A stretch of 64,000 nucleotides of DNA from Cyanophyceae cyanobacterium (GTDB lineage Bacteria; Cyanobacteriota; Cyanobacteriia; Cyanobacteriales; JBHJGN01). This document shows, piece after piece, positions 1 through 64,000 of this stretch. The DNA lies in contig JBHJGN010000064.1 of NCBI GenBank assembly GCA_050331735.1, forward strand, positions 1 through 64,000, written 5' to 3'. Both the position numbers and the translations under genes were made by a program. The notes beneath the pieces are model-generated. The model worked only from the letters and a program-made list of their open reading frames with translations, ran no database searches and was not told where the DNA came from. Position 1 is the stretch's first letter, and the number at the start of each line of letters is the position of its first letter.

Positions 1-1946
1 AAGCGCTCAGCCGGAATACCCACTCCTGTGTCCTTTACCTCAATTAGGGTATACGAGCCTTCCTGAGCCTCCAAATGGAGACGGGCGTAATGAGTATCAA
101 CGGTGAAAGGCTTCGCACTGAGACGGAGAATTCCCCCTTGAGGCATAGCATCCCGTGCATTAACGGCGAGGTTCATCAAAACCTGATGAAGCTGAGTGGC
201 ATCGCCCTCAACCGTTGGCAGCTCTTTCGATACGCTGGTTTGAATCTCAATGTTCTTTGGAAAGGTCTGGGTGGCAATTTTTTTAATTTCCGTTATGAGG
301 TGGCAAAGCTGCACCGCGCCGCGCCTGCCTTCCAATCCTCGCGCAAAAGTAAGAATTTGTTGAATTAAATCTTTTCCCCGCACAGCATTGGTTTCGATAA
401 TCTTAAAGATATCTTGAGCTTGGGGGTCGAGGCTCAGCTTCTTGGGCAGCAGCTGAGCAAACCCTAAGATAGGCGTAAGAATGTTGTTGAAATCGTGAGC
501 GATGCCTCCCGCGAGGGTTCCTAAACTTTCCAGGCGTTGGGTGCGCAAAAATTGTGCCTCTAGCTGTTTTTTCTCGGTAATGTCGGTATTGACAACTAAA
601 ATAGAGGGCAGTTTCCCTTCCTGGCGTACCAAAGTCCACCGACTGTTAACAATGATGGGTTGATCTGCTTTGGTCATCTGATTGAGTTCTCCCTGCCATT
701 CTCCGGTTGCCTCTAGCTCCCGCTGCATTTCGGGAAGGTTAGACAAGGGTTCAGCATATAGAAGTTCATTGGCATCTTGACCGAGGGCTTCCTCACTGCT
801 CCAGCCGTACAAACGTTCGGCTCCTCGATTCCAATACAAAATCCGATGATTAAATCCCCAAACCATAATTGCATCTGTTGCAACGTTAAGTAAGGCAGCC
901 TGTTCGCGGACTTTTTCTTCTGCCTGCTGTTTGTGACAACTAATTCGGTATGCTTCAACAATCCGGCTGCATGTGGTTAAAAAGGGCTGGAGATAATCGA
1001 TGATGGTCGTATCGTATCCTTCCTCTCGATTGGCAATCCCAACCATGCCTGTCATTTGGTTGTTGCTGTAGAAGGGAACTCCTAAAAAAGCCTTTAACGG
1101 AGGATGTCCGTCGGGCAGTCCGCCTCGTCTGGAATCAGTATTGGGACTGTTAGCAACCACAGGTTTTCCGGTCACAATTGCAGCCCCAAAGAGAGTTTCG
1201 AGGTTATGGAATTCCATGCCTTTAGGGGCATTCTCAGCGTAGAAAGCACGGGTTTCCTCATTCCAAGCAAGATTAGAAATGGCGTGGGTTTTCAGGAAAG
1301 GTCTACCGCGCATTTTCAGATAGCTTTTTTCTATGTACGGCGCTCCGTCTGCGGCAAACAGAATCTCGCCAATAAAACCGTACTCGCTGCGGGTGAGTTC
1401 TAAAAGATGGGTAAGCATGTTATTGAACACGACCTGCGGTTCTGCGTCTGTCACAAACTGAGTTTGAACGGAGTTAATTGCTTGGAGCAGTCGATGGTGT
1501 TCATGAAAGGCAACTTCTGAGTGCTTCCGCTCTGTAATATCGCTAATTGACCCAGCTATTCGGGTTGCTCGTCCCGCTTCGTTCCAAATTCCTTGTCCGC
1601 GAGCATGAACCCAGCAATAATCACCCGTTTTTTTCCGCAAGCGATATTCGATGTCAAAGGGAATCCGACTTTCTAAATGGTTGTGCAGGGCTGCCAAAAC
1701 CCGCGCGCGGTCATCTGGATGTAATTTGGCTTCCCAAGCCTTTAATTCATTGGGCATTTCTGCGGTGGCATAGCCCAGGATTTCTTTAAAGCGAGGGGCA
1801 AAATAAACCTGATGTGTGAGGATATCCCAGTCCCAAAGACCCTCACGAGACCCTTGCACGGCTAGCCAACAGCGTTCTTGGCTTTGCTTGAGAAGGATTT
1901 CTGCTCCGGGGCGATCGCTTTTTTCTTGAGCTTCTTGCGGTTTCAT
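1..1946 (-). CDS. PAS-GAF-PAS sensor histidine kinase, 3' end truncated by window edge
   Basis: Manual translation from ATG 1946 (MKPQEAQEKSDRP) stays open to base 1, so it is absent from the ORF track. Contains PAS (GLWDWDI..LHPDD..DITERK), GAF (GLPDGHPPLKAFLGVP), second PAS (YWNRGAERLYGW), H-box (LAGGIAHDFNNIL) and G1 box (VKDTGVGI). Confidence 0.93.
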   Translation of the reverse strand, partial: MKPQEAQEKSDRPGAEILLKQSQERCWLAVQGSREGLWDWDILTHQVYFAPRFKEILGYATAEMPNELKAWEAKLHPDDRARVLAALHNHLESRIPFDIEYRLRKKTGDYCWVHARGQGIWNEAGRATRIAGSISDITERKHSEVAFHEHHRLLQAINSVQTQFVTDAEPQVVFNNMLTHLLELTRSEYGFIGEILFAADGAPYIEKSYLKMRGRPFLKTHAISNLAWNEETRAFYAENAPKGMEFHNLETLFGAAIVTGKPVVANSPNTDSRRGGLPDGHPPLKAFLGVPFYSNNQMTGMVGIANREEGYDTTIIDYLQPFLTTCSRIVEAYRISCHKQQAEEKVREQAALLNVATDAIMVWGFNHRILYWNRGAERLYGWSSEEALGQDANELLYAEPLSNLPEMQRELEATGEWQGELNQMTKADQPIIVNSRWTLVRQEGKLPSILVVNTDITEKKQLEAQFLRTQRLESLGTLAGGIAHDFNNILTPILGFAQLLPKKLSLDPQAQDIFKIIETNAVRGKDLIQQILTFARGLEGRRGAVQLCHLITEIKKIATQTFPKNIEIQTSVSKELPTVEGDATQLHQVLMNLAVNARDAMPQGGILRLSAKPFTVDTHYARLHLEAQEGSYTLIEVKDTGVGIPAER

Positions 1947-2128
1947 TACTTCAGCCGCGGCTATGTTTTCTCAATTTGACTTGGCGGTCACTCATTCCGC
2001 AAAACTCGCAGGGAAAAAAGCCCTAAATTCGAGAGTCACTAGCAACTAAAGCACCGCTGTTGAATCGGTCTTTTTCTCTTTGGATTCTACAGTCAAGCCC
2101 GAGAAAAACTTGTGTAGATTGAAACTTA

Positions 2129-2277
2129 TACCATTTACCGAAAGGAGTGAGATAGTTCTCCTCACTAACAAAGAGTTGGCTCTTAAAAGGGAAAGGCTTG
2201 CTGTGTTTACCTTTCCCCCTAACCCTTTCCCCTTTTTCCCAACAGATCAAGTCTCTCATGACTTTTTCTAATTGGTA
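2129..2277. mobile_element. MITE family A, copy 1
   Basis: Imperfect TIRs TACCATTTACCGAAAG / CTTTTTCTAATTGGTA, flanked by TTA on both sides; homologous to 12928-13069 and 18430-18564. Confidence 0.8.
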
Positions 2278-2320
2278 TTAAAGCTATTTCAAGGCGGTAG
2301 AAGTTGATTGTTTGTTAATC

Positions 2321-2336
2321 TGTAACCTCCATTACA
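2321..2336. promoter_or_regulatory. Candidate NtcA box upstream of nifJ
   Basis: TGTA-ACCTCCAT-TACA matches TGTA-N8-TACA; no well-spaced -10 hexamer seen. Confidence 0.4.
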
Positions 2337-2459
2337 AAAGAGATGTAAATCAAGAAAACTATGGCGATGTTAACCTGAAATCAAGGGCAGATTTTTTGGT
2401 ATTTAAGCTCCACCATCTGCTCACTTGCAGCAGGCGATCGCCTCAGCTCAAAATTTTAG

Positions 2460-2493
2460 TCCTCACAACATCCTCATAGTTGTGCTCTATCTT
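2460..2493 (+). promoter_or_regulatory. Direct-repeat operator plus -10 (nifJ promoter)
   Basis: TCCTCACAACATCCTCATA at 2460-2478; TATCTT at 2488. Confidence 0.7.
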
Positions 2494-2548
2494 CAACGGT
2501 AAAGCGAGAGGCAAATCCGCTAAGAGTAGCGCTTCCTAGGACAAAACG

Positions 2549-5500
2549 ATGAATCAGAGTGCAACCATAGACGGGAACGAAGCCGTGGCTCGCGTGGCCA
2601 CCGCTCTTAATGAAGTAATTGCCCTATATCCGATTACCCCCTCTTCGCCGATGGGGGAGTGGGCAGATACCTGGTCCGCCAGCGGCAAGCCGAATCTGTG
2701 GGGAACCGTCCCCGCTGTAGTGGAAATGCAGAGCGAAGGGGGCGTAGCCGGAGCCGTTCACGGAGCCTTACAAACCGGATCGCTAACCACCACCTTTACT
2801 GCCTCTCAAGGGCTGTTGTTGATGCTCCCTAATATGTATAAAATTGCCGGAGAGCTAACGCCAACGGTATTCCACGTCGCTGCCCGCTCTCTGGCGGCTC
2901 AAGCCCTCTCTATTTTCGGCGACCACAGCGACGTGATGGCAACGCGGGCTACCGGGTTTGCGCTTCTGAGTGCGTCTTCAGTACAGGAAGCCCAGGATTT
3001 TGCCCTGATTGCCACCGCCGCTGCTTTAAAATCGCGGATTCCGTTTGTGCATTTCTGCGACGGCTTTCGCACCTCTCACGAAATTCAAAAAATTGAGCTG
3101 CTTACAGACGCACAGATGCGATCGCTGATTCCAGACGATCTGATTTTAGCTCACCGCGATCGCGCCCTCACCCCTGACCGCCCGTTTATTCGCGGCACTG
3201 CCCAAAATCCTGATGTTTACTTTCAGGCGAGGGAAACCGTCAATCCTTACTACCGCGCCTGTCCAGAGATTGTGCAAGGGGTGATGAATGACTTTGCCCA
3301 CGCCACCGGACGACAGTACCACCTCTATGAATATTGGGGCGACCCCCAGGCAGAGCGAGTGATTGTGTTGATGGGATCGGGCTGCGAGACGGTCCAGGAA
3401 ACTGTCGATGCTCTCAACCAGCAAGATGAAACAGTGGGCGTGGTGAAAGTACGCCTGTACCGTCCCTTTGACGTACAGCAGTTTGTGGCGGCTTTACCCA
3501 AAACGGTGACAAGTATTGCGGTGCTCGACCGCACCAAAGAACCGGGCAGCGCCGGAGAACCTCTGTACTTAGATGTTGTGGAAGCCCTGCTAGAAACGCG
3601 CTGGCTGACGGAGGCGGGACAATTACCGAACGTGGTGGGAGGACGTTACGGGCTGTCTTCTAAAGAATTTACTCCTGCCATGCTCCAGGGCATCTTTGAG
3701 AACTTAGTTTCCGCTAAACCCAAAAATCACTTTACCGTGGGCATTAACGACGACCTAACTCACACCAGCCTGAGCTATGATCGCCACTTTTCTGTTGAAC
3801 CCGATAGCGTTGTCCGAGCTATCTTCTACGGCTTGGGGTCAGACGGAACGGTGGGAGCCAACAAAAACTCGATTAAGATCATTGGCGAAGCGACTGACAA
3901 CTATGCTCAGGGGTACTTTGTCTACGACTCCAAAAAATCCGGATCTGTGACCGTTTCTCATCTACGCTTTGGTCCCCAGCCGATTCGCTCAGCCTACCTC
4001 ATCGAGCAAGCTAACTTTGTCGGCTGCCATCAGTGGCAGTTTCTCGCCCAACTCCCAATTCTGGATGCCATTAAACCGGGCGGCACTCTACTGCTCAATA
4101 GCCCCTTTGTTCCCGAAGAAACCTGGATGCGCCTACCGCGTCGGGTGCAGCAGCAAATTATTGACAAGCAGCTTCAGGTGTATGCGATTAACGCCTACAA
4201 AGTTGCCCGCGAGTCGGGAATGGGCGGACGCATCAACACGGTGATGCAGGTTTGCTTCTTTGCCCTCTCGAAAGTGCTTCCTCAAGCCGAAGCCATTGCC
4301 CAGATCAAAACCTTCATCCGCAAAACCTACGGCAAGAAAGGGGCAGAGATCGTCGAGATGAATCTGAATGCCGTCGATGCCACTCTCAAGAATCTCTACC
4401 AAGTTCCTGACCCCGACCACCTCGATGAATCATTACCACCTATAGATGCGCCCCCCTCTATTCCTGATACGGCTCCGAGCTTTGTGCGAGACGTGCTTGG
4501 CAGGATGATCGACCGTCGCGGAGACGAGATTCCGGTGAGTGCCCTGCCCTGCGATGGCACGTTTCCTAGCGGGACAGCTAAATGGGAGAAACGCAACATT
4601 GCTCAGGAAATTCCGGTATGGGCTCCGGATATCTGCGTTCAGTGCGGCAAGTGCGTAATGGTTTGTCCCCATAGCGTGATCCGCGCCAAGGTCTACGACT
4701 CTCAGCAATTAAAGACTGCGCCCGCGACCTTCAAGAGTACCGCTGCCAGAGATCGGGCTTGGCAGAACCTGCAATTTACCATTCAAGTCGCCGCCGAAGA
4801 CTGTACCGGATGCGGGATCTGCGTAGATGTGTGTCCTGCCAAAAATAAGTCCCAGCCGCGTCTGAAGGCAATTAATATGGAGCCGCAGTTCCCCCTGCGG
4901 AACCAGGAACGAGACAATTGGGACTTCTTCCTCTCTCTGCCCAATCCAGACCGCAGGCGCTTAAATCTGCACAAAATCAGTCACCAGCAGATGCAGGAAC
5001 CCCTGTTTGAGTTTTCAGGAGCCTGTGCTGGCTGCGGCGAGACTCCTTACGTGAAGCTGGTCAGTCAGCTATTTGGCGATCGCCTGTTAGTCGCCAACGC
5101 CACGGGCTGTTCCTCGATCTACGGCGGCAACTTACCCACCACGCCCTGGACGTTTAATGCCCAAGGACGCGGACCTGCCTGGTCGAATAGTTTGTTTGAA
5201 GACAACGCCGAATTTGGACTTGGTTTTCGCGTCTCCCTTGACCAGCACACTCAGATAGCCGCTCAACTGCTGCAATCTTTGGCCACCGAGGTCGGAGAAT
5301 CCTTAGCCACCGATATTTTGTCGGCTCAACAAACCGATGAAGCCGAAATCTGCGAACAGCGCGATCGCATTGCCCAACTCAAAGACCATCTGAACGCATT
5401 ACTACAGTCAGAGCAAGCTCCTACTCTAAAATCTTCAATCCAAAATCTAAAATCCTTAGCCGACTATCTAGTGAAAAAGAGCGTCTGGATGATTGGCGGC

Positions 5501-6127
5501 GATGGCTGGGCTTACGATATTGGATTCGGCGGACTCGACCACGTGCTCGCCAACGGGCGCAACGTCAATATTCTGGTCCTCGATACCGAAGTCTATTCCA
5601 ACACGGGCGGGCAGATGTCCAAAGCCACCCCTAGAGCCGCCGTCGCCAAGTTTGCCGCGAGCGGGAAAGCGGCGACTAAAAAAGATTTAGGACTGATGGC
5701 AATGACCTACGGCAACGTCTACGTCGCTAGTGTAGCGATGGGAGCTAAAGACGAACACACCCTGAGAGCTTTCTTAGAAGCAGAAGCGTATGACGGTCCC
5801 TCTTTAATTATTGCCTACTCCCACTGCATCGCTCACGGCATCAATATGTCCACCGCCATGCATCAACAGCAAGCGCTGGTAGATTCAGGACGCTGGCTGC
5901 TCTATCGTTACGATCCGAGGCGCACAGCCCAAGGCGAAAACCCTCTGATCTTAGATAGTCGCTCGCCTAAGCTGCCTGTAGACCAGTCGATGTATGCCGA
6001 GAACCGCTTCCGGATGCTGATGCGCAGCCAACCCGCAGTAGCGAAGCAGTTAGTAGAAGCAGCCCAGCAGGATGTGAATATCCGGTGGCAGCTTTATCAG
6101 GACTTGGCCAAGCGTGTTGATGGTTGA
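2549..6127 (+). CDS. nifJ: Pyruvate:ferredoxin/flavodoxin oxidoreductase
   Basis: YPITPSS, MQSEGG, two 4Fe-4S motifs (CVQCGKC, CTGCGIC), ACAGCGE, GGDGWAYDIG TPP motif; 1192 aa. Confidence 0.98.
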   Translation: MNQSATIDGNEAVARVATALNEVIALYPITPSSPMGEWADTWSASGKPNLWGTVPAVVEMQSEGGVAGAVHGALQTGSLTTTFTASQGLLLMLPNMYKIAGELTPTVFHVAARSLAAQALSIFGDHSDVMATRATGFALLSASSVQEAQDFALIATAAALKSRIPFVHFCDGFRTSHEIQKIELLTDAQMRSLIPDDLILAHRDRALTPDRPFIRGTAQNPDVYFQARETVNPYYRACPEIVQGVMNDFAHATGRQYHLYEYWGDPQAERVIVLMGSGCETVQETVDALNQQDETVGVVKVRLYRPFDVQQFVAALPKTVTSIAVLDRTKEPGSAGEPLYLDVVEALLETRWLTEAGQLPNVVGGRYGLSSKEFTPAMLQGIFENLVSAKPKNHFTVGINDDLTHTSLSYDRHFSVEPDSVVRAIFYGLGSDGTVGANKNSIKIIGEATDNYAQGYFVYDSKKSGSVTVSHLRFGPQPIRSAYLIEQANFVGCHQWQFLAQLPILDAIKPGGTLLLNSPFVPEETWMRLPRRVQQQIIDKQLQVYAINAYKVARESGMGGRINTVMQVCFFALSKVLPQAEAIAQIKTFIRKTYGKKGAEIVEMNLNAVDATLKNLYQVPDPDHLDESLPPIDAPPSIPDTAPSFVRDVLGRMIDRRGDEIPVSALPCDGTFPSGTAKWEKRNIAQEIPVWAPDICVQCGKCVMVCPHSVIRAKVYDSQQLKTAPATFKSTAARDRAWQNLQFTIQVAAEDCTGCGICVDVCPAKNKSQPRLKAINMEPQFPLRNQERDNWDFFLSLPNPDRRRLNLHKISHQQMQEPLFEFSGACAGCGETPYVKLVSQLFGDRLLVANATGCSSIYGGNLPTTPWTFNAQGRGPAWSNSLFEDNAEFGLGFRVSLDQHTQIAAQLLQSLATEVGESLATDILSAQQTDEAEICEQRDRIAQLKDHLNALLQSEQAPTLKSSIQNLKSLADYLVKKSVWMIGGDGWAYDIGFGGLDHVLANGRNVNILVLDTEVYSNTGGQMSKATPRAAVAKFAASGKAATKKDLGLMAMTYGNVYVASVAMGAKDEHTLRAFLEAEAYDGPSLIIAYSHCIAHGINMSTAMHQQQALVDSGRWLLYRYDPRRTAQGENPLILDSRSPKLPVDQSMYAENRFRMLMRSQPAVAKQLVEAAQQDVNIRWQLYQDLAKRVDG

Positions 6128-6176
6128 TGGTTAACGGCTGATTGAAATGGCTTCCATCAACCATTAACTACCAACG
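6116..6176. repeat. Inverted heptamer (STRR-like) tract at nifJ 3' end
   Basis: GTTGATG-GTTGATG-GTTAACG facing CATCAAC-CATTAAC-TACCAAC; could fold as a hairpin. Confidence 0.6.
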
Positions 6177-6204
6177 AAATACAAATCAAACAGGAGAAAA
6201 GCAA

Positions 6205-7116
6205 ATGAAGTGGAAGCAGACAAAACTGATCATTTTGGCGTTACTAGCGGCTCTCTTTATTCTGGGTTTGGAGTCGGGCATCGCTGTGGCGAGCAATGGC
6301 AAGGTGAGAGATGTGGTCAGAATTGGGTCGGATGTTGCCGTGACTGAAGAGCAAGTACTCACAGATGCGGTAGCGATTGGTGGCTCGGTGACGGTGTTAG
6401 AAGGAGGACGAGTGACAAGAGATGCTACCGCAGTCGGGGGAGATGTCATTCTCGAACCCAACGCTCAGGTTGACGGCAATGCCACTGCCATTGGAGGAGA
6501 AATTATAAAGTCAGCAGGAGCAAGCGTCAGCGGCGATGAAGTCGAAATTTGGAGCGAGGCCCGAGTTGTCATTGAGCGTCTGGGGCTGTTTGGTACTCTC
6601 TATTTAGGCAGCGTCGTCTTCAACGTGATCTCAATTTTGGTAGCGATCGCCTTTGGCGTGTTTCTGCTGCTGTTGCTCCCCGGACACCTGCGCACCATTG
6701 CCGCCACCATTAGCCAGCATCCGTTTAAGAGCGCCATGTGGGGACTCGGTGCGATTGTAGCTGTCACTTTATTCATGGCGCTAGTTGGCGGCAGTGTCCT
6801 CGGCTTTCTGCTGATTCCGGTGGTCAACCTCGCGTTTGCTGTGGCGGGATTGCTCGGCTGTGTCGCTACAGGTTTATGGGTGGGTCAGCAAACGAGGCTA
6901 GTGAGAGAAGCAACAGCCATTAAACCGTTCCTGATTGGGATGGTCATTCTAGGACTGATTAGCTTCATTCCGGTTGCCGGAGGGCTAATTGTGCTGATGG
7001 TCACTCTGTTTGGCTTTGGGGCGGTGCTGCTCTCAAGAGTAGGAACTGTACCGCCAGAAAGCATCCGTAAAAAGTTCGACCGGCTCGAAGGAACTGCTCA
7101 TTCATCAGGGGCATGA
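6205..7116 (+). CDS. Membrane protein with bactofilin-like beta-helix repeats and multi-TM C-terminus
   Basis: AGGAG RBS before ATG 6205; signal/TM segment, repeated DA-A-(I/V)GG-V units, then 5-6 hydrophobic helices. Confidence 0.75.
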   Translation: MKWKQTKLIILALLAALFILGLESGIAVASNGKVRDVVRIGSDVAVTEEQVLTDAVAIGGSVTVLEGGRVTRDATAVGGDVILEPNAQVDGNATAIGGEIIKSAGASVSGDEVEIWSEARVVIERLGLFGTLYLGSVVFNVISILVAIAFGVFLLLLLPGHLRTIAATISQHPFKSAMWGLGAIVAVTLFMALVGGSVLGFLLIPVVNLAFAVAGLLGCVATGLWVGQQTRLVREATAIKPFLIGMVILGLISFIPVAGGLIVLMVTLFGFGAVLLSRVGTVPPESIRKKFDRLEGTAHSSGA

Positions 7117-7119
7117 ACA

Positions 7120-7153
7120 TCCTCACAAGTTCTTCAAATCAATCATCTACTTT
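7120..7153 (+). promoter_or_regulatory. Direct-repeat operator plus -10
   Basis: TCCTCACAAGTTCTTCAAA at 7120-7138; TACTTT at 7148. Confidence 0.7.
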
Positions 7154-7303
7154 GAAAGTGTAGGCAATTCCTCTTGTCTCCGGTTAGTGAGTGGAATCAG
7201 TTTTTATCGGTATTGAGCAACGATCAACCGCTAACCTTCAAAAACTCGACCCTCACTCACTTGTCCACCGGAAGTTATCTCCGTATCGCTAGGGACAAAA
7301 GAC

Positions 7304-8314
7304 ATGGATCTAACGACAACTTATCTAGGGCTGAAGCTGCGATCGCCTTTAGTCGTCGGAGCCGCCGCCCCGCTCACAGAAAATCTAGACAACCTCAAGC
7401 GCCTGGAAGACGCTGGCGCAGCAGCGGTGGTGCTACATTCCCTATTTGAAGAACAGCTTCGCTGGGAGCGCACCGAACTGCACCATCAGACAACGGTTCA
7501 CAACGAAAGCTTTCCCGAAGCCCTGACCTACTTTCCCGAACCCGCTATTTTTCATGTGGGTTCAGAAGAATACCTCGACCACATTCGACGAGCAAAGGAG
7601 ATGGTCAACATTCCCATTATTGCGAGTCTAAATGGCTCTACCCTGGGCGGCTGGACGGACTACTCTCGGCAAATTGAACAGGCAGGAGCCGATGCCCTCG
7701 AACTTAATATTTATGCCGTCCCCACAGAGCTATCTATGACTGGAGCTGAAGTCGAGCAGAACTATTTAGACATCGTTCGTGCCGTGACCTCAGCGGTCGA
7801 TCTGCCCGTCGCGATTAAGCTCAGTCCGTATTTCAGCAACCTAGCCTATATGGCAAAACGTTTAGCGGACGATGGGGCCGATGCGCTTGTGCTGTTTAAC
7901 CGTTTTTATCAGCCAGATATCAATCTCGAAACCCTGGAAGTACAGCCCAATGTGCTGCTCAGTACCCCGCACGATCTGCGCCTGCCCCTACGCTGGATTG
8001 CTATTTTGTATCGCACGATTCCGGTAGATTTAGCCGCAACGAGCGGCATTCATACCGCCCAGGATGTGCTGAAGATGCTGATGGTGGGAGCAAACGCGAC
8101 TCTCTTGGTGAGCGTCCTGCTGCGCCACGGCATTGAGCACCTGCACAAAATCGAACGGGATTTGCGGCAGTGGATGAGCGAACACGAGTACGAATCTGTG
8201 ACTCAGCTTCAGGGCAGCATGAGTCAGGTTAATTGCCCTGACCCCAGTGCCTTTGAACGGGTGCAGTATATGAAGGCCATTCAAACTTACCGTCCTTTAG
8301 CCGTGAGTAAATAG
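7304..8314 (+). CDS. Dihydroorotate dehydrogenase-like FMN protein (PFOR-associated type)
   Basis: MDLTTTYLGLKLRSP N-terminus, SLFEEQ, ADALELN, KLSPYF, LFNRFYQPD, ATSGIH. Confidence 0.9.
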   Translation: MDLTTTYLGLKLRSPLVVGAAAPLTENLDNLKRLEDAGAAAVVLHSLFEEQLRWERTELHHQTTVHNESFPEALTYFPEPAIFHVGSEEYLDHIRRAKEMVNIPIIASLNGSTLGGWTDYSRQIEQAGADALELNIYAVPTELSMTGAEVEQNYLDIVRAVTSAVDLPVAIKLSPYFSNLAYMAKRLADDGADALVLFNRFYQPDINLETLEVQPNVLLSTPHDLRLPLRWIAILYRTIPVDLAATSGIHTAQDVLKMLMVGANATLLVSVLLRHGIEHLHKIERDLRQWMSEHEYESVTQLQGSMSQVNCPDPSAFERVQYMKAIQTYRPLAVSK

Positions 8315-8315
8315 A

Positions 8316-8360
8316 TGTCCCTGCGGGACGGGGAAGGGGGAAAGGGGAAGGGGGAAAGGA
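8316..8360. repeat. GTCCC-N3-GGGAC mini-palindrome plus GGGGAAA heptamer tract
   Basis: TGTCCCTGCGGGACGGGGAAGGGGGAAAGGGGAAG; same unit at 33454, 51874, 51904, 51941. Confidence 0.75.
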
Positions 8361-8476
8361 GGTTCTGCTCGGTCGTCATCGTGTTCAACAGAGCAATTAG
8401 CGATTTGTTTTGACATTTCAGAGCTAAAGAAAGGCTAAAAGCTATTTTTTACCTATTCAACATTGCTAGAAGTTCG

Positions 8477-9631
8477 ATGAAGAAGAAACGGATTGGGATT
8501 CTGACGAGTGGTGGGGATTGTCCGGGTCTAAATGCAATCATTCGGGCTGTGGTTAAATGTGCTAGCCGCCAGGGAGATGAGGTGTATGGTATTCCTTACG
8601 GGACGGATGGCTTTATCCGACTTCATCAGAAAAGTTGCCAAGCTGAGGCATTGAAGTTGAAAGAGCACGGCTACGACATTCCTGGTCTGCTGCACGGCAT
8701 TGATATTTTACAGTTTCTCAGCGGCAGTATTTTGGGAGCCTTGAGTCGAGGCAATCCAGGAGAGCCGGCGATCGCTCAGAATATTTTGCAGGGCTATCAA
8801 GATTTACAGCTAGAGGCTCTGATTGCAGCGGGCGGCGATGGCAGCTTAGATATTATCTCCGATCTGGCTCAGCAGGGGCAGTGGAACTGGATCGCTATTC
8901 CCAAAACGATCGATAATGATATTCCCTTCACAGAGCGTTCGGTGGGCTTTGATACGGCGGTGGATACCGTTACTGAGGCTCTATACGATCTGACCTTTAC
9001 TGCCGCCAGCCACGATCGCGTGATGGTCGTGCAGGTGATGGGACGAGATGCGGGTCATTTAGCGCTCCACTCGGGGATTGCTGGAGGAGCCGACGTGATT
9101 TTGATTCCTGAACTCACTTCCACCCTGACACCCGCATTGCTCGACCGGGTATGCTGGCAGCTTGCTCATCTTCGTCAGGAAGGACGTAAATTTGCCCTAA
9201 TTGTCATTGCTGAAGGAGTCAGGAATGCAGTGGGGGAGAAGGAAAAATATATTGCCGACTATTTAGCTCAGCAGATTCGAGAACACAGTCAACAGCTTTG
9301 CGCTACGGGCAAGCAGCCTTTGTGCGAGCTTCAGGACATCGAAACCCGCGCGACGATCCTCGGACACATTCAGCGCAGCGGCACTCCTTCCTCCTACGAT
9401 CGCTTGTTAGCTGCTGCTTTCGGCAAAAAAGCGGTCGATCTGGTCACTCAGGAAAAGTATCACCAACTGGTCGTTTGGCAAAACGGCGAAGTCAAGAGTC
9501 AGCCCCTAGAGCAGGTCGTTCCTCATCTAAAGCAGTGTCATCACCAAGGACGCTGCCCGAGTCCCGTTAATCCTCACGGTCTGATGGTGCAAACCGCACG
9601 ATCTTTAGGGATTTATTTAGGAGAATCATGA
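8477..9631 (+). CDS. pfkA: 6-phosphofructokinase (family A)
   Basis: [38 protein letters not shown]. Confidence 0.93.
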
Positions 9632-10743
9632 AGTTTATCGACGAGTACCGCGATGCTCACCTCGCGCACCAGTATGCCCAGGCGATCGCTCGCCTGACAA
9701 CGCGACCCTGGACAATGATGGAGATTTGCGGCGGTCAAACTCACTCTATTGTTAAGTATGGCGTGAACGAGCTGCTTCCTTCCCAAGTCACACTGATTCA
9801 CGGTCCCGGCTGTCCGGTGTGCGTCACGGCTCCCGAACTGATCGAGCAGGCGATCGCTCTGGCTGGGTTACCGGAGGTGATGCTGTGTTCCTTTGGCGAT
9901 ATGCTGAGGGTTCCGGCCCACCACCAAGGCAGCGCTCCTCAAAACCTCCTGGCAGCAAAAGCAGCGGGGAGTGATGTCCGCCTCGTCTATTCTCCCCTCG
10001 ATGCCCTCAAGCTGGCTCAGGAGAATCCTGACAAGCAGGTAGTTTTTTTTGCAGTCGGGTTTGAAACCACGGCTCCCACAACCGCTATGGTGGTGTATCA
10101 AGCAGCTCAACAGCAGATTGAGAACTTCTCGCTACTCGTGGCTCACGTCCGGGTTCCCCCAGCGATGCAGGCTATCCTTTCATCCTCCCAGAATCAGGTG
10201 CAGGGATTTCTAGCAGCGGGGCATGTCTGCACCGTCATGGGCTATACCGAGTACGAGGCGATCGCTAAAAACTATCGCGTTCCCATTGTTGTCACCGGTT
10301 TTGAACCCATCGATATCCTTCAGGGAATCTATCTCTGCATTGGGCAGCTAGAGTCAGGAACAGCGACGGTTGAAAACCAGTACGCTCGCTCTGTCCGTCG
10401 TCATGGCAATGAAGTCGCCCAGCAGCTTATGGGCGAAATCTTTGAAGTGGTGTCTCGTCCGTGGCGCGGAATCGGAGAAATTCCTCAGAGTGGATTGGGG
10501 CTGCGGAGTCGGTATGCTCGCTTCGATGCCCAAAAGCGCTTTCGGCTGTTTCCCTCTCTCCCCAAGGAGTCGCCAGAATGTATCAGCGGACTGATTCTCC
10601 AAGGAGTCAAAAAACCGCCCCAGTGCCCAGCCTTTGGCAAGCACTGTACTCCCGAACATCCTTTAGGGGCTCCAATGGTTTCTTCAGAAGGCGCTTGTGC
10701 TGCCTACCATCGGTATCGAACGCTTTCTTCTGAATCTGCTTAA
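9628..10743 (+). CDS. hypD: Hydrogenase maturation protein HypD
   Basis: [35 protein letters not shown] overlap with pfkA stop. Confidence 0.97.
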
Positions 10744-10898
10744 CTAGTCACGCTTGAATATGGCATAGCTTTAGTTAGTGGTTAGTCATTAATTGTTACC
10801 AATGAAGAGAGTTTCCTCCTAACCACCAACCCCTAACTCCTAAGTATTCAACTTCAACTCACCCTTTAACCACCTGTAGTTTTACATTAAAGTCAACG

Positions 10899-11078
10899 AT
10901 GTCAACAAACGAAGTCACCCAAATTGCCACTCAACTACTTGCCGGAATGCTTGCTAATCCCCATATCTATGCCAGTATCAGCGATGAGATGGGCAGAGGC
11001 AGACAAGAGCAGGAATTGATTACCATTGCTATCGAAATGGCTCAAAGTTTGATCGAGAAAAGTCCCAAAACTGAGTAA
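10899..11078 (+). CDS. 59-aa hypothetical protein (below ORF-track cutoff)
   Basis: MSTNEVTQIATQLLAGMLANPHIYASISDEMGRGRQEQELITIAIEMAQSLIEKSPKTE; co-oriented between hypD and the GFA gene, protein-like composition. Confidence 0.7.
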   Translation: MSTNEVTQIATQLLAGMLANPHIYASISDEMGRGRQEQELITIAIEMAQSLIEKSPKTE

Positions 11079-11112
11079 ATTTATAGGAACTCTATCTTAA
11101 GGAGCAAGCAAT

Positions 11113-11526
11113 ATGTTGAGTGTTGTCAACGGTAGCTGCTTGTGCGGGGCAGTTAGCCTGTCTACATCCAGCCTGAATCGTCACGTCGCCGCGTGTCACT
11201 GTAATATGTGCCGTAAGTGGGGTGGAGGTGCGTTGCTAGCCGCTGAGTGTGGTAGTGATGTTAGTTTCTCTGGTGAAGAAAATATTGGGGTATATCCATC
11301 TTCAGACTGGGCGGAACGAGGATTTTGTCAACGATGTGGGAGTCATCTGTTTTACAGATTGAAACAAAATAGCCAGTACTACATCCCAGTAGGACTTTTT
11401 GACAATAGCGAAGGTCTTGTGTTGAGGCATCAGGTATTTATCGATGAAAAACCAGAGTATTACGCTTTTGCCAACGAAACGAAGAACATGACAGGAGCAG
11501 AGGTGTTTGCACAGTTTGAGGCTTGA
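11113..11526 (+). CDS. GFA/CENP-V family Zn-binding protein
   Basis: GSCLCGAV, CHCNMCRK, RGFCQRCGS; AAGGAG RBS. Confidence 0.92.
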   Translation: MLSVVNGSCLCGAVSLSTSSLNRHVAACHCNMCRKWGGGALLAAECGSDVSFSGEENIGVYPSSDWAERGFCQRCGSHLFYRLKQNSQYYIPVGLFDNSEGLVLRHQVFIDEKPEYYAFANETKNMTGAEVFAQFEA

Positions 11527-11678
11527 AAGGGCGGTAGTAAATGGGGGACGACTAGGACAATACCTTGTTCGACGTCAATCGGCGTTGCTTTTTGAGTTTT
11601 AGCAGCGGGTTCAAGCGTTAGTTTGAGGCGGCTGGTACTTTAGTAATGAGAGTAACAAGACTGATTTGAAGAGCAGTT

Positions 11679-12710
11679 ATGGCGTTTCAGCTTGCTTGTC
11701 CAATTTCTCTCCAGCAATATCCCCACATCTTGATGGCCCACGGTGGCGGGGGCAGGTTAATGCAGCAGTTAATCCAGATGTTTTTGACGGCTTTTGGCAC
11801 AGCGGAGACGATTCAGCACGATGCGGCTACTCTTCAGCTTACTGGTAATAAAATCGCCTTAACCACCGATTCTTACGTGGTGCAGCCGCTGTTTTTTCCC
11901 GGTGGCGATATTGGTTCCCTAGCTGTTAACGGCACCGTCAACGATTTAGCAATGGCGGGGGCGCGTCCGCTGTATCTTACCGCCGGGTTCATTCTCGAAG
12001 AAGGGTTGTCGATAGAGACTCTTTGGCACGTTGTGCAATCGATGCAGCAGGCAGCCCAACAGGCGCAAGTCCAAATTGTTACCGGAGATACTAAGGTTGT
12101 CGAGCGCGGCAAGGGGGACGGAATTTTTATCAATACGGCTGGGGTGGGCATCATTGAGCATTCACAGGTCATCGCCCCCCAGTCAGTTCAGCCAGGAGAT
12201 GCGGTAATTGTCAATGGCGATTTAGGTCGTCACGGCATCGCTGTTATGGCACACAGAGAAGGACTAGAGTTAGAAACAACGATTGCCAGTGATACCGCAC
12301 CGCTATCCGAATTAATATCAGAACTCGTGGCGGCAGGAGTGATCCTTCACTGTCTGCGGGACTTGACGCGGGGAGGACTGGCCAGTGCTCTTAATGAAAT
12401 TGCTCAAGCGGCGCAAGTTGCTATTGCCATTGAGGAAAGCTTAATTCCGGTACAGGAAGATGTGCAGGGGGTCTGTGAAATTTTGGGGCTTGACCCGCTT
12501 TATGTTGCCAATGAAGGTCGCTGTGTAGCATTTGTTCCCGAGAAAGATACTCACAAAGCACTGGCAATGATGAAACTTTATTTTCCTGATGCTCGAATTA
12601 TTGGAAGCGTGACTAATAAAACCAGCTCTTTAGTTTCTCTGGAAAGTAAAATTGGCGTTCAACGTGTTTTGGATATGTTAAGTGGAGAGCAGTTACCGAG
12701 AATCTGCTAG
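11679..12710 (+). CDS. hypE: Hydrogenase maturation protein HypE
   Basis: [32 protein letters not shown]-terminal PRIC. Confidence 0.97.
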
Positions 12711-12839
12711 GTGGAGGAAGGCGCTGCTGGACAGGTAATGAAGGGGAATAGAGGTTAGTCGTTGGGCATTAACGTTCAATTTCAAACGGATTGATTTGGG
12801 GTTGTCATGACGATTGCTAGCAATGCCTAATTGCTAATG

Positions 12840-12873
12840 GGGGTAGAGCAACAAGTTGAGGAACTGGTGAAGC
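12840..12873 (-). promoter_or_regulatory. Degenerate copy of the direct-repeat operator, pointing toward the hypE 3' end
   Basis: Minus strand GCTTCACCAGTTCCTCAAC; TC-TACCCC at the conserved +28 position (poor -10). Confidence 0.45.
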
Positions 12874-12927
12874 TATGCGCAGACCGGTCTTTCCTTGGGT
12901 TAGCCCTCCTCCATGAATATTGGCTTA

Positions 12928-13069
12928 TACCATTTACCGAAAGTAGTCAGATAGTTCCTTAAACTAACCAAGCATTGGAGGTTCAAGGGCAAAGAGCTGC
13001 TGTGCTTCCCTTTCCCCCTTCCCCTTTCCCCCAACTCATCAAGTCTCCTATTACTTTTTCTAATTGGTA
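12928..13069. mobile_element. MITE family A, copy 2
   Basis: TTA-TACCATTTACCGAAAGTAG...TTACTTTTTCTAATTGGTA-TTA. Confidence 0.85.
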
Positions 13070-13262
13070 TTAGGTAGGCGGCTCATTACGGATACGCCGA
13101 ACGAAATCTACCTCAATTAACTGAGAAGCAAATCTCTGCTAGTTAGCGGTTCTTGTTGTTTTCTCGCAAATTCAGTAAAAGATAAAAAATCAAAAGAATT
13201 CATCAAGATTGGGAGTAAATTAAAGCAATACTAAACGTTAAAAAAATGCTGCTGTAGAAGAT

Positions 13263-13331
13263 ATTGTATTTCGAGAATGTGAATATCTTGTGAAGAAAGT
13301 AAATAATAGAAATGTGAATGTCTTGTGAAAT
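13263..13331 (-). promoter_or_regulatory. Tandem direct-repeat operators plus -10 with no large downstream gene
   Basis: Minus strand ATTTCACAAGACATTCACA (13331-13313) and TCTTCACAAGATATTCACA (13296-13278); TACAAT at 13268-13263. Confidence 0.6.
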
Positions 13332-13820
13332 AGAGGTAAATAACTGGTAAAGATTTGAGGAGAAAGCAGCAGCAGAGCCATATGGCTATTATCGAAAGAA
13401 ATTTGTAAAACATCGCTGCTTTAACTTGTACTGTTAATCTTTGTAAAAAGGTGTTCTCAAAAACATTGGATTTTGTCTCTTGCACTGTAAGCTAAAACTT
13501 AATCGTTGTTTTGTTGTTTAAAAAGCTGTTTTGACAGTCCGTTAGTTTTAATTCTAAAAATCTCGAAATGTAAAAAACTAGACAATATGAGTATGAGGTT
13601 GTCAGCTTGTTTACTTTTAAAAGCTGTGGCTTAGCTTAATTGTAATTTAGACAGAAAACGCTTATATTCTCCGGCGCTAAACTGTATTTTTTGCGCTTTA
13701 TTTTCTAACGCTTTGCTTCTGTTTTCGATAATTCTTTTGGTTAGCAAAAAAACAGCATTTCACATATTAATCGCCATCAGATTAAACCCGTTTTTGAAAC
13801 GATTTTTTGGGAACTATAAA

Positions 13821-15617
13821 ATGAAATTCAGTGTCCTTCGTAGTTCTTGGCTAGTTATTTTAGCTGGAGTTTTATTTTCGCTATACTTGCTGTGGCAAGT
13901 TCCTGACGGAGTATATTTTAGTGGCGATGGTGGGCTTAAAGCTTTGTTGGCACAGCAATTAAGCACTGGAACCATTCGCTTCGATCTTATCCAACCGTTG
14001 AACAACTGGGTGCAGAACCTTTGGTCACAAGGACTGTATCCCTACGAAGAACCGTTTGTCTATCACTTAGAGAATCGTTACTTCATCACTTTCCCTTTTC
14101 CTTTTTCTTTAGTTACTGCTCCCTTCTATGCTTTTTTTGGTTACCGAGGATTATACTTTGTTCCCCTGGTAGCAACTTGGATTATTTGGGTCGTTTTCTA
14201 TTTAATGTGTCAGCGGCTCAATTTCAGCCCATTTAACACCTTTCTCGCTCTGACTATTCTTGTTTTTTCGTCTAATCTTACATTGTATAGTGCCATGTAT
14301 TGGGAGCATACTCTAGCAGTTGCTCTCTGCTTTGTAGGATTAGCAATCTTATTTATTTCTAGAAATATCTCAGATATATCTATAAATAGCTTAGTTTTAA
14401 GCGGCTGCGCGATCGGTCTTTCGGCTTGGGTACGATCCGAATTTCTGGCAATGGTGGGGACAAGTGCTTTTCTAGCTTTTCTCATTGCTATCTTTCGTAA
14501 TCGGCTTCAGAAAAAGAAAGATTACTTGAATCAGTTTTTTTTGGTGAATTCAAAAATAGTTGTTTTTTTAGCAAGTTTATTTTCAACTGTTATCTTATTT
14601 TTTATTGCCAACAAACTAATATACAATCACTTTTTAGGAATTCACGCCCTGCAAATTGTAGACAACTTTTCCTGGAGTCAAAGATTAACAGAGGCTTGGG
14701 AAAGCTTTCGGGAAATTAGCATATCTTTTTTTGATTATTTTCCTGTAGCTTTATTCGCTCTTCTCTATTTATTGCTTTTCTTGCTTAATAAGCTAACTAA
14801 TCGATTTAATTCAAGATTTTTAGTTTTTGGGCTAGTACTAATCACTTTTTTAAGCGGTATTTATCTAATTTTGGCAGGCGGAATTGTAGGTCTTAAAAGC
14901 TTTGTAAAGCAGTGGGGAATTTTATTATTACTTGCTAGCACCTGGCTATTCTTGCTAAGAAAAGTCAAAGTAAAGTTAAATACAAAAATGACATTTATTT
15001 ATTTAATTTGTTTACTATTTACTATTGGTGTTGCCCTTTTAGTTGATTCTGGAGCCGATGAAATTGCCGTTGGTGGCAAGCAGTGGGGACCAAGATACCT
15101 GCTGATCTTGATTCCGCTCGTTGCTTTACTAGCAGTAGAAGAATTAAGTTTGTTAAGAAAAAGCTCTAACTTTGCTAGTAACCTCAGCCTACTTGTATTC
15201 GGCGCTCTCCTCGTCATCGGTTTTCACAAAAACCTCTATGAAGGAACTGCGTTTTTTCAGCAAGCACACCAAGGTGTTGCTCCAGCAATTCAAGAATTAC
15301 AGAAAAATTCTAATTCTGTGATTGTCGTTTCTCACCAGTATGTTACTCAATTGCTGGAGCCTTCTATTCGAGGAGAAAAGTTTTTTTTTCGTGCAGAAGA
15401 CCCCGAAAGTTTACTTAAGCTGAGTACGGTTCTGGTCGATCAAAACCAATCTAGCTTTATTTACGTTTGTTATCCTCATCGTCCCTGCGATCTCCCTCAA
15501 GAAAACTCTAATCGCTTTAGCTTCTCTAATCAAAACCAAGATTTTGAAATTAGATTTCATGATCTAGGAAAGCTAGGAAAATATCCTACGTATGAAGCTA
15601 CAATTGTCCCTCTTTAA
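13821..15617 (+). CDS. Polytopic GT-C-fold glycosyltransferase-like membrane protein
   Basis: More than 10 TM helices, acidic motif after TM1 (YFSGDGGLK), SAMYWEHTL, WVRSE, QWGPRYLL; ATG 13821 preferred over upstream TTG. Confidence 0.7.
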   Translation: MKFSVLRSSWLVILAGVLFSLYLLWQVPDGVYFSGDGGLKALLAQQLSTGTIRFDLIQPLNNWVQNLWSQGLYPYEEPFVYHLENRYFITFPFPFSLVTAPFYAFFGYRGLYFVPLVATWIIWVVFYLMCQRLNFSPFNTFLALTILVFSSNLTLYSAMYWEHTLAVALCFVGLAILFISRNISDISINSLVLSGCAIGLSAWVRSEFLAMVGTSAFLAFLIAIFRNRLQKKKDYLNQFFLVNSKIVVFLASLFSTVILFFIANKLIYNHFLGIHALQIVDNFSWSQRLTEAWESFREISISFFDYFPVALFALLYLLLFLLNKLTNRFNSRFLVFGLVLITFLSGIYLILAGGIVGLKSFVKQWGILLLLASTWLFLLRKVKVKLNTKMTFIYLICLLFTIGVALLVDSGADEIAVGGKQWGPRYLLILIPLVALLAVEELSLLRKSSNFASNLSLLVFGALLVIGFHKNLYEGTAFFQQAHQGVAPAIQELQKNSNSVIVVSHQYVTQLLEPSIRGEKFFFRAEDPESLLKLSTVLVDQNQSSFIYVCYPHRPCDLPQENSNRFSFSNQNQDFEIRFHDLGKLGKYPTYEATIVPL

Positions 15618-15641
15618 AAGTTATTTATTGCCTAGAAAAAC

Positions 15642-16097
15642 ATGATTAAACAAACTCAGACTTTAGTAAAAATCCAAGAAATTAGCTATCAAGATCAGTT
15701 ATTGGCTATTATTCTTCCATCCAACTTTAACGAACCTGGCATTCACTTTTTTACTCCCGATAGCTTTTCTCAGCAGCTTGGCTATATGAGACATCCTAAA
15801 GGACGGACTATTATGCCCCATATTCACAATCGGGTCCGTCGAGAAGTTTTCTACACTCAAGAAGTTCTGGTACTCAAAAAAGGAAAACTGCGCGTTAATT
15901 TTTACAATGACCATCAACAATATTTAGAAAGTAAAACTTTGAGAGCCGGAGATGTCATTCTTCTAATTGCCGGGGGACATGGCTTTGAAGTATTGGAAGA
16001 AGTTGAAATGATCGAAGTTAAGCAAGGCCCTTACGTTGGTAATAGAGACAAAACCCGTTTTTTCGGTGTTGAAGACAGTCAGGCAACGGTCGAGTGA
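15642..16097 (+). CDS. Cupin-fold protein of sugar-nucleotide clusters
   Basis: PHIH..TQEVL..GGHGFEVLEE..EVKQGPY. Confidence 0.75.
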   Translation: MIKQTQTLVKIQEISYQDQLLAIILPSNFNEPGIHFFTPDSFSQQLGYMRHPKGRTIMPHIHNRVRREVFYTQEVLVLKKGKLRVNFYNDHQQYLESKTLRAGDVILLIAGGHGFEVLEEVEMIEVKQGPYVGNRDKTRFFGVEDSQATVE

Positions 16098-16101
16098 GTC
16101 G

Positions 16102-17223
16102 ATGATGTCAGAATTTATTCCCGTTAATCAGCCTCTCCTGAACGGCAAAGAAAAACAGTATCTAAACGAGTGTATAGACACGGGTTGGATTTCTTCAGAA
16201 GGTTCTTTTGTTAAGCAGTTTGAACAAGCGTTTGCAGCACGAGTAGGACGAAAATACGGCATTGCAGTTTGTAATGGCTCGATGGCACTCGATGCCGCCG
16301 TTGTTGCTTTGGGCATTGGCGAAGATGATGAAGTCATTCTGCCAACGTTCACCATTATCTCCTGTGGTGCGGCTATCGTGCGTGTAGGGGCTATTCCAGT
16401 GGTAGTAGACTGCTATCCCGACACCTGGAACATTAATATAAGCCAGCTCGAAGCCAAGATTACCTCTCAAACTAAAGCCATTATGGTCGTTCACATTTAT
16501 GGTTTGCCCACCGATATGACTCCGGTGTTAGAGCTAGCGCACCAATACAGTTTAAAAGTGATTGAAGATGCTGCTGAAGTGCACGGTCAAACCTATAAAA
16601 ACAAGCCCTGCGGGAGCTTTGGTGACATCAGCACCTTTAGTTTCTATCCCAACAAACACGTTACTACCGGGGAAGGAGGAATGATTGTTACCAATGATGA
16701 AATCCTTGCTGAACGCTGTCGCTCCTTACGTAATTTGTGTTTTCGACCTCAGCAACGTTTTGTTCACGAAGAGTTGGGCTGGAATCTACGCTTTACCAAC
16801 TTACAAGCGGCAGTGGGACTCGCTCAATTGGAGCGGTTAGATGAGTTTATCATTCGCAAGCGTCGTATGGGGCAGTATTATACGGAACTATTGACAGGCG
16901 TTTACGAGTTAGAACTGCCGATTCCTCGCACTGACTACGCTGAGAATATTTATTGGGTGTATGGAGTCGTGTTAAGAGATGACGTCCCCTTCAATGCTGT
17001 CGAAGCCATGAAAAAGTTGCGCCAGCACGATATTGGCACTCGTCCCTTCTTTTGGTGTATGCACGAACAGCCTGTATTTCACAAGATGGGATTATTGCAA
17101 AGTTGCTCTTGTCCAGTTGCAGAACGCTTAGCTCGTCGCGGCTTTTACCTGCCCAGCGGATTAGCACTTACGGAAGCACAAATAGAAAGAGTCGCAGAAG
17201 CAGTCAAGGCCATCTTTGAGTAA
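16102..17223 (+). CDS. DegT/DnrJ/EryC1/StrS aminotransferase (perosamine synthase-like)
   Basis: VHIYG, IEDAAE, SFYPNKHVTTGEGG PLP-lysine motif. Confidence 0.93.
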   Translation: MMSEFIPVNQPLLNGKEKQYLNECIDTGWISSEGSFVKQFEQAFAARVGRKYGIAVCNGSMALDAAVVALGIGEDDEVILPTFTIISCGAAIVRVGAIPVVVDCYPDTWNINISQLEAKITSQTKAIMVVHIYGLPTDMTPVLELAHQYSLKVIEDAAEVHGQTYKNKPCGSFGDISTFSFYPNKHVTTGEGGMIVTNDEILAERCRSLRNLCFRPQQRFVHEELGWNLRFTNLQAAVGLAQLERLDEFIIRKRRMGQYYTELLTGVYELELPIPRTDYAENIYWVYGVVLRDDVPFNAVEAMKKLRQHDIGTRPFFWCMHEQPVFHKMGLLQSCSCPVAERLARRGFYLPSGLALTEAQIERVAEAVKAIFE

Positions 17224-17242
17224 ACCCGAGAGAACCTGCCTG

Positions 17243-18028
17243 TTACTTCCGATGACGGTTACGCCAAAGCCTAACAATCGTGCCTACGTACTTGCGTCCC
17301 TTACTGAGATAATCCCACAGACTAATTCCCGTTTTACTGTCGCCAGAGGTACGTGGAACACAAACGTAAGGAACTTCCGCTAATCGGTAACCCAGTCGCC
17401 CTGCCTGATACAAAAAGTCAATACAGTATTCTCCATAATCTCCGCGTAGGGGGATCTTTTCCACAACTTCTGCTCGCGCCGCAATGAAGCCACTCGTATA
17501 GTCATGCACTTTATTGCCGAGGAGTAAGATAGCAAAGTTGTTGATTATCCAACTGAGGACTCTAGCCATTAAGCCATGAGCAACATCAGTGCCCCCCGGA
17601 ATCCAACGAGAACCCACGGCAACATCAGCTCTTTGTTCTCTGATCGCGTTGACAAGTTTGAAAACATCTTCTGGCGGCATTGATAAGTCGCAGTCCATCC
17701 AAGTGACAATATCCGCCCTGTAATGATAAATCGCCTCGTTAAGACCATGCTGAATAGCTGAAGTTAGTCCCTTTTCGTCTAAACGACGGATTAGTGTAAC
17801 GCCCGATTTAACCTTCTCGCTTGTAGAGTAGGGACAGCAAGATGCCAGCTTTTCCACAACTTGCCAAGTCCCATCTGGGGAATCGTCGTCAATCACTAAC
17901 ACCAGATAGGGGGTAGGAACGCTAGCAAGAAGACGTTCGATGAGAGGCTTAATATTATCTCGCTCATTAAATGTCGGCAAAATAGTACATACTAGCGAGT
18001 TAGATGCTGAATCTTGAAGGTTAGACAT
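17243..18028 (-). CDS. GT2 polyprenol-phosphate glycosyltransferase (DPM1-like)
   Basis: ILPTFNERDNI, IDDDSPDGT, MDCDLS, GSRW, DYTSGF. Confidence 0.88.
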   Translation of the reverse strand: MSNLQDSASNSLVCTILPTFNERDNIKPLIERLLASVPTPYLVLVIDDDSPDGTWQVVEKLASCCPYSTSEKVKSGVTLIRRLDEKGLTSAIQHGLNEAIYHYRADIVTWMDCDLSMPPEDVFKLVNAIREQRADVAVGSRWIPGGTDVAHGLMARVLSWIINNFAILLLGNKVHDYTSGFIAARAEVVEKIPLRGDYGEYCIDFLYQAGRLGYRLAEVPYVCVPRTSGDSKTGISLWDYLSKGRKYVGTIVRLWRNRHRK

Positions 18029-18429
18029 GTTTCTTTCGCCGATACGCAAACGTGAGCCACTGAATCTAAAAATAATTTCTACTGACAAACAAACCCTTAT
18101 CTAACAAAGTTTATCTGAACTAACTGGAGAACCGACATCTCCTATCTATCTATAGCGGTTTATAGAACTCCAATTACCTCTAGTAGTATATCAGTATTTA
18201 TGCTTACGCTACTGGCAGAAAGGAAATCATTGGCAGCGCTGCCGACAGTCGCAGCAATTGGGCACGTTTTTCGCCAATGAAACCGACTACTCTACTAGAA
18301 TTTTCAGAAAGATATCTGATGCTTTTTTGAACAACATTGCTTGCTTAAGACGACAGTAACAAGATTTATTCCGAGCAAGATAACTGTTATTAAAACTACA
18401 ATTTTATACTTTTACTAATCCTTAAGTTA

Positions 18430-18564
18430 TACCATTTACCGAAAGTAGTCAGATAGTTCCTTAAACTCACCAAACATTGGAGGTTCAAGGGCAAAGAGCT
18501 GCTGTGCTTCCCTTTCCCCTTTGCCCCAACTCATCAAGTCTCCGATTACTTTTTCTAATTGGTA
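18430..18564. mobile_element. MITE family A, copy 3
   Basis: Nearly identical to 12928-13069, one heptamer shorter; TTA flanks. Confidence 0.85.
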
Positions 18565-18652
18565 TTAAGCAAAGACTTATCACAAATGCTTGAATTTAAA
18601 AAAACTAAGATGTTTAATTTCTATAGAGTCTTTAAGCTATCTCTAATTGATC

Positions 18653-19021
18653 ATGACACCACAAGAATTTAGTCTGTTACTGATGTCAACTATTTCTAGC
18701 GTATTTGGTCAATTTTTTCTAAAGGTAGGAGCATTAAAGTTAGGAAGAGTAACCTCTAGCAATCTCATTGGCCATGTCATGAAAATTTTGACAACGCCTG
18801 AATTGTTGATCGGGTTAGCCTGCTATGGACTCGGGGCGATCGCTTACATTATGGTCCTGACCCGCGTTAAACTTAGCATTGCTGCGCCATCAGCTTCCTT
18901 ACTTTATGTGTTTTCAGTGCTTGTTGGCTACTTCGCTTTTCAGGAAGCTATTTCCCCTCATCGCTTGCTTGGTTTAGCTTTTATCATTTTTGGGGTATTT
19001 TTGATAGCTCGGCAGCGTTAG
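18653..19021 (+). CDS. SMR/EamA four-helix membrane protein (ArnE/F-like)
   Basis: GQFFLKVG, LTRVKLSIAAP, FQEAIS; four TM helices. Confidence 0.8.
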   Translation: MTPQEFSLLLMSTISSVFGQFFLKVGALKLGRVTSSNLIGHVMKILTTPELLIGLACYGLGAIAYIMVLTRVKLSIAAPSASLLYVFSVLVGYFAFQEAISPHRLLGLAFIIFGVFLIARQR

Positions 19022-19067
19022 TAGCCTTCCTAAATACCTGCTATTGATTATTCAAGGTTAGTTTTGT

Positions 19068-20939
19068 CTACTTGCTGACTATTTGCTCGGAGCGATCGCA
19101 AGAGCGTTGCAGATGCGTAGTCTTTTCTACCTTTTGAGCGTTACCGGGTGGCACAGTTCTTTCATCAATAAAAAAGATTTCAAGACTAACAAGTTGTTTG
19201 TCGCCTTTGTGTTGACGATTCCATTGACGACACAAATAGTTGCCATAATAAGGGTATAGTTTTTGACCAATCGCCCGATTTAAATTAATAAAGTAAACTC
19301 GCCACTGAATCGTTTTGTAGAGAGCCTGACGTTCTCTGATGCTTGGTTTTTCCCAACTAATGGGACGACCTTCTTGAAGAAGATTAACTTGAGTACCATC
19401 TTTAAGAGTGCCAACAACGACATGCCAGCCGTCGTCTCTTGGGGGTGCGGGGGCAAAAATACTCCAAGACTGGTCTAAACGAGTTAAATAGCCAATGACG
19501 TTAATTCTTTGAAAAGTGCGTCGATTGAATAATTGATGAGCTGAACTAATCCAATCGTCTTGTTGTACTGGTCTGCGCGTAAACCTTTGATTGACAAACC
19601 CCTTGAAATTCCAAAGTGTTGTGAGCAATAGTAAGCCGAAGACGATGCCGTTTACTAATGGCGATGATTTAATTTCTAGAGGGCGAAACTTCAAAGGTTT
19701 AGTGAGATTCCCAGCCGCTTGACGATTGTTAGCAATTAATTCATAAAAATTTTTCCCTCCCGTCGCTACAGGCTTCCAGCGAAGCACAGGAGACAAGAGC
19801 TTAAACGGAGATAAGCTACACAGATAAGCAAGAGCTTCAAACTTAAAATGCCGACTTCCTTGCCAATCTACAACAACCCAAGAATTCTTGGCTACCATAT
19901 CGGCATAAATTGAATCATGACCTTGAGCGGTTAACAAGGGAGTCTGGGGCAAAATCAGAAAAGTCCGAATTAAGTGGACAACCTTTTTACAAAAATTACA
20001 GTCTGCATCGTAGTAAATTTTTAATCCTCGCCGTTGGGGTGTGCTGCGTTTTTTAGCAGCTTGATCCCATACAGGACTAGGAATTAACGCTAGCCAGTTA
20101 ACAATACTGAGGTAGCTCAACAGACCAATCGAAAAACACAGTTCAAAGCCAATATGTAGCAGAATAAATGAGACAATCGCTAGACAGCGAAATAAACTAG
20201 TGCGCCAGGGAATAAACAGGAGCAAAGGCCCCAAAATTTCAAAGACAAGGGCAGCGAAGGTAAGAACTCTGAGAAAAGGAAGAGGAAAGCCTAATAAAAA
20301 TTGACCAAACTCAGTAACATACTGATCGAAACTCAAAGAGTAGTAAACGGCATCGCCATCGGGCCACCAAATTGGGCTTTGAGTTTTGTAGACGGCTGAC
20401 CAAACATAGATGAAGCAAAGCTGAACAATAAAAGCAGCGGTTGCTCCGCTAACTACTCGTTTAGCTAGCGGTTTAGCTGAGGAATTCAGCGCACTATCTA
20501 CTGAATAACAAGCTCCCAAAGGCAAAAACATCGCCCAAAAAAGAACGGCTCGCAGGACATCATCTAGAGCGAAAATTAACGCGGGATTACGGTTTTGTAA
20601 GGAGACAGTTAACGCCCAGGTGGCAATAGTCGCTAATCGGGTGCGATAGCCCACTAACATTGCTAGGGCAATTAAGAGGGCGAAGAAAAAAAGTAAGGCT
20701 TGAATGAGGAAATGACCGCTAATCAAATGAAGTGACCAGTACCCAGGACGCAGCAATTCTCTCTCTAAAACTTGCCCGGGAAGAACGCCCGCATCGGTGT
20801 AATGAGCCTGTAACGCTTGTAGACGAGTCATCAGATCAGCAATGACTATCAAAGCTAAACCGATACGAAAAACAGCTAGCGATCGCCGGTCTAACCCGAA
20901 GATCGCTGCTAATTTAGAGGAAGACTGACTATGCATCAT
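19068..20939 (-). CDS. HTTM-domain membrane protein with inserted DCC1-like thiol-disulfide domain
   Basis: RSLAVFRIGL, HYTDAGVLP, QLCFIY..K..W..GDAV, YYDADCNFC, DQSWSIFAP. Confidence 0.82.
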   Translation of the reverse strand: MMHSQSSSKLAAIFGLDRRSLAVFRIGLALIVIADLMTRLQALQAHYTDAGVLPGQVLERELLRPGYWSLHLISGHFLIQALLFFFALLIALAMLVGYRTRLATIATWALTVSLQNRNPALIFALDDVLRAVLFWAMFLPLGACYSVDSALNSSAKPLAKRVVSGATAAFIVQLCFIYVWSAVYKTQSPIWWPDGDAVYYSLSFDQYVTEFGQFLLGFPLPFLRVLTFAALVFEILGPLLLFIPWRTSLFRCLAIVSFILLHIGFELCFSIGLLSYLSIVNWLALIPSPVWDQAAKKRSTPQRRGLKIYYDADCNFCKKVVHLIRTFLILPQTPLLTAQGHDSIYADMVAKNSWVVVDWQGSRHFKFEALAYLCSLSPFKLLSPVLRWKPVATGGKNFYELIANNRQAAGNLTKPLKFRPLEIKSSPLVNGIVFGLLLLTTLWNFKGFVNQRFTRRPVQQDDWISSAHQLFNRRTFQRINVIGYLTRLDQSWSIFAPAPPRDDGWHVVVGTLKDGTQVNLLQEGRPISWEKPSIRERQALYKTIQWRVYFINLNRAIGQKLYPYYGNYLCRQWNRQHKGDKQLVSLEIFFIDERTVPPGNAQKVEKTTHLQRSCDRSEQIVSK

Positions 20940-20942
20940 TGA

Positions 20943-21893
20943 TTAATCAGCTTGAGACTTTAATACTCCTAGTTCTTTAAAAACAGGTTTTAGCTGTTTG
21001 GCCAGTTGTCTCGCTCGCAGCTTGCGGGCTTCTGGGACCAGATGATGGTGGGTATCGGCAAACAAACGCGAATCTGTTTTTAAATTATACGAAGTAGGCT
21101 CGTAAACAAGAGGAGCAATCTGAGCCAGTTTTTGAGTCGTTTTCCTCATGTTGGTAACCGTTTTTTCGTCGGTACTAGCGTAAACCCAGGGCAAAGATAG
21201 CACTAAAGTAGCTCCTTTACTTTCGACTTCTTTACGAAACTTAGTGATACGGGCGATCGCATGCCGGGAAATGGGTTTGTGAATCCTCCATTGCCACCAT
21301 TCTCCTTGACGAACTTTTGTCACTGTCGGATCGCCCCGATGAGTAATTGGACCAGAATAGTATCCTGTCATTCTGCCCTTTTTCACAAGATCTACGGTCG
21401 ATTTAGCAAGATTCCTTAAGGAAGGAATTCCTAACCTCCAAAACGTTTGCACTAACTCTTTATTGGGAACCTCACCTAAACTTGGTCGTCCGATGGCAAT
21501 GCCAAAGCTCGCTGAGCGTTCCAATAAACCATCCTCATCAGTGAGAATTAAGTCTTCCGGAATGAGAAGTACAATATCGCCAGGGCGTACTACCTCAAGA
21601 ATACTCGGTAGAATGACGTTCAGTCCAACTGGTCCATCTAAACCCATATTCATTACAGGAATATTCAATTCTTGCTCTAAAATTCTGGAGTCAATCGAAT
21701 GGTGCGCTCCTGAGCCTCCCATAATTAGTAGCCTTTGTGGTGCGTTGATTTGGTCGGCAAGGGCCGTTTTTTGAAAGTACATGGCTCGTAGCCAGCTTAA
21801 TTCGCCACCATAATAGACGTTATAGGCAAAACCAACTGACCACGCAAAACCTGCCGCAATTAACCAGGGAGTCAACTTCAAAAGTTTCCACAT
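20943..21893 (-). CDS. SGNH-like hypothetical protein (DltD/AlgX-like)
   Basis: N-terminal TM, LLIMGGSG, NMGL, FADTHHHL. Confidence 0.6.
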   Translation of the reverse strand: MWKLLKLTPWLIAAGFAWSVGFAYNVYYGGELSWLRAMYFQKTALADQINAPQRLLIMGGSGAHHSIDSRILEQELNIPVMNMGLDGPVGLNVILPSILEVVRPGDIVLLIPEDLILTDEDGLLERSASFGIAIGRPSLGEVPNKELVQTFWRLGIPSLRNLAKSTVDLVKKGRMTGYYSGPITHRGDPTVTKVRQGEWWQWRIHKPISRHAIARITKFRKEVESKGATLVLSLPWVYASTDEKTVTNMRKTTQKLAQIAPLVYEPTSYNLKTDSRLFADTHHHLVPEARKLRARQLAKQLKPVFKELGVLKSQAD

Positions 21894-22268
21894 AAGCTTA
21901 TTACCTAAATTGTGAGATAACTGCAACCTGATTTTGTCTTTCTCTACATAATATGGAAGACAGAGGATGTGAACAAGCCTTAATATTTGCCGGACTAAAC
22001 GCTGTAATATGCTTGGGAAGAATCGTGTTTTATCAAGATTATCACCGCTGAGTGCAAATTTGAGGTCTGGTCTTTTTCTTTTCCTTCATCGTTTTGTCAG
22101 GTAACAAAGCTTTTTGCTACTATACTTAAGTTATCTAGTTTCTTACTTAGGCATTTGAAAAAAGCTAACTAATTCGCTGTCTTAGCACACTACATTCTTT
22201 CTTCTCTAGTCAGAATATCATTGATGATTAGCTATAGACAATAAAGCGCTGTTTCTATATTAACATTT

Positions 22269-23480
22269 GTGATGTCTAAACACGTTTTTGTAAATCATTC
22301 TCTTCTTAAAAGGCAAAAAGCTTGCGAGAAGCGTAATCGCCAGCAAAGCAACTATGCGTCTTACAACTGTTTTTTAATACTAATTGCTGCTATTCCTGTT
22401 GCCATCGTTGCTTTTCTGAATTGGACAATTGATCCTTTAGATATTTTTAAAACGCCCAATTACTGGCAGCTCAATCACGAGAAGCCCAGAAAAGACAATA
22501 ATGATCGCTTATTTAAAGCTGTTGATGTTATTCGGTTGCAACCTGAAATAATTATTGGCGGTTCTTCTCGTACTAAACAAGGAATTAACCCTGACTATTT
22601 ACCAATAGGATCGGAAAAGGCTTATAACTTAGCAATCGATGGTCCTAATTTCTACGAAATCAGCAGATACATTGAACATGCTATTCATAATCAGCCAGAC
22701 CTAAAACAAATTATTTTAGGACTAGACTTTTTTATGTTTAATAAAAACCTGCAAAACCAGCCTACCTTTGAAAACTCAAGACTAGAGAAAAAACAAATGT
22801 CTGTTGAGGATTTAGTCAACAGTTTATTTTCGATTGATGTTTTGAACTATAGTTTAGAAACTATAAAAGCAAGTAGAAATTCTCCTAAAACCATTGAGGA
22901 AGAATACGGAGATAACGGCTTTATGCCTAACAGAAACTTTGACAATGGAGAGACTGTCTGGCGTTTTGAGCAATCAATTAAGCTTTATTTTAAGCTACAC
23001 TCAAACTATCAATTTTCTCAGTCCTACTGGAATGATTTCAAACAAATTGTTCAACTCTGCCAAGAAAATGATATTGATCTGAAGGTTTTTATTTCTCCGG
23101 CCCATGCGACTCAGTGGGAATCAATTGACGCTACTGGAAAATGGTCGATTTTTGAGCAATGGAAAAGAGAAATCGTTCAATTAACTCCTGTTTGGGATTT
23201 TTCTGGTTATCACAGTATTTCTACAGAAAAAATTACTGAGAGAATGAAGTACTACGCAGACAACTCTCACTATGGCGAACAGGTGGGAAACCTAATCATC
23301 AACCGAATTTTCAACCATAACTTAGAATCTGTTCCGGCAGATTTCGGAATTTTAGTCACCTCGCAGAATATCGAGTCTCACTTGGCTAATATTCGCAGGC
23401 AAAAAGAAACCTGGCGAACCAATAACCCAGAGGAAATGAGGTTAGTAGAACAACTTAGAAAAGAATCAACAGCCAATTGA
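22269..23480 (+). CDS. SGNH-like hypothetical protein of surface-polysaccharide loci
   Basis: TM, IDPL, IIGGSSR, LGLDFF, FISPAH, WDFSG, YADNSHY. Confidence 0.65.
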   Translation: MMSKHVFVNHSLLKRQKACEKRNRQQSNYASYNCFLILIAAIPVAIVAFLNWTIDPLDIFKTPNYWQLNHEKPRKDNNDRLFKAVDVIRLQPEIIIGGSSRTKQGINPDYLPIGSEKAYNLAIDGPNFYEISRYIEHAIHNQPDLKQIILGLDFFMFNKNLQNQPTFENSRLEKKQMSVEDLVNSLFSIDVLNYSLETIKASRNSPKTIEEEYGDNGFMPNRNFDNGETVWRFEQSIKLYFKLHSNYQFSQSYWNDFKQIVQLCQENDIDLKVFISPAHATQWESIDATGKWSIFEQWKREIVQLTPVWDFSGYHSISTEKITERMKYYADNSHYGEQVGNLIINRIFNHNLESVPADFGILVTSQNIESHLANIRRQKETWRTNNPEEMRLVEQLRKESTAN

Positions 23481-23491
23481 AGGAACGCGCC
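23479..23491 (+). ncRNA. Possible 3' remnant of a glutamine (glnA-motif) riboswitch
   Basis: GAAGGAACGCGCC 34 nt upstream of a DUF4278 ORF; 5' half (CGTT..CGGAAGTA) not seen. Confidence 0.35.
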
Positions 23492-23525
23492 TTACTTAAG
23501 GTCACACATTAAGGAGGCGAGGAAA

Positions 23526-23693
23526 ATGACACTCAAGTATCGCGGCATCAGCGACGAAGGAAAGCTGCCGACAATAGTTCAGGGAGAGGTTAAAGCCACT
23601 GAGCCGTATCGTGGTGTTACGAGCAATTTTCATGAAAACAGCGCTTTGCCCGTTCCAGAGCATCTGGTGGAGCAAACACTGCGCATAGCCTGA
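23526..23693 (+). CDS. DUF4278-like small protein, 55 aa
   Basis: AGGAGG RBS; MTLKYRGISD...EPYRGV, two YRG motifs. Confidence 0.7.
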   Translation: MTLKYRGISDEGKLPTIVQGEVKATEPYRGVTSNFHENSALPVPEHLVEQTLRIA

Positions 23694-23991
23694 GACAGTT
23701 TCGGGTAACTGCTCACAATTTTTACCTAATTTTTTGTGTAGAGGCGATCGAAGTTACCGAGAAAGCTTTTCCTCGTCCAAAGACATCCCCAGCGCTGACG
23801 GGGAGGAAGGCAGTAAGAACCTTGGGAAAAAAATCGGCAACAAGCGCAGGAAAACACATCGGAGTTAAAGAAATTTTTGCGCAACAGGCAAACCCCTCTA
23901 AATTGCAAGGAGGTACACTATGGCTGAATACTATGTCTCTAAAGTGCGGCAACGAGTAGGATTGGAATCAATTCGTTTTCGCCATTCGATG

Positions 23992-24279
23992 CTACGGCGG
24001 ACGCTTAGCAATTACGTCTACCCCAGGAGGCGTACAGAGTAAAGTATGTTGTTCTAGCCAACGAGTTTGCCCATCGATGGCACAGGCACATCCAGCTAGC
24101 CAATCGGCTACTCTTTGCTGTTTCTGGGGAGTCAAATACTCTAGTTTAACGACAACGACTTTTCTCTGTCTCAAAGCTTCCAGGGCTTCGACAACAGACG
24201 AGTCGGTGCGTGGCTCCACGATTAACACCTCTAGCTGAGTGACAGAAAACAGCTCTTCCCAATGCTTTTTCCGACTCAT
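23992..24279 (-). CDS. Short SepF-domain protein (paralog)
   Basis: EPRT..ALEALRQRKVVVV..QRVADWLAG..AIDG..LLCTP; lacks the long N-terminal region. Confidence 0.75.
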   Translation of the reverse strand: MSRKKHWEELFSVTQLEVLIVEPRTDSSVVEALEALRQRKVVVVKLEYLTPQKQQRVADWLAGCACAIDGQTRWLEQHTLLCTPPGVDVIAKRPP

Positions 24280-24419
24280 CTTACTATCGCCCTGCCTTGA
24301 ATTAGCACCCTGCGGTTTCTCCCGTAGTATACTGGCAAGCTAATCTAGAGACTACTCCTTGCGTTTGGCAACAAAGAGCCAAGAACTCGGTAGAAACAAG
24401 GTATCGCGATCCCCTGTTG

Positions 24420-24863
24420 CTATTCGTGGTCTAGATAATCTTCTGCTGATTCTGGATTCAATTCCCAACGGCGGCGATCGCGTCGCCCTACCTTAGAATA
24501 AGTATGAATGTATTCTCCGTCGAGCGCATCAACTCCTACAGAATGAAGCAGATCCTCGGTTACATTTTGGTCAGGAGTCGGATTTTGACCGCCAACAGCT
24601 TCTTCGCCAACGGCTTCTGCTTGATACTCATTGTCATCCAAATCTCCTCCAGTGACATCCCCTCCAGCTCTTTTAGCATTCCTGAGATGTTCTAGCACTC
24701 TGCCCATCCCCGTGTTGCGATCAATTAAGCCTTCACTCATCAAATTGGCGTTGATCTCTTCTTCGGTGAGTTCAGAATCCTCCCACAGCACGTATTCCAA
24801 AGGCACGTCTTCCCCTGGAGAGGGTCTAAAGTCGTCAGCGTCTTGGTAGCTAGAATTAAGCAT
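24420..24863 (-). CDS. DUF6335-like acidic protein
   Basis: TGGDLD..AVGEEAVGGQNPTPDQN..RRDRRRWELNPESAED; GGAGG RBS. Confidence 0.75.
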   Translation of the reverse strand: MLNSSYQDADDFRPSPGEDVPLEYVLWEDSELTEEEINANLMSEGLIDRNTGMGRVLEHLRNAKRAGGDVTGGDLDDNEYQAEAVGEEAVGGQNPTPDQNVTEDLLHSVGVDALDGEYIHTYSKVGRRDRRRWELNPESAEDYLDHE

Positions 24864-25008
24864 TAGTCCTCCAAAAGACCCAGAACGCGCTTGATGACAA
24901 TGAAGGGTCTTTATCTACTTAAATTCTAGCAATAACGCCATTGCTCTCGATGGCGACCAGAATCTTTTTAACCTCGCTTCCGACTGGCAACAGATTGTTT
25001 TCCTAACT

Positions 25009-25044
25009 ACGTTATGGGAAAGCAATTTGAGGAACTTGTAAGGA
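25009..25044 (-). promoter_or_regulatory. Direct-repeat operator upstream of the DUF6335-like gene
   Basis: Minus strand TCCTTACAAGTTCCTCAAA (25044-25026); TAACGT at +30. Confidence 0.55.
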
Positions 25045-25290
25045 TTTCCCGGAGCATGGTTCCCTTTACTATAGAGCAACCAGAATGCAGTTTCCGTGAC
25101 TGGTAACATAAAAATGGAATACAGACGGCATAGCCAGGTTTGAAGGACAATTTTCTCCAAAGTGTGCCATAACAGAAGCGGAGTTTTTTTGCAGCTAACG
25201 CTGATGGGAACTCTGAGTCGCTTTTGCTGACAGTGTTCAATCCTAGTCGTTGAATTGCCGAAAGTTATTCAAAAAGATATTACCAATAGT

Positions 25291-26094
25291 ATGATTGAGG
25301 AATTCAAATATCACTTAAGAAATTTACTGGCATTAAGGTTTCTATCAGCAGCGGTTTCGGGTAATTTATTTTTAATTTTTGGCTGTCAGAGAAGTGGAAC
25401 AACTCTATTGCTCTCTGTGCTTAATGCTCATCCTAAAATTACTGCTGTAGACGAAACGGAGTTTCCGAGTCCATATCCTTTTCCTTCAGCTCAAAGATTG
25501 ATGCTCCAGAAAGCATCTAACGCTTATTTATGTTTTAAAATTCTAGAACATTCCCATAGACTAGATTTTCTCAAGAATTATTACCCTCATGCAAAAATAC
25601 TGTGGCCAATTAGAAACCCTCGCAGTACAATTGCATCGATGATTAGTTTAAAAAACTCTGAAGGAGATTGGATCGATCGATGTGCCATCAACGAAATAGA
25701 AAGACTACAACCCTTTTTCGGAGAAGAGATCAAGCAATGGGATCTACTGAAGCTATCCAAGGTTGAAATAGGAGCAATTTATTGGCTATACAAAAACAAG
25801 TACCCTGACATTCTTAAGAAAAATAGCTTTGATGTTCTTGTGTTTAAATACGAAGATTTTATTCAAAACCAAGAAGAAATGCTAAAAAAGATTACTGCTT
25901 TTCTTGAACTTGAATGGGACAAGAGCTTACTAAAGTTTTACCAAAAGAATTCAGGTAAAACTTTGGCAGGAGGAACAAGAACGGATCAAAAGATTGATGT
26001 TAATAAAGTCAACAATCTCCGGGGACTAAATACAGAGGACATGAGCAAGATTAACGTAATTTGTAAAGGCTTAATGAACAAGTACGGCTATTAG
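25291..26094 (+). CDS. Sulfotransferase family protein
   Basis: GCQRSGTTLL PAPS-binding motif, IRNPRSTIAS, KYED. Confidence 0.88.
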   Translation: MIEEFKYHLRNLLALRFLSAAVSGNLFLIFGCQRSGTTLLLSVLNAHPKITAVDETEFPSPYPFPSAQRLMLQKASNAYLCFKILEHSHRLDFLKNYYPHAKILWPIRNPRSTIASMISLKNSEGDWIDRCAINEIERLQPFFGEEIKQWDLLKLSKVEIGAIYWLYKNKYPDILKKNSFDVLVFKYEDFIQNQEEMLKKITAFLELEWDKSLLKFYQKNSGKTLAGGTRTDQKIDVNKVNNLRGLNTEDMSKINVICKGLMNKYGY

Positions 26095-26172
26095 CTTTTT
26101 ACTTCTAATGATGTTTACTAGGTTGCCAGCGCACTCTATACTATTTAGCATAACAGAACAAGCTAGCTACTA

Positions 26173-26967
26173 ATGAGTAATTCAAATTTTGGTGTTTTCT
26201 ACGCCGCCGCCGGAGAAAAATATATTAAAGAAGCTTGCTACTCGGCTAAAAGTTTAAAAAAGATCAATCCATCGATAAAGATTTCTTTAGCCTGTAATCA
26301 GGAACCCCAGGAAAGAAGTTTATTCGATCGAGTTATATTAGTAGATGAACAAGTCACCTGTAGAAATGAAGGTTTATTGTTTAAAGTCAAACATTTATAT
26401 TTTTTATCCCCCTATCAAAAAACTATTTTTGTAGATACAGATACTTACTTTGTTGATGACTGCGAGAGCGGCTTTAACCTGCTGGAATATTTTGATATTG
26501 CCCTAGTGCCGGCTCTGGTTGATAAGCACTACCCGATCTTAGATGGTCAGAAGATTGCGAGCAAACCCTTAAACACAGGCGTAATTTTATTTAGAAAAAA
26601 TGAAGCAAACGACCAGTTGTTTAAAAGATGGCTTGCTATTTATTCTGAGAAGCTTTTAGCAAACGGTAACCTAAAGGAGAGCGATCAAACTGCTTTTACA
26701 GAAGCGCTATTTCAGTCGCCATCAAGACTGTATCCACTGCCAAGCGAATGGAACGCTAGATTCTGCTTTATTTGTACCTTTGCTGAGCCTGTTAAAATCC
26801 TTCACGGCTATTCTCGCAATATCGAAAAGATTGCTCATTTAATTAACCGGAGCAAAGGACATCGAGTGTGGATTCCTCATTTGAAAAGATGTATTAACTT
26901 TAAGCCCTATACATGGAAGCATAGCGTAGGAAAACTGCTAGGAAGTTTTGGAATTACCAGAAGTTGA
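26173..26967 (+). CDS. GT-A fold glycosyltransferase (GT8-like)
   Basis: SPYQKTIFVDTDT, NTGVI, SDQ, WNAR, ILHG. Confidence 0.8.
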   Translation: MSNSNFGVFYAAAGEKYIKEACYSAKSLKKINPSIKISLACNQEPQERSLFDRVILVDEQVTCRNEGLLFKVKHLYFLSPYQKTIFVDTDTYFVDDCESGFNLLEYFDIALVPALVDKHYPILDGQKIASKPLNTGVILFRKNEANDQLFKRWLAIYSEKLLANGNLKESDQTAFTEALFQSPSRLYPLPSEWNARFCFICTFAEPVKILHGYSRNIEKIAHLINRSKGHRVWIPHLKRCINFKPYTWKHSVGKLLGSFGITRS

Positions 26968-27073
26968 GGGGGAGATCAAAGATATAGCCACTAAGCTTGT
27001 AGTTGAGATTCTAATAACGTACCCGTGACAAGCTTAAGCTGATTTGCATCCTGCTTATTAGACAGAATCAGCT

Positions 27074-27107
27074 TCTTCACAAGATCTTCAACTTTTGTGT
27101 CTAATTT
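27074..27107 (+). promoter_or_regulatory. Direct-repeat operator plus -10
   Basis: TCTTCACAAGATCTTCAAC at 27074-27092; TAATTT at 27102. Confidence 0.7.
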
Positions 27108-27184
27108 TAAAACAGGCTAGGTTTTGAAACGGCGGTTTCGTTACTGTTCTAGATAGCGCCGTTTGAAGTCAGAGGAGTATTTTC

Positions 27185-27370
27185 ATGCCTCGTTGCCCGT
27201 GTTGCCAGACAGTTTTGCTGCGTCATATTCGGCGCCATCGAATTTACTGGGGCTGTCTAGGCTATCGAGAGGAGATGCCCTCTCTTCGGCCTCAACTCAC
27301 CATTGACACAGCTCCTCAACGGCCAGAGAATCTACTAAGCTTTAGATTAAAGCTCAAAGTAGCGGTTTAG
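27185..27370 (+). CDS. Small Cys-rich (Zn-ribbon-like) cyanobacterial protein
   Basis: MPRCPCC..LLRHIR..YWGCLGYREEMP; GAGGAG RBS. Confidence 0.7.
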   Translation: MPRCPCCQTVLLRHIRRHRIYWGCLGYREEMPSLRPQLTIDTAPQRPENLLSFRLKLKVAV

Positions 27371-27397
27371 TCAATCGACGGTGATTCGTCAACAGCT

Positions 27398-29431
27398 ATG
27401 AATGCACCAGGGAAAGACCCTTTCATTGATGATTCATCAGCTCAAGAATTTTTTTTGGTTTGTGGGTTGGGTAGTTTGGGTCAACATTGCGTAATGACTC
27501 TCAAAAATTTTGGAGTCCGAGTCATTGCTATTGAGCTAACACCGCCTCAATCTTGGGAAATTCCCGACCTCGACGAGCGATTAGAAGAAATTATTTGGGG
27601 CGACTGCCGTCAAGATCGGATTTTAAAACAGGCGGGAGTCGCCACGTGTCGCGCCGCACTTTTAGTAACTAGTAACGAACAGGTCAATATTGAGACGGCT
27701 TTAGCCGTGCGCCAGCTTAGCTTTCGCACTCGCCTAGTAGTCCGCTCCGGCCAAGAAAAACTGAATCAACTGTTAAGTCAGCAGCTCGGTAATTTTATTG
27801 CCTACGAACCAACTCAGCTAACATCAGCCGCTTTTGCTTTGGCGGCTTTGGGAACTGAAACTCTGGGTTCTTTTAAGCTGGCCGGAAAACGCTGGCAAGT
27901 TCTTGAACTAACTGTCAAGCGTCATCACCACTGGTGCGTATCTCGACCACTCCACGACCTCAATAGCCATCGGCGACTCATCTTAGCTCACGCGCGTCAG
28001 AGCTTTCACTCACCCCAGTCTTTTTACCAGTGGGAACCGGACGATATTGTATCGCCAGGAGACACTTTAGTATATCTTGAAACTACCGAACAGGACGGAC
28101 ATGGATTTGGAGCAGCGCGAGCGGCTCCCTTTTGTTCCCCGACTCGACCGGTTCGAGCTCCATTCCGCCTTGATTGGGAACGCTTCAAAAATCAAGCTAG
28201 TCGATTCTGGCAAGATTTCCATCAACCAGTGCGGCGATTAGCTCTCATTTGCAGCGTTATTGTGCTCTCGCTATTGCTCATCGGGACTTTCCTGTTCCAC
28301 TGGTATTATTCGCAATTTACTGTTGTGTCTGCTTTTTTAGTCGCTGCGATTCTTCTGTTGGGGGGATACGCCGATTTATTTGGAGGACTTGAGCAGATAG
28401 CCTCGATTCCCTGGTGGCTGAAGCTACTCAGTTTTAGTCTGACGGTCGCAGGGACGATATTCGTTGGAGTGTTGTACGCTCTGCTAATAGAAGCCTTGCT
28501 CGCCTCTCGATTTCAATTTGCGCCGCCTCGCCCACCAATTCCACAGCTCAATCATGTCGTCATTGTTGGTCTCGGTCGTGTTGGTCAACAGGTAGCGGCT
28601 TTATTGCAAGAATTTAAGCAGCCATTTGTTGGCATTCCAATTAACTCTGGCCCAGATGGGTCTACTCTCCCGCAAATGCCGCTCATCGAAGGGAACTTGA
28701 CCGAGACTCTCCCCAAAGCAAATTTAGCAACAGCTAAAAGCATTGTTGTTGTCACCAATGATGAGATTCAGAATTTAGAAGTGGCTCTACTGGCACGGGC
28801 TATCAATCCTCACCTTGCTGTCGTCATTCGGACTTTAAGCACTCGTTTAGCGGAACATCTCAGCGGTCTCTTCCCGCGAGCGCAAGGAATTGGAACCTAC
28901 GCAGTAGCCGCCGAAGCATTTGCAGCGGCGGCTTTTGGAGAGAACATTCGTAATTTGTTTCGTCTGCATAGCCGCACAATTTTAGTCACGGAGTATCAAA
29001 TTGAGGCTGCCGATACCCTCACGGGTCTTTTGCTAGGCGAAGTCGCTTACGGCTACGGTGTCGTTCCGATACTCTATCAAAGACCTTCTCAGGCTTCTAT
29101 TCTAATGCCCTCAGACGAGATTCGATTAGAAGCAAGCGATCGCCTCGTCGTTTTAGCCACAATCGATGGACTGCGACGCATCGAGACCGGTCAGTTAAAT
29201 CAACAATCCAAGGGCTGGCGAGTTCATATTGAAACAGCATTAACCTCGGAAGGAGTTTTTGAAGGAGGAAATTTACTCGTCCGCTTCACAGGATGCCGAC
29301 TCAGTACTGCTAGAAACTTGATGAATAATCTCCCGCAAACGTTACCCGTTCCTTTATACAAACTCCAAGCCCAAAAACTCGTCAAAGAGCTAAGTAAAGC
29401 TTTAGTGAAGGCTCGTATCCTCAATTCTTGA
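27398..29431 (+). CDS. TrkA-N/RCK-domain potassium channel family protein
   Basis: Two Rossmann motifs (VCGLGSLG, IVGLGRVG) flanking a TM region with LLGGYAD. Confidence 0.85.
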   Translation: MNAPGKDPFIDDSSAQEFFLVCGLGSLGQHCVMTLKNFGVRVIAIELTPPQSWEIPDLDERLEEIIWGDCRQDRILKQAGVATCRAALLVTSNEQVNIETALAVRQLSFRTRLVVRSGQEKLNQLLSQQLGNFIAYEPTQLTSAAFALAALGTETLGSFKLAGKRWQVLELTVKRHHHWCVSRPLHDLNSHRRLILAHARQSFHSPQSFYQWEPDDIVSPGDTLVYLETTEQDGHGFGAARAAPFCSPTRPVRAPFRLDWERFKNQASRFWQDFHQPVRRLALICSVIVLSLLLIGTFLFHWYYSQFTVVSAFLVAAILLLGGYADLFGGLEQIASIPWWLKLLSFSLTVAGTIFVGVLYALLIEALLASRFQFAPPRPPIPQLNHVVIVGLGRVGQQVAALLQEFKQPFVGIPINSGPDGSTLPQMPLIEGNLTETLPKANLATAKSIVVVTNDEIQNLEVALLARAINPHLAVVIRTLSTRLAEHLSGLFPRAQGIGTYAVAAEAFAAAAFGENIRNLFRLHSRTILVTEYQIEAADTLTGLLLGEVAYGYGVVPILYQRPSQASILMPSDEIRLEASDRLVVLATIDGLRRIETGQLNQQSKGWRVHIETALTSEGVFEGGNLLVRFTGCRLSTARNLMNNLPQTLPVPLYKLQAQKLVKELSKALVKARILNS

Positions 29432-29449
29432 CACTGCCACTAACAACGA

Positions 29450-31000
29450 CTAGCCACTCGCGATCAGTTCCGGTTGTTGCCGAATTGATTCTCCCGTCAA
29501 TAATTCTGCTACATCCATGCCGTTACCGATCACTCCAGGAACGCTCGGATAGCCAGCACTCGCCCCCACTAAGTAGAGATTTGGTAATTCGGTGCGATAC
29601 CCAAGACGATTCAGGCCAATCTGTTGGGGAATCAGATTGGCACCGTAGATATTTCCGAGGGGCTGTCCGAGGTAATATTCGCTTGTTGTTGGAGTGCCAA
29701 AGACTTTCATCCGAATATAACTATCGATATCAGGAACTAACTCTCTAACGCTCGTCACGATCCGCTGATAGGTGGCTCGTTTTCTGGCTTTATAGGCTGT
29801 TAAGTCGGTTTCGCGCAGCTCTTTGAACGGTTTGTAGGGGCAGACGGTGGCAATTTCTAAAACGTGATGTCCGGCTGGTGCCATTCCGGGTTCGCGGGAT
29901 TTGAGAGTCGGACAGGACAAAAAGAACCAAGGGCGTTCTAAATTGCCTTGAAGCTGCTGTTGATAGGATTGATTCAGATCGCCGTTTGGATAGTACCACA
30001 CGTTCCAGTTGCCGATGCCGTAGCGCTGCGGTTCAAACCGAGAGTCTAAACCGAGATAGATATTGAACGCACTCGCCGAGTATTCGTAGTTTGTCAGGCG
30101 GCGATACTCCTGCCGGCTTAAGGCCAGGGAATTGTGCATCAATTGAACGGTCAATTTGGGATCGAGGTCGCTGATGTAGCCAATGTCGGCTTGATAGGTT
30201 TCTCCTCCAGCCGTGACGCTGTTCACCTGATGATTGTCTACATCAATGTGCTGCACGGGGGTGGAGTAGTAAACGTCACCCCCGCCAGCGGTAATGGCAG
30301 AGACTACGGTATCAACGAGGTGTTTGAAATGATACTGAGGATAGTACGCCCCTTCCGAGTAATCCCAAACCAAAGAGGCATGAGTAATCAAAGAGATTTC
30401 TGCTGGCGGCAATCCATAATCCCCACTCTGACCTGCCAAGAGAGCCTGCAGTTTGGAGGAGAGTCCAGCGCGATTGTAGAGATCTTGTAGCGTCCAGTTG
30501 CGTCGGGTAAATAGGTGCCAATACTTAGGCAACAATAGCCAGTCAGACCAGTGGACATCGAACCAGCGGACCTCGCTGCTGAGCTTTTGGATCTCTTGAT
30601 GGAGTTGCTTAATTTCGTCGCAGTAAAGGTTGATGGCCCGTGCTTCTGTTGGAAAAGTGGTCAGCAGGCGATCGCGGAATTTCTCCCAGTTCATCGGAAT
30701 GCGAAAATCAACCTCTGGAGTAATCACCCGGTCGATGCAGTCGGGGTCGAGGGAATTAAAGGGAACCTGTCGTTGAATATAGTCGAGAAATTGCTGTACC
30801 GCCTGTCCCTCGCCGCACTGATAAATATAGTGAACGTCGGCACAGAAGCGATAGTCGCCATAGTCAAACGTATGACAACAGCCCCCCGGTAGGTAATGCT
30901 GTTCTAGAACAGCCACCTGATATCCCCGACGAGTTAAACAGGCAGCGGCGGATAATCCGCCCAAGCCTGCTCCTAAAATAATATAATCATAGCTTTTCAT
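29450..31000 (-). CDS. Phytoene desaturase (CrtI)-like FAD-dependent oxidoreductase
   Basis: ILGAGLGGL, LEQH..PGG, GNIYG, NLYLVGA; AGGAG RBS. Confidence 0.85.
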   Translation of the reverse strand: MKSYDYIILGAGLGGLSAAACLTRRGYQVAVLEQHYLPGGCCHTFDYGDYRFCADVHYIYQCGEGQAVQQFLDYIQRQVPFNSLDPDCIDRVITPEVDFRIPMNWEKFRDRLLTTFPTEARAINLYCDEIKQLHQEIQKLSSEVRWFDVHWSDWLLLPKYWHLFTRRNWTLQDLYNRAGLSSKLQALLAGQSGDYGLPPAEISLITHASLVWDYSEGAYYPQYHFKHLVDTVVSAITAGGGDVYYSTPVQHIDVDNHQVNSVTAGGETYQADIGYISDLDPKLTVQLMHNSLALSRQEYRRLTNYEYSASAFNIYLGLDSRFEPQRYGIGNWNVWYYPNGDLNQSYQQQLQGNLERPWFFLSCPTLKSREPGMAPAGHHVLEIATVCPYKPFKELRETDLTAYKARKRATYQRIVTSVRELVPDIDSYIRMKVFGTPTTSEYYLGQPLGNIYGANLIPQQIGLNRLGYRTELPNLYLVGASAGYPSVPGVIGNGMDVAELLTGESIRQQPELIASG

Positions 31001-31231
31001 CGTGTTCTCCTGTAGTGATGGAATACAGCCGCCGATTCCGATTGAAGGCTAGGCTGATTCAGCGATATCGCTGGTTCGAGGGGGTTGTGCTTGTGCTCGC
31101 TCCCAAGAAGCCCACTAATACGCATCCATGCTGCTTGTCGAGGCTCAGAGACTCCTGCTAAACTACGGTCCAGCTAAGCTCTTCAGTCAGTGGTTCTCAC
31201 AAATAGTCTATGCTTCTGTCTATGCTTCTCT

Positions 31232-31265
31232 AGCGTAGACAAACATTTTGAGGAACCTGTGAAGA
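31232..31265 (-). promoter_or_regulatory. Direct-repeat operator plus -10
   Basis: Minus strand TCTTCACAGGTTCCTCAAA (31265-31247); TACGCT at 31237-31232. Confidence 0.7.
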
Positions 31266-31302
31266 AGCTCATCCCCTTTCTTCCTGGTGTTGCCACTGCC
31301 TC

Positions 31303-33363
31303 CTATTCAGCAACATCCATCTGCAAATTTTTCACCAAAAAAGACCATTTATCGGCGATTTCTTCAATAATTTTGGCAGTAGGTTTCCCAGCCCCGTGTC
31401 CGGCTTTTGTTTCTATGCGAATGAGCACGGGGTTAGTTCCCTGATGAGCTTTCTGTAGCGCTGCTGCAAACTTAAAGCTGTGGGCAGGAACAACGCGGTC
31501 ATCGTGATCTGCTGTGGTAATCATCGTCGCGGGATAGATGGCTGGCCTGAGATTGTGCAGAGGAGAGTAGGCATAGAGGGTCTGAAACTCTTCCTGATTT
31601 TCTGGACTTCCGTATTCGGAACACCAGGCCCAGCCAATGGTAAATTTGTGGAACCGCAGCATATCCATCACGCCGACGGCTGGGAGTGCAGCGGCGAATA
31701 AATCTGGACGCTGAGTCATACAGGCTCCGACGAGTAAACCACCATTGCTGCCTCCGGCGATCGCTAATTTCTGAGAAGACGTATAGTGGTTGTCAATCAA
31801 CCAGGCTGCGGCGGCCATAAAATCATCAAAAACGTTCTGTTTCTTCAACTTCATGCCCGCCTGATGCCACTCTTCTCCGTATTCCCCGCCGCCGCGCAGA
31901 TTGGCAACGGCATAAACCCCGCCTAGTTCCATCCAGACCAAATTGCTAATAGAAAAGCTAGGAGTGAGAGAGATGTTAAAGCCGCCGTACCCGTAGAGAT
32001 AGGTAGGATTATTCCCGTTTAGCTGTAAGCCCCGTTTGTGGGTAATAAACAGTGGGACTTGGGTTCCATCTGGGCTCTCGTAGAACACCTGCTTGGTTTC
32101 ATACTCATCGGGATTGAAGTCTACCGGCGGCTGGCGGAAAATGCGGCTCTCTCCGCTCGCCATGTCGTAGTGGTAAATGGTAGAGGGGGTGGTGAAACTG
32201 GTAAAGGCGTAGAACGTTTCGGTATGGTTCCGTTTACCGTTAAAGCCTCTCGCAGTCCCAATTCCTGGGAGCACCACCTCCCGCGCCAGCGTTCCATCTA
32301 GCTCAAACACTTTGATCGATGAGTAGGCATCTTGGAGATAATCAGCGACAAACTGGTTGTTTAAAACGCTCACGCCTTCAAGGGTTTCGTCAGCCTGGGG
32401 AACGATTTCTGGCCATTCCTGGTGCGGACGATGACAATCAATAGCGATGACCCGACCGCGAGGGGCAGCTAAATCAGTTCTGAACCAAAACCGCGAGCCG
32501 TCGTTGTTGATGAAGCTATAGTTGGCTTCAAAAGTGCTGATCAGTTCGACAACTTCACCCTCTGCCTGTAAATCTTTATAAAACACTAAATTTTTTGGGT
32601 CAGTGCCGCGCCAAACGCTGATTATTAAATACTGTCCGTCTTCGGTCACTCGCCCGTTAAAGCCCCACTCTTTGTGGTCGGGACGCTGATAAACGAGAAT
32701 ATCTTCAGACTGCGGGAACCCTAAGCGGTGGTAGTAAAGCTTTTGATAGTAGTTAATCTGCTCTAGTTGACTCGCTTCGTCTGGTTCGTCGTAGCGGCTG
32801 TAGTAAAAACCTTGATGATCGTGAGTCCAGGAAGCCCCGCTAAATTTACTCCATTTAAGATGGTCGCCTAGATCGTCTCCAGTATTCACATCTCTGACCT
32901 TCCACTCAATCCAGTCAGAACCAGCCGTTGAGATGCCGTAGGCCACAAGCTTACCATCTTTACTCACAGAAAGTCCCGAGAGCGCTACGGTGCCATCTTC
33001 TGAAAAGGTATTGGGGTCAATTAAAACTTCGGGTTCTCCGTCTAGGGAGGTTAAGGTGTAGAGAACGCTCTGATTCTGCAACCCGTCGTTCTTAAAATAA
33101 AAATAGCGATCGCCTTCAGTGAACGGAATGCCAAACTTCTCGTAATTCCAAAGCTGAGCCGTTCGCTGCTTAATCTTCTCTCTAGCGTCGATTTGAGCCA
33201 GATAACCAAAGGTCACTCGGTTCTGCGCTGCTACCCAGGCTTGAGTTGCTTCTGAATCTGGGTCTTCTAACCAGCGGTAGGGATCTCTTACTTCAACGCC
33301 GTGATAAACATCAACCTGTTCGTCTTGACGAGCGTCAGGATAATCGATGCGAGTAGCAGACAT
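31303..33363 (-). CDS. Prolyl oligopeptidase (S9A)
   Basis: DPYRWLED, GGSNGG, DHDDRV, AGHG catalytic motifs. Confidence 0.96.
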   Translation of the reverse strand: MSATRIDYPDARQDEQVDVYHGVEVRDPYRWLEDPDSEATQAWVAAQNRVTFGYLAQIDAREKIKQRTAQLWNYEKFGIPFTEGDRYFYFKNDGLQNQSVLYTLTSLDGEPEVLIDPNTFSEDGTVALSGLSVSKDGKLVAYGISTAGSDWIEWKVRDVNTGDDLGDHLKWSKFSGASWTHDHQGFYYSRYDEPDEASQLEQINYYQKLYYHRLGFPQSEDILVYQRPDHKEWGFNGRVTEDGQYLIISVWRGTDPKNLVFYKDLQAEGEVVELISTFEANYSFINNDGSRFWFRTDLAAPRGRVIAIDCHRPHQEWPEIVPQADETLEGVSVLNNQFVADYLQDAYSSIKVFELDGTLAREVVLPGIGTARGFNGKRNHTETFYAFTSFTTPSTIYHYDMASGESRIFRQPPVDFNPDEYETKQVFYESPDGTQVPLFITHKRGLQLNGNNPTYLYGYGGFNISLTPSFSISNLVWMELGGVYAVANLRGGGEYGEEWHQAGMKLKKQNVFDDFMAAAAWLIDNHYTSSQKLAIAGGSNGGLLVGACMTQRPDLFAAALPAVGVMDMLRFHKFTIGWAWCSEYGSPENQEEFQTLYAYSPLHNLRPAIYPATMITTADHDDRVVPAHSFKFAAALQKAHQGTNPVLIRIETKAGHGAGKPTAKIIEEIADKWSFLVKNLQMDVAE

Positions 33364-33415
33364 AACATTTCATCAGAAAGCAGCTCGCTCTAGTATAGTC
33401 GTTGCGTTTACGAAG

Positions 33416-33592
33416 TTCTTCCGCAGGAAGCACGGGACGGGGAAGGGGGAATTTGTCCCTCCGGGACGGGGAAGGGGGAAAGGGGAAAGGGGAAAGGGGA
33501 AGGGGGAAAGGTGGGAACAGCAAGTTTTTCCCTTGGAATCTCTCACTCTTGGTTTGTGTGGGAAACTATCTGACTACTTTAGATAAATGGTA
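33416..33592. mobile_element. Partial reversed MITE family A copy with GGGGAAA tract and mini-palindromes
   Basis: Minus strand TACCATTTATCTAAAGTAGTCAGATAGTT begins right after the GT39 TAA stop; other TIR not found. Confidence 0.7.
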
Positions 33593-35131
33593 TTAGCTTG
33601 CTTTTTTTAGCTTCCAGAGTTGAAAGCGAGGATCTCCTATTTCAATAACTTGATAGCTTTCAGAGAGTTTTTCTCTTAATTCCGAACGAGGCTCTACATA
33701 GAGGAAAACCGAAGAATACTGCTTTAGCAAGCCTAGATTATAAGGCTTCTTCAATCCTATTAAGGTTGTTTCTGGTTCAAGATAGCGACTGAGCGTCAAC
33801 AGATAGATTGGTGTCGCAGGGCGCTCTCCATCGCTAATAACAAGGCTCCTGTCTGCCTGGTTATTGATAACGCTAGCAATTGCTTTACTATCAATGCCCC
33901 CTTTAGTCCAAGCTGTTGAAGCGGACAAATACGAAAATGAAGAAGCACTGGAGACTACTACCAAGAAAATCAGCAATACTATGGATAAAGCTTTGCTAAT
34001 TTTTGAATCACTTTTTCTGGATAAAAGTTCTCCGATTGCGCTAGCTACAAGCAAATTGAACATCAACAAGGCAGGAGCAATAAATCTGGGATTGACAGAG
34101 CTACTGACAAAGGTTATCGGCAGTAACGAAAACAAAAAAACATAAACTAAAAGCGTATATTCTCTGCGGGCCTTTAACAAGTAAATAATAGATGCCAGTC
34201 CTATCAATACGACAGAAAATTGAATGACGAGAAATAGGTGGTTGTCTTGTGTATTGCTAAAATAACTAAAGCTGCTAGCCAGGCTATGAATAAGCTTTGT
34301 TATTTTGCCTTGAGATGGTTTACTTTCGACAGTCCAACGAAGTTGGCCCAAAAATCTTCTTAGATTAAAAACAATAACTAGAAGCCAAGGTATAAACAGA
34401 TAGAATGAAATTTTGGCAGCACTCATGATTTTCTTGAAGACACTTTTAGATTCGCTCTTTGCAAGATAGAATAGCTGCCCAAAAATAACTAAAACATAAA
34501 GAATGTGAGTATAAAGACCAAAGGTTGTTATTGCTGTATAGTGAAATAAGTGATTTTTTTTAAAGTTTTGAGATATTTTAAGTACGAGGAGCGTAGAAAT
34601 AGAGGTAATCAGCATTAAAAGAGTATAGGGTCTAGCTTCCTGAGCATAGCCAATTTGAAACGGTGATAGCGACAAAAAAGTAATGGCTATTCCAGTGGCT
34701 AGGAAGCTAGCAAAAATTTGGTAAATAATCAGACCGCCGAAAGCAATAGTCAAAAAACTAATAAACACTGACAAAAAACGCAAGCTGTATACAGAATCAC
34801 CGAATATGCGAATCCAGAAATTCCCTAGCAGAAAAAAAGCTGGTGGATGAACATCTTCGGAAAGAGAAGAAATCGTTTTGAAGATTGATGAGCTTCCTTG
34901 CTGAAACGAAAATAATTCTGCCGAATTAATGCCTGTAGCTGCTGAGATTGAAGACGCAAGCTCAGCCCTTCTTTGACCAGAAATAACAAAAGATGTAAAG
35001 GTTTCGTCAAACCAATAAATCTTTGAATCTAGATTAATTATTCTTAGCAAAAATCCCACCAAAAGAATTAGCAAAATAATTCCAAGGGGAAGATAGCTTT
35101 CTTTCCTAGCCCAACTTGAAATTTTTTCCAT
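33593..35131 (-). CDS. Glycosyltransferase family 39-like (GT-C) membrane protein
   Basis: YWFDE, DVHPP, YAQEARPY, LYTH; many TM helices; AT-rich. Confidence 0.88.
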   Translation of the reverse strand: MEKISSWARKESYLPLGIILLILLVGFLLRIINLDSKIYWFDETFTSFVISGQRRAELASSISAATGINSAELFSFQQGSSSIFKTISSLSEDVHPPAFFLLGNFWIRIFGDSVYSLRFLSVFISFLTIAFGGLIIYQIFASFLATGIAITFLSLSPFQIGYAQEARPYTLLMLITSISTLLVLKISQNFKKNHLFHYTAITTFGLYTHILYVLVIFGQLFYLAKSESKSVFKKIMSAAKISFYLFIPWLLVIVFNLRRFLGQLRWTVESKPSQGKITKLIHSLASSFSYFSNTQDNHLFLVIQFSVVLIGLASIIYLLKARREYTLLVYVFLFSLLPITFVSSSVNPRFIAPALLMFNLLVASAIGELLSRKSDSKISKALSIVLLIFLVVVSSASSFSYLSASTAWTKGGIDSKAIASVINNQADRSLVISDGERPATPIYLLTLSRYLEPETTLIGLKKPYNLGLLKQYSSVFLYVEPRSELREKLSESYQVIEIGDPRFQLWKLKKAS

Positions 35132-35421
35132 TATTAGATTTTCCTTCTTAGAATGAAATTGGTTTATAAATCATGTTTTTTGAATTTTCTTATTAGCTGA
35201 AATGGTTAAATCTCATGCTAAAAAAATTAGAAACAGAAGACTGGCAGCGACTTTAGTTGTGCGCCTGCCTATTTGCATCGTATTTTGTCGTTTTTATAAG
35301 TTGTTTAAATTTTTTTTAAATTATTTAAAGCCAAAAACATTAAACAATTTTCTAAATTGTTTTTATTTTAGAAAGCTGCGAAATATTAGTCAATTATGTT
35401 ATTTAAACAATGAGGATTGAG

Positions 35422-35525
35422 CACCAAATCCGCATCCCCACCCCTGTTTCCTGCTTCAGTTTCAAATCCTTCTGCCATCTGCCTCTCTTGCCTAACGTTT
35501 TGGGGTATCTAAACCGGATTTGGTA
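35422..35525. mobile_element. MITE-like element, second family
   Basis: Inverted ends CACCAAATCCG ... CGGATTTGGTA around a pyrimidine-rich core. Confidence 0.5.
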
Positions 35526-35605
35526 TAGCCCAATTGGCCAATAAACTGGGTAGAAGCTTGTTGACGCATCGCTTCTTGCTTGCAGGGCAGTGCACCTAGG
35601 GCGGT

Positions 35606-36085
35606 TTAGATGAGGCGATCGCTATCCAGTAAAAAAATAGTCAGCGATTCTGGGACTTGAGGAATCACGGCAACGTGGCTAGCAATTTCGAGGGTGTCAG
35701 CACGGCGGTAGGATTCTGGCAGGACGCGCAGTTCGGATAAAGACACGTCCATGAGCGTTGGCGTTTGTACAGACAGAATTCCCATCTGTTCTCCGTGGCT
35801 GTTTTTGAAGAGCACAATGTAGCCCGTGGTTCCTGATTCTTCTAGTTGACTGGTCTGAAACAGTCGCTTGTGTAGATCGACAACGGTAATTTCTTGGTCG
35901 CCGACATGAGCAATGCCCGTGTGGTTGAGTCCGCTGCCGTAAACAGTCGTGCGATTAATAATTTTTTGGACAACATCAATGGGGAAAGCGACATTGAGGT
36001 TACCGATCTGAAAAAACACTAGTTTTAAAGAGCGCTGAGCCGCTTCCGACAGTTGAGGTTCAGCGCGAACAAGTTGATTGGTCAT
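35606..36085 (-). CDS. cheW: CheW-like adaptor
   Basis: CheW-type beta pattern (ITVVDLH), last gene of the taxis operon. Confidence 0.82.
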   Translation of the reverse strand: MTNQLVRAEPQLSEAAQRSLKLVFFQIGNLNVAFPIDVVQKIINRTTVYGSGLNHTGIAHVGDQEITVVDLHKRLFQTSQLEESGTTGYIVLFKNSHGEQMGILSVQTPTLMDVSLSELRVLPESYRRADTLEIASHVAVIPQVPESLTIFLLDSDRLI

Positions 36086-36104
36086 GGGGATTAAATCCTA
36101 AAGA

Positions 36105-39100
36105 TTAAGAACTGACAGCTAATTCAGCCGAATGGTGAGCAATTAATTCAGCCACAGCCTTGAGCAGTTCCGGTTCGATATACGGCTTGGTAAAGTAGGC
36201 GGTTGCTCCAAGATGCGTAGCAAGCTGACGATGCTTGTTGTTGCTGCGGGAGGTAAGCATGGCGACCGGAATTTTCGCAAGGCCAGGATCCTGACGACGC
36301 TGACTGAGAAACTCAAACCCGTTCATGTTTGGCATTTCAACATCGCAGATCACAAGCTGGACCGCCGATTGCTGAAGTCGGTCGAGAGCTTCTCGTCCAT
36401 CTTTAGCCTGTAAAACGCGATAGCCTGCTTTTTGCAGAGTAAGCGCCAGAGTTCTTCGCAAAGCCGCCGAGTCATCAACGACTAAAACGGTATTGGCTCG
36501 ATGTCTGGAGGCTGTAGCCGCCGATTGAGCGCGCTGCGCTTGACTAGAAGCGGCAATCGTGGTGCTGGCATCGCTCCTGAGTACCGTGTCCAGCAAAGCG
36601 GCTCCGTCAATCACGGGAATGAGAGTCCCATCACCGAGGATGGTGCAGCCGTAGGTATAGCTAGGCGACGACATGGCGGGACCGAAGGATTTGATCACCA
36701 ATTCTTGCTCAACAACCAGGCGGCTCACTTCGAGACCAGACACCTGCTGCCCACGCCGCAGCAGCAGTAGCGGCGCGGCCCACTCTTGCGGAGAAGCGAC
36801 GGTCTCAAACGCTTTGCTCAAAGTCGTTTCTGGCAGTGGGCAGCGGTACTCTAACAGCTCTGCCATCGGGTAAATCGGAATAATTTCCCCCTGCCAGTGC
36901 AGAAAGCGCTGACTCCCGGAAAACTTGAGCTGCTCTGGTTGCGGAATCAAGAGGTCTTCGATGCTGTCTGAGGGAATCGCAAACGGCGTTGAGCCAAATA
37001 AGCACACCAGTAGCTTAGAGACCGTGAGCGTCAGCGGCAGGCGCAGAGTGAACGTGGTTCCTTGGCCAGGAGCGGAGGTGACGTTGATGGTTCCTTTGAG
37101 AGCGCGGAGCTGCGATCGCACCACATCTAAGCCCACGCCCCGACCAGAAATTTCACTGACCTGATCGGCGGTTGAGAATCCTGGCTCAAAAATTAAGTCC
37201 AAAAGCTGACTAGAGGAGGCGATCGCGCGTTCTTCTGGAGACAGTAACCCCCTCTCCACGGCCCGACGACCAATTTTTTCTAGATTCAGCCCCTGACCAT
37301 CATCCTTGACCTCAATGATGGTTTGGTTACTCTGGTGATACGCGCGAATTTCAATGATGCCCGTCTCCGATTTCCCCTGTTGCTGCCGTCGTTCTGGCGA
37401 TTCGATTCCGTGGTCGAAGGCGTTTCTAAGCAGATGCAGCAGCGGATCGTACAGTTTTTCTAAAGCGGCTTTATCGACTAAAACCTCTGTCCCGTTGAGC
37501 TTTAGGTCTACAGACTTGCTATAGGTATGGGACAAGTCCCGCAACACGCGCGGAAAGCGGTTGAGCACTTCACTCAGAGGCAGCATCCGCGCCCACATCA
37601 GCTCATCTCGGAGATTGGCGAGCATTTGGCGCTGCTCTTCGATGCTTTGGTTAGACTGTTTGGCAAACAGGGTAATGTCGTCAACCGTCTCTTCAAGCTG
37701 AATAATTTCTTCGAGCAGTCCCTGAAGCAGGGAATACATCGCGCCATAGCTATCCAATTCTAATGAGTCAAAGGAATCCCCCAAAGACAAGGAAACGGGC
37801 TGACTCGCGCTCCCATTCGTCTTCCCGAATCGCTCTGGCGCAACGAGCATCTGATCTGAGAGAGTGCGCAGGTTATCAGCCGTTTCCCGGAAGCGTGTGA
37901 AGCGGGTCAGCAGCTTTCTCACGGTTCCCTGAAGCTGCTCATTCTGGAGAGACAGACGGTTACGGTTAATCGCTAGCTCGCCGACCTGGTTGTTCATCTG
38001 CTCTAGTCGGTTGAGGTCAACTCGAATAGTGAGACGAGCGGGAGCAGCAGCTTTTGCTGGAGCAGAGGAGGCCGGGGAGCCAGGGAAGGTCTGCCGATCG
38101 GGCTTACGAGATCCGGTCTGTTCCCCCGGGAGCTCGCTTAGCGCTGGTAGTTGAGCAAACGATTGTTCGATCGACTGCACGGCTGCGTCTAGGCTTTGCT
38201 CGTCTGAGTTTTGTTCCCCAGATAGAGCCGGAGATTCTGCTGCGGGGGCTTCTCCATTCAGCGAAGAGCTGAACTCGTCAAACAGCGGGTCAGCATCCAG
38301 CGGGGCAGCTTCTCCAAAAATATCGTCGAGCAGTGGGTCAGAGTCCGTCGGAGCGGCTTCTCCAAAGACATCATCGAGCTCTTCACGCTCTGGTCCGGGA
38401 GACTCAAAGACGTCGTCGAGCAGTGGGTCAGAGTTTGACGGGCCTGCTTCAACGCCATCTGTTGAGGCTGCTTCAGATACGGTCGCTGCTTCGGCTAGCA
38501 GGGATTCATCCCAGTCGAATACTGGAGCAGGCTCGGCTACACGTTGAGCAGCCTCACCGGTTTGGGCCAGGGCGATGAGTGCCTCAGAAGGACGGCCTCC
38601 CTGAGCGCGATCGCCGGCGAGCACGGCGTCTCGACCTGCGGTACAGTCGGCGATCATCAGTTGAGCGACCTGTAAAGCCCGGTCTGGATGACGCTCAAGA
38701 GCGGTGACGACGGTGTGAGCAATCTCCCCAAATCCGGGCAGATTGAGCATCTCGCTAAAGCCCGAAAATACCTCGGCTTGAGCGCGGACTTCTCCCACCA
38801 CCTCGTACTTTTCGGGATGGGCCATTACCTCTTGGAGGTGGGCGAGCCCCTGAGCGACGTCAATTTCAAAGATTGATGTAACAATATCGATCCCGAGATC
38901 CGCAGAGGTCGGCATGTAGTTATCGGCTTGCGCCAGAGCATCGCCTAATTGCGCCTCAATTTGGGCAAAAATAGATTCAGCGGTGGTTTGGGCCGCTTCC
39001 GGGTTGTAGGTTCCGGTGTCGATTTGCTCGGTCAAGGGAAGACGCAGGCAGTCGTAAGCCTGAAGCAGCAGACTTTCTAGCTCCGCATCGATGGTGACTT

Positions 39101-39344
39101 CTTCGCTGTAGAGAGCTTTAAAGCTGTCTTCGAGACGATGAGCGATCGCTTTGATGGCATCGAGCTCAACGCTGGCTGCTCCTCCTTTGAGGGAATGAGC
39201 CGCTCGCATAATTTCGTGAACTTTACCCGTGGTGCGCTCCTGTCTTAGGGATAGTAATCCCGTTTCAATGATCTGTAGTAGCTCAGGAGCCTCTTCAATA
39301 AAAAACTGATAAGCCTGGTCGCGGATTTCTGGGGTCATCGACAT
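36105..39344 (-). CDS. pixL: CheA-like hybrid histidine kinase (PixL/TaxAY1)
   Basis: Hpt (RAAHSLKG), HATPase (RNAFDHG, GRGVGLD), CheW domain, receiver. Confidence 0.92.
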   Translation of the reverse strand: MSMTPEIRDQAYQFFIEEAPELLQIIETGLLSLRQERTTGKVHEIMRAAHSLKGGAASVELDAIKAIAHRLEDSFKALYSEEVTIDAELESLLLQAYDCLRLPLTEQIDTGTYNPEAAQTTAESIFAQIEAQLGDALAQADNYMPTSADLGIDIVTSIFEIDVAQGLAHLQEVMAHPEKYEVVGEVRAQAEVFSGFSEMLNLPGFGEIAHTVVTALERHPDRALQVAQLMIADCTAGRDAVLAGDRAQGGRPSEALIALAQTGEAAQRVAEPAPVFDWDESLLAEAATVSEAASTDGVEAGPSNSDPLLDDVFESPGPEREELDDVFGEAAPTDSDPLLDDIFGEAAPLDADPLFDEFSSSLNGEAPAAESPALSGEQNSDEQSLDAAVQSIEQSFAQLPALSELPGEQTGSRKPDRQTFPGSPASSAPAKAAAPARLTIRVDLNRLEQMNNQVGELAINRNRLSLQNEQLQGTVRKLLTRFTRFRETADNLRTLSDQMLVAPERFGKTNGSASQPVSLSLGDSFDSLELDSYGAMYSLLQGLLEEIIQLEETVDDITLFAKQSNQSIEEQRQMLANLRDELMWARMLPLSEVLNRFPRVLRDLSHTYSKSVDLKLNGTEVLVDKAALEKLYDPLLHLLRNAFDHGIESPERRQQQGKSETGIIEIRAYHQSNQTIIEVKDDGQGLNLEKIGRRAVERGLLSPEERAIASSSQLLDLIFEPGFSTADQVSEISGRGVGLDVVRSQLRALKGTINVTSAPGQGTTFTLRLPLTLTVSKLLVCLFGSTPFAIPSDSIEDLLIPQPEQLKFSGSQRFLHWQGEIIPIYPMAELLEYRCPLPETTLSKAFETVASPQEWAAPLLLLRRGQQVSGLEVSRLVVEQELVIKSFGPAMSSPSYTYGCTILGDGTLIPVIDGAALLDTVLRSDASTTIAASSQAQRAQSAATASRHRANTVLVVDDSAALRRTLALTLQKAGYRVLQAKDGREALDRLQQSAVQLVICDVEMPNMNGFEFLSQRRQDPGLAKIPVAMLTSRSNNKHRQLATHLGATAYFTKPYIEPELLKAVAELIAHHSAELAVSS

Positions 39345-39350
39345 TGTTTA

Positions 39351-39513
39351 TACCAAGTTTAGAAAGTGAAGCTACAAGGAGTTGAGTGGGGAAAAGGGGG
39401 CGCCAAACTTTTGCGGCGTACGATGCCGCAAAACAACTGGCGCAAGGGGAAAAGGGTAAAGGGGAAATTTATGCCTTGTCCGTTAACTCTCTCTCCAACT
39501 TTCAACTGGCGTA
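39351..39513. mobile_element. MITE-like element with a nested hairpin inside the taxis operon
   Basis: TTA-TACCAAGTTTAGAAAGT ... ACTTTCAACTGGCGTA; internal GCGCCA..TTTTGCGGC-GTACGAT-GCCGCAAAA..TGGCGC within a GGGGAAA tract. Confidence 0.55.
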
Positions 39514-39588
39514 GCCTTTCAACGGAGAAATCGTATTGCTGGAGAGGCAGGGAGATGGGGGCAGCAGGAAAGGTAGCATTGTTGCTCG

Positions 39589-42500
39589 TTAATTCTGATG
39601 ACTCGACACCTTGAACCGCGCTACATCGGCCTGGAGTTCTTGGGCTACGGCAAGCAGATTCTTAAACGATTCGGAGAGATTAGCCACCGAGGAAGAGGTA
39701 TTTTGAGCGATCGCCACCACGTCGGTCATGGTTTGACTGACCGAATCACTGGTTTGCTCCTGCTCCACAGCAGCAGCGGCGATCGCCTCGACGAGCTGGT
39801 TCACGGTGGTGCTCGCTGCGGTAATTTCGGTGAGGCTCTGGCGAGTAGCTTCGACGAGCCTATTGCCAGCGGCCACCTGTTTGGTGCCGTCCTGCATCGC
39901 TACCACCGCAGCGTCGGTGTCGGCTTGAATTTGGGCCACCAGCGTTTCGATATCCGTGGTGGCTTCGGCTGACTGAGCCGCGAGAGACCGAACTTCATCG
40001 GCGATCGCCGCAAAGCCTTGACCTTCACTGCCAGCGCGAGCGGCTTCGATGGAGGCTTTGAGAGCCAAGAGGTGGGTTTGAGCCGCAAATTTACCGATGA
40101 GCGTGACAACCTGAGAAACTTTTTGACCGGATTCTTTGAGGTTGCCGACTTTTTGGGCCGCTCCTGTCACCGTTTCTCGAATTGTCGCCATCGTCTCTAC
40201 CGTTTGGTTCATCGCGGTATCCCCGGTGGCTACACTGCGAGCCGCCTGTTGCACCGCCGCTTCCGCTTGCTGAGCACTGGCAGAGACCGAGCGAATCGAG
40301 CGGGACATAGATTCGACGCGGTCGAGGGCTGCCGAAATCTCCTGCGCTTGGCGCAGCGCTTCAGTAGAGAGAGACTGCACCGAAGCCTCGTTGGTGTTGG
40401 TGGTCGTGGCTACCTGGGCAGCCGCGTTCTGTACCTGAGAGACAATTTTCCGCAAGTTTTCGATGGTGGCATTGTAAGAGTCGGCAATAGTGCCGATTTC
40501 GTCCTCTGTCACCTGGGCACGGATGGTCAGGTCTCCCTGACTCACTGGGTTAACCTCCGTGAGTAGCTCGAGGGCGCGGCGCTGGAGCTTTTCTTTTTCA
40601 GCTTGCTGCTGCTCGAGGAGCTTGGCGCGGTCAAGCGCTAGTCCCACCTGAGTGGCGACCTGAGCAAAAAAGTCAATTTCGGTTGTTTCCCAGTTTCTCG
40701 GTCCCGAACACTGATGGGCAATCAGTAAGCCCAGCAGCTCTCCGCCGACCAAAATTGGCGCCACTAAGTTGGCTCGCACGGCAAACTCTTCTAGCTGAGC
40801 GCGGTAACAGTCGGTCAGTTCCTCGCTGTTGTAAATATCGGCAGTGGCTTTCACCCGTCCCTGCTTGTACTTCTCCACGTACTCTTCAGCAAAGCAGGGG
40901 TCGGCAATTTGCGCTCCTAAAGACTGGGGCCACTGACTTTCTACCGATTCGGCGATCACTGTGCCTTTCCAGTTAGCGTCAAAGGTATACACCACCACTC
41001 GGTCCGAGGCCAGAGCTTGACGAATTTCCGCCACGGCGGTGGCAAAAATGTCCTGGGAATTTAAGGCATTAGCAAGCTTCAGGGCAATATCTCGCAGCAC
41101 TCCTGAACGACGAGCTTCTTCTTCCCGCTCTTGGACAAAAGCAACGCGGTCGAGAGTCACCCCTAATTGCTCGGTAAGGCGCTTCATAAAGTTGATTTCT
41201 TCATCAGTCCACTCGTGAGTCGTGGCGCAGTGGTGAGCGACTAAGATCCCAAATAGCTGACCCTGACAGAGCACCGGAACGACGAGGTTAGCGCGGATTT
41301 GGAGGCGCTCTAGGAGCTTCATGTGGTCGGGGTGATAGTTGGTCTGAAGAACGTCATTCGTCGGCACAACGCGACCGTTGCGGTAGGCTTCAATCAACTC
41401 AAGAGGAATACAGGGATCTCCGATTTCGTTATTGAGGGCAATGGGCCAGCCTTGTGCTACCGATTCGTGGGAGATGTAGCCGCTCCAGTCTGGGTTGAAG
41501 CGGTAGATCACCATGCGATCGAGATTGAGCAGTTGGCGGGCTTCTTGGAGTGACTGGTTAAATACCTGGTCTAGTTCTTCTTGGTTAGTGGTTCGAATCC
41601 CCGTAATGGCGGCGAGAAGACTTGTTTGTTTCGCTTCGGTGTTTTGTTGCTGAAGTAAACTTTTCGTTTGCAGCAACAGGTTATTAAAGCCTTGCGCGAG
41701 GATCTGGGTTTCCTTCGTGCCGCTCGGTTCGGCACGAACATCTAAATTACCGGAGGCCGCCTGTTCAGCAGTATGCGCTAATTTACCAAGAGGGGCAGAT
41801 AGCTGACGAGCTAACAGAATAATAATGGCAGTGGCGGCTCCTCCTAAGACCAGAGCAGTCAGCGCAAACGCTAAAACGAGCTGGTTGCCAGCGCTTTCAA
41901 CTTCTGCGTGGTCGATGGATGAGACGGCAATCCATTCTGTATTGGGAATTGTCGCCAGATTATACTCTTTATCCTGGTGAATAAAGGAGACTAGCAGAAC
42001 TTCCTCTCCGTCTTCATGCCTGTAGGATGAAGCGATGACTTCCTTGAGAGGATAGCGATTTTGCAGAGCCTGTTGTGCTCGTTCCGGATTGGTCCCTTCG
42101 TTGGACATTCTCGCTAAAGAAGCCGTTACTTGTTTGAGAGTGTCTCCACCAACGATGTTTTGAGTCGTGCTAACTCCCTCAGCCGTAGTAGTCTGAAGCA
42201 CAAGGCCAGTACTGGTGTCTACGATCTGCCCTTGCTGAGAATTTCTAATTCCTGCGTGTTCTAAATAATCTGCAATTGACTCTAGCTGGCTGGCTGGTAA
42301 CACCGCTTTGACAACTCCAAGAAACTCTCCTGTGTTGCGGTCTTGGATTACCTGAACTAGATCGATACTCACGGTGTTAGTGGAGCGGTCGAGGCTAAAA
42401 TTGCCGCTCCACTGAGTTTCTGTTTTGCCTTTGTGCCACCACTCTTCATCGCGCTGCACAAAGTCTGAAGGCGGTTGACTATAAGCAATATTGAATCCAT

Positions 42501-43083
42501 TGCTCTCGGTGAAGAAAATTTCGGCAAACCCTTCAGTTTCTGCCGTCGCTTTTAAATAATCATTAAGCTCCTGATTAGGCTGGAGGAGCTTGGTCGTGGA
42601 GAAGTCTGCCTCTAATTGCTCAATCGGCAGTTGCACCAGGTTTGCCGAGCTTGCTTGTTGGGTGCCAGCGCGAGCAGAGGCAATCACGTCAGGAGTAGAA
42701 GCGACGATCTGAGGAATTTTTCTGTACTGCTCGAGCAGTTCGCTAGTGACTTCACCAGCTAGCAAAGCTTGGTCCTGCATTTGCAGTTGAATCCGCTCTT
42801 CGGCATTCTGGTGAATGATTCTATAACCAACGGCGCTGGCGATTCCTAGCGGCAGCAGCACTGTCGGTAAGAGGGTCAGCAGGAGCTGATTCCGCAGAGA
42901 ACGTTGTGAGCGCTTAGTGTCTGTTGGCTTTGGTTCCGCCGAGGAAGCAGTCCCGTTGAGCATGATTGGCTTAGACTGATAAGGAGAAGCCAGATGATGA
43001 GAGGGAGGGTCAACCTGAAGATTAGGAGAATGGGAATGACCGTTATGAATTTGGTAGTCAGGCTTGGATGAAGTCTGAGTCAT
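39589..43083 (-). CDS. pixJ: Methyl-accepting phototaxis receptor (TM-Cache-TM-HAMP-GAF-GAF-MA), PixJ2 position
   Basis: GAFs with DPCIP and DPCF..CY motifs; MA tip QTHLLALKASIEAARAG. Confidence 0.88.
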   Translation of the reverse strand: MTQTSSKPDYQIHNGHSHSPNLQVDPPSHHLASPYQSKPIMLNGTASSAEPKPTDTKRSQRSLRNQLLLTLLPTVLLPLGIASAVGYRIIHQNAEERIQLQMQDQALLAGEVTSELLEQYRKIPQIVASTPDVIASARAGTQQASSANLVQLPIEQLEADFSTTKLLQPNQELNDYLKATAETEGFAEIFFTESNGFNIAYSQPPSDFVQRDEEWWHKGKTETQWSGNFSLDRSTNTVSIDLVQVIQDRNTGEFLGVVKAVLPASQLESIADYLEHAGIRNSQQGQIVDTSTGLVLQTTTAEGVSTTQNIVGGDTLKQVTASLARMSNEGTNPERAQQALQNRYPLKEVIASSYRHEDGEEVLLVSFIHQDKEYNLATIPNTEWIAVSSIDHAEVESAGNQLVLAFALTALVLGGAATAIIILLARQLSAPLGKLAHTAEQAASGNLDVRAEPSGTKETQILAQGFNNLLLQTKSLLQQQNTEAKQTSLLAAITGIRTTNQEELDQVFNQSLQEARQLLNLDRMVIYRFNPDWSGYISHESVAQGWPIALNNEIGDPCIPLELIEAYRNGRVVPTNDVLQTNYHPDHMKLLERLQIRANLVVPVLCQGQLFGILVAHHCATTHEWTDEEINFMKRLTEQLGVTLDRVAFVQEREEEARRSGVLRDIALKLANALNSQDIFATAVAEIRQALASDRVVVYTFDANWKGTVIAESVESQWPQSLGAQIADPCFAEEYVEKYKQGRVKATADIYNSEELTDCYRAQLEEFAVRANLVAPILVGGELLGLLIAHQCSGPRNWETTEIDFFAQVATQVGLALDRAKLLEQQQAEKEKLQRRALELLTEVNPVSQGDLTIRAQVTEDEIGTIADSYNATIENLRKIVSQVQNAAAQVATTTNTNEASVQSLSTEALRQAQEISAALDRVESMSRSIRSVSASAQQAEAAVQQAARSVATGDTAMNQTVETMATIRETVTGAAQKVGNLKESGQKVSQVVTLIGKFAAQTHLLALKASIEAARAGSEGQGFAAIADEVRSLAAQSAEATTDIETLVAQIQADTDAAVVAMQDGTKQVAAGNRLVEATRQSLTEITAASTTVNQLVEAIAAAAVEQEQTSDSVSQTMTDVVAIAQNTSSSVANLSESFKNLLAVAQELQADVARFKVSSHQN

Positions 43084-43120
43084 GAATAAACCTCAAAAGG
43101 GCGTTGCGTGTGTTTTTAAA

Positions 43121-43138
43121 AGGGGAGACGGCTCCCCT
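43121..43138 (-). terminator. Hairpin between the two pixJ genes
   Basis: AGGGGAG-4nt-CTCCCCT followed by TTT on the minus strand. Confidence 0.45.
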
Positions 43139-43143
43139 CGTCA

Positions 43144-46100
43144 CTAGCTCACCTTGAATCGACCAACGCTATTCTGGAGCTCTTGAGCAACGGCGAGCAG
43201 TTGCTTAAAGGATTCAGAAACCTGACCCGCTTCAGAAGACGTTTTGTTAGAAACGGCAGCCACATTAGCCATCGTTTGACTCACTACTTCTCCGGTTTGG
43301 GCCTGCTCCACAGCAGCAGCGGCGATCGCCTCAACCAACTGGTTAATCTGGGCACTAGCGGCGGTAATCTGGGTCAGGCTTGAGCGGGTTTCTTCGACTA
43401 GCTTGGTTCCAGACACAACCTGTTCGGTTCCCGATTCCATCGCCGCGACCACCTCGTTGGTTTCGGCCTGAATCTGGGCGACCACCTTTTCAATCTCGGC
43501 GGTCGCATCGGCAGACTGGCGGGCCAAAGACCGGACTTCATCGGCAACCACCGCAAAGCCGCGACCCTCCTCGCCAGCGTGGGCCGCCTCGATCGAAGCG
43601 TTCAGCGCCAGCAGGTTCGTTTGGTCGGCAAAGCTACTAATCAGGTTGACCACCTTAGAAATCTTTTGGGTCGATTCTCCCAGTCGCTTGACTTTTTTAG
43701 CCGTATCTGCTACCGTCTCTCGAATTGCCAGAATCCCGGCAACCGTCCGGTTCATTGCCTCATCTCCCGCCTGGACGTTGGCCGAGGCTTGGCGCACGAA
43801 GTCTTCGGCTTGCTGCGCGTTGGTGGACACCGCCCGAATCGATTCCGTCATCTGCTCAACGCGGTTGAGAGCGGCGGTAATCTCTTCAGTTTGTCGCAGC
43901 GCTTCTGTCGAAAGAGCCTGGACCGATTCCTCGTTGGTGTTAGTGGTGGTCGCGACCTGAGCTGCCGCATTTTGCACCTGAGACACAATTCTCCGCAAGC
44001 TTTCGATGGTGGCGTTGTAGGAGTCGGCAATGGTGCCGATTTCGTCTTCTGTCACCTGAGCGCGGATAGTTAGGTCTCCTTGGCTCACCGGGTCTACCTG
44101 CATCAGCAGCTCTAGAGCGCGTCTTTGCAGGCTTTCGCGCGCGCGTCGCTGTTCGGCTTCAGAGGCTTGCTGCTGCTCGATGAGCTTAGCCCGGTCGAGG
44201 GCGAGACCCACCTGAGTGGCGACCTGAGCAAAAAAGTCAATCTCGGTTGTTTCCCAGTTTCTCGGTCCCGAACACTGATGGGCAATCAGTAAGCCCAGCA
44301 GCTCTCCGCCAACCAAAATTGGCGCCACTAAGTTGGCCCGCACGGCAAACTCCTCAAGCTGAGCGCGATAGCAGTCGGTGAGCTCCTCGCTGTTGTAGAT
44401 ATCGTTAGTTGCTTTCACCCGACCTTGCTTGTACTTCTCCACGTACTCTTCAGCAAAGCAGGGGTCGGCAATTTGCGCTCCCAAAGACTGGGGCCATTCG
44501 CTATCTACCGATTCCGCAATCACTGTGCCTTTCCAAGTTGGGTCAAACTTGTAGACTACAACCCGGTCAGAGGTCATCGCTTGGCGAATCTCTTCAACGG
44601 CGGTGGTGAAAATATCTTCAGAACTGAGGGCATTGGAGAGCTTAAGGGCGATGTCTCTCAGAACTCCTGAACGCTTCGCTTCCTCTTCCCGTCCCTGCAC
44701 GAAAGCAACGCGGTCTAGAGTAACGCCGAGCTGTTCGGCAAGGCGCTTCATGAAGTTAATTTCTTCATCGGTCCACTCGTGAGTCGTAGCACAGTGGTGA
44801 GCGACTAAAATTCCGAATAACTGGCCCTGACAGAGTACTGGAACGACGAGGTTAGCTCGAATCTGGAGGCGCTCCAAGAGCTTCATGTGGTCGGGGTGAT
44901 AGTTGGTCTGCAAGACATCGTTGGTGGGCACGACGCGACCGTTCCGATACGCTTCAATTAGCTCTTGGGGGATACAGGGATCGCCAATTTCATTGTTGAG
45001 AGCAACGGGCCAGCCCTCTTCTACCGATTCATGAGAGATATAGCCGCTCCAGTCTGGGTTGAAGCGATAAATCACCATCCGATCCAATCCCAGCAGCTCT
45101 CGCGCTCCCTGAAGCGAGCGGTTGAAGGCTGCGTTCAATTCCGCTTGGCTGGTGGTGCGAGTACCAGTAATGCCAGCAAGCAGGGCGGATTGCTGAGACG
45201 ACAAGGTTTGTTTTTGGATGAAGCTCTTAAACTGAGCCGCCATGCTGTTGATGTTCGAGCCGAGGACGGCCAGTTCGTCGGCTCCTTGGGTCTGAATCCG
45301 AGTGTCTAAATCTCCTTGTCCAATTTTTTCAACAGCATCCGCTGCTGCCAAGACAGGGCGGGTAGCTCGACTGGCAATGTAGGCAGCGATCGCTCCCACA
45401 GCAACCGCCGTCACTCCAGTAGCCAGCAGGACCAGTTTCAACAACTGACTAGCGGCAGCGAAGGAGTCCTCGGTATGGGTATGAATCATGGCCCCAGCCG
45501 TGAGACTAGGAAGTTCGGCTGTTGGCTCAATGGGAACGAAAGTTAAGAGTTCTTCAGAATTATTCTCCAGAGGGTTGCGGAACACATCAACTCCTGTTTG
45601 TCCCTGCTCCAGCAGCTCGGATACTGCGGGCACAAACTCACTCACAGACACTCCAGGATACTCTTCTTCCTCAGCGGCAAAAACGGTTCCGTCTGCACCG
45701 AGTAAAAACCATTCATCGTTGAGTGCGGTGAAAGGAGCAAACAGAGATTCCATTTTGGTTCCTGGAACCCGCATCCGCACAATGCCAATCAGCCGCTCAG
45801 TGCCGGCTTCTAGGACCGGAGCAGCAAATTCAACCCGCAGCAGTCCTTGGGAGTTGAGGCCGGGACCATTCATTGTCACTTCTTTAGTGGCCACCGCCTC
45901 TTGAAAGTAAGCGCGATCGCTGTAGTTATCGCCCGTAAACGGTCGCTCTGATTCCGACTGAAACAGGGGTCTGCCTTGCGGGTCAAAGAAAACGATACTG
46001 TCAGCAAAGCCTAACTTTTGCTGAAAGTTGTCTAAAACGGCTTGCTTTTGCGCCACCGATGTACTTTCCCACAGAGCTGGATCGGTAAAAATTTCAGCGG

Positions 46101-46482
46101 CGGCGATCGTTGCTGCCTCTCGAGAGCGGATTTCCAAAAACTGCGTAAATTCTTTGGCAAATATCTGAGTTCGCGTGAGCTGTGCCTGCTTTACCTGGTC
46201 GATCACAGAACGGTTGGCAATGATATCGGCGAGAACCGTAACAGTAATCAGTGGCAATGTACTGAGAGTTACGGCTAGAGTTGTTGCTTTCGTTTGCAGA
46301 CTCAGTTTTTGCCACCAGCCTCGTCGCTCCTTCGATGACGGTAATTCAGACACAGATACTGTCTTGGCAGCGGTCGATTGCTCAGGGTGAGTGGCTTGAG
46401 GCTCGATTTGAAGATTCAACTCGGCTAAACTATCGGTATCGTTGCGATTTTGTTGGTCCGGTTTGGGGGGAGTTTGAGTCAT
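43144..46482 (-). CDS. pixJ: Methyl-accepting phototaxis receptor with cyanobacteriochrome GAFs, PixJ1 position
   Basis: Same architecture; canonical MA tip [31 protein letters not shown]. Confidence 0.92.
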
Positions 46483-46725
46483 AATAACTTTACAGAAAAA
46501 GGGTTTAAGCTAGCGCAAAAAGCAGACAATAACAGCTCACTAAACTTGAAAAATCAAAATCTTATTGTTAAAATTCCCAATAAACGCGATAAAGCTAAAC
46601 TTTTGGAGCTATATTAAGTAGATTTATCCGAAGCTGCTTGAGCAAGCTCTTGCTAAGAGCAGTTCTTGCTGGAGTGCTCAGGCTGATGACAAGCCGCCAG
46701 GAAAAACGACGGCTTAGTTCAGCCC

Positions 46726-47250
46726 TCAAGCTCGCGGCATGGCGGCCATAATTGCGCTTCCGTCGAGAGTCACAAAAATATCGCCCGTCTGTTTCACCCA
46801 GTAGCCGCGCAGAAACGGGGCTAGTTCAGGAGTCACGGCAGAGGAGGGGGGCGACTGAATTTCTGCTGGGTTACACCACTCAATCTCCCCGATTTGACTG
46901 ACGACTAAGCCAATGGTGGGGCCCGTCCCCTGAGCGGAACGGCGGGAAGCCTCATGCAGCACGATCGCCTGATGCACCGATTGGCTAGCCACCTGCTGAT
47001 GCCAAGGAGCCAGTCCAATCAAATGCCCGAGATCCACCATCCACAAGATTTCTCCCCGCCAGTTGTACACGCCCATTACCCAGGGAGGCATGTGAGGAAT
47101 GGGCACAATCTGACCGACGGGAATCGTTAACGCCTCGGTAAGCTGAGTAATCGGCAGCATAATCGCCAAGTCTGCTACCTGACTCAATAAAAACTGCTCC
47201 TGCGTCGTCTCTAGAGAAGGGGAGACAGCGGCAGAGGAGTTGGATGCCAT
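46726..47250 (-). CDS. pixI: CheW-like protein
   Basis: IVPIPHMPPWVMGVYNWRGEILWMVDL. Confidence 0.9.
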   Translation of the reverse strand: MASNSSAAVSPSLETTQEQFLLSQVADLAIMLPITQLTEALTIPVGQIVPIPHMPPWVMGVYNWRGEILWMVDLGHLIGLAPWHQQVASQSVHQAIVLHEASRRSAQGTGPTIGLVVSQIGEIEWCNPAEIQSPPSSAVTPELAPFLRGYWVKQTGDIFVTLDGSAIMAAMPRA

Positions 47251-47262
47251 ACATTCTCCTCG

Positions 47263-47625
47263 TTATTTCATCAACTGGTTGACAGTCCGGAGCAATTCAT
47301 CGCCATCCACTGGCTTGGCGAGGTAAGCATCTGCTCCCTGCTTCATGCCCCAAAATTTGTCCATCTCGCCGCCTTTGGTGGAGCACATGATAATGGGAAT
47401 CTTGCTCGTTTTGGCCTCAGCTTTAAGATCGCGGCAAATTTCAAAGCCACTCCGACCAGGCAACACCACATCTAAAACAATTACGTCTGGGACATTTGTG
47501 CTGGCTTTTTCTAAAGCTTCCTCTCCACTGGTGGCAATGGAAACCGTTAAACCAGCATTTTTTAAGTAGCTAGTGAGCACTTCTCTTTCAGTACTCGAAT
47601 CATCAACAATCAGGGCAAGACTCAT
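47263..47625 (-). CDS. pixH: CheY-like response regulator
   Basis: IVDDS, LDVVLP, DKFWGMKQGADAYLAKP. Confidence 0.92.
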   Translation of the reverse strand: MSLALIVDDSSTEREVLTSYLKNAGLTVSIATSGEEALEKASTNVPDVIVLDVVLPGRSGFEICRDLKAEAKTSKIPIIMCSTKGGEMDKFWGMKQGADAYLAKPVDGDELLRTVNQLMK

Positions 47626-47974
47626 AGTTTTTTTTACCTACAACGACCACAGTTTCATCTCCCAGAAGCTCGATGCTTAGAAAAGCGATCTGGCTTAGGA
47701 GTGTCATTTATAGATTTCCCGAAAATGCTCTAAAAGTAACAGTCGTTTCTCGAGAATTTTTAGGGAGCTTAAATTTCAGAAGACGTTAATCCATCGACAA
47801 TGAAGGAAAACAGAGAACGCTCATAGCTAACAGCTAATCGCTAGATAGCGTTTCTTACAAAGCGTGAGGGACACCAGGAAGTAGACTAGTTTGCCATCAA
47901 CAAATACTAGGATTTACGGCTGTACCTCATAAAAGTGAGAATTGCTATGGCTACTATTTCCGGTCATTGTGATG

Positions 47975-49156
47975 CTATTCACCCACTGGTGATTTGAGAT
48001 ACTTGTCAATCACGCCGATGAGCACTTCTTGCCGAACCGGTTTCCCTAAAAAGTCGGAAGAGCCGACCATTTTGGCTCTGGCGCGGTCGATAATGCCGTC
48101 GTTTCCAGTCAGAATCACGATGGGGGTCTGCCGGAAAAAGGACATTTTGCGCAATTGACTGCAAATTTCATAGCCGTTGGCGTTGGGCATCACCAAATCG
48201 AGAAAGATCAGATCGGGTTTGCGTGCCAGGAGGGTGGCGATCGCCCGCAGCGGATCGTTAATTCCCAAAAACTGATGTCCCGCCTGGGTAATAATGCGCT
48301 TCATCGCGTCACACACCGCCGGACTATCATCGATGCAGGCAATGAGGGCTTGACGCGCCTGGGAAGACGCCGGCGGTTCCTGGGGAGGCTTGATCGCCGG
48401 AGGCAGGTCGCCAACGGGCACTAGTTTAACCAACCCCAGCTCGAAATATCGCAGCAGCGAGCGCGTCACGCTCAGCACATCGCGCTTCATGCGCACAGCG
48501 ATATCTCGCAACGATTGCTGACCATCGAGAAGCTGGCTGAGATTTTGATAGGCCTGTTCCGACGTTTTCTGCTTGAGCTGTTCAGCCCGCACGATTACCG
48601 GAGCCAGATTTGGCGAGCGATCGGCCAGTTTTGCGTCCTGCCAAGCCTGCCATAGCTCTTTGGCTTCAGCGACCGCCTGCTCTGGATTAATCAGCGTTAG
48701 GCTAGCGGCTTGATAACGCGAAGGCTTCAGCTCACAAACGATTTCTGTGGCTTGGGTGACGTCGAACAGCACCTCTACCACAGTAGACCAAATAATTTTG
48801 GCCGCCTGCTTTTTGGTGATCTTTTGCTGCTCTACCCACAGACAAAGGAGCTGATATTCCGCAAAATGCGGATCTTGCACAGAAAGACTTGCTAAATCTG
48901 CCTGAATATCAGCGCTCAGCAACTGGGGACAAACGGTGACTAAGTTGCGTCGCCACCGTCTCACCGTATGCGGGCCTCCGGTAGCATAGATAATGCGACC
49001 TAAATAGAGATAAAAATCCCAGCGAACCTGCTGCGCTTTCAAAACCAGTTGACCGCTAAACGGCGGCTGCTTTAAAGTCGCAAACAGCCCGATTTGTTTT
49101 GCCGCAGTAAATTCTCGAATGAGTATTGGCTGATCTACATCTTGAACGGATGTCAT
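47975..49156 (-). CDS. pixG: PatA-family response regulator
   Basis: PATAN N-terminus (YATGG..VRRWRR) and C-terminal receiver; first gene of the operon. Confidence 0.9.
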   Translation of the reverse strand: MTSVQDVDQPILIREFTAAKQIGLFATLKQPPFSGQLVLKAQQVRWDFYLYLGRIIYATGGPHTVRRWRRNLVTVCPQLLSADIQADLASLSVQDPHFAEYQLLCLWVEQQKITKKQAAKIIWSTVVEVLFDVTQATEIVCELKPSRYQAASLTLINPEQAVAEAKELWQAWQDAKLADRSPNLAPVIVRAEQLKQKTSEQAYQNLSQLLDGQQSLRDIAVRMKRDVLSVTRSLLRYFELGLVKLVPVGDLPPAIKPPQEPPASSQARQALIACIDDSPAVCDAMKRIITQAGHQFLGINDPLRAIATLLARKPDLIFLDLVMPNANGYEICSQLRKMSFFRQTPIVILTGNDGIIDRARAKMVGSSDFLGKPVRQEVLIGVIDKYLKSPVGE

Positions 49157-49245
49157 TGCTATTCTACGAGCAAAGGTATACCCTCATAGCGTTCCCCAAA
49201 AACTGGCAAAACTAACAGAGATCGGGAAATTGGCCGCCAATGCCG

Positions 49246-49860
49246 TCACGATGGCCTTCTGAGAGCACCAGCGCGGCAGTCCCGCAGCCAGAGCTTCACT
49301 GCCTGCCCGATAATGCTGTCGCTCGTTTCTAATGGGGGTCTCGGCGAGACGGATTCTGTCGGAGAGCCAAGACGAGTGTAGATCAGCGCCATTCTCCAGC
49401 CAGTGCTGGTTTGGGTCAGAAACAGCCAGTGATAATTTTGCACTGTCACCACGCGATTCTCGAGATATTGCCGCTCTAGCGTGGTGAAGAACACCTGCTG
49501 AGGAGGGTTAGGATCGACCGCGCTATCTTTGTATTGTTCAGGGCCTAACGTTAGGGGTTCAAATTCCGGTCTTCCGGCCACAATTACGTAAACGTCCATT
49601 TCGGGTTCGCGGAAGAGGGCGGCTCGCTGAATAACGCGGTTGGCGTAGCCGGGTAAATCTTGCAGAAGACGATCGATCAGGAGTTGAATATCGCTAGGAC
49701 AGGTTGTTCTTAGCTCTTGGTCCTTAGTCCTTGGCGTAGACGGACCAGTGACCAAAGGACTCGCTCTAGAAGCTATCTTGGCGGTAGCCGCTTGAGCCTG
49801 GAGGGGATGAGAAGGAACGAGCCAGGTAGTCAGCAGGAGGATCAAGGCAGCTCGTTTCAT
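49246..49860 (-). CDS. Conserved cyanobacterial hypothetical exported protein
   Basis: ATG 49860 overlaps pyrF stop; signal peptide, [29 protein letters not shown]. Confidence 0.75.
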
Positions 49861-50570
49861 CTCACTGCTGCTAGTTCTTGGCAGATCCGCTCCCAGGCCT
49901 GCGGGGGATCGGCGGCGGCGGTGATCGGGCGACCGATGACGAGGTAATCGGCACCAGCTTGAAAAGCCGCAGCGGGAGACATCACTCGGCTTTGGTCGCC
50001 GGAATTGGCCCAGGTGGGTCTCACGCCGGGACAAACGAGCAGAAAATCATTACCGCAGACCTGCCGAAGCTGTTGGACTTCTTGGGGAGAACACACGGCT
50101 CCGTCTAATTGGGCCTCTTGAGCTAAGAGCGCCATCTGGAGGGTATATTCCGGTAGCTCTAGGGGAATTTTGAGATCGAAGGCGAGTTCTCGCGAATTGA
50201 GGCTGGTGAGGAGGGTAATGGCCAGCAATTTCGGACGTTCGGCTGGGCCAACGGCTGCCGCTGCTGCCTGAAGTGCCCTGCGTCCGGCGGTGGCATGAAG
50301 GGTGAGCAGCTCGACCCCATAGGTGTGCGCGGCTCTACAGGCGTGGGCAACGGTATTGGGAATGTCATGAAACTTTAAATCGAGAAAAATGCGTTTTTGC
50401 CGCTGTTGGAGCACGGCTAAGATTTCCGGGCCAGCACCGACAAACAGTTCTAAGCCGACTTTCCAAAACCCTACCTGGGGCAGAGTTTCGACGAGGGCGA
50501 TCGCCTGGGTCAGCGTCGGCACATCCAGCGGCACGATCACGCGCTCGGACAGAGAGGACTCAGTAGGCAT
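49857..50570 (-). CDS. pyrF: Orotidine-5'-phosphate decarboxylase
   Basis: [29 protein letters not shown]. Confidence 0.97.
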
Positions 50571-50581
50571 GGGGGCAATCG

Positions 50582-51787
50582 TTAAGGGACGAGACGAACA
50601 AATTTTTTCTTGCCCACCTGCAATACTTTATTGTGCAGCTCCGCAGAAGAGGCAAAGGTAGTCTGAACATCTTCGATGCGATCGCCTGCGAGCCGCACGG
50701 CTCCGCCCTGAATCTGCCGACGGCCTTCACCACCGGACTTGCACAGGCCACTGGCGCTGAGGATATAAAATAGCGGAGCCGGAAACTCAATCTCGGCGAG
50801 CGAATATTCCGGAACAGCCTCGGTAGACGCAGAGCCACCAACAACCAAGCTTTCGGCGGTTTGTTGCGCCGTGAGCGCGGCCTCGGGCGAGTAAAACTGT
50901 CCGACCACTTCCCGCGCCAGCAGCTTTTGGCCTTCTCTGGGGTTCTCCGGCAGCTCGGCTAACGGAATCGTTGTCAACAGCTCAAAGTAGTCTGTGAGCA
51001 GATCGTCGGGAGTCTTCTCTAGCTTCGAGTACATCGACAACGCATCTTCTCTTAAGCCCACGTAGTTATCGAGAGACTTCGACATTTTTTGTATTCCATC
51101 CGTCCCGAGCAAAATCGGCAGCAGCAGGCCAAACTGCGGTGGTTGTCCAAAATAGCGCTGAAGATCGCGGCCAACGGCGATATTAAATTTCTGATCGGTT
51201 CCGCCTAGCTCAACATCGGCCTGGATGGCAACCGAATCGTAGCCCTGCATCAGCGGATACAAAAACTCATGGAGATAAATCGGGGTTCCTTGGGCGTAGC
51301 GCAAGGCAAATCCTTCCTTAGCCAGCATTTGCCCCACCGTCATCGTCGAGAGTAACTCCTGAATCTGCGCGAGATCGAGCCGCGATAACCACTCGGAGTT
51401 GTAGCGAATTTCGAGGCGGTCAGAATCAAAATCGAGGATGGGGCGAAGCTGATCGAGGTAGTCCTGGGCATTCTCTTTGACCTCCTGGGCCGACAGTTGA
51501 CGGCGCACCTCAGATTTTCCGGTCGGATCGCCAATCTGGGCCGTAAAGTCGCCAATCACCACCACCGCCGTATGACCCGCATCCTGAAAAGCTCTCAGTT
51601 TACGAAAGGGAATACTGTGGCCGAGATGCAGTTCCCGTCCGGTAGGGTCAATGCCCAACTTAACCCGGAGAGGACGCTGCCGCAGACGATAAATCAAATT
51701 CTCGTCCGGGCGATCACTATCTGTCTGATCAGGAAAAATTTCGCTCGTACCGCGATGAAGCCAAGCGAGCTGCTCCGATGAAGTCAT
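50582..51787 (-). CDS. tyrS: Tyrosyl-tRNA synthetase
   Basis: GIDPT..HLGH, KMSKS, C-terminal S4 domain. Confidence 0.97.
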
Positions 51788-51873
51788 TGGCAAAAAGAAA
51801 CAGGGCAAATCACCAGGGCGATTTCGATGACTGGTTTACAAATTATTATAGAGTGTCAGGGACGCTTCATAAT

Positions 51874-52075
51874 TGTCCCTGGCGGGACGGGGAAGGGGGA
51901 AACTGTCCCTGGCGGGACGGGGAAAGGGGAAAGGGAAATCTGTCCCTAGCGGGACGGGAAAAGAACACAGGATTTAAGAAAAAAACTTGGTAATTACTCC
52001 CTTCCCCTTTCCCCGTTGCGGAGCAACTTTTTCCCCCTTTCCCGTTGCGGAGCAACTTCCCCCTTGCCCCGCCGC
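51874..52075. repeat. Composite inverted heptamer element with tandem mini-palindromes
   Basis: 3x TGTCCCT(G/A)GCGGGACGGG purine arm, AGAACACAGGATTTAAGAAA core, pyrimidine arm with 2x CCCGTTGCGGAGCAACTT. Confidence 0.8.
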
Positions 52076-52180
52076 GACAGCGGAGATATCAAAGATAAGA
52101 AATTTATTTTTACCAATCTGGCTAACAGGTCTTTAAAATTAACAAAGAAATTCCAATCAGTTACTTCAAGGGGAAGCGCT

Positions 52181-54109
52181 GTGTCGTCTAGTACCATTGG
52201 ACAAAAACGCCAGAAAGCGGCTGGAGGTGGTTTTTCTCTAGCTGGAGTTGCCAAAGCCACTGGGGGAACCGTGTTGGGCATTACTCTCCTCGCCAGTTCT
52301 ATTGTGGCGGGAGGAGTTGTTGGTTTAGCCATTAGCTTCCGCAATCTTCCAGATGTTCGCTCTCTACGCAATCATGCCCCTACAGAAACAAGCTATATCT
52401 ACGACATCAAAGGCAAGCTGCTGACGAGCGTACATGGAGAAGCTCACCGCGAGGTAATCGCCCTAGACGAAATTTCTCCTGAACTGAAGCGGGCTGTACT
52501 CGCGATTGAAGACAGTCACTTCTATCAGCACCGAGGCATTAATCCCAACAGTATTGGTCGCGCTTTTTGGGTGAACTGGCAGCAGAGAGGCGTAGTAGAA
52601 GGGGCATCGACCATCACTATGCAGCTTGTCAAAAACCTGCTGCTCACCCGCGAGCGTACCGTCAGCCGCAAACTAGCAGAAGCGGTGCTAGCCATTCGCA
52701 TCGAGCAGGTATTTTCTAAAGACGAAATTTTATCGATGTACCTCAACAATATTTATTGGGGTCACAATAACTATGGTGTTCAAACAGCCTCCGAAAGCTA
52801 CTTTAATAAATCGGCTTCTGAACTTACCCTAGCCGAGTCAGCCGTTATGGCGGGTCTAATTCAGGCTCCAGAACAGTATAGTCCGTTTAATAATTATCAG
52901 GCCACGAAGCTGCGGCAAGCCATTGTGCTGGAGCGGATGAAGACCCTAGGCTGGATCACGGCTCAAGAAGCTGAAGCGGCTCGCAAAGCACCGCTGCTGG
53001 TTGGCAAGCCCACCGCTTGGCGACAGAGCGAATCGCCCTTTATTACAGAAGCCGTTAAACAAGAGTTAGCCGACCGCTTTGGCAACGATTCTCTCTTAGA
53101 AGGAGGACTGCGGGTTCAAACTACCATTGACTATAATTTTCAAACTAAGGCAGAAGAACTTGTTAACAACGCCCATCGTCAGCTTCAGAATCGAGGTTTG
53201 CGTTCTACTCAACTGGCTCTGGTAGCGGTTGATCCGCGAACCCACTTCGTCAAAGCTATGGTAGGCGGTGCTGATTACGAGTCGAGTCAGTTTAACCGAG
53301 CGATTCAGGCTCAGCGTCAGCCCGGTTCTGCCTTTAAGCCTTTTGCCTACTATGCGGCATTTGCTAGCGGCAAATACACTCCTTTTTCTGTCATCGATGA
53401 TGCGCCTGTTCGTTATCGGGACGGCACCGAAGGCGGCTACTATACTCCCCAAAACTACGGGCGTAGCTTCGCCGGACCGATGAGCATTCGCGAGGCGCTG
53501 ATTCAATCTCGGAACATTCCCGCCGTCAAGATTGGACAGTCAGTGGGAATTGATAAAGTCGTTGAAGTGGCTCGACTTTTAAGTATCAATAGCCCTCTCG
53601 ATCCGGTGATTTCCTTGCCTCTCGGTCCTGTGGGAGTAACTCCTTTAGAAATGGCGGGAGCCTATGCTACCTTTGCCAGCAACGGCTGGCACTCTGAGCC
53701 GACGATTATTGTCAAGGCAACGGATACGCGGGGCAATGTGCTGCTAGACAATACCCCAGAACCAACACTAGTCTTAGACCCGTGGGCCACTGCTTCTCTC
53801 ACATCTGTGCTCAAGGGAGTCATTGAAAGCGGTACGGGAAGAGCCGCTAATATTGGTCGTCCAGCAGCCGGAAAGACAGGAACGACTAATTCAGAGCGAG
53901 ACGTTTGGTTTGTGGGCTACGTTCCGCAGCTAGCAACCGCCGTCTGGGTGGGCAATGATGACTACAAACCCCTCGGTGCTGGCGTAACGGGTGGTGGTTT
54001 TGCAGCTCCAATCTGGCGCAATTTTATGCTAGAAGCTCTTAAGAACGAACCAGTCAAGTACTTCCCCTCTGCTTCTAAATTTACTCGACCCAAGCCTGCC
54101 AAAGAGTAG
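52181..54109 (+). CDS. Class A penicillin-binding protein (PBP1A family)
   Basis: AIEDSHF, GASTITMQL, RKLAE, PGSAFK, SRN, KTGT; GTG start preferred because the upstream extension is repeat DNA. Confidence 0.93.
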   Translation: MSSSTIGQKRQKAAGGGFSLAGVAKATGGTVLGITLLASSIVAGGVVGLAISFRNLPDVRSLRNHAPTETSYIYDIKGKLLTSVHGEAHREVIALDEISPELKRAVLAIEDSHFYQHRGINPNSIGRAFWVNWQQRGVVEGASTITMQLVKNLLLTRERTVSRKLAEAVLAIRIEQVFSKDEILSMYLNNIYWGHNNYGVQTASESYFNKSASELTLAESAVMAGLIQAPEQYSPFNNYQATKLRQAIVLERMKTLGWITAQEAEAARKAPLLVGKPTAWRQSESPFITEAVKQELADRFGNDSLLEGGLRVQTTIDYNFQTKAEELVNNAHRQLQNRGLRSTQLALVAVDPRTHFVKAMVGGADYESSQFNRAIQAQRQPGSAFKPFAYYAAFASGKYTPFSVIDDAPVRYRDGTEGGYYTPQNYGRSFAGPMSIREALIQSRNIPAVKIGQSVGIDKVVEVARLLSINSPLDPVISLPLGPVGVTPLEMAGAYATFASNGWHSEPTIIVKATDTRGNVLLDNTPEPTLVLDPWATASLTSVLKGVIESGTGRAANIGRPAAGKTGTTNSERDVWFVGYVPQLATAVWVGNDDYKPLGAGVTGGGFAAPIWRNFMLEALKNEPVKYFPSASKFTRPKPAKE

Positions 54110-54114
54110 CCAAC

Positions 54115-54432
54115 CTACGGTTCAATTTCGGACTTCATGCGCTCGAGCGTGAGGTTCATCTGCTCGAACATTTGCTGGGGAGTCATCCCAAACTGACCGA
54201 GCTGAGTTTTGAGCTGCTGTACGGTCATTTGTGCCATAAAATCTTCGGAAAGCTCAAAGCGCTTCATAAAGATGTGGTAGCGCTCCATCAGCGCTTCCAT
54301 CCGCTCGATGTACAGTTTTTTCCCTTCCCGGTCAAACTTACCGTACTCGCTGCCCAACTGAATCAGAGATTGATAATCTTCAAATAATTGTTTGGCTTCT
54401 TGTTGAACGACTTCTGAATCAAAAAATCCCAT
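54115..54432 (-). CDS. DUF1825 family protein
   Basis: MGFFDSEVVQQEAKQLFEDYQ..FMKRFELSEDF. Confidence 0.85.
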   Translation of the reverse strand: MGFFDSEVVQQEAKQLFEDYQSLIQLGSEYGKFDREGKKLYIERMEALMERYHIFMKRFELSEDFMAQMTVQQLKTQLGQFGMTPQQMFEQMNLTLERMKSEIEP

Positions 54433-54672
54433 CGTTTAGCTTGCCTAGTTTATTAATAGTTTTATTTGTTAGCATTTAATATCATTCTAGAATAGTTCAA
54501 AGCCCACCAATATACGGTTTTCCGTATCTTAACGACAGCGGTTGATCGGCAATCAGACAAGCAGCTAGCAATTACAGTAAGCAGTGAACAGGGAACCAGT
54601 CATTAGCCTAATCAATCATCACCAATGGCCAGGACGTAAAACTGTACTTTATGTGAGTAAAACCCGTTACCG

Positions 54673-55065
54673 ATGTCAGCTTTAGAAAAACTGCTCAATC
54701 AGCCAAGAAGCCGGAAAGCTGCCGTGGCGATCGCTCTTTTAGGAACGGTTACGCCTCTGGTAGGACTCCACAAATTTTACTTAAAACAGCCGCTGTGGGG
54801 CGTGATTTACTTTCTGCTTGGGGCAACGCCCGTTCCGCGCTTTGCCTGCGCCATCGAAGCCGTTTGGTTAATGATTCAGGACCAAGAACAGTTCGAGCAG
54901 CGGTTCAACGGTCAGCCAGAACCGCCAGCCAGTACCGTAGATCCAGAGCGCGTCGGAGCGGTCGTTGAAGCTTTACGTCAGCTCGACCAGTTGCGCTCAG
55001 ACGGGTTAATGTCGGAGTATGAGTTTGAACAAAAGCGTCGCCAATTGCTCGATCAGATTGCTTAG
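54673..55065 (+). CDS. TM2/NINE membrane protein with SHOCT tail
   Basis: GLHKFYL, C-terminal L..GLMSEYEFEQKRRQLL. Confidence 0.82.
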   Translation: MSALEKLLNQPRSRKAAVAIALLGTVTPLVGLHKFYLKQPLWGVIYFLLGATPVPRFACAIEAVWLMIQDQEQFEQRFNGQPEPPASTVDPERVGAVVEALRQLDQLRSDGLMSEYEFEQKRRQLLDQIA

Positions 55066-55067
55066 TC

Positions 55068-55252
55068 GCTCCGCGACGGGGAAAGGGGAAGGGAGAAAGG
55101 GCAAAGGGTAAATCAATCAGCCTGTTTCTTAATCCTGTGTTTTTTCCCATCCCGTTCCGTAGGAACATTTTTCCCTTTCCCCCTTCCCCGTTCCGTAGGA
55201 ACTATTTCCCCCTTCCCCTTTCCGCAGGAACATTTTCCCCTTTCCCCGCGCC
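55068..55252. repeat. Composite inverted heptamer element
   Basis: GGGGAAA arm, reversed core TTTCTTAATCCTGTGTT, TTTCCCC arm with repeated TTCCG(T/C)AGGAAC. Confidence 0.75.
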
Positions 55253-55294
55253 TATGGCGCTCTATCTGCGCTCATGGTTCCATAGAAATTGTGA

Positions 55295-55852
55295 ATGGCG
55301 ATGATTTTGGCTAACTGGCTTCCTTGGGTGCGATTGGGATTGGCTTCTCGTCAAGGAGTCATTCGAGAGAGGATTTTGAACAATCCTTACTGTCGGCTGC
55401 AAACATGGGCAGAAGTGGCAGTCGCTGCCGAGCTGGGCCTTAAAATTGATGTCAATCGGGCGCAGGTAGATGATTGGCTAAGGCTGCCGGGAATCTCGAT
55501 TCACCAGGCGCGATCGCTCGTCGAATTGACCAGTATGGGGGTGCAGTTTCTCTGCGTCGAAGACCTAGCCGCTGCTCTCAGCGTCCCCGGCGAACAGATT
55601 GAGCCGTTAAAGCCGGTTTTGCACTTCCGTTACTACGATCCAGAAAGTTCATCCACGCCTCAGCAGGTCAATCCCAATACCGCTTCCGCTGAACAACTCG
55701 CGCAGATTCCCATTCTCGATGAGAGCTTAGCCGCTAAAATCGTGCAAAATCGCCACTCAAACGGCGCCTTCCGCAACTTAGCCGATTTAGGACAGCGCCT
55801 TTCCCTCAACAGTGAAATGACGGCTCAACTGATGTATTATTTGCGGTTTTGA
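55295..55852 (+). CDS. ComEA-like helix-hairpin-helix DNA-binding protein
   Basis: IDVNRA..WLRLPGI and VNPNTASAEQLAQIP HhH motifs. Confidence 0.82.
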   Translation: MAMILANWLPWVRLGLASRQGVIRERILNNPYCRLQTWAEVAVAAELGLKIDVNRAQVDDWLRLPGISIHQARSLVELTSMGVQFLCVEDLAAALSVPGEQIEPLKPVLHFRYYDPESSSTPQQVNPNTASAEQLAQIPILDESLAAKIVQNRHSNGAFRNLADLGQRLSLNSEMTAQLMYYLRF

Positions 55853-55897
55853 TCAAAAGCTTTGCTCTCACCTCCAACTGGTCACTGGCTACTAGTG

Positions 55898-55962
55898 TCC
55901 CTTTCCCCTTTGCCCTTTCCCCTTTGCCCTTTCCCCCTTCGACGGCCCTTTCCCCGTTCGAC
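55898..55962. repeat. CCCTTT(C/G) heptamer tract
   Basis: About seven tandem pyrimidine heptamers between convergent genes. Confidence 0.7.
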
Positions 55963-56025
55963 GCAAACTGTTCCTATCCCCCCACTAAACATACAGTTGA
56001 GCGTCGAACAGTTTGTGGTCACTAT

Positions 56026-57132
56026 TTATTGTTCACTGACCCTCACCAACAGCCAGCCCCCAATTCCTAAACCCAAGAAATTGGGGAGCCAGGCGGCTAG
56101 AAAAGGCGAGAGAACTCCGACGACACCGAGACTACTCACGAAGAAGCCCAAAAAGTAATAGCTAAAAACAACCGCTACACAAATGCCAAAGCTAGTGGCT
56201 TTGCTCGCGTACTGCCGACGACTGCCTAACGCGGCTCCTACCAAACTGAACACCAAACAAACAAACGGAAACGCTATTTTTTGCTGCATCCGGACTGTAA
56301 ACAGGCGTAGTTTCTTGTTATCGTTGCTCATTTGCAAAACTTCGATGTATTCCTGCGCTTGAGCAATATTCATCTCATCGGGATTGCGGTATTTTTGAGC
56401 TAAATCGAGGGGAATTTTAGAGAGAGAGAGCTGTCGGCGAGCAAACGGGGATACCTGATTGAAGGAAGCATCGGTGGCGAGTTGATAAGTTCTGCCGTTG
56501 AAAAAATCCCACTGTTTTTGAATGGGATTCCATTTCGCTGTATCGGCAACAATGATTTGAGCCAGCGTTTGTTCGGTCCAGTGCAGCACAATCGGGTTGT
56601 TCATGGCAGTGCCGTCAAATGCTTGTGCGTAAAACAGGCGCTTGAGATGGCTGTCTCGATCGTATTCTGGATAAATCAGGTCTTGGGTTGGCGGAGGTGT
56701 GGTGGCCTGAATATACGGAGCCTGGAGAGTGGTGGCGCGATAGTTGGCGGCAGGAACAACTAATTCATTGAAAAACAACGTGACTAGGGTGACCCCCAGA
56801 CTCAGCACTAAAGCAGGCACGACCAGTCGGTAGATGCTCATCCCGCTACTGCGGAGGGCGACTAACTCGCTATCGCTGCTCAAGCGACCATAGGCCGTCA
56901 GAGTTGAGAGCAGGACCGAGAGGGGAAAGGCATAGGCGATGAACTCGGGCAGCTTCAAGAACAAAATGGCGATCGCGGTCTTTAACGGGAGGTTAAATTC
57001 AAACATTTTGTTGACGATATCCGCTAACTCACCCACTGCCACACCGAGGGCTGAAAAAATCCCAACGCTGAAGCACAGGGGCAAACAGATTTCGGTGGCA
57101 AGATAGCGATCGAGCAGAGATAAGCTTTTCAA
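56026..57132 (-). CDS. LptF/LptG family permease
   Basis: LDRYL, RLSSDSELVALRSSG, FNELVVP, AAWLPN. Confidence 0.9.
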   Translation of the reverse strand: MKSLSLLDRYLATEICLPLCFSVGIFSALGVAVGELADIVNKMFEFNLPLKTAIAILFLKLPEFIAYAFPLSVLLSTLTAYGRLSSDSELVALRSSGMSIYRLVVPALVLSLGVTLVTLFFNELVVPAANYRATTLQAPYIQATTPPPTQDLIYPEYDRDSHLKRLFYAQAFDGTAMNNPIVLHWTEQTLAQIIVADTAKWNPIQKQWDFFNGRTYQLATDASFNQVSPFARRQLSLSKIPLDLAQKYRNPDEMNIAQAQEYIEVLQMSNDNKKLRLFTVRMQQKIAFPFVCLVFSLVGAALGSRRQYASKATSFGICVAVVFSYYFLGFFVSSLGVVGVLSPFLAAWLPNFLGLGIGGWLLVRVSEQ

Positions 57133-57257
57133 TACGTGCAGAAAAAGAAGTCGGACACTTCAACGTTAATCGCTTTATGTATAGTCGTTGCAACTAACCC
57201 ATAGCAACTCAAGCCACTTTTTTTGCCAAGCGCAGGATTGTATTGCAGCAGTCAGGC

Positions 57258-59630
57258 TCATCTTAAAATTTTAGGGACAACGACTGACCGCAAAAAATGG
57301 CCAACAAGCTTCGTGAAGGGGTGTACGCGACCCAGTTGCTTTGTCCCAGTGTTCTCGGCGTCAAGCAATTTTTCGGCTTCTATACTGTCTACTGGTTTCG
57401 CAAAAAGATATCCTTGGCCAAACTCACACGGGAGCGTTTCTAGAGAAGTGAGTTGCTCGTGGGTCTCAATGCCTTCAGCAGTGACCGTCATCTCTAAAGC
57501 AGAGGCAAGAGAGACAATGGCCTGGACGATTTCTGCATTTTTCTGGCTGTTCTTGAGGTTGTGAATAAAAGAGCGATCAATTTTTAGGTTATTAAAGGGA
57601 AAATAGTGTAAATAACTTAAAGAAGAATACCCGGTGCCAAAGTCATCCATGCACAGTTGGACTCCTAATGCTTTGAGTTTTAAAAAGGTAACAGCGGCAG
57701 ATTGAGCATTTTCGATCAAGACGCTTTCTGTAATTTCTAGCTTCAAACGATGAGGCAGTATATTAGTTTCTTGAAGAATTTGAGTGACTTTTGCCACCAG
57801 ATTGGGATGTTGAAACTGCTTGACCGATAGATTGACGCTGATGGTCAACTGTTTAGCCGGAAACTGCCGTTGCCATTGGCGTAATTGACGACAGGCCTCC
57901 CGGAGAACCCATGAATCAATGGCAACAATTAGTCCAATATCTTCTGCGATGGGAATGAAGACATCGGGAGCAATGAGGCCTCGCTCTGGATGGTGCCAGC
58001 GGACTAAAGCTTCAAACCCAGTGATTTGTTGGGTTGATAGTGCCATAATGGGCTGGTAGTACACCTGGAAGTTCTCTTGCTCAATGGCTCGGCGTAGGTC
58101 AGTTTCTAGCTGCAATCGTTCTACCGCTTGGGCATGCATCGCTGTATTAAACACGGAGTATCTGGCCCGCCCCTGATTTTTAGCACGATACATGGCAATA
58201 TCCGCATCGCGCAGCAGTTCTTCCGGCTGACGATAATGAGCCTGTCTCTCAACAATGCCAATACTAATTGAGGTAAATACTTCTTGCTTTTCTAAAATAA
58301 ACGGCGACGCTAGGGCGGTTTGAATCTGTTCGGCTACCTGAACCGCGACACTGCCATCCGGAATCTCTTCCAGCAGAACGGTAAACTCATCGCCCCCAAG
58401 ATGAGCTACTGTTCCCTGGGATACACAGCCCTTGAGCCGCTGGGCGATCGCACAGAGGAGTTTGTCTCCCGTCAGATGACCGAGGCTATCGTTAATCACT
58501 TTGAAGCGATCGAGATCTAAAAACAGGACCGCAAAGTGATAGGGCGGGCGTTGTTGACTCTGCCGCAGGGCTTGCTCTAGACGCTTTATGAACCAGGCTC
58601 GATTCGGCAATCCGGTCAGGACATCATGGAAAGCTAGATGAAGGAGCTTAGATTCAAGCTGCTGTCGTTCTTGAATTTCTGCTGCTAGTTTTTGAGTGGT
58701 TGCCTCCGCTGCTGCCGCTCTCACTAACGCCGCTTGTGCCTGCTTCCGCTCGGTGAGATCCTGCGTTACCTGGACAAAACCTCGGATTCCGTCTCGACCC
58801 GACAGCGACGTAATAATTGTATTCCCCCAAAACTGCGTCCCGTCCTGCCTCACTCGCCAGCCTTCGTCTTCAAAGCGACCCGTGGCGGCAGCGGTCTGCA
58901 AAGCTTGCTCCGGCTTTCCCTGCTCAATGTCTGCGGCTGGATAAAAGCACCGAAAATGCCGCCCGATAATCTCGGATGCCTGATACCCTGTGATTTTTTG
59001 TGCTCCTGCATTCCAGCTAGCAATATTGCCGTTGAATTCTAGACGAAAAATAGCGTAGTCTTGAGCCCCTTCAACTAACGCCCGCGATCGCGCTTCACTG
59101 TGCCGTAGCTCGCGGTTAGTCTGCTCCAGCTTGGCTGAATTAAGACGTAACTCAAGCTGCGAGACCACCTGGCGACTCAAAGCCTGCAACGCCTCTATTT
59201 GTTGAGAACTGAGGTGCTTGGGAACGGTATCGATGGCACAGAGAGTCCCCATTGGATATCCCTCCGGCGTTACCAAAGGCGCACCAGCATAAAAGCGAAT
59301 CTTCGGGTCGGAGGTCACCAGGGGATTATTAGCAAAGCGTTCGTCTTCCAGCGCGTTAGAAACAATTAGCAGCTTGTCCGGCTGGAGGATGGCATGAGCA
59401 CAAAATGCTAGCTCCCGGGGAGTTTCTGGCACCGACAAACCGACTTTGGCCTTGAACCACTGCCTCTGAGCATCGATCAGACTAACCAACGCGATCGGCG
59501 TTCCGCAAATATACGCAGCGAGAGCAGCGAGATCGTCATAGGCTCGCTCAGGGAGAGTATCTAAGATTCTGTAGCGGTCGAGCGCCTCCAGCCGTTCGGC
59601 TTCGTTCGATGGCAGCGGTAGCAGTTTCAT
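57258..59630 (-). CDS. GAF-PAS-GGDEF-EAL c-di-GMP signalling protein
   Basis: [19 protein letters not shown], intact GGDEF, EAL and DDFGTGYSS. Confidence 0.94.
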
Positions 59631-59805
59631 TCACAGAATCAAAACATTTATAGTTAAGCATAGAGTACGCTTGTTGAACTGACCTCCGTGTAACTTCGGA
59701 AGTCATTTGATCGACTCGACGCTGCTTGAACCTGGTTCGACGGAACTGTATGCTGGTCTGATGTCGTTCACAATAGAAGCGTAACCTGTCGATTGCGATT
59801 TCACT

Positions 59806-61152
59806 TTGACTCACCCCTCCCAGCACCACTACAATCAAGCCCGCGCCAGCCTTCAGCAGGCGCTCTCTTGGTTTGCAAGCTTTCGCCGCCACTGGAACCA
59901 CCCCCCCAACGTTGAACTGCAAGCAGCGGTTCGCCAAGACTTACAGGTGCTTAAATCCGCGCTCGATAAGCTCGACCAAAACGTGATTAGAATTGCCGCT
60001 TTTGGCTTAGTCAGTCGCGGTAAATCAGCGGTAGTCAATGCTTTACTCGGGCAAAAAGTGTTACCGACTGGTCCAATTCACGGCGTAACGCAATGGCCGA
60101 AATCGATTCGCTGGACTCCACCCAGTGGTAAAGTTCAGATTGAACTGATCGATACGCCGGGACTCGACGAGATCGCCGGACAGGCGAGGGCAGACATGGC
60201 CAGAGAGGTCGCCCGACAGGCAGACCTGATTCTGTTTGTGGTAGCAGGAGATATTACCCGTAGCGAGTATCAGGCTCTAGCAGAACTACGACAGAGCCAC
60301 AGGCCTCTAATTTTAGTATTTAATAAAATCGATCTCTACCCAGAGCGAGACCGGGAGGCCATTTATCGACAGCTACAGCAGCTTGGCAGAGGCAGTGCTG
60401 AAGCGCCCCTCCTCTCACCGGACGAAATTGTGCGGGTGGCCGCCGAACCGCAGCCGCTACCGGTTCGGGTAGAGTGGGGGGATGGAAAGGTAACGCAGGC
60501 ATGGGAATCTCCACCGCCACAGATTGAGGAACTGCGGCAGAAAGTGCTTCAAATTCTGAATTGGGAAGGGCGATCGCTGCTGGCCTTCAATGCCCTCGTG
60601 CAGGCGAGAAACGCCGAGGTAAAGATTGCCCAAAAAACCCTGGACCTGCGCCAAGCAGAAGCCGAAGCACTCATCTGGAAATACAGCAAATACAAAGCGC
60701 TCGCGGTGGCAGCCAACCCGATTGCGGTGTTAGATATCCTCGGTGGGTTCGTCACCGATTTGGCCCTGATTCGCGCCCTCGCCCGTCTGTATGGGTTGCC
60801 AATTACCAACTACGAAGCTGGCAAGCTGTGGCGCAAGGTGTTAACGAGTTCCGGAGGGTCGATTCTGGCTGAAATCGGCAGCAGCGTCCTGCTGGGGGTG
60901 GGAAAAAGTGCCGCCGTCGCCAGTGCCCTGGAGAGTCCCACCGTGATTACTACCTATGCCAGTACCGCCGCTATCCAGGGAGCGATCGCGGGCTATGGAG
61001 CCTATGCGGTGGGGCAAGTCGCCAAAGAGTACCTCAAGGCTGGGTGTACCTGGGGGCCTCTCGGTCCCAGTACCGTCATTCAAGAGATCCTCAACACCAT
61101 TGACCCCAACACAATTCTGTATCGGCTGCGTCAGGAATTGGGTCCGCTTTAG
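59806..61152 (+). CDS. Era-like GTP-binding protein with DUF697 C-terminus
   Basis: GLVSRGKS, DTPG, NKID; hydrophobic C-terminal region. Confidence 0.88.
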   Translation: MTHPSQHHYNQARASLQQALSWFASFRRHWNHPPNVELQAAVRQDLQVLKSALDKLDQNVIRIAAFGLVSRGKSAVVNALLGQKVLPTGPIHGVTQWPKSIRWTPPSGKVQIELIDTPGLDEIAGQARADMAREVARQADLILFVVAGDITRSEYQALAELRQSHRPLILVFNKIDLYPERDREAIYRQLQQLGRGSAEAPLLSPDEIVRVAAEPQPLPVRVEWGDGKVTQAWESPPPQIEELRQKVLQILNWEGRSLLAFNALVQARNAEVKIAQKTLDLRQAEAEALIWKYSKYKALAVAANPIAVLDILGGFVTDLALIRALARLYGLPITNYEAGKLWRKVLTSSGGSILAEIGSSVLLGVGKSAAVASALESPTVITTYASTAAIQGAIAGYGAYAVGQVAKEYLKAGCTWGPLGPSTVIQEILNTIDPNTILYRLRQELGPL

Positions 61153-61309
61153 TCTAGCAGGAATAGCGCATTCAATTGAGATGAGATAGCATAGACGCCT
61201 ACCTTCTCGTTTTTTGTTCATTGCTCCCGGATTCTTTGTAAGGTATACTGCTCTGATTCGAGAACCGCGCTCAAAGACTAGAGTAGTACAGGTAAAGGTT
61301 TTCCCGGTG

Positions 61310-62071
61310 ATGCTGACTCAAACACAGGTGGACTGTCTGCGGGTGTGTATATACAAATCTGAAGCAGCACTGGCAGCGAAGGTTGCCAAAGACGTTGAAG
61401 ATTATCTCCAGTCCCTTTTAGCTCAACAGGAAGCAGCAGCGCTCGTGTTGGCGACTGGAAACACACAAATTAGCTTTCTTGAAGCGTTAACGGCTACCAA
61501 AGGCATTGATTGGTCTCGGCTAATCCTCTTTCATCTCGACGAGTACCTGGGCATTGATCCCGATCATCCAGCCAGTTTCAATACTTACCTGCGGGAGAGA
61601 GTTCATCAGCGTGTTCATCCTCGGCAGTTTCACTACATTAAAGGAGACACACTCCAGCCGCTTTTAGAATGCGATCGCTACATTAAACTGCTGTCGGCAC
61701 AGCCGCTCGCTCTGTGTTTCTTAGGAGTGGGAGAGAATGGTCACTTAGCCTTTAACGAACCAGCAGTGGCGGATTTTAACGATCCTCACCCCATGAAGCT
61801 AGTTAAGTTAAATCGCTCAACCCGTCTACACTCAGTCAATTCTGGTGAATTTTCTGAGCTTCAAGCCGTCCCTCAATACGCTTTTACCCTCACGATTCCC
61901 ACAATTTGCACCGCTCAAAAAATTATTTGTCTTGCTTTGGGTGCACATAAAGCTGCTATTGTCAAGCAAATGTTAACAGAAACCATCAGCCCAACTTGCC
62001 CTGCCTCCGTGCTGCGCCAACACCCCAACGCCACTCTGTATCTAGATGCCGATGCCGCGAGTTTTCTTTGA
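61310..62071 (+). CDS. nagB: Glucosamine-6-phosphate deaminase-like protein
   Basis: LATGNT, FHLDEY, GVGENGHLAFNEP, CPASVLRQH. Confidence 0.82.
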   Translation: MLTQTQVDCLRVCIYKSEAALAAKVAKDVEDYLQSLLAQQEAAALVLATGNTQISFLEALTATKGIDWSRLILFHLDEYLGIDPDHPASFNTYLRERVHQRVHPRQFHYIKGDTLQPLLECDRYIKLLSAQPLALCFLGVGENGHLAFNEPAVADFNDPHPMKLVKLNRSTRLHSVNSGEFSELQAVPQYAFTLTIPTICTAQKIICLALGAHKAAIVKQMLTETISPTCPASVLRQHPNATLYLDADAASFL

Positions 62072-62148
62072 GAGGGACTCAAAAGAACGCGAACGTTTCC
62101 TGTTGTTTAGTAGACTAGAGAGTGAAACCCTCATTTTAGTGCGCTCCT

Positions 62149-62937
62149 TTGGTCAGACCCACTCTTCAGCTTTTACCCCACTACAGCGCCAAATCGGTGC
62201 GCTCTGGAGGCAGAAGTTATTTTGTTGATGAGCAAGGCGATCGCTTTCCGAGCGTGACCACCATTCTGAATGCAACCAAGCCTTGGGAAGAGAAACAGGC
62301 GCTGCGGTCGTGGAGAGCAAGGCTCGGAACGCAAGAAGCCAACCGGATTACCCGCAATGCCAGTCGTCGCGGCGTGTTTGTTCATAAACAGATTCATCAC
62401 TACCTGCTAGGCCACACCATTGAACTGACCGAGACGGTGCAGCCGTACTGGAATAGTGTGCAATCAGTTCTTAGCGAGATTGATAACGTCAGACTGATTG
62501 AGGGAACTGTGTTTCATGACCCCCTGCACTACTCGGGACGTGTAGACTGTGTCGCCAACTACCGAGGAGTTCCCTGTATTCTCGACTGGAAAACCGCTGC
62601 TAAACCCAAATCGCGCGATCGCCTCTACGATGCTCCCCTTCAGCTCACCGCCTACTGCGGAGCTTTCAATCAATTTTACCCAACAGAATCACTGCATCAT
62701 GTGGGAGTGGTCATTGCTCTGCCAGATAGGCCAGCGGACGTGTTTTGGTTTGAACCAGAAGCGCTCAATCAGTATTGGCAGCAGTGGCAGCACAGAGTGC
62801 AGACTTTTTGGCACGGAGAAGTGCCGCAGGAAAAGCAGCGAAGCGGCGGGAAAAGGAAAAGCGCCACAGGCGCGGGGGAAAGGGAAGACTGTCCCTCCGA
62901 AACGGGGAAAGAACACAGAATGAAGGAAAAAACTTAA
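62149..62937 (+). CDS. PD-(D/E)XK exonuclease-like protein
   Basis: PSVTTIL, RG..VH, YSGRVDC, ILDWKT, LQLTAY; C-terminal ~40 aa read through repeat DNA. Confidence 0.85.
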   Translation: MVRPTLQLLPHYSAKSVRSGGRSYFVDEQGDRFPSVTTILNATKPWEEKQALRSWRARLGTQEANRITRNASRRGVFVHKQIHHYLLGHTIELTETVQPYWNSVQSVLSEIDNVRLIEGTVFHDPLHYSGRVDCVANYRGVPCILDWKTAAKPKSRDRLYDAPLQLTAYCGAFNQFYPTESLHHVGVVIALPDRPADVFWFEPEALNQYWQQWQHRVQTFWHGEVPQEKQRSGGKRKSATGAGEREDCPSETGKEHRMKEKT

Positions 62938-63000
62938 TAACTCCTCCCTTTCCCCCTTCCCCTTTGCCCGCGCCGCAGGCGCTTCCGCAGGCGCTTCCTC
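62820..63000. repeat. Composite inverted heptamer element overlapping the nuclease 3' end
   Basis: GGGGAAA arm, TGTCCCTCCG, AGAACACAGAATGAAGGAAAAAACT core, TTTCCCC arm, 2x CCGCAGGCGCTTCC. Confidence 0.7.
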
Positions 63001-63079
63001 CCAAAGAGGTATGGAGAAAGCCAGAGAACAAGGTACTGTAGAGCCATTAAGTTGACATTTTGGATAGTTAGAGTGAAAG

Positions 63080-64000
63080 ATGCCTTGGCATCCGCGAGAT
63101 AAGTATTGTTGGGATTTCTGGTTTGCCAAGCAAGAGCAAACTCTGCATATGTTCTTTCTGCAAGCGCGACAGCTTGCCTGTGGCTATAACCCTGATAAGC
63201 GCCATAATCTGGCTTCAGTCGGTCACGCCGTTTTGACAGAAGGGGGGTGGAAAGAAGTCTATCCCAATACGCCCGCTTTCGCTCCTAGAGAGGGAGATCA
63301 TTGGGATAATTTATCAATCTGGACGGGCAGCATTATTCAAAAAGACGGGCTGTATTACTTGTTCTATACCGGCAGGCGGAAAGAAGACCCCTGGCAAACA
63401 ACGCTGTACGAGCGATCGCAACCTCGCCAGATTGGCGTTGCCGTATCGGAGGATTTAAACCAGTGGAGACGAACCCCCGCCTCCCTGCAAGCTCCTGTCA
63501 TTCCCAATCCCGGTCCTGATGGCTGGTTTGATGGTGTTAACTGGCACGATCCCGAGGTAATTTATGACGAGGTTCATCATCGATACTACGCCTTCGTTTG
63601 TGCCCATCCCCAAGAAAGCCCTCCCGACAGCGGAGGAGCGATCGCCTACGCTACCTCCTCGGATCTAGAAAACTGGCAAGCCGAGCCCTATCGCATCCTT
63701 TACCAAAGCACGGAATTTTATCTCACTGAAGTGCCCCAGGTCTTCTGGCGCAGAACCAACGACGGTCACTTCTGGCGACTCTACTTACTGTTTAGTCCCC
63801 GCTGGAGTCCGTTGTTCAAGCAACCCATTCCCGTTGGAGTCACGTACTACGTCCGCTCCCAACCCGTTGCTGATCGCACCCAAATCAGCTACGACCGCAT
63901 TCCTTGGGAAGAAGAACCCGCCCATCAGTTAGTGCTCAATTCCCATGCTGGTAAGCTGATCGATTCAGAAGCTCGTTATCCCATCTTTTTGGGATTTCAG
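63080..64000 (+). CDS. Clan GH-J (GH32/GH68-like) beta-propeller glycoside hydrolase, truncated by window edge
   Basis: Manual translation MPWHPRDKYCWDFWF..VGHA..IWTGS..LFYTG..WHDP..TEVP is open to the window end. Confidence 0.8.
   Translation, partial: MPWHPRDKYCWDFWFAKQEQTLHMFFLQARQLACGYNPDKRHNLASVGHAVLTEGGWKEVYPNTPAFAPREGDHWDNLSIWTGSIIQKDGLYYLFYTGRRKEDPWQTTLYERSQPRQIGVAVSEDLNQWRRTPASLQAPVIPNPGPDGWFDGVNWHDPEVIYDEVHHRYYAFVCAHPQESPPDSGGAIAYATSSDLENWQAEPYRILYQSTEFYLTEVPQVFWRRTNDGHFWRLYLLFSPRWSPLFKQPIPVGVTYYVRSQPVADRTQISYDRIPWEEEPAHQLVLNSHAGKLIDSEARYPIFLGFQ

Follow-up and report, generated by a model that had tools for sequence, protein, structure and literature searches.

A tandem direct repeat found in a 64,000-nt stretch of cyanobacterial DNA (hereafter, the window) is a genuine and widely shared cyanobacterial control signal, positioned at a fixed distance before the starts of genes for hydrogenase, fermentation and stress functions. 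Its sites, spacing, position, orientation, targets and conservation, the co-occurrence and linkage of a regulator, and the likeness of a sensor domain in relatives to heme PAS domains were all observed directly. Taken together, we consider it likely that this box is the operator of an activator with the sequence AVRTHIKG in its recognition helix, which would control a fermentation and low-energy survival regulon. The initial annotation had proposed one OmpR/PhoB-type activator site common to unlinked fermentation genes; this proposal was supported, and the set is now far larger (34 sites, many genomes and a co-occurring regulator).

The box consensus is TCCTCAC-AAGT-TCCTCAA, with an 11-bp period and a −10 box 10 nt downstream. 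The eight 19-mers originally reported were all present at their coordinates and strands, and a TANNNT hexamer started at +28 in the five copies named, preceded by TC in four. The two TCYTCA half-sites 11 bp apart ascribed to them were exact (TCYTCA-N5-TCYTCA) in four copies and inexact in the other four. A position weight matrix built from these eight sites gave 26 genome matches at ≥ 21 bits but none in either of two size-matched order-5 Markov genomes. Among the 19 matches outside this contig, 17 had TANNNT at +28, and any other offset from +20 to +37 was occupied in at most two; TA at +28 was also found in 13/16 relatives' sites that did not match the core of the search pattern. TCCTCA half-sites recurred at offsets 0 and 11 in the matrices of the held-out sites and of the relatives, indicating tandem direct repeats with a spacing of one helical turn. 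A 34-nt cross-genome model trained on 76 sites from other genomes gave scores of 20.9–38.4 bits for seven of the eight sites in the window, and no match at 14 bits occurred in 20 shuffles of the window. At a coding fraction of 0.81, 33 of the 34 box copies in this genome fell between ORFs of ≥ 120 aa, and 32 were co-oriented. The suggested excess over chance, intergenic location and +28 spacing were thus borne out.

Within the window, the motif faces nifJ, the dihydroorotate dehydrogenase-like/pfkA/hypD block, the DUF6335 gene, the Cys-rich ORF/channel pair and the CrtI-like gene as claimed, whereas the sites at 12873 and 13296 have no co-oriented gene. The box at 2460–2478 with TATCTT at 2488–2493 (2460–2493, + strand; 31.6 bits; predicted start near 2500) constitutes the predicted promoter of nifJ, encoding pyruvate:ferredoxin (flavodoxin) oxidoreductase (2549–6127, +; TIGR02176), and boxes stand upstream of nifJ in relatives too. 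Divergent from nifJ, and cut by the contig start, is a gene for a PAS-GAF-PAS histidine kinase without a FixL-type heme PAS (3–1946, −), a possible signal input to the box regulon. The box at 7120–7138 with TACTTT at 7148–7153 (7120–7153, +; 34.3 bits) is a predicted internal promoter for the dihydroorotate dehydrogenase-like gene (7304–8314, +), pfkA (8477–9631, +) and hypD (9628–10743, +). These are followed by a GFA-family gene (11113–11526, +) and hypE (11679–12710, +); the downstream block of 7304–12710 (+) is a putative transcript extent. The highest-scoring box, at 27074–27092 with TAATTT at 27102–27107 (27074–27107, +; 38.4 bits), precedes a 61-aa Cys-rich ORF (27185–27370) and a TrkA-N channel gene (27398–29431). 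On the minus strand, a box at 31247–31265 with TACGCT at 31232–31237 (31232–31265; 35.2 bits) lies upstream of a CrtI-like FAD oxidoreductase gene (29450–31000), and a box at 25026–25044 with CATAAC at +28 (25011–25044; 30.3 bits) lies upstream of the DUF6335 gene (24420–24863). Two further minus-strand sites face the 3′ end of hypE, namely an orphan box at 12855–12873 with the weak −10 sequence TACCCC (12840–12873; 23.7 bits) and a degenerate box at 13278–13296 with TACAAT at +28 (13263–13296; 20.9 bits); the latter sits in an array of 11-bp-spaced TTCACA/TTTACC half-sites, and its membership is doubtful. The site at 13331 (13313–13331, −) has only TTCACA-N5-TTCACA and was absent from the cross-genome model list at 10 bits. 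It was not retained as a member, so that the grouping of the eight sites into one motif stood for at most seven.

The PhoB pho box of E. coli is a 7+4+7 direct repeat with an 11-bp period that ends 10 nt before the −10 in promoters without a −35. The box described here has the same repeat geometry, and the candidate regulator has a Trans_reg_C domain. We infer binding, activation and the trigger: a head-to-tail winged-helix dimer may occupy the two TCCTCA half-sites at about −40 to −23, substitute for the absent −35 and bring a sigma-70-type RNA polymerase to the TANNNT hexamer 10 nt on. The box would thus be the operator of an OmpR/PhoB-family activator. The rigid distance to the −10 and a sigma-70-family gene in the island of the Acaryochloris plasmid pREB4 could suit an alternative sigma factor promoter, with an extended −35 plus −10 in place of an activator site. 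We regard this as very unlikely, given that a single half-site occurs twice, a helical turn apart, that the second copy, inside the −35/−10 spacer, is conserved as strongly as the first in the matrices, that the −10 is an ordinary TANNNT, and that the distribution tracks a winged-helix protein. The box also covers the −35 region, a position used for repression by certain OmpR proteins, such as RpaB at HLR1 (PMC13421787), and the sites are concentrated on six contigs, as might be expected of a repressor site or a relic of a repeated or mobile element. Either reading is very improbable: flanking sequences are unrelated between most box copies, target classes are conserved across families, and the invariant 10-nt gap with no consensus −35 favours activation.

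The activator site was also distinguished from known operators, in agreement with the earlier statement that it is not an HLR1, Pho, NtcA, ManR, CopR or NrsR box; this rests on mismatch counts. ManR, CopR and NrsR/RppA of Synechocystis bind repeats that share the 11-bp period and a TCA core with the box and have TTCAT/TTTCA-type half-sites. Against their consensus strings, all sites had at least three (ManR, CopR) or at least five (NrsR) mismatches, and 0/34 were within one mismatch; the candidate regulator also differs in its recognition helix and lacks metal-transport targets. Each of the 34 sites departed from the cyanobacterial Pho consensus at three or more positions, the targets concern fermentation and not phosphate, and the SphR orthologue of this genome is a separate gene (on C49). 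RcaC, which acts in chromatic acclimation of Fremyella, has the layout REC-wHTH-Hpt-REC and the L box TTGCACA-N4-TTGCACA. The candidate shares this layout, but all 34 sites had at least four mismatches to the L box, no RcaC-type phycobiliprotein or bilin-synthesis genes were found among the annotated box targets, and, unlike RcaC, the candidate often forms one protein with a kinase that bears a heme-type PAS. RcaC is described as belonging to the OmpR class and as receiving its signal from a kinase together with a small receiver protein (PMC5737509; PMC13079394). The latter source also describes Hrr1 of Nostoc flagelliforme, an OmpR-type factor that is induced in the dark on rehydration, acts at paired 11-nt direct repeats (H box), targets sigB1, cpeR1 and wspA, and occurs mostly in Nostoc (PMC13079394). 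An AGGAA core is common to the H box (AGGAATTTACM repeat) and the box read on its reverse strand, but the H box showed 7–12 mismatches in 22 nt at 34/34 sites and differs at the CAC positions, which are the most invariant; the two systems differ in site sequence and in targets. The RpaB site HLR1, given as KTTACAWW-N2-KTTACAWW, had 4–7 mismatches at box sites (PMC13421787). LexA, CyAbrB1/2, SigE, RpaA and ChlR are listed as acting on the same target genes in Synechocystis and Synechococcus (PMC13421787); the LexA and ChlR motifs are different, with at least two and at least three mismatches to box sites, respectively.

Predicted targets in this genome comprise hoxE/F/U/Y/H/W, hypA/B/C/D/F, nifJ, pfkA, ldh-ppsA and the N-ATPase operon, together with genes for USPs, CBS proteins, Hsp20s, Lon and FtsH. 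In relatives, pflA-adhE-pflB and ppsA are also predicted targets; the relatives' pfl/adhE clusters have a box that the counterpart on C6 of this genome lacks. DosR of Mycobacterium is a NarL/LuxR-type regulator with a palindromic site and GAF-heme sensors. It is not homologous to the box regulator, but works in a similar way, placing USPs, CBS proteins and small heat-shock proteins, along with a phosphofructokinase and a P-type ATPase, under two-component control. At least two exact boxes occurred in 36/401 cyanobacterial genomes, compared with none for the reversed-motif control. On pREB4, 15 boxes were found in the hox/N-ATPase island, compared with none in 50 kb of backbone and none in ten shuffles, and the plasmid carries one copy of the AVRTHIKG regulator. 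The N-ATPase region of pAQ7 in Synechococcus PCC 7002 had no boxes in 39.9 kb, and motif strings were not found in three supplementary data files for Nodularia.

The candidate reader in this genome (G000) is C39:66747-68567, with the layout REC-wHTH-Hpt-REC(-REC) and the recognition helix EEAVRTHIKG(L/V)R. Judged from sequence, the box is probably read by this AVRTHIKG two-component regulator. Two or more boxes were present in 32/39 genomes with the regulator vs. 4/106 without it, and in 28/35 regulator-bearing genomes when four training genomes were removed; these positives are mostly one family, so that kin are not independent, and the regulator was defined by its helix pattern post hoc, after loci had been inspected. 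An E-value cut had misassigned G119 and G288 (same helix) and G106 (other helix). Among hox-positive genomes, two or more boxes occurred in 15/15 with the regulator but only 2/30 without it; hox alone does not predict boxes. A box lay within 1.5 kb of the helix-coding locus at 13/35 non-training loci vs. 1/33 paralog loci. No strong box was found within 400 nt of any of the 19 OmpR-domain genes of this genome (best score 16.4, opposite strand), and the candidate thus rests on co-occurrence and linkage. The REC-wHTH portion exceeds the NCBIfam RppA cut-off (283.6 vs. 250), and its clade is the sister of a ManR-like branch (support 91/87). C39:77423, C38:14969, C71:27029 and C69:2909 have other helices and were set aside collectively as clade members; such members are common in box-less genomes.

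A different protein, either an OmpR paralog or another conserved factor, might read the box while the AVRTHIKG regulator simply travels with the island. Four genomes (G121, G210, G367 and G377) hold two to four good boxes, intact at hox/pfl promoters, with no AVRTHIKG regulator detected, and the island also encodes another hybrid regulator, C39:77423, with a paralog of its type adjoining a box in G411. We nevertheless consider this unlikely: no other clade member tracks the boxes, a genus without the regulator (g38, 0/9) has 0–4 boxes, fitting decay after loss, and pREB4 bears boxes plus one AVRTHIKG regulator. Conversely, 7/39 helix-bearing genomes have fewer than two strict boxes, with none in G148, G249, G351 and G355. 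The AVRTHIKG regulator is likely Alr2428 in Nostoc PCC 7120, by synteny; alr2428 is mentioned but uncharacterised in the literature searched. A Ser/Thr-kinase-GAF hybrid and a PAS hybrid are encoded upstream of C39:66747, and a CBS-PAS-GAF kinase adjoins it; these could be the inputs of a phosphorelay feeding the regulator in this genome.

A FixL/DosP-like heme PAS was found on or beside the regulator at 17/24 relatives' loci (15 fused, two adjacent). FixL was its best PDB match (E 7.5e-20), with the His and the distal Arg in register, its top fold matches were DosP and FixL, and the proximal His was kept in 17/17 and the distal Arg in 14/17. The domain shares the PAS fold and both residues with the FixL/FixJ and DosP systems and precedes the kinase core as in FixL; unlike these, a single polypeptide in the relatives unites the domain with an OmpR-type DNA-binding domain and an Hpt relay. 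In most Nostoc-like relatives, a kinase with this type of heme PAS is fused to the regulator, which is therefore probably gated by oxygen (or another heme ligand). In this genome, blastp and tblastn found no FixL-type heme PAS, either in the regulator or in kinases nearby, the highest profile score (39.6 bits) being that of a generic PAS, and the PAS domains of the CBS kinase had weak or no PDB matches; at E 1e-30, G017, G290, G062 and G249 had no FixL-type heme PAS either. With other kinases necessarily providing the input here, the signal is more likely to be energy or redox state.

Co-regulation and one −10 box are backed by published data, which do not support a plain low-oxygen trigger. 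The mapped hoxW start of PCC 7120 lies at −70, with the −10 sequence TAGCTT and no −35 (PMC2670836). A search for this promoter found five other Nostocales records, one of them syntenic, and the predicted start in that Nostoc parmelioides promoter, used in place of PCC 7120's own, is at about −72, in agreement with the mapped position. When PCC 7120 was shifted from 3% to 0.04% CO2 in light, nifJ, hox and ppsA changed by −42.4, −73.9 and −107.4 fold within 1 h (PMC7699953). In microoxic light cultures of Acaryochloris, of the seven first-downstream genes that appear in the table of differential expression, five were lower, one was higher and one unchanged, and most of these genes fell under hyperoxia too; transcript starts of two genes were 13 and 18 nt downstream of those predicted, the data being coarse. 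Thus, the dark or anoxic trigger first suggested was supported only in part: the heme PAS of relatives favours oxygen sensing in them, whereas the lack of this domain here, the mostly lower Acaryochloris transcripts and the CO2 response in light speak against it.

The same operator and regulator could instead respond to carbon/pH or energy status, that is, to CO2-rich, acidic or ATP-poor cells, as a proton/energy housekeeping regulon with the H+-consuming hydrogenase, N-ATPase, Na+/H+ antiporter, K+ channel and cation ATPases among its members. The 40- to 100-fold drop within 1 h of CO2 step-down in light (PMC7699953), the lower pREB4 box genes in both gas-exchanged treatments and the lack of a heme PAS in this genome point in this direction. 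So do CBS-domain kinases, which are neighbours of nifJ/ppsA in five relatives and of the regulator in both this genome and G119. This signal is possible but somewhat doubtful, considering that the FixL-like PAS with its proximal His is conserved in 17/24 relatives, that the targets PFOR, PFL and Hox are oxygen-labile enzymes, and that cultures unlike in CO2 may be unlike in O2.

No description of the box was found in the literature searched (RegPrecise and CollecTF being outside its scope), and among the best 30 of 107 literature matches to box strings, none was cyanobacterial by title. Regarding the regulator, we tentatively propose, at just short of even confidence, that many filamentous and other cyanobacteria govern fermentation and H2 production by a master switch not yet described: the Alr2428-type giant protein, which would combine a FixL-like heme O2 sensor, histidine kinase, Hpt and OmpR-type DNA-binding domain and activate a dormancy-like regulon by way of the box. 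Its output module would be kept while the sensor is swapped by lineage (heme PAS in Nostoc-like relatives; CBS/PAS or Ser/Thr-kinase hybrids here), and regulon and regulator would be co-mobile on plasmids such as pREB4. The induction of hydrogenase, PFOR and PFL in cyanobacteria has long been poorly understood, and the regulators named so far (LexA, CyAbrB, SigE and RpaA) are general factors from unicellular models. The present analysis provides an exactly defined operator, a regulon predicted for dozens of genomes, a candidate gene (alr2428) in a model organism amenable to genetics and a candidate ligand-binding residue, and thereby a testable candidate for the master switch of fermentation and hydrogen production in cyanobacteria. 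If true, H2 engineering in cyanobacteria would gain a strong inducible promoter element, and oxygenic phototrophs would have a transcription factor fused to an oxygen sensor.

A matrix built from the eight 19-mers of the window alone (2460, 7120 and 27074 on the forward strand; 12873, 13296, 13331, 25044 and 31265 on the reverse strand) returned 26 matches of at least 21 bits in the 5.57-Mb genome, and two Markov-simulated genomes gave 0 and 0. All eight copies were found as described in the initial annotation, with TANNNT 28 nt from the box start (+28) in five and TC preceding it in four. Outside the window contig, TANNNT occupied this offset in 17 of 19 matches, and any other offset in two at most. 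The refined consensus reads TCCTCAC AAGT TCCTCAA, followed by a T-rich stretch and the −10 hexamer. A 34-nt model was trained on 76 sites of other genomes, partly collected with a pattern requiring TA at +28, so that this position is not independent. It found 34 sites in this genome (C9, 10; the window contig C64, 7; C39, 6; C15, 4; C32, 3; C5, 2; two singletons), 33 of them outside ORFs of at least 120 aa and 32 with a gene ahead. We regard it as virtually certain that the operator is real, and the box is very probably an OmpR-type activator site. This geometry, a 7+4+7 repeat that stops 10 nt short of the −10 hexamer, is that of the pho box.

Of the eight window sites proposed initially, this cross-genome model accepted seven and rejected 13331. 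Of the neighbours originally named, nifJ, the DHODH-like/pfkA/hypD block, the DUF6335 gene and the CrtI-like oxidoreductase gene were recovered, and the Zn-ribbon/K+ channel pair consists of a small Cys-rich ORF and a TrkA-N channel gene. The boxes at 12873 and 13296 have no gene in front. The 61-aa Cys-rich ORF (27185–27370) has a paralog at C9:38331–38454 (locus L002, 5318–5515), likewise behind a box; the ORF matched no Pfam family. At 13278–13375, about eight half-sites (TCCTCA, TTTACC, TTCACA) form an array with 11-bp spacing, 340–430 nt upstream of a glycosyltransferase gene at 13713. A different OmpR protein may bind this array as several dimers; in the whole genome, TTCACA-N5-TTCACA is found four times. 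A MITE-like dispersed repeat of ca. 150 bp (2125–2280, 12925–13075, 18427–18567 and 33489–33599) gave ca. 140 BLAST matches genome-wide, with copies preceding nifJ and following hypE. Within a cheY-cheW-MCP-cheA cluster, two methyl-accepting chemotaxis proteins with GAF domains lie in tandem (39589–46482) and share an identical internal stretch (one 19-mer context recurs at 40872 and 44436).

Predicted targets behind boxes elsewhere in this genome included the N-ATPase operon, preceded by an Hsp20 gene; hoxW-hypA-hypB, CBS-hoxH, hoxU-hoxY and USP-hoxE-hoxF; further USPs, hypF-hypC and ldh-ppsA; Lon, FtsH, Hsp20s and a haem peroxidase; and cytochrome c-like proteins and several unknown small ORFs. 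A 50-aa ORF ahead of atpD had no match in Pfam or NCBIfam, and no box was found at the pfl/adhE cluster of this genome. In relatives, boxes lie upstream of nifJ, USP-hoxEF, hoxU, hoxW, ppsA, pflA-adhE-pflB and P-type ATPases. One strong box directly precedes a gene for a glutamine synthetase inactivating factor (IF7/IF17-like; L002 8442–8954, C9:41442–41954), which would link the regulon to nitrogen assimilation, and another precedes two tandem RoxA-like cytochrome c proteins (locus L003 5677–8679, C39:47676–50678). A degenerate site at C56:33315 (TTTTCACAACTTTTTCACA, TAGGCT at +28) lies ahead of two small genes; their homologues in relatives sit behind strong boxes, and the site is probably a weak regulon member.

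An exact pattern including TA at +28 matched in 54 of 401 cyanobacterial genomes, at least twice in 36. The reversed control pattern gave single matches in 15 genomes and two in none, and single matches were therefore treated as chance. Positive genomes were spread over several families and were densest in family f7 (37/46). Nostoc parmelioides had 20 matches at no more than one mismatch. The Acaryochloris marina plasmid pREB4 carried 15 sites inside its hox/N-ATPase island, with none in 50 kb of backbone and none in 10 shuffles.

This genome encodes 19 Trans_reg_C proteins. Hybrid REC-wHTH-Hpt-REC proteins beside sites in three other genomes (G006, G170 and G074) and on pREB4 have a common recognition helix, GEEAVRTHIKGLR, whose sole carrier here is C39:66747–68567. 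A four-row profile was searched against 145 genomes (the order-level genomes of the range search plus twelve from other orders), the helix pattern being set as the criterion post hoc, once loci had been viewed. At least two sites occurred in 32 of 39 genomes with the helix versus 4 of 106 without, counts in which related genomes are not independent samples and a few negatives possibly hide the helix because reading was limited to the best locus or loci per genome. With training genomes removed, the helix-positive proportion was 28/35. In 73 genomes additionally searched for hoxH, at least two sites were found in 15/15 with both hox and regulator, 2/30 with hox only, 5/8 with the regulator only and 0/20 with neither; the box thus tracks the regulator, not the hydrogenase. 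A box lay within ca. 1.5 kb of the helix at 13 of 35 non-training loci versus 1 of 33 paralog loci, mostly pointing away from the regulator, which points to linkage more than to autoregulation. The block of regulator, 130-aa ORF, site and CBS-PAS kinase is kept in this genome and in G119, from another family. Four genomes had the helix and no strict sites (G148, G249, G351, G355). Conversely, in four drafts of 60 to 250 contigs (G121, G210, G367, G377) good sites were kept and no helix-type regulator was found; regulator loss with site decay is plausible there. In G121 and G210, the hox and pfl operons retain near-perfect boxes (loci L221, L222, L223), as would be expected if an alternative protein read the box; both genomes are natural test cases for regulon decay versus such a reader. 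Overall, the C39:66747–68567 type of protein likely reads the box.

In relatives, this regulator is frequently fused to PAS-HisKA-HATPase-REC. The kinase-adjacent PAS had FixL as its best PDB match (E 7.5e-20), and in that alignment the proximal His and the distal Arg correspond. Its model (pLDDT 79) was structurally closest to the DosP and FixL heme domains. Among 24 regulator loci viewed whole, a heme-type PAS was fused in 15 and lay in an adjacent kinase in two, with His retained in 17/17 and Arg in 14/17; PAS domains like it are present in genomes without sites too, so the domain by itself is not specific. No FixL/DosP-type PAS was found in this genome, in which a Ser/Thr-kinase-type GAF hybrid kinase and a REC-PAS-PAS kinase lie upstream of the regulator and a CBS-PAS-GAF kinase adjoins it. 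On pREB4, the regulator carries a GGDEF tail and lacks the heme PAS. A kinase truncated at the window contig start (window 3–849) is 67% identical to the one upstream of the candidate regulator and 85% identical to one truncated by the end of C32 (C32:39396–40235), a contig that also carries hypF-hypC and three boxes. These kinases are recent paralogs; the two contigs are possibly neighbours.

The gene order of fused regulator, single receiver and opposite-strand tamB in N. parmelioides matches that reported for alr2428-alr2429 and all2430 of Nostoc PCC 7120 (PMC12267927), which makes Alr2428, by gene order, a probable orthologue. For PCC 7120, PMC2670836 places the mapped start of hoxW at −70, preceded by −10 TAGCTT and lacking a −35, and shows a conserved element spanning −162 to −195. 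The N. parmelioides counterpart of this element (−163 to −195) precedes a box; the hexamer at +28 of that box begins at −84, predicting a start at ca. −72. When CO2 had been lowered from 3% to 0.04% for one hour, nifJ was down 42.4-fold, the hox clusters 73.9-fold and ppsA 107.4-fold, tentatively attributed to LexA/cyAbrB (PMC7699953), and PMC4915528 groups hox with nifJ. These data indicate co-regulation, yet anoxia as such is not the cause. For Acaryochloris, Table S3 of PMC5295598 (rows AM1_D014x–D023x) lists as changed seven genes that immediately follow pREB4 sites. In microoxic light cultures, five of these decreased (atpD −2.15, D0169 −1.77, hoxW −2.43, D0206 −1.58, USP D0214 −1.41), D0238 rose (+1.31) and one was unchanged; most were also down in hyperoxia. 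hoxE was up (+1.97). Published co-regulation supports the shared regulation of fermentation genes proposed initially. Given the CO2-shift data, the microoxic falls and the pREB4 regulator without heme PAS, a low-oxygen trigger is tentative. Oxygen is a plausible, slightly favoured trigger for the heme-fused form and a more doubtful one in this genome.

As initially suspected, the box differs from HLR1 (4–7 mismatches), Pho and NtcA, and it also differs from ManR/CopR/NrsR, L-box, ChlR and LexA motifs, in each case at all 34 sites (HLR1, ChlR and LexA consensus from papers). Its nearest published relative in form is the Hrr1 H box (PMC13079394), with 7–12 of 22 mismatches to the published consensus at all 34 sites. 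No matching motif appears in the accessible parts of PMC5737509, PMC2674450, PMC4183373 and PMC4463661, and the hox/nifJ regulators in the available part of a 2026 review (PMC13421787), CyAbrB1/2, SigE and RpaA, include none like the candidate. The box is undescribed in the literature searched, a scope that excludes subscription papers, RegPrecise and several supplements. Within that literature, the regulon defined by the box has no description; its class is known, and the fusion of sensor and regulator is unusual.
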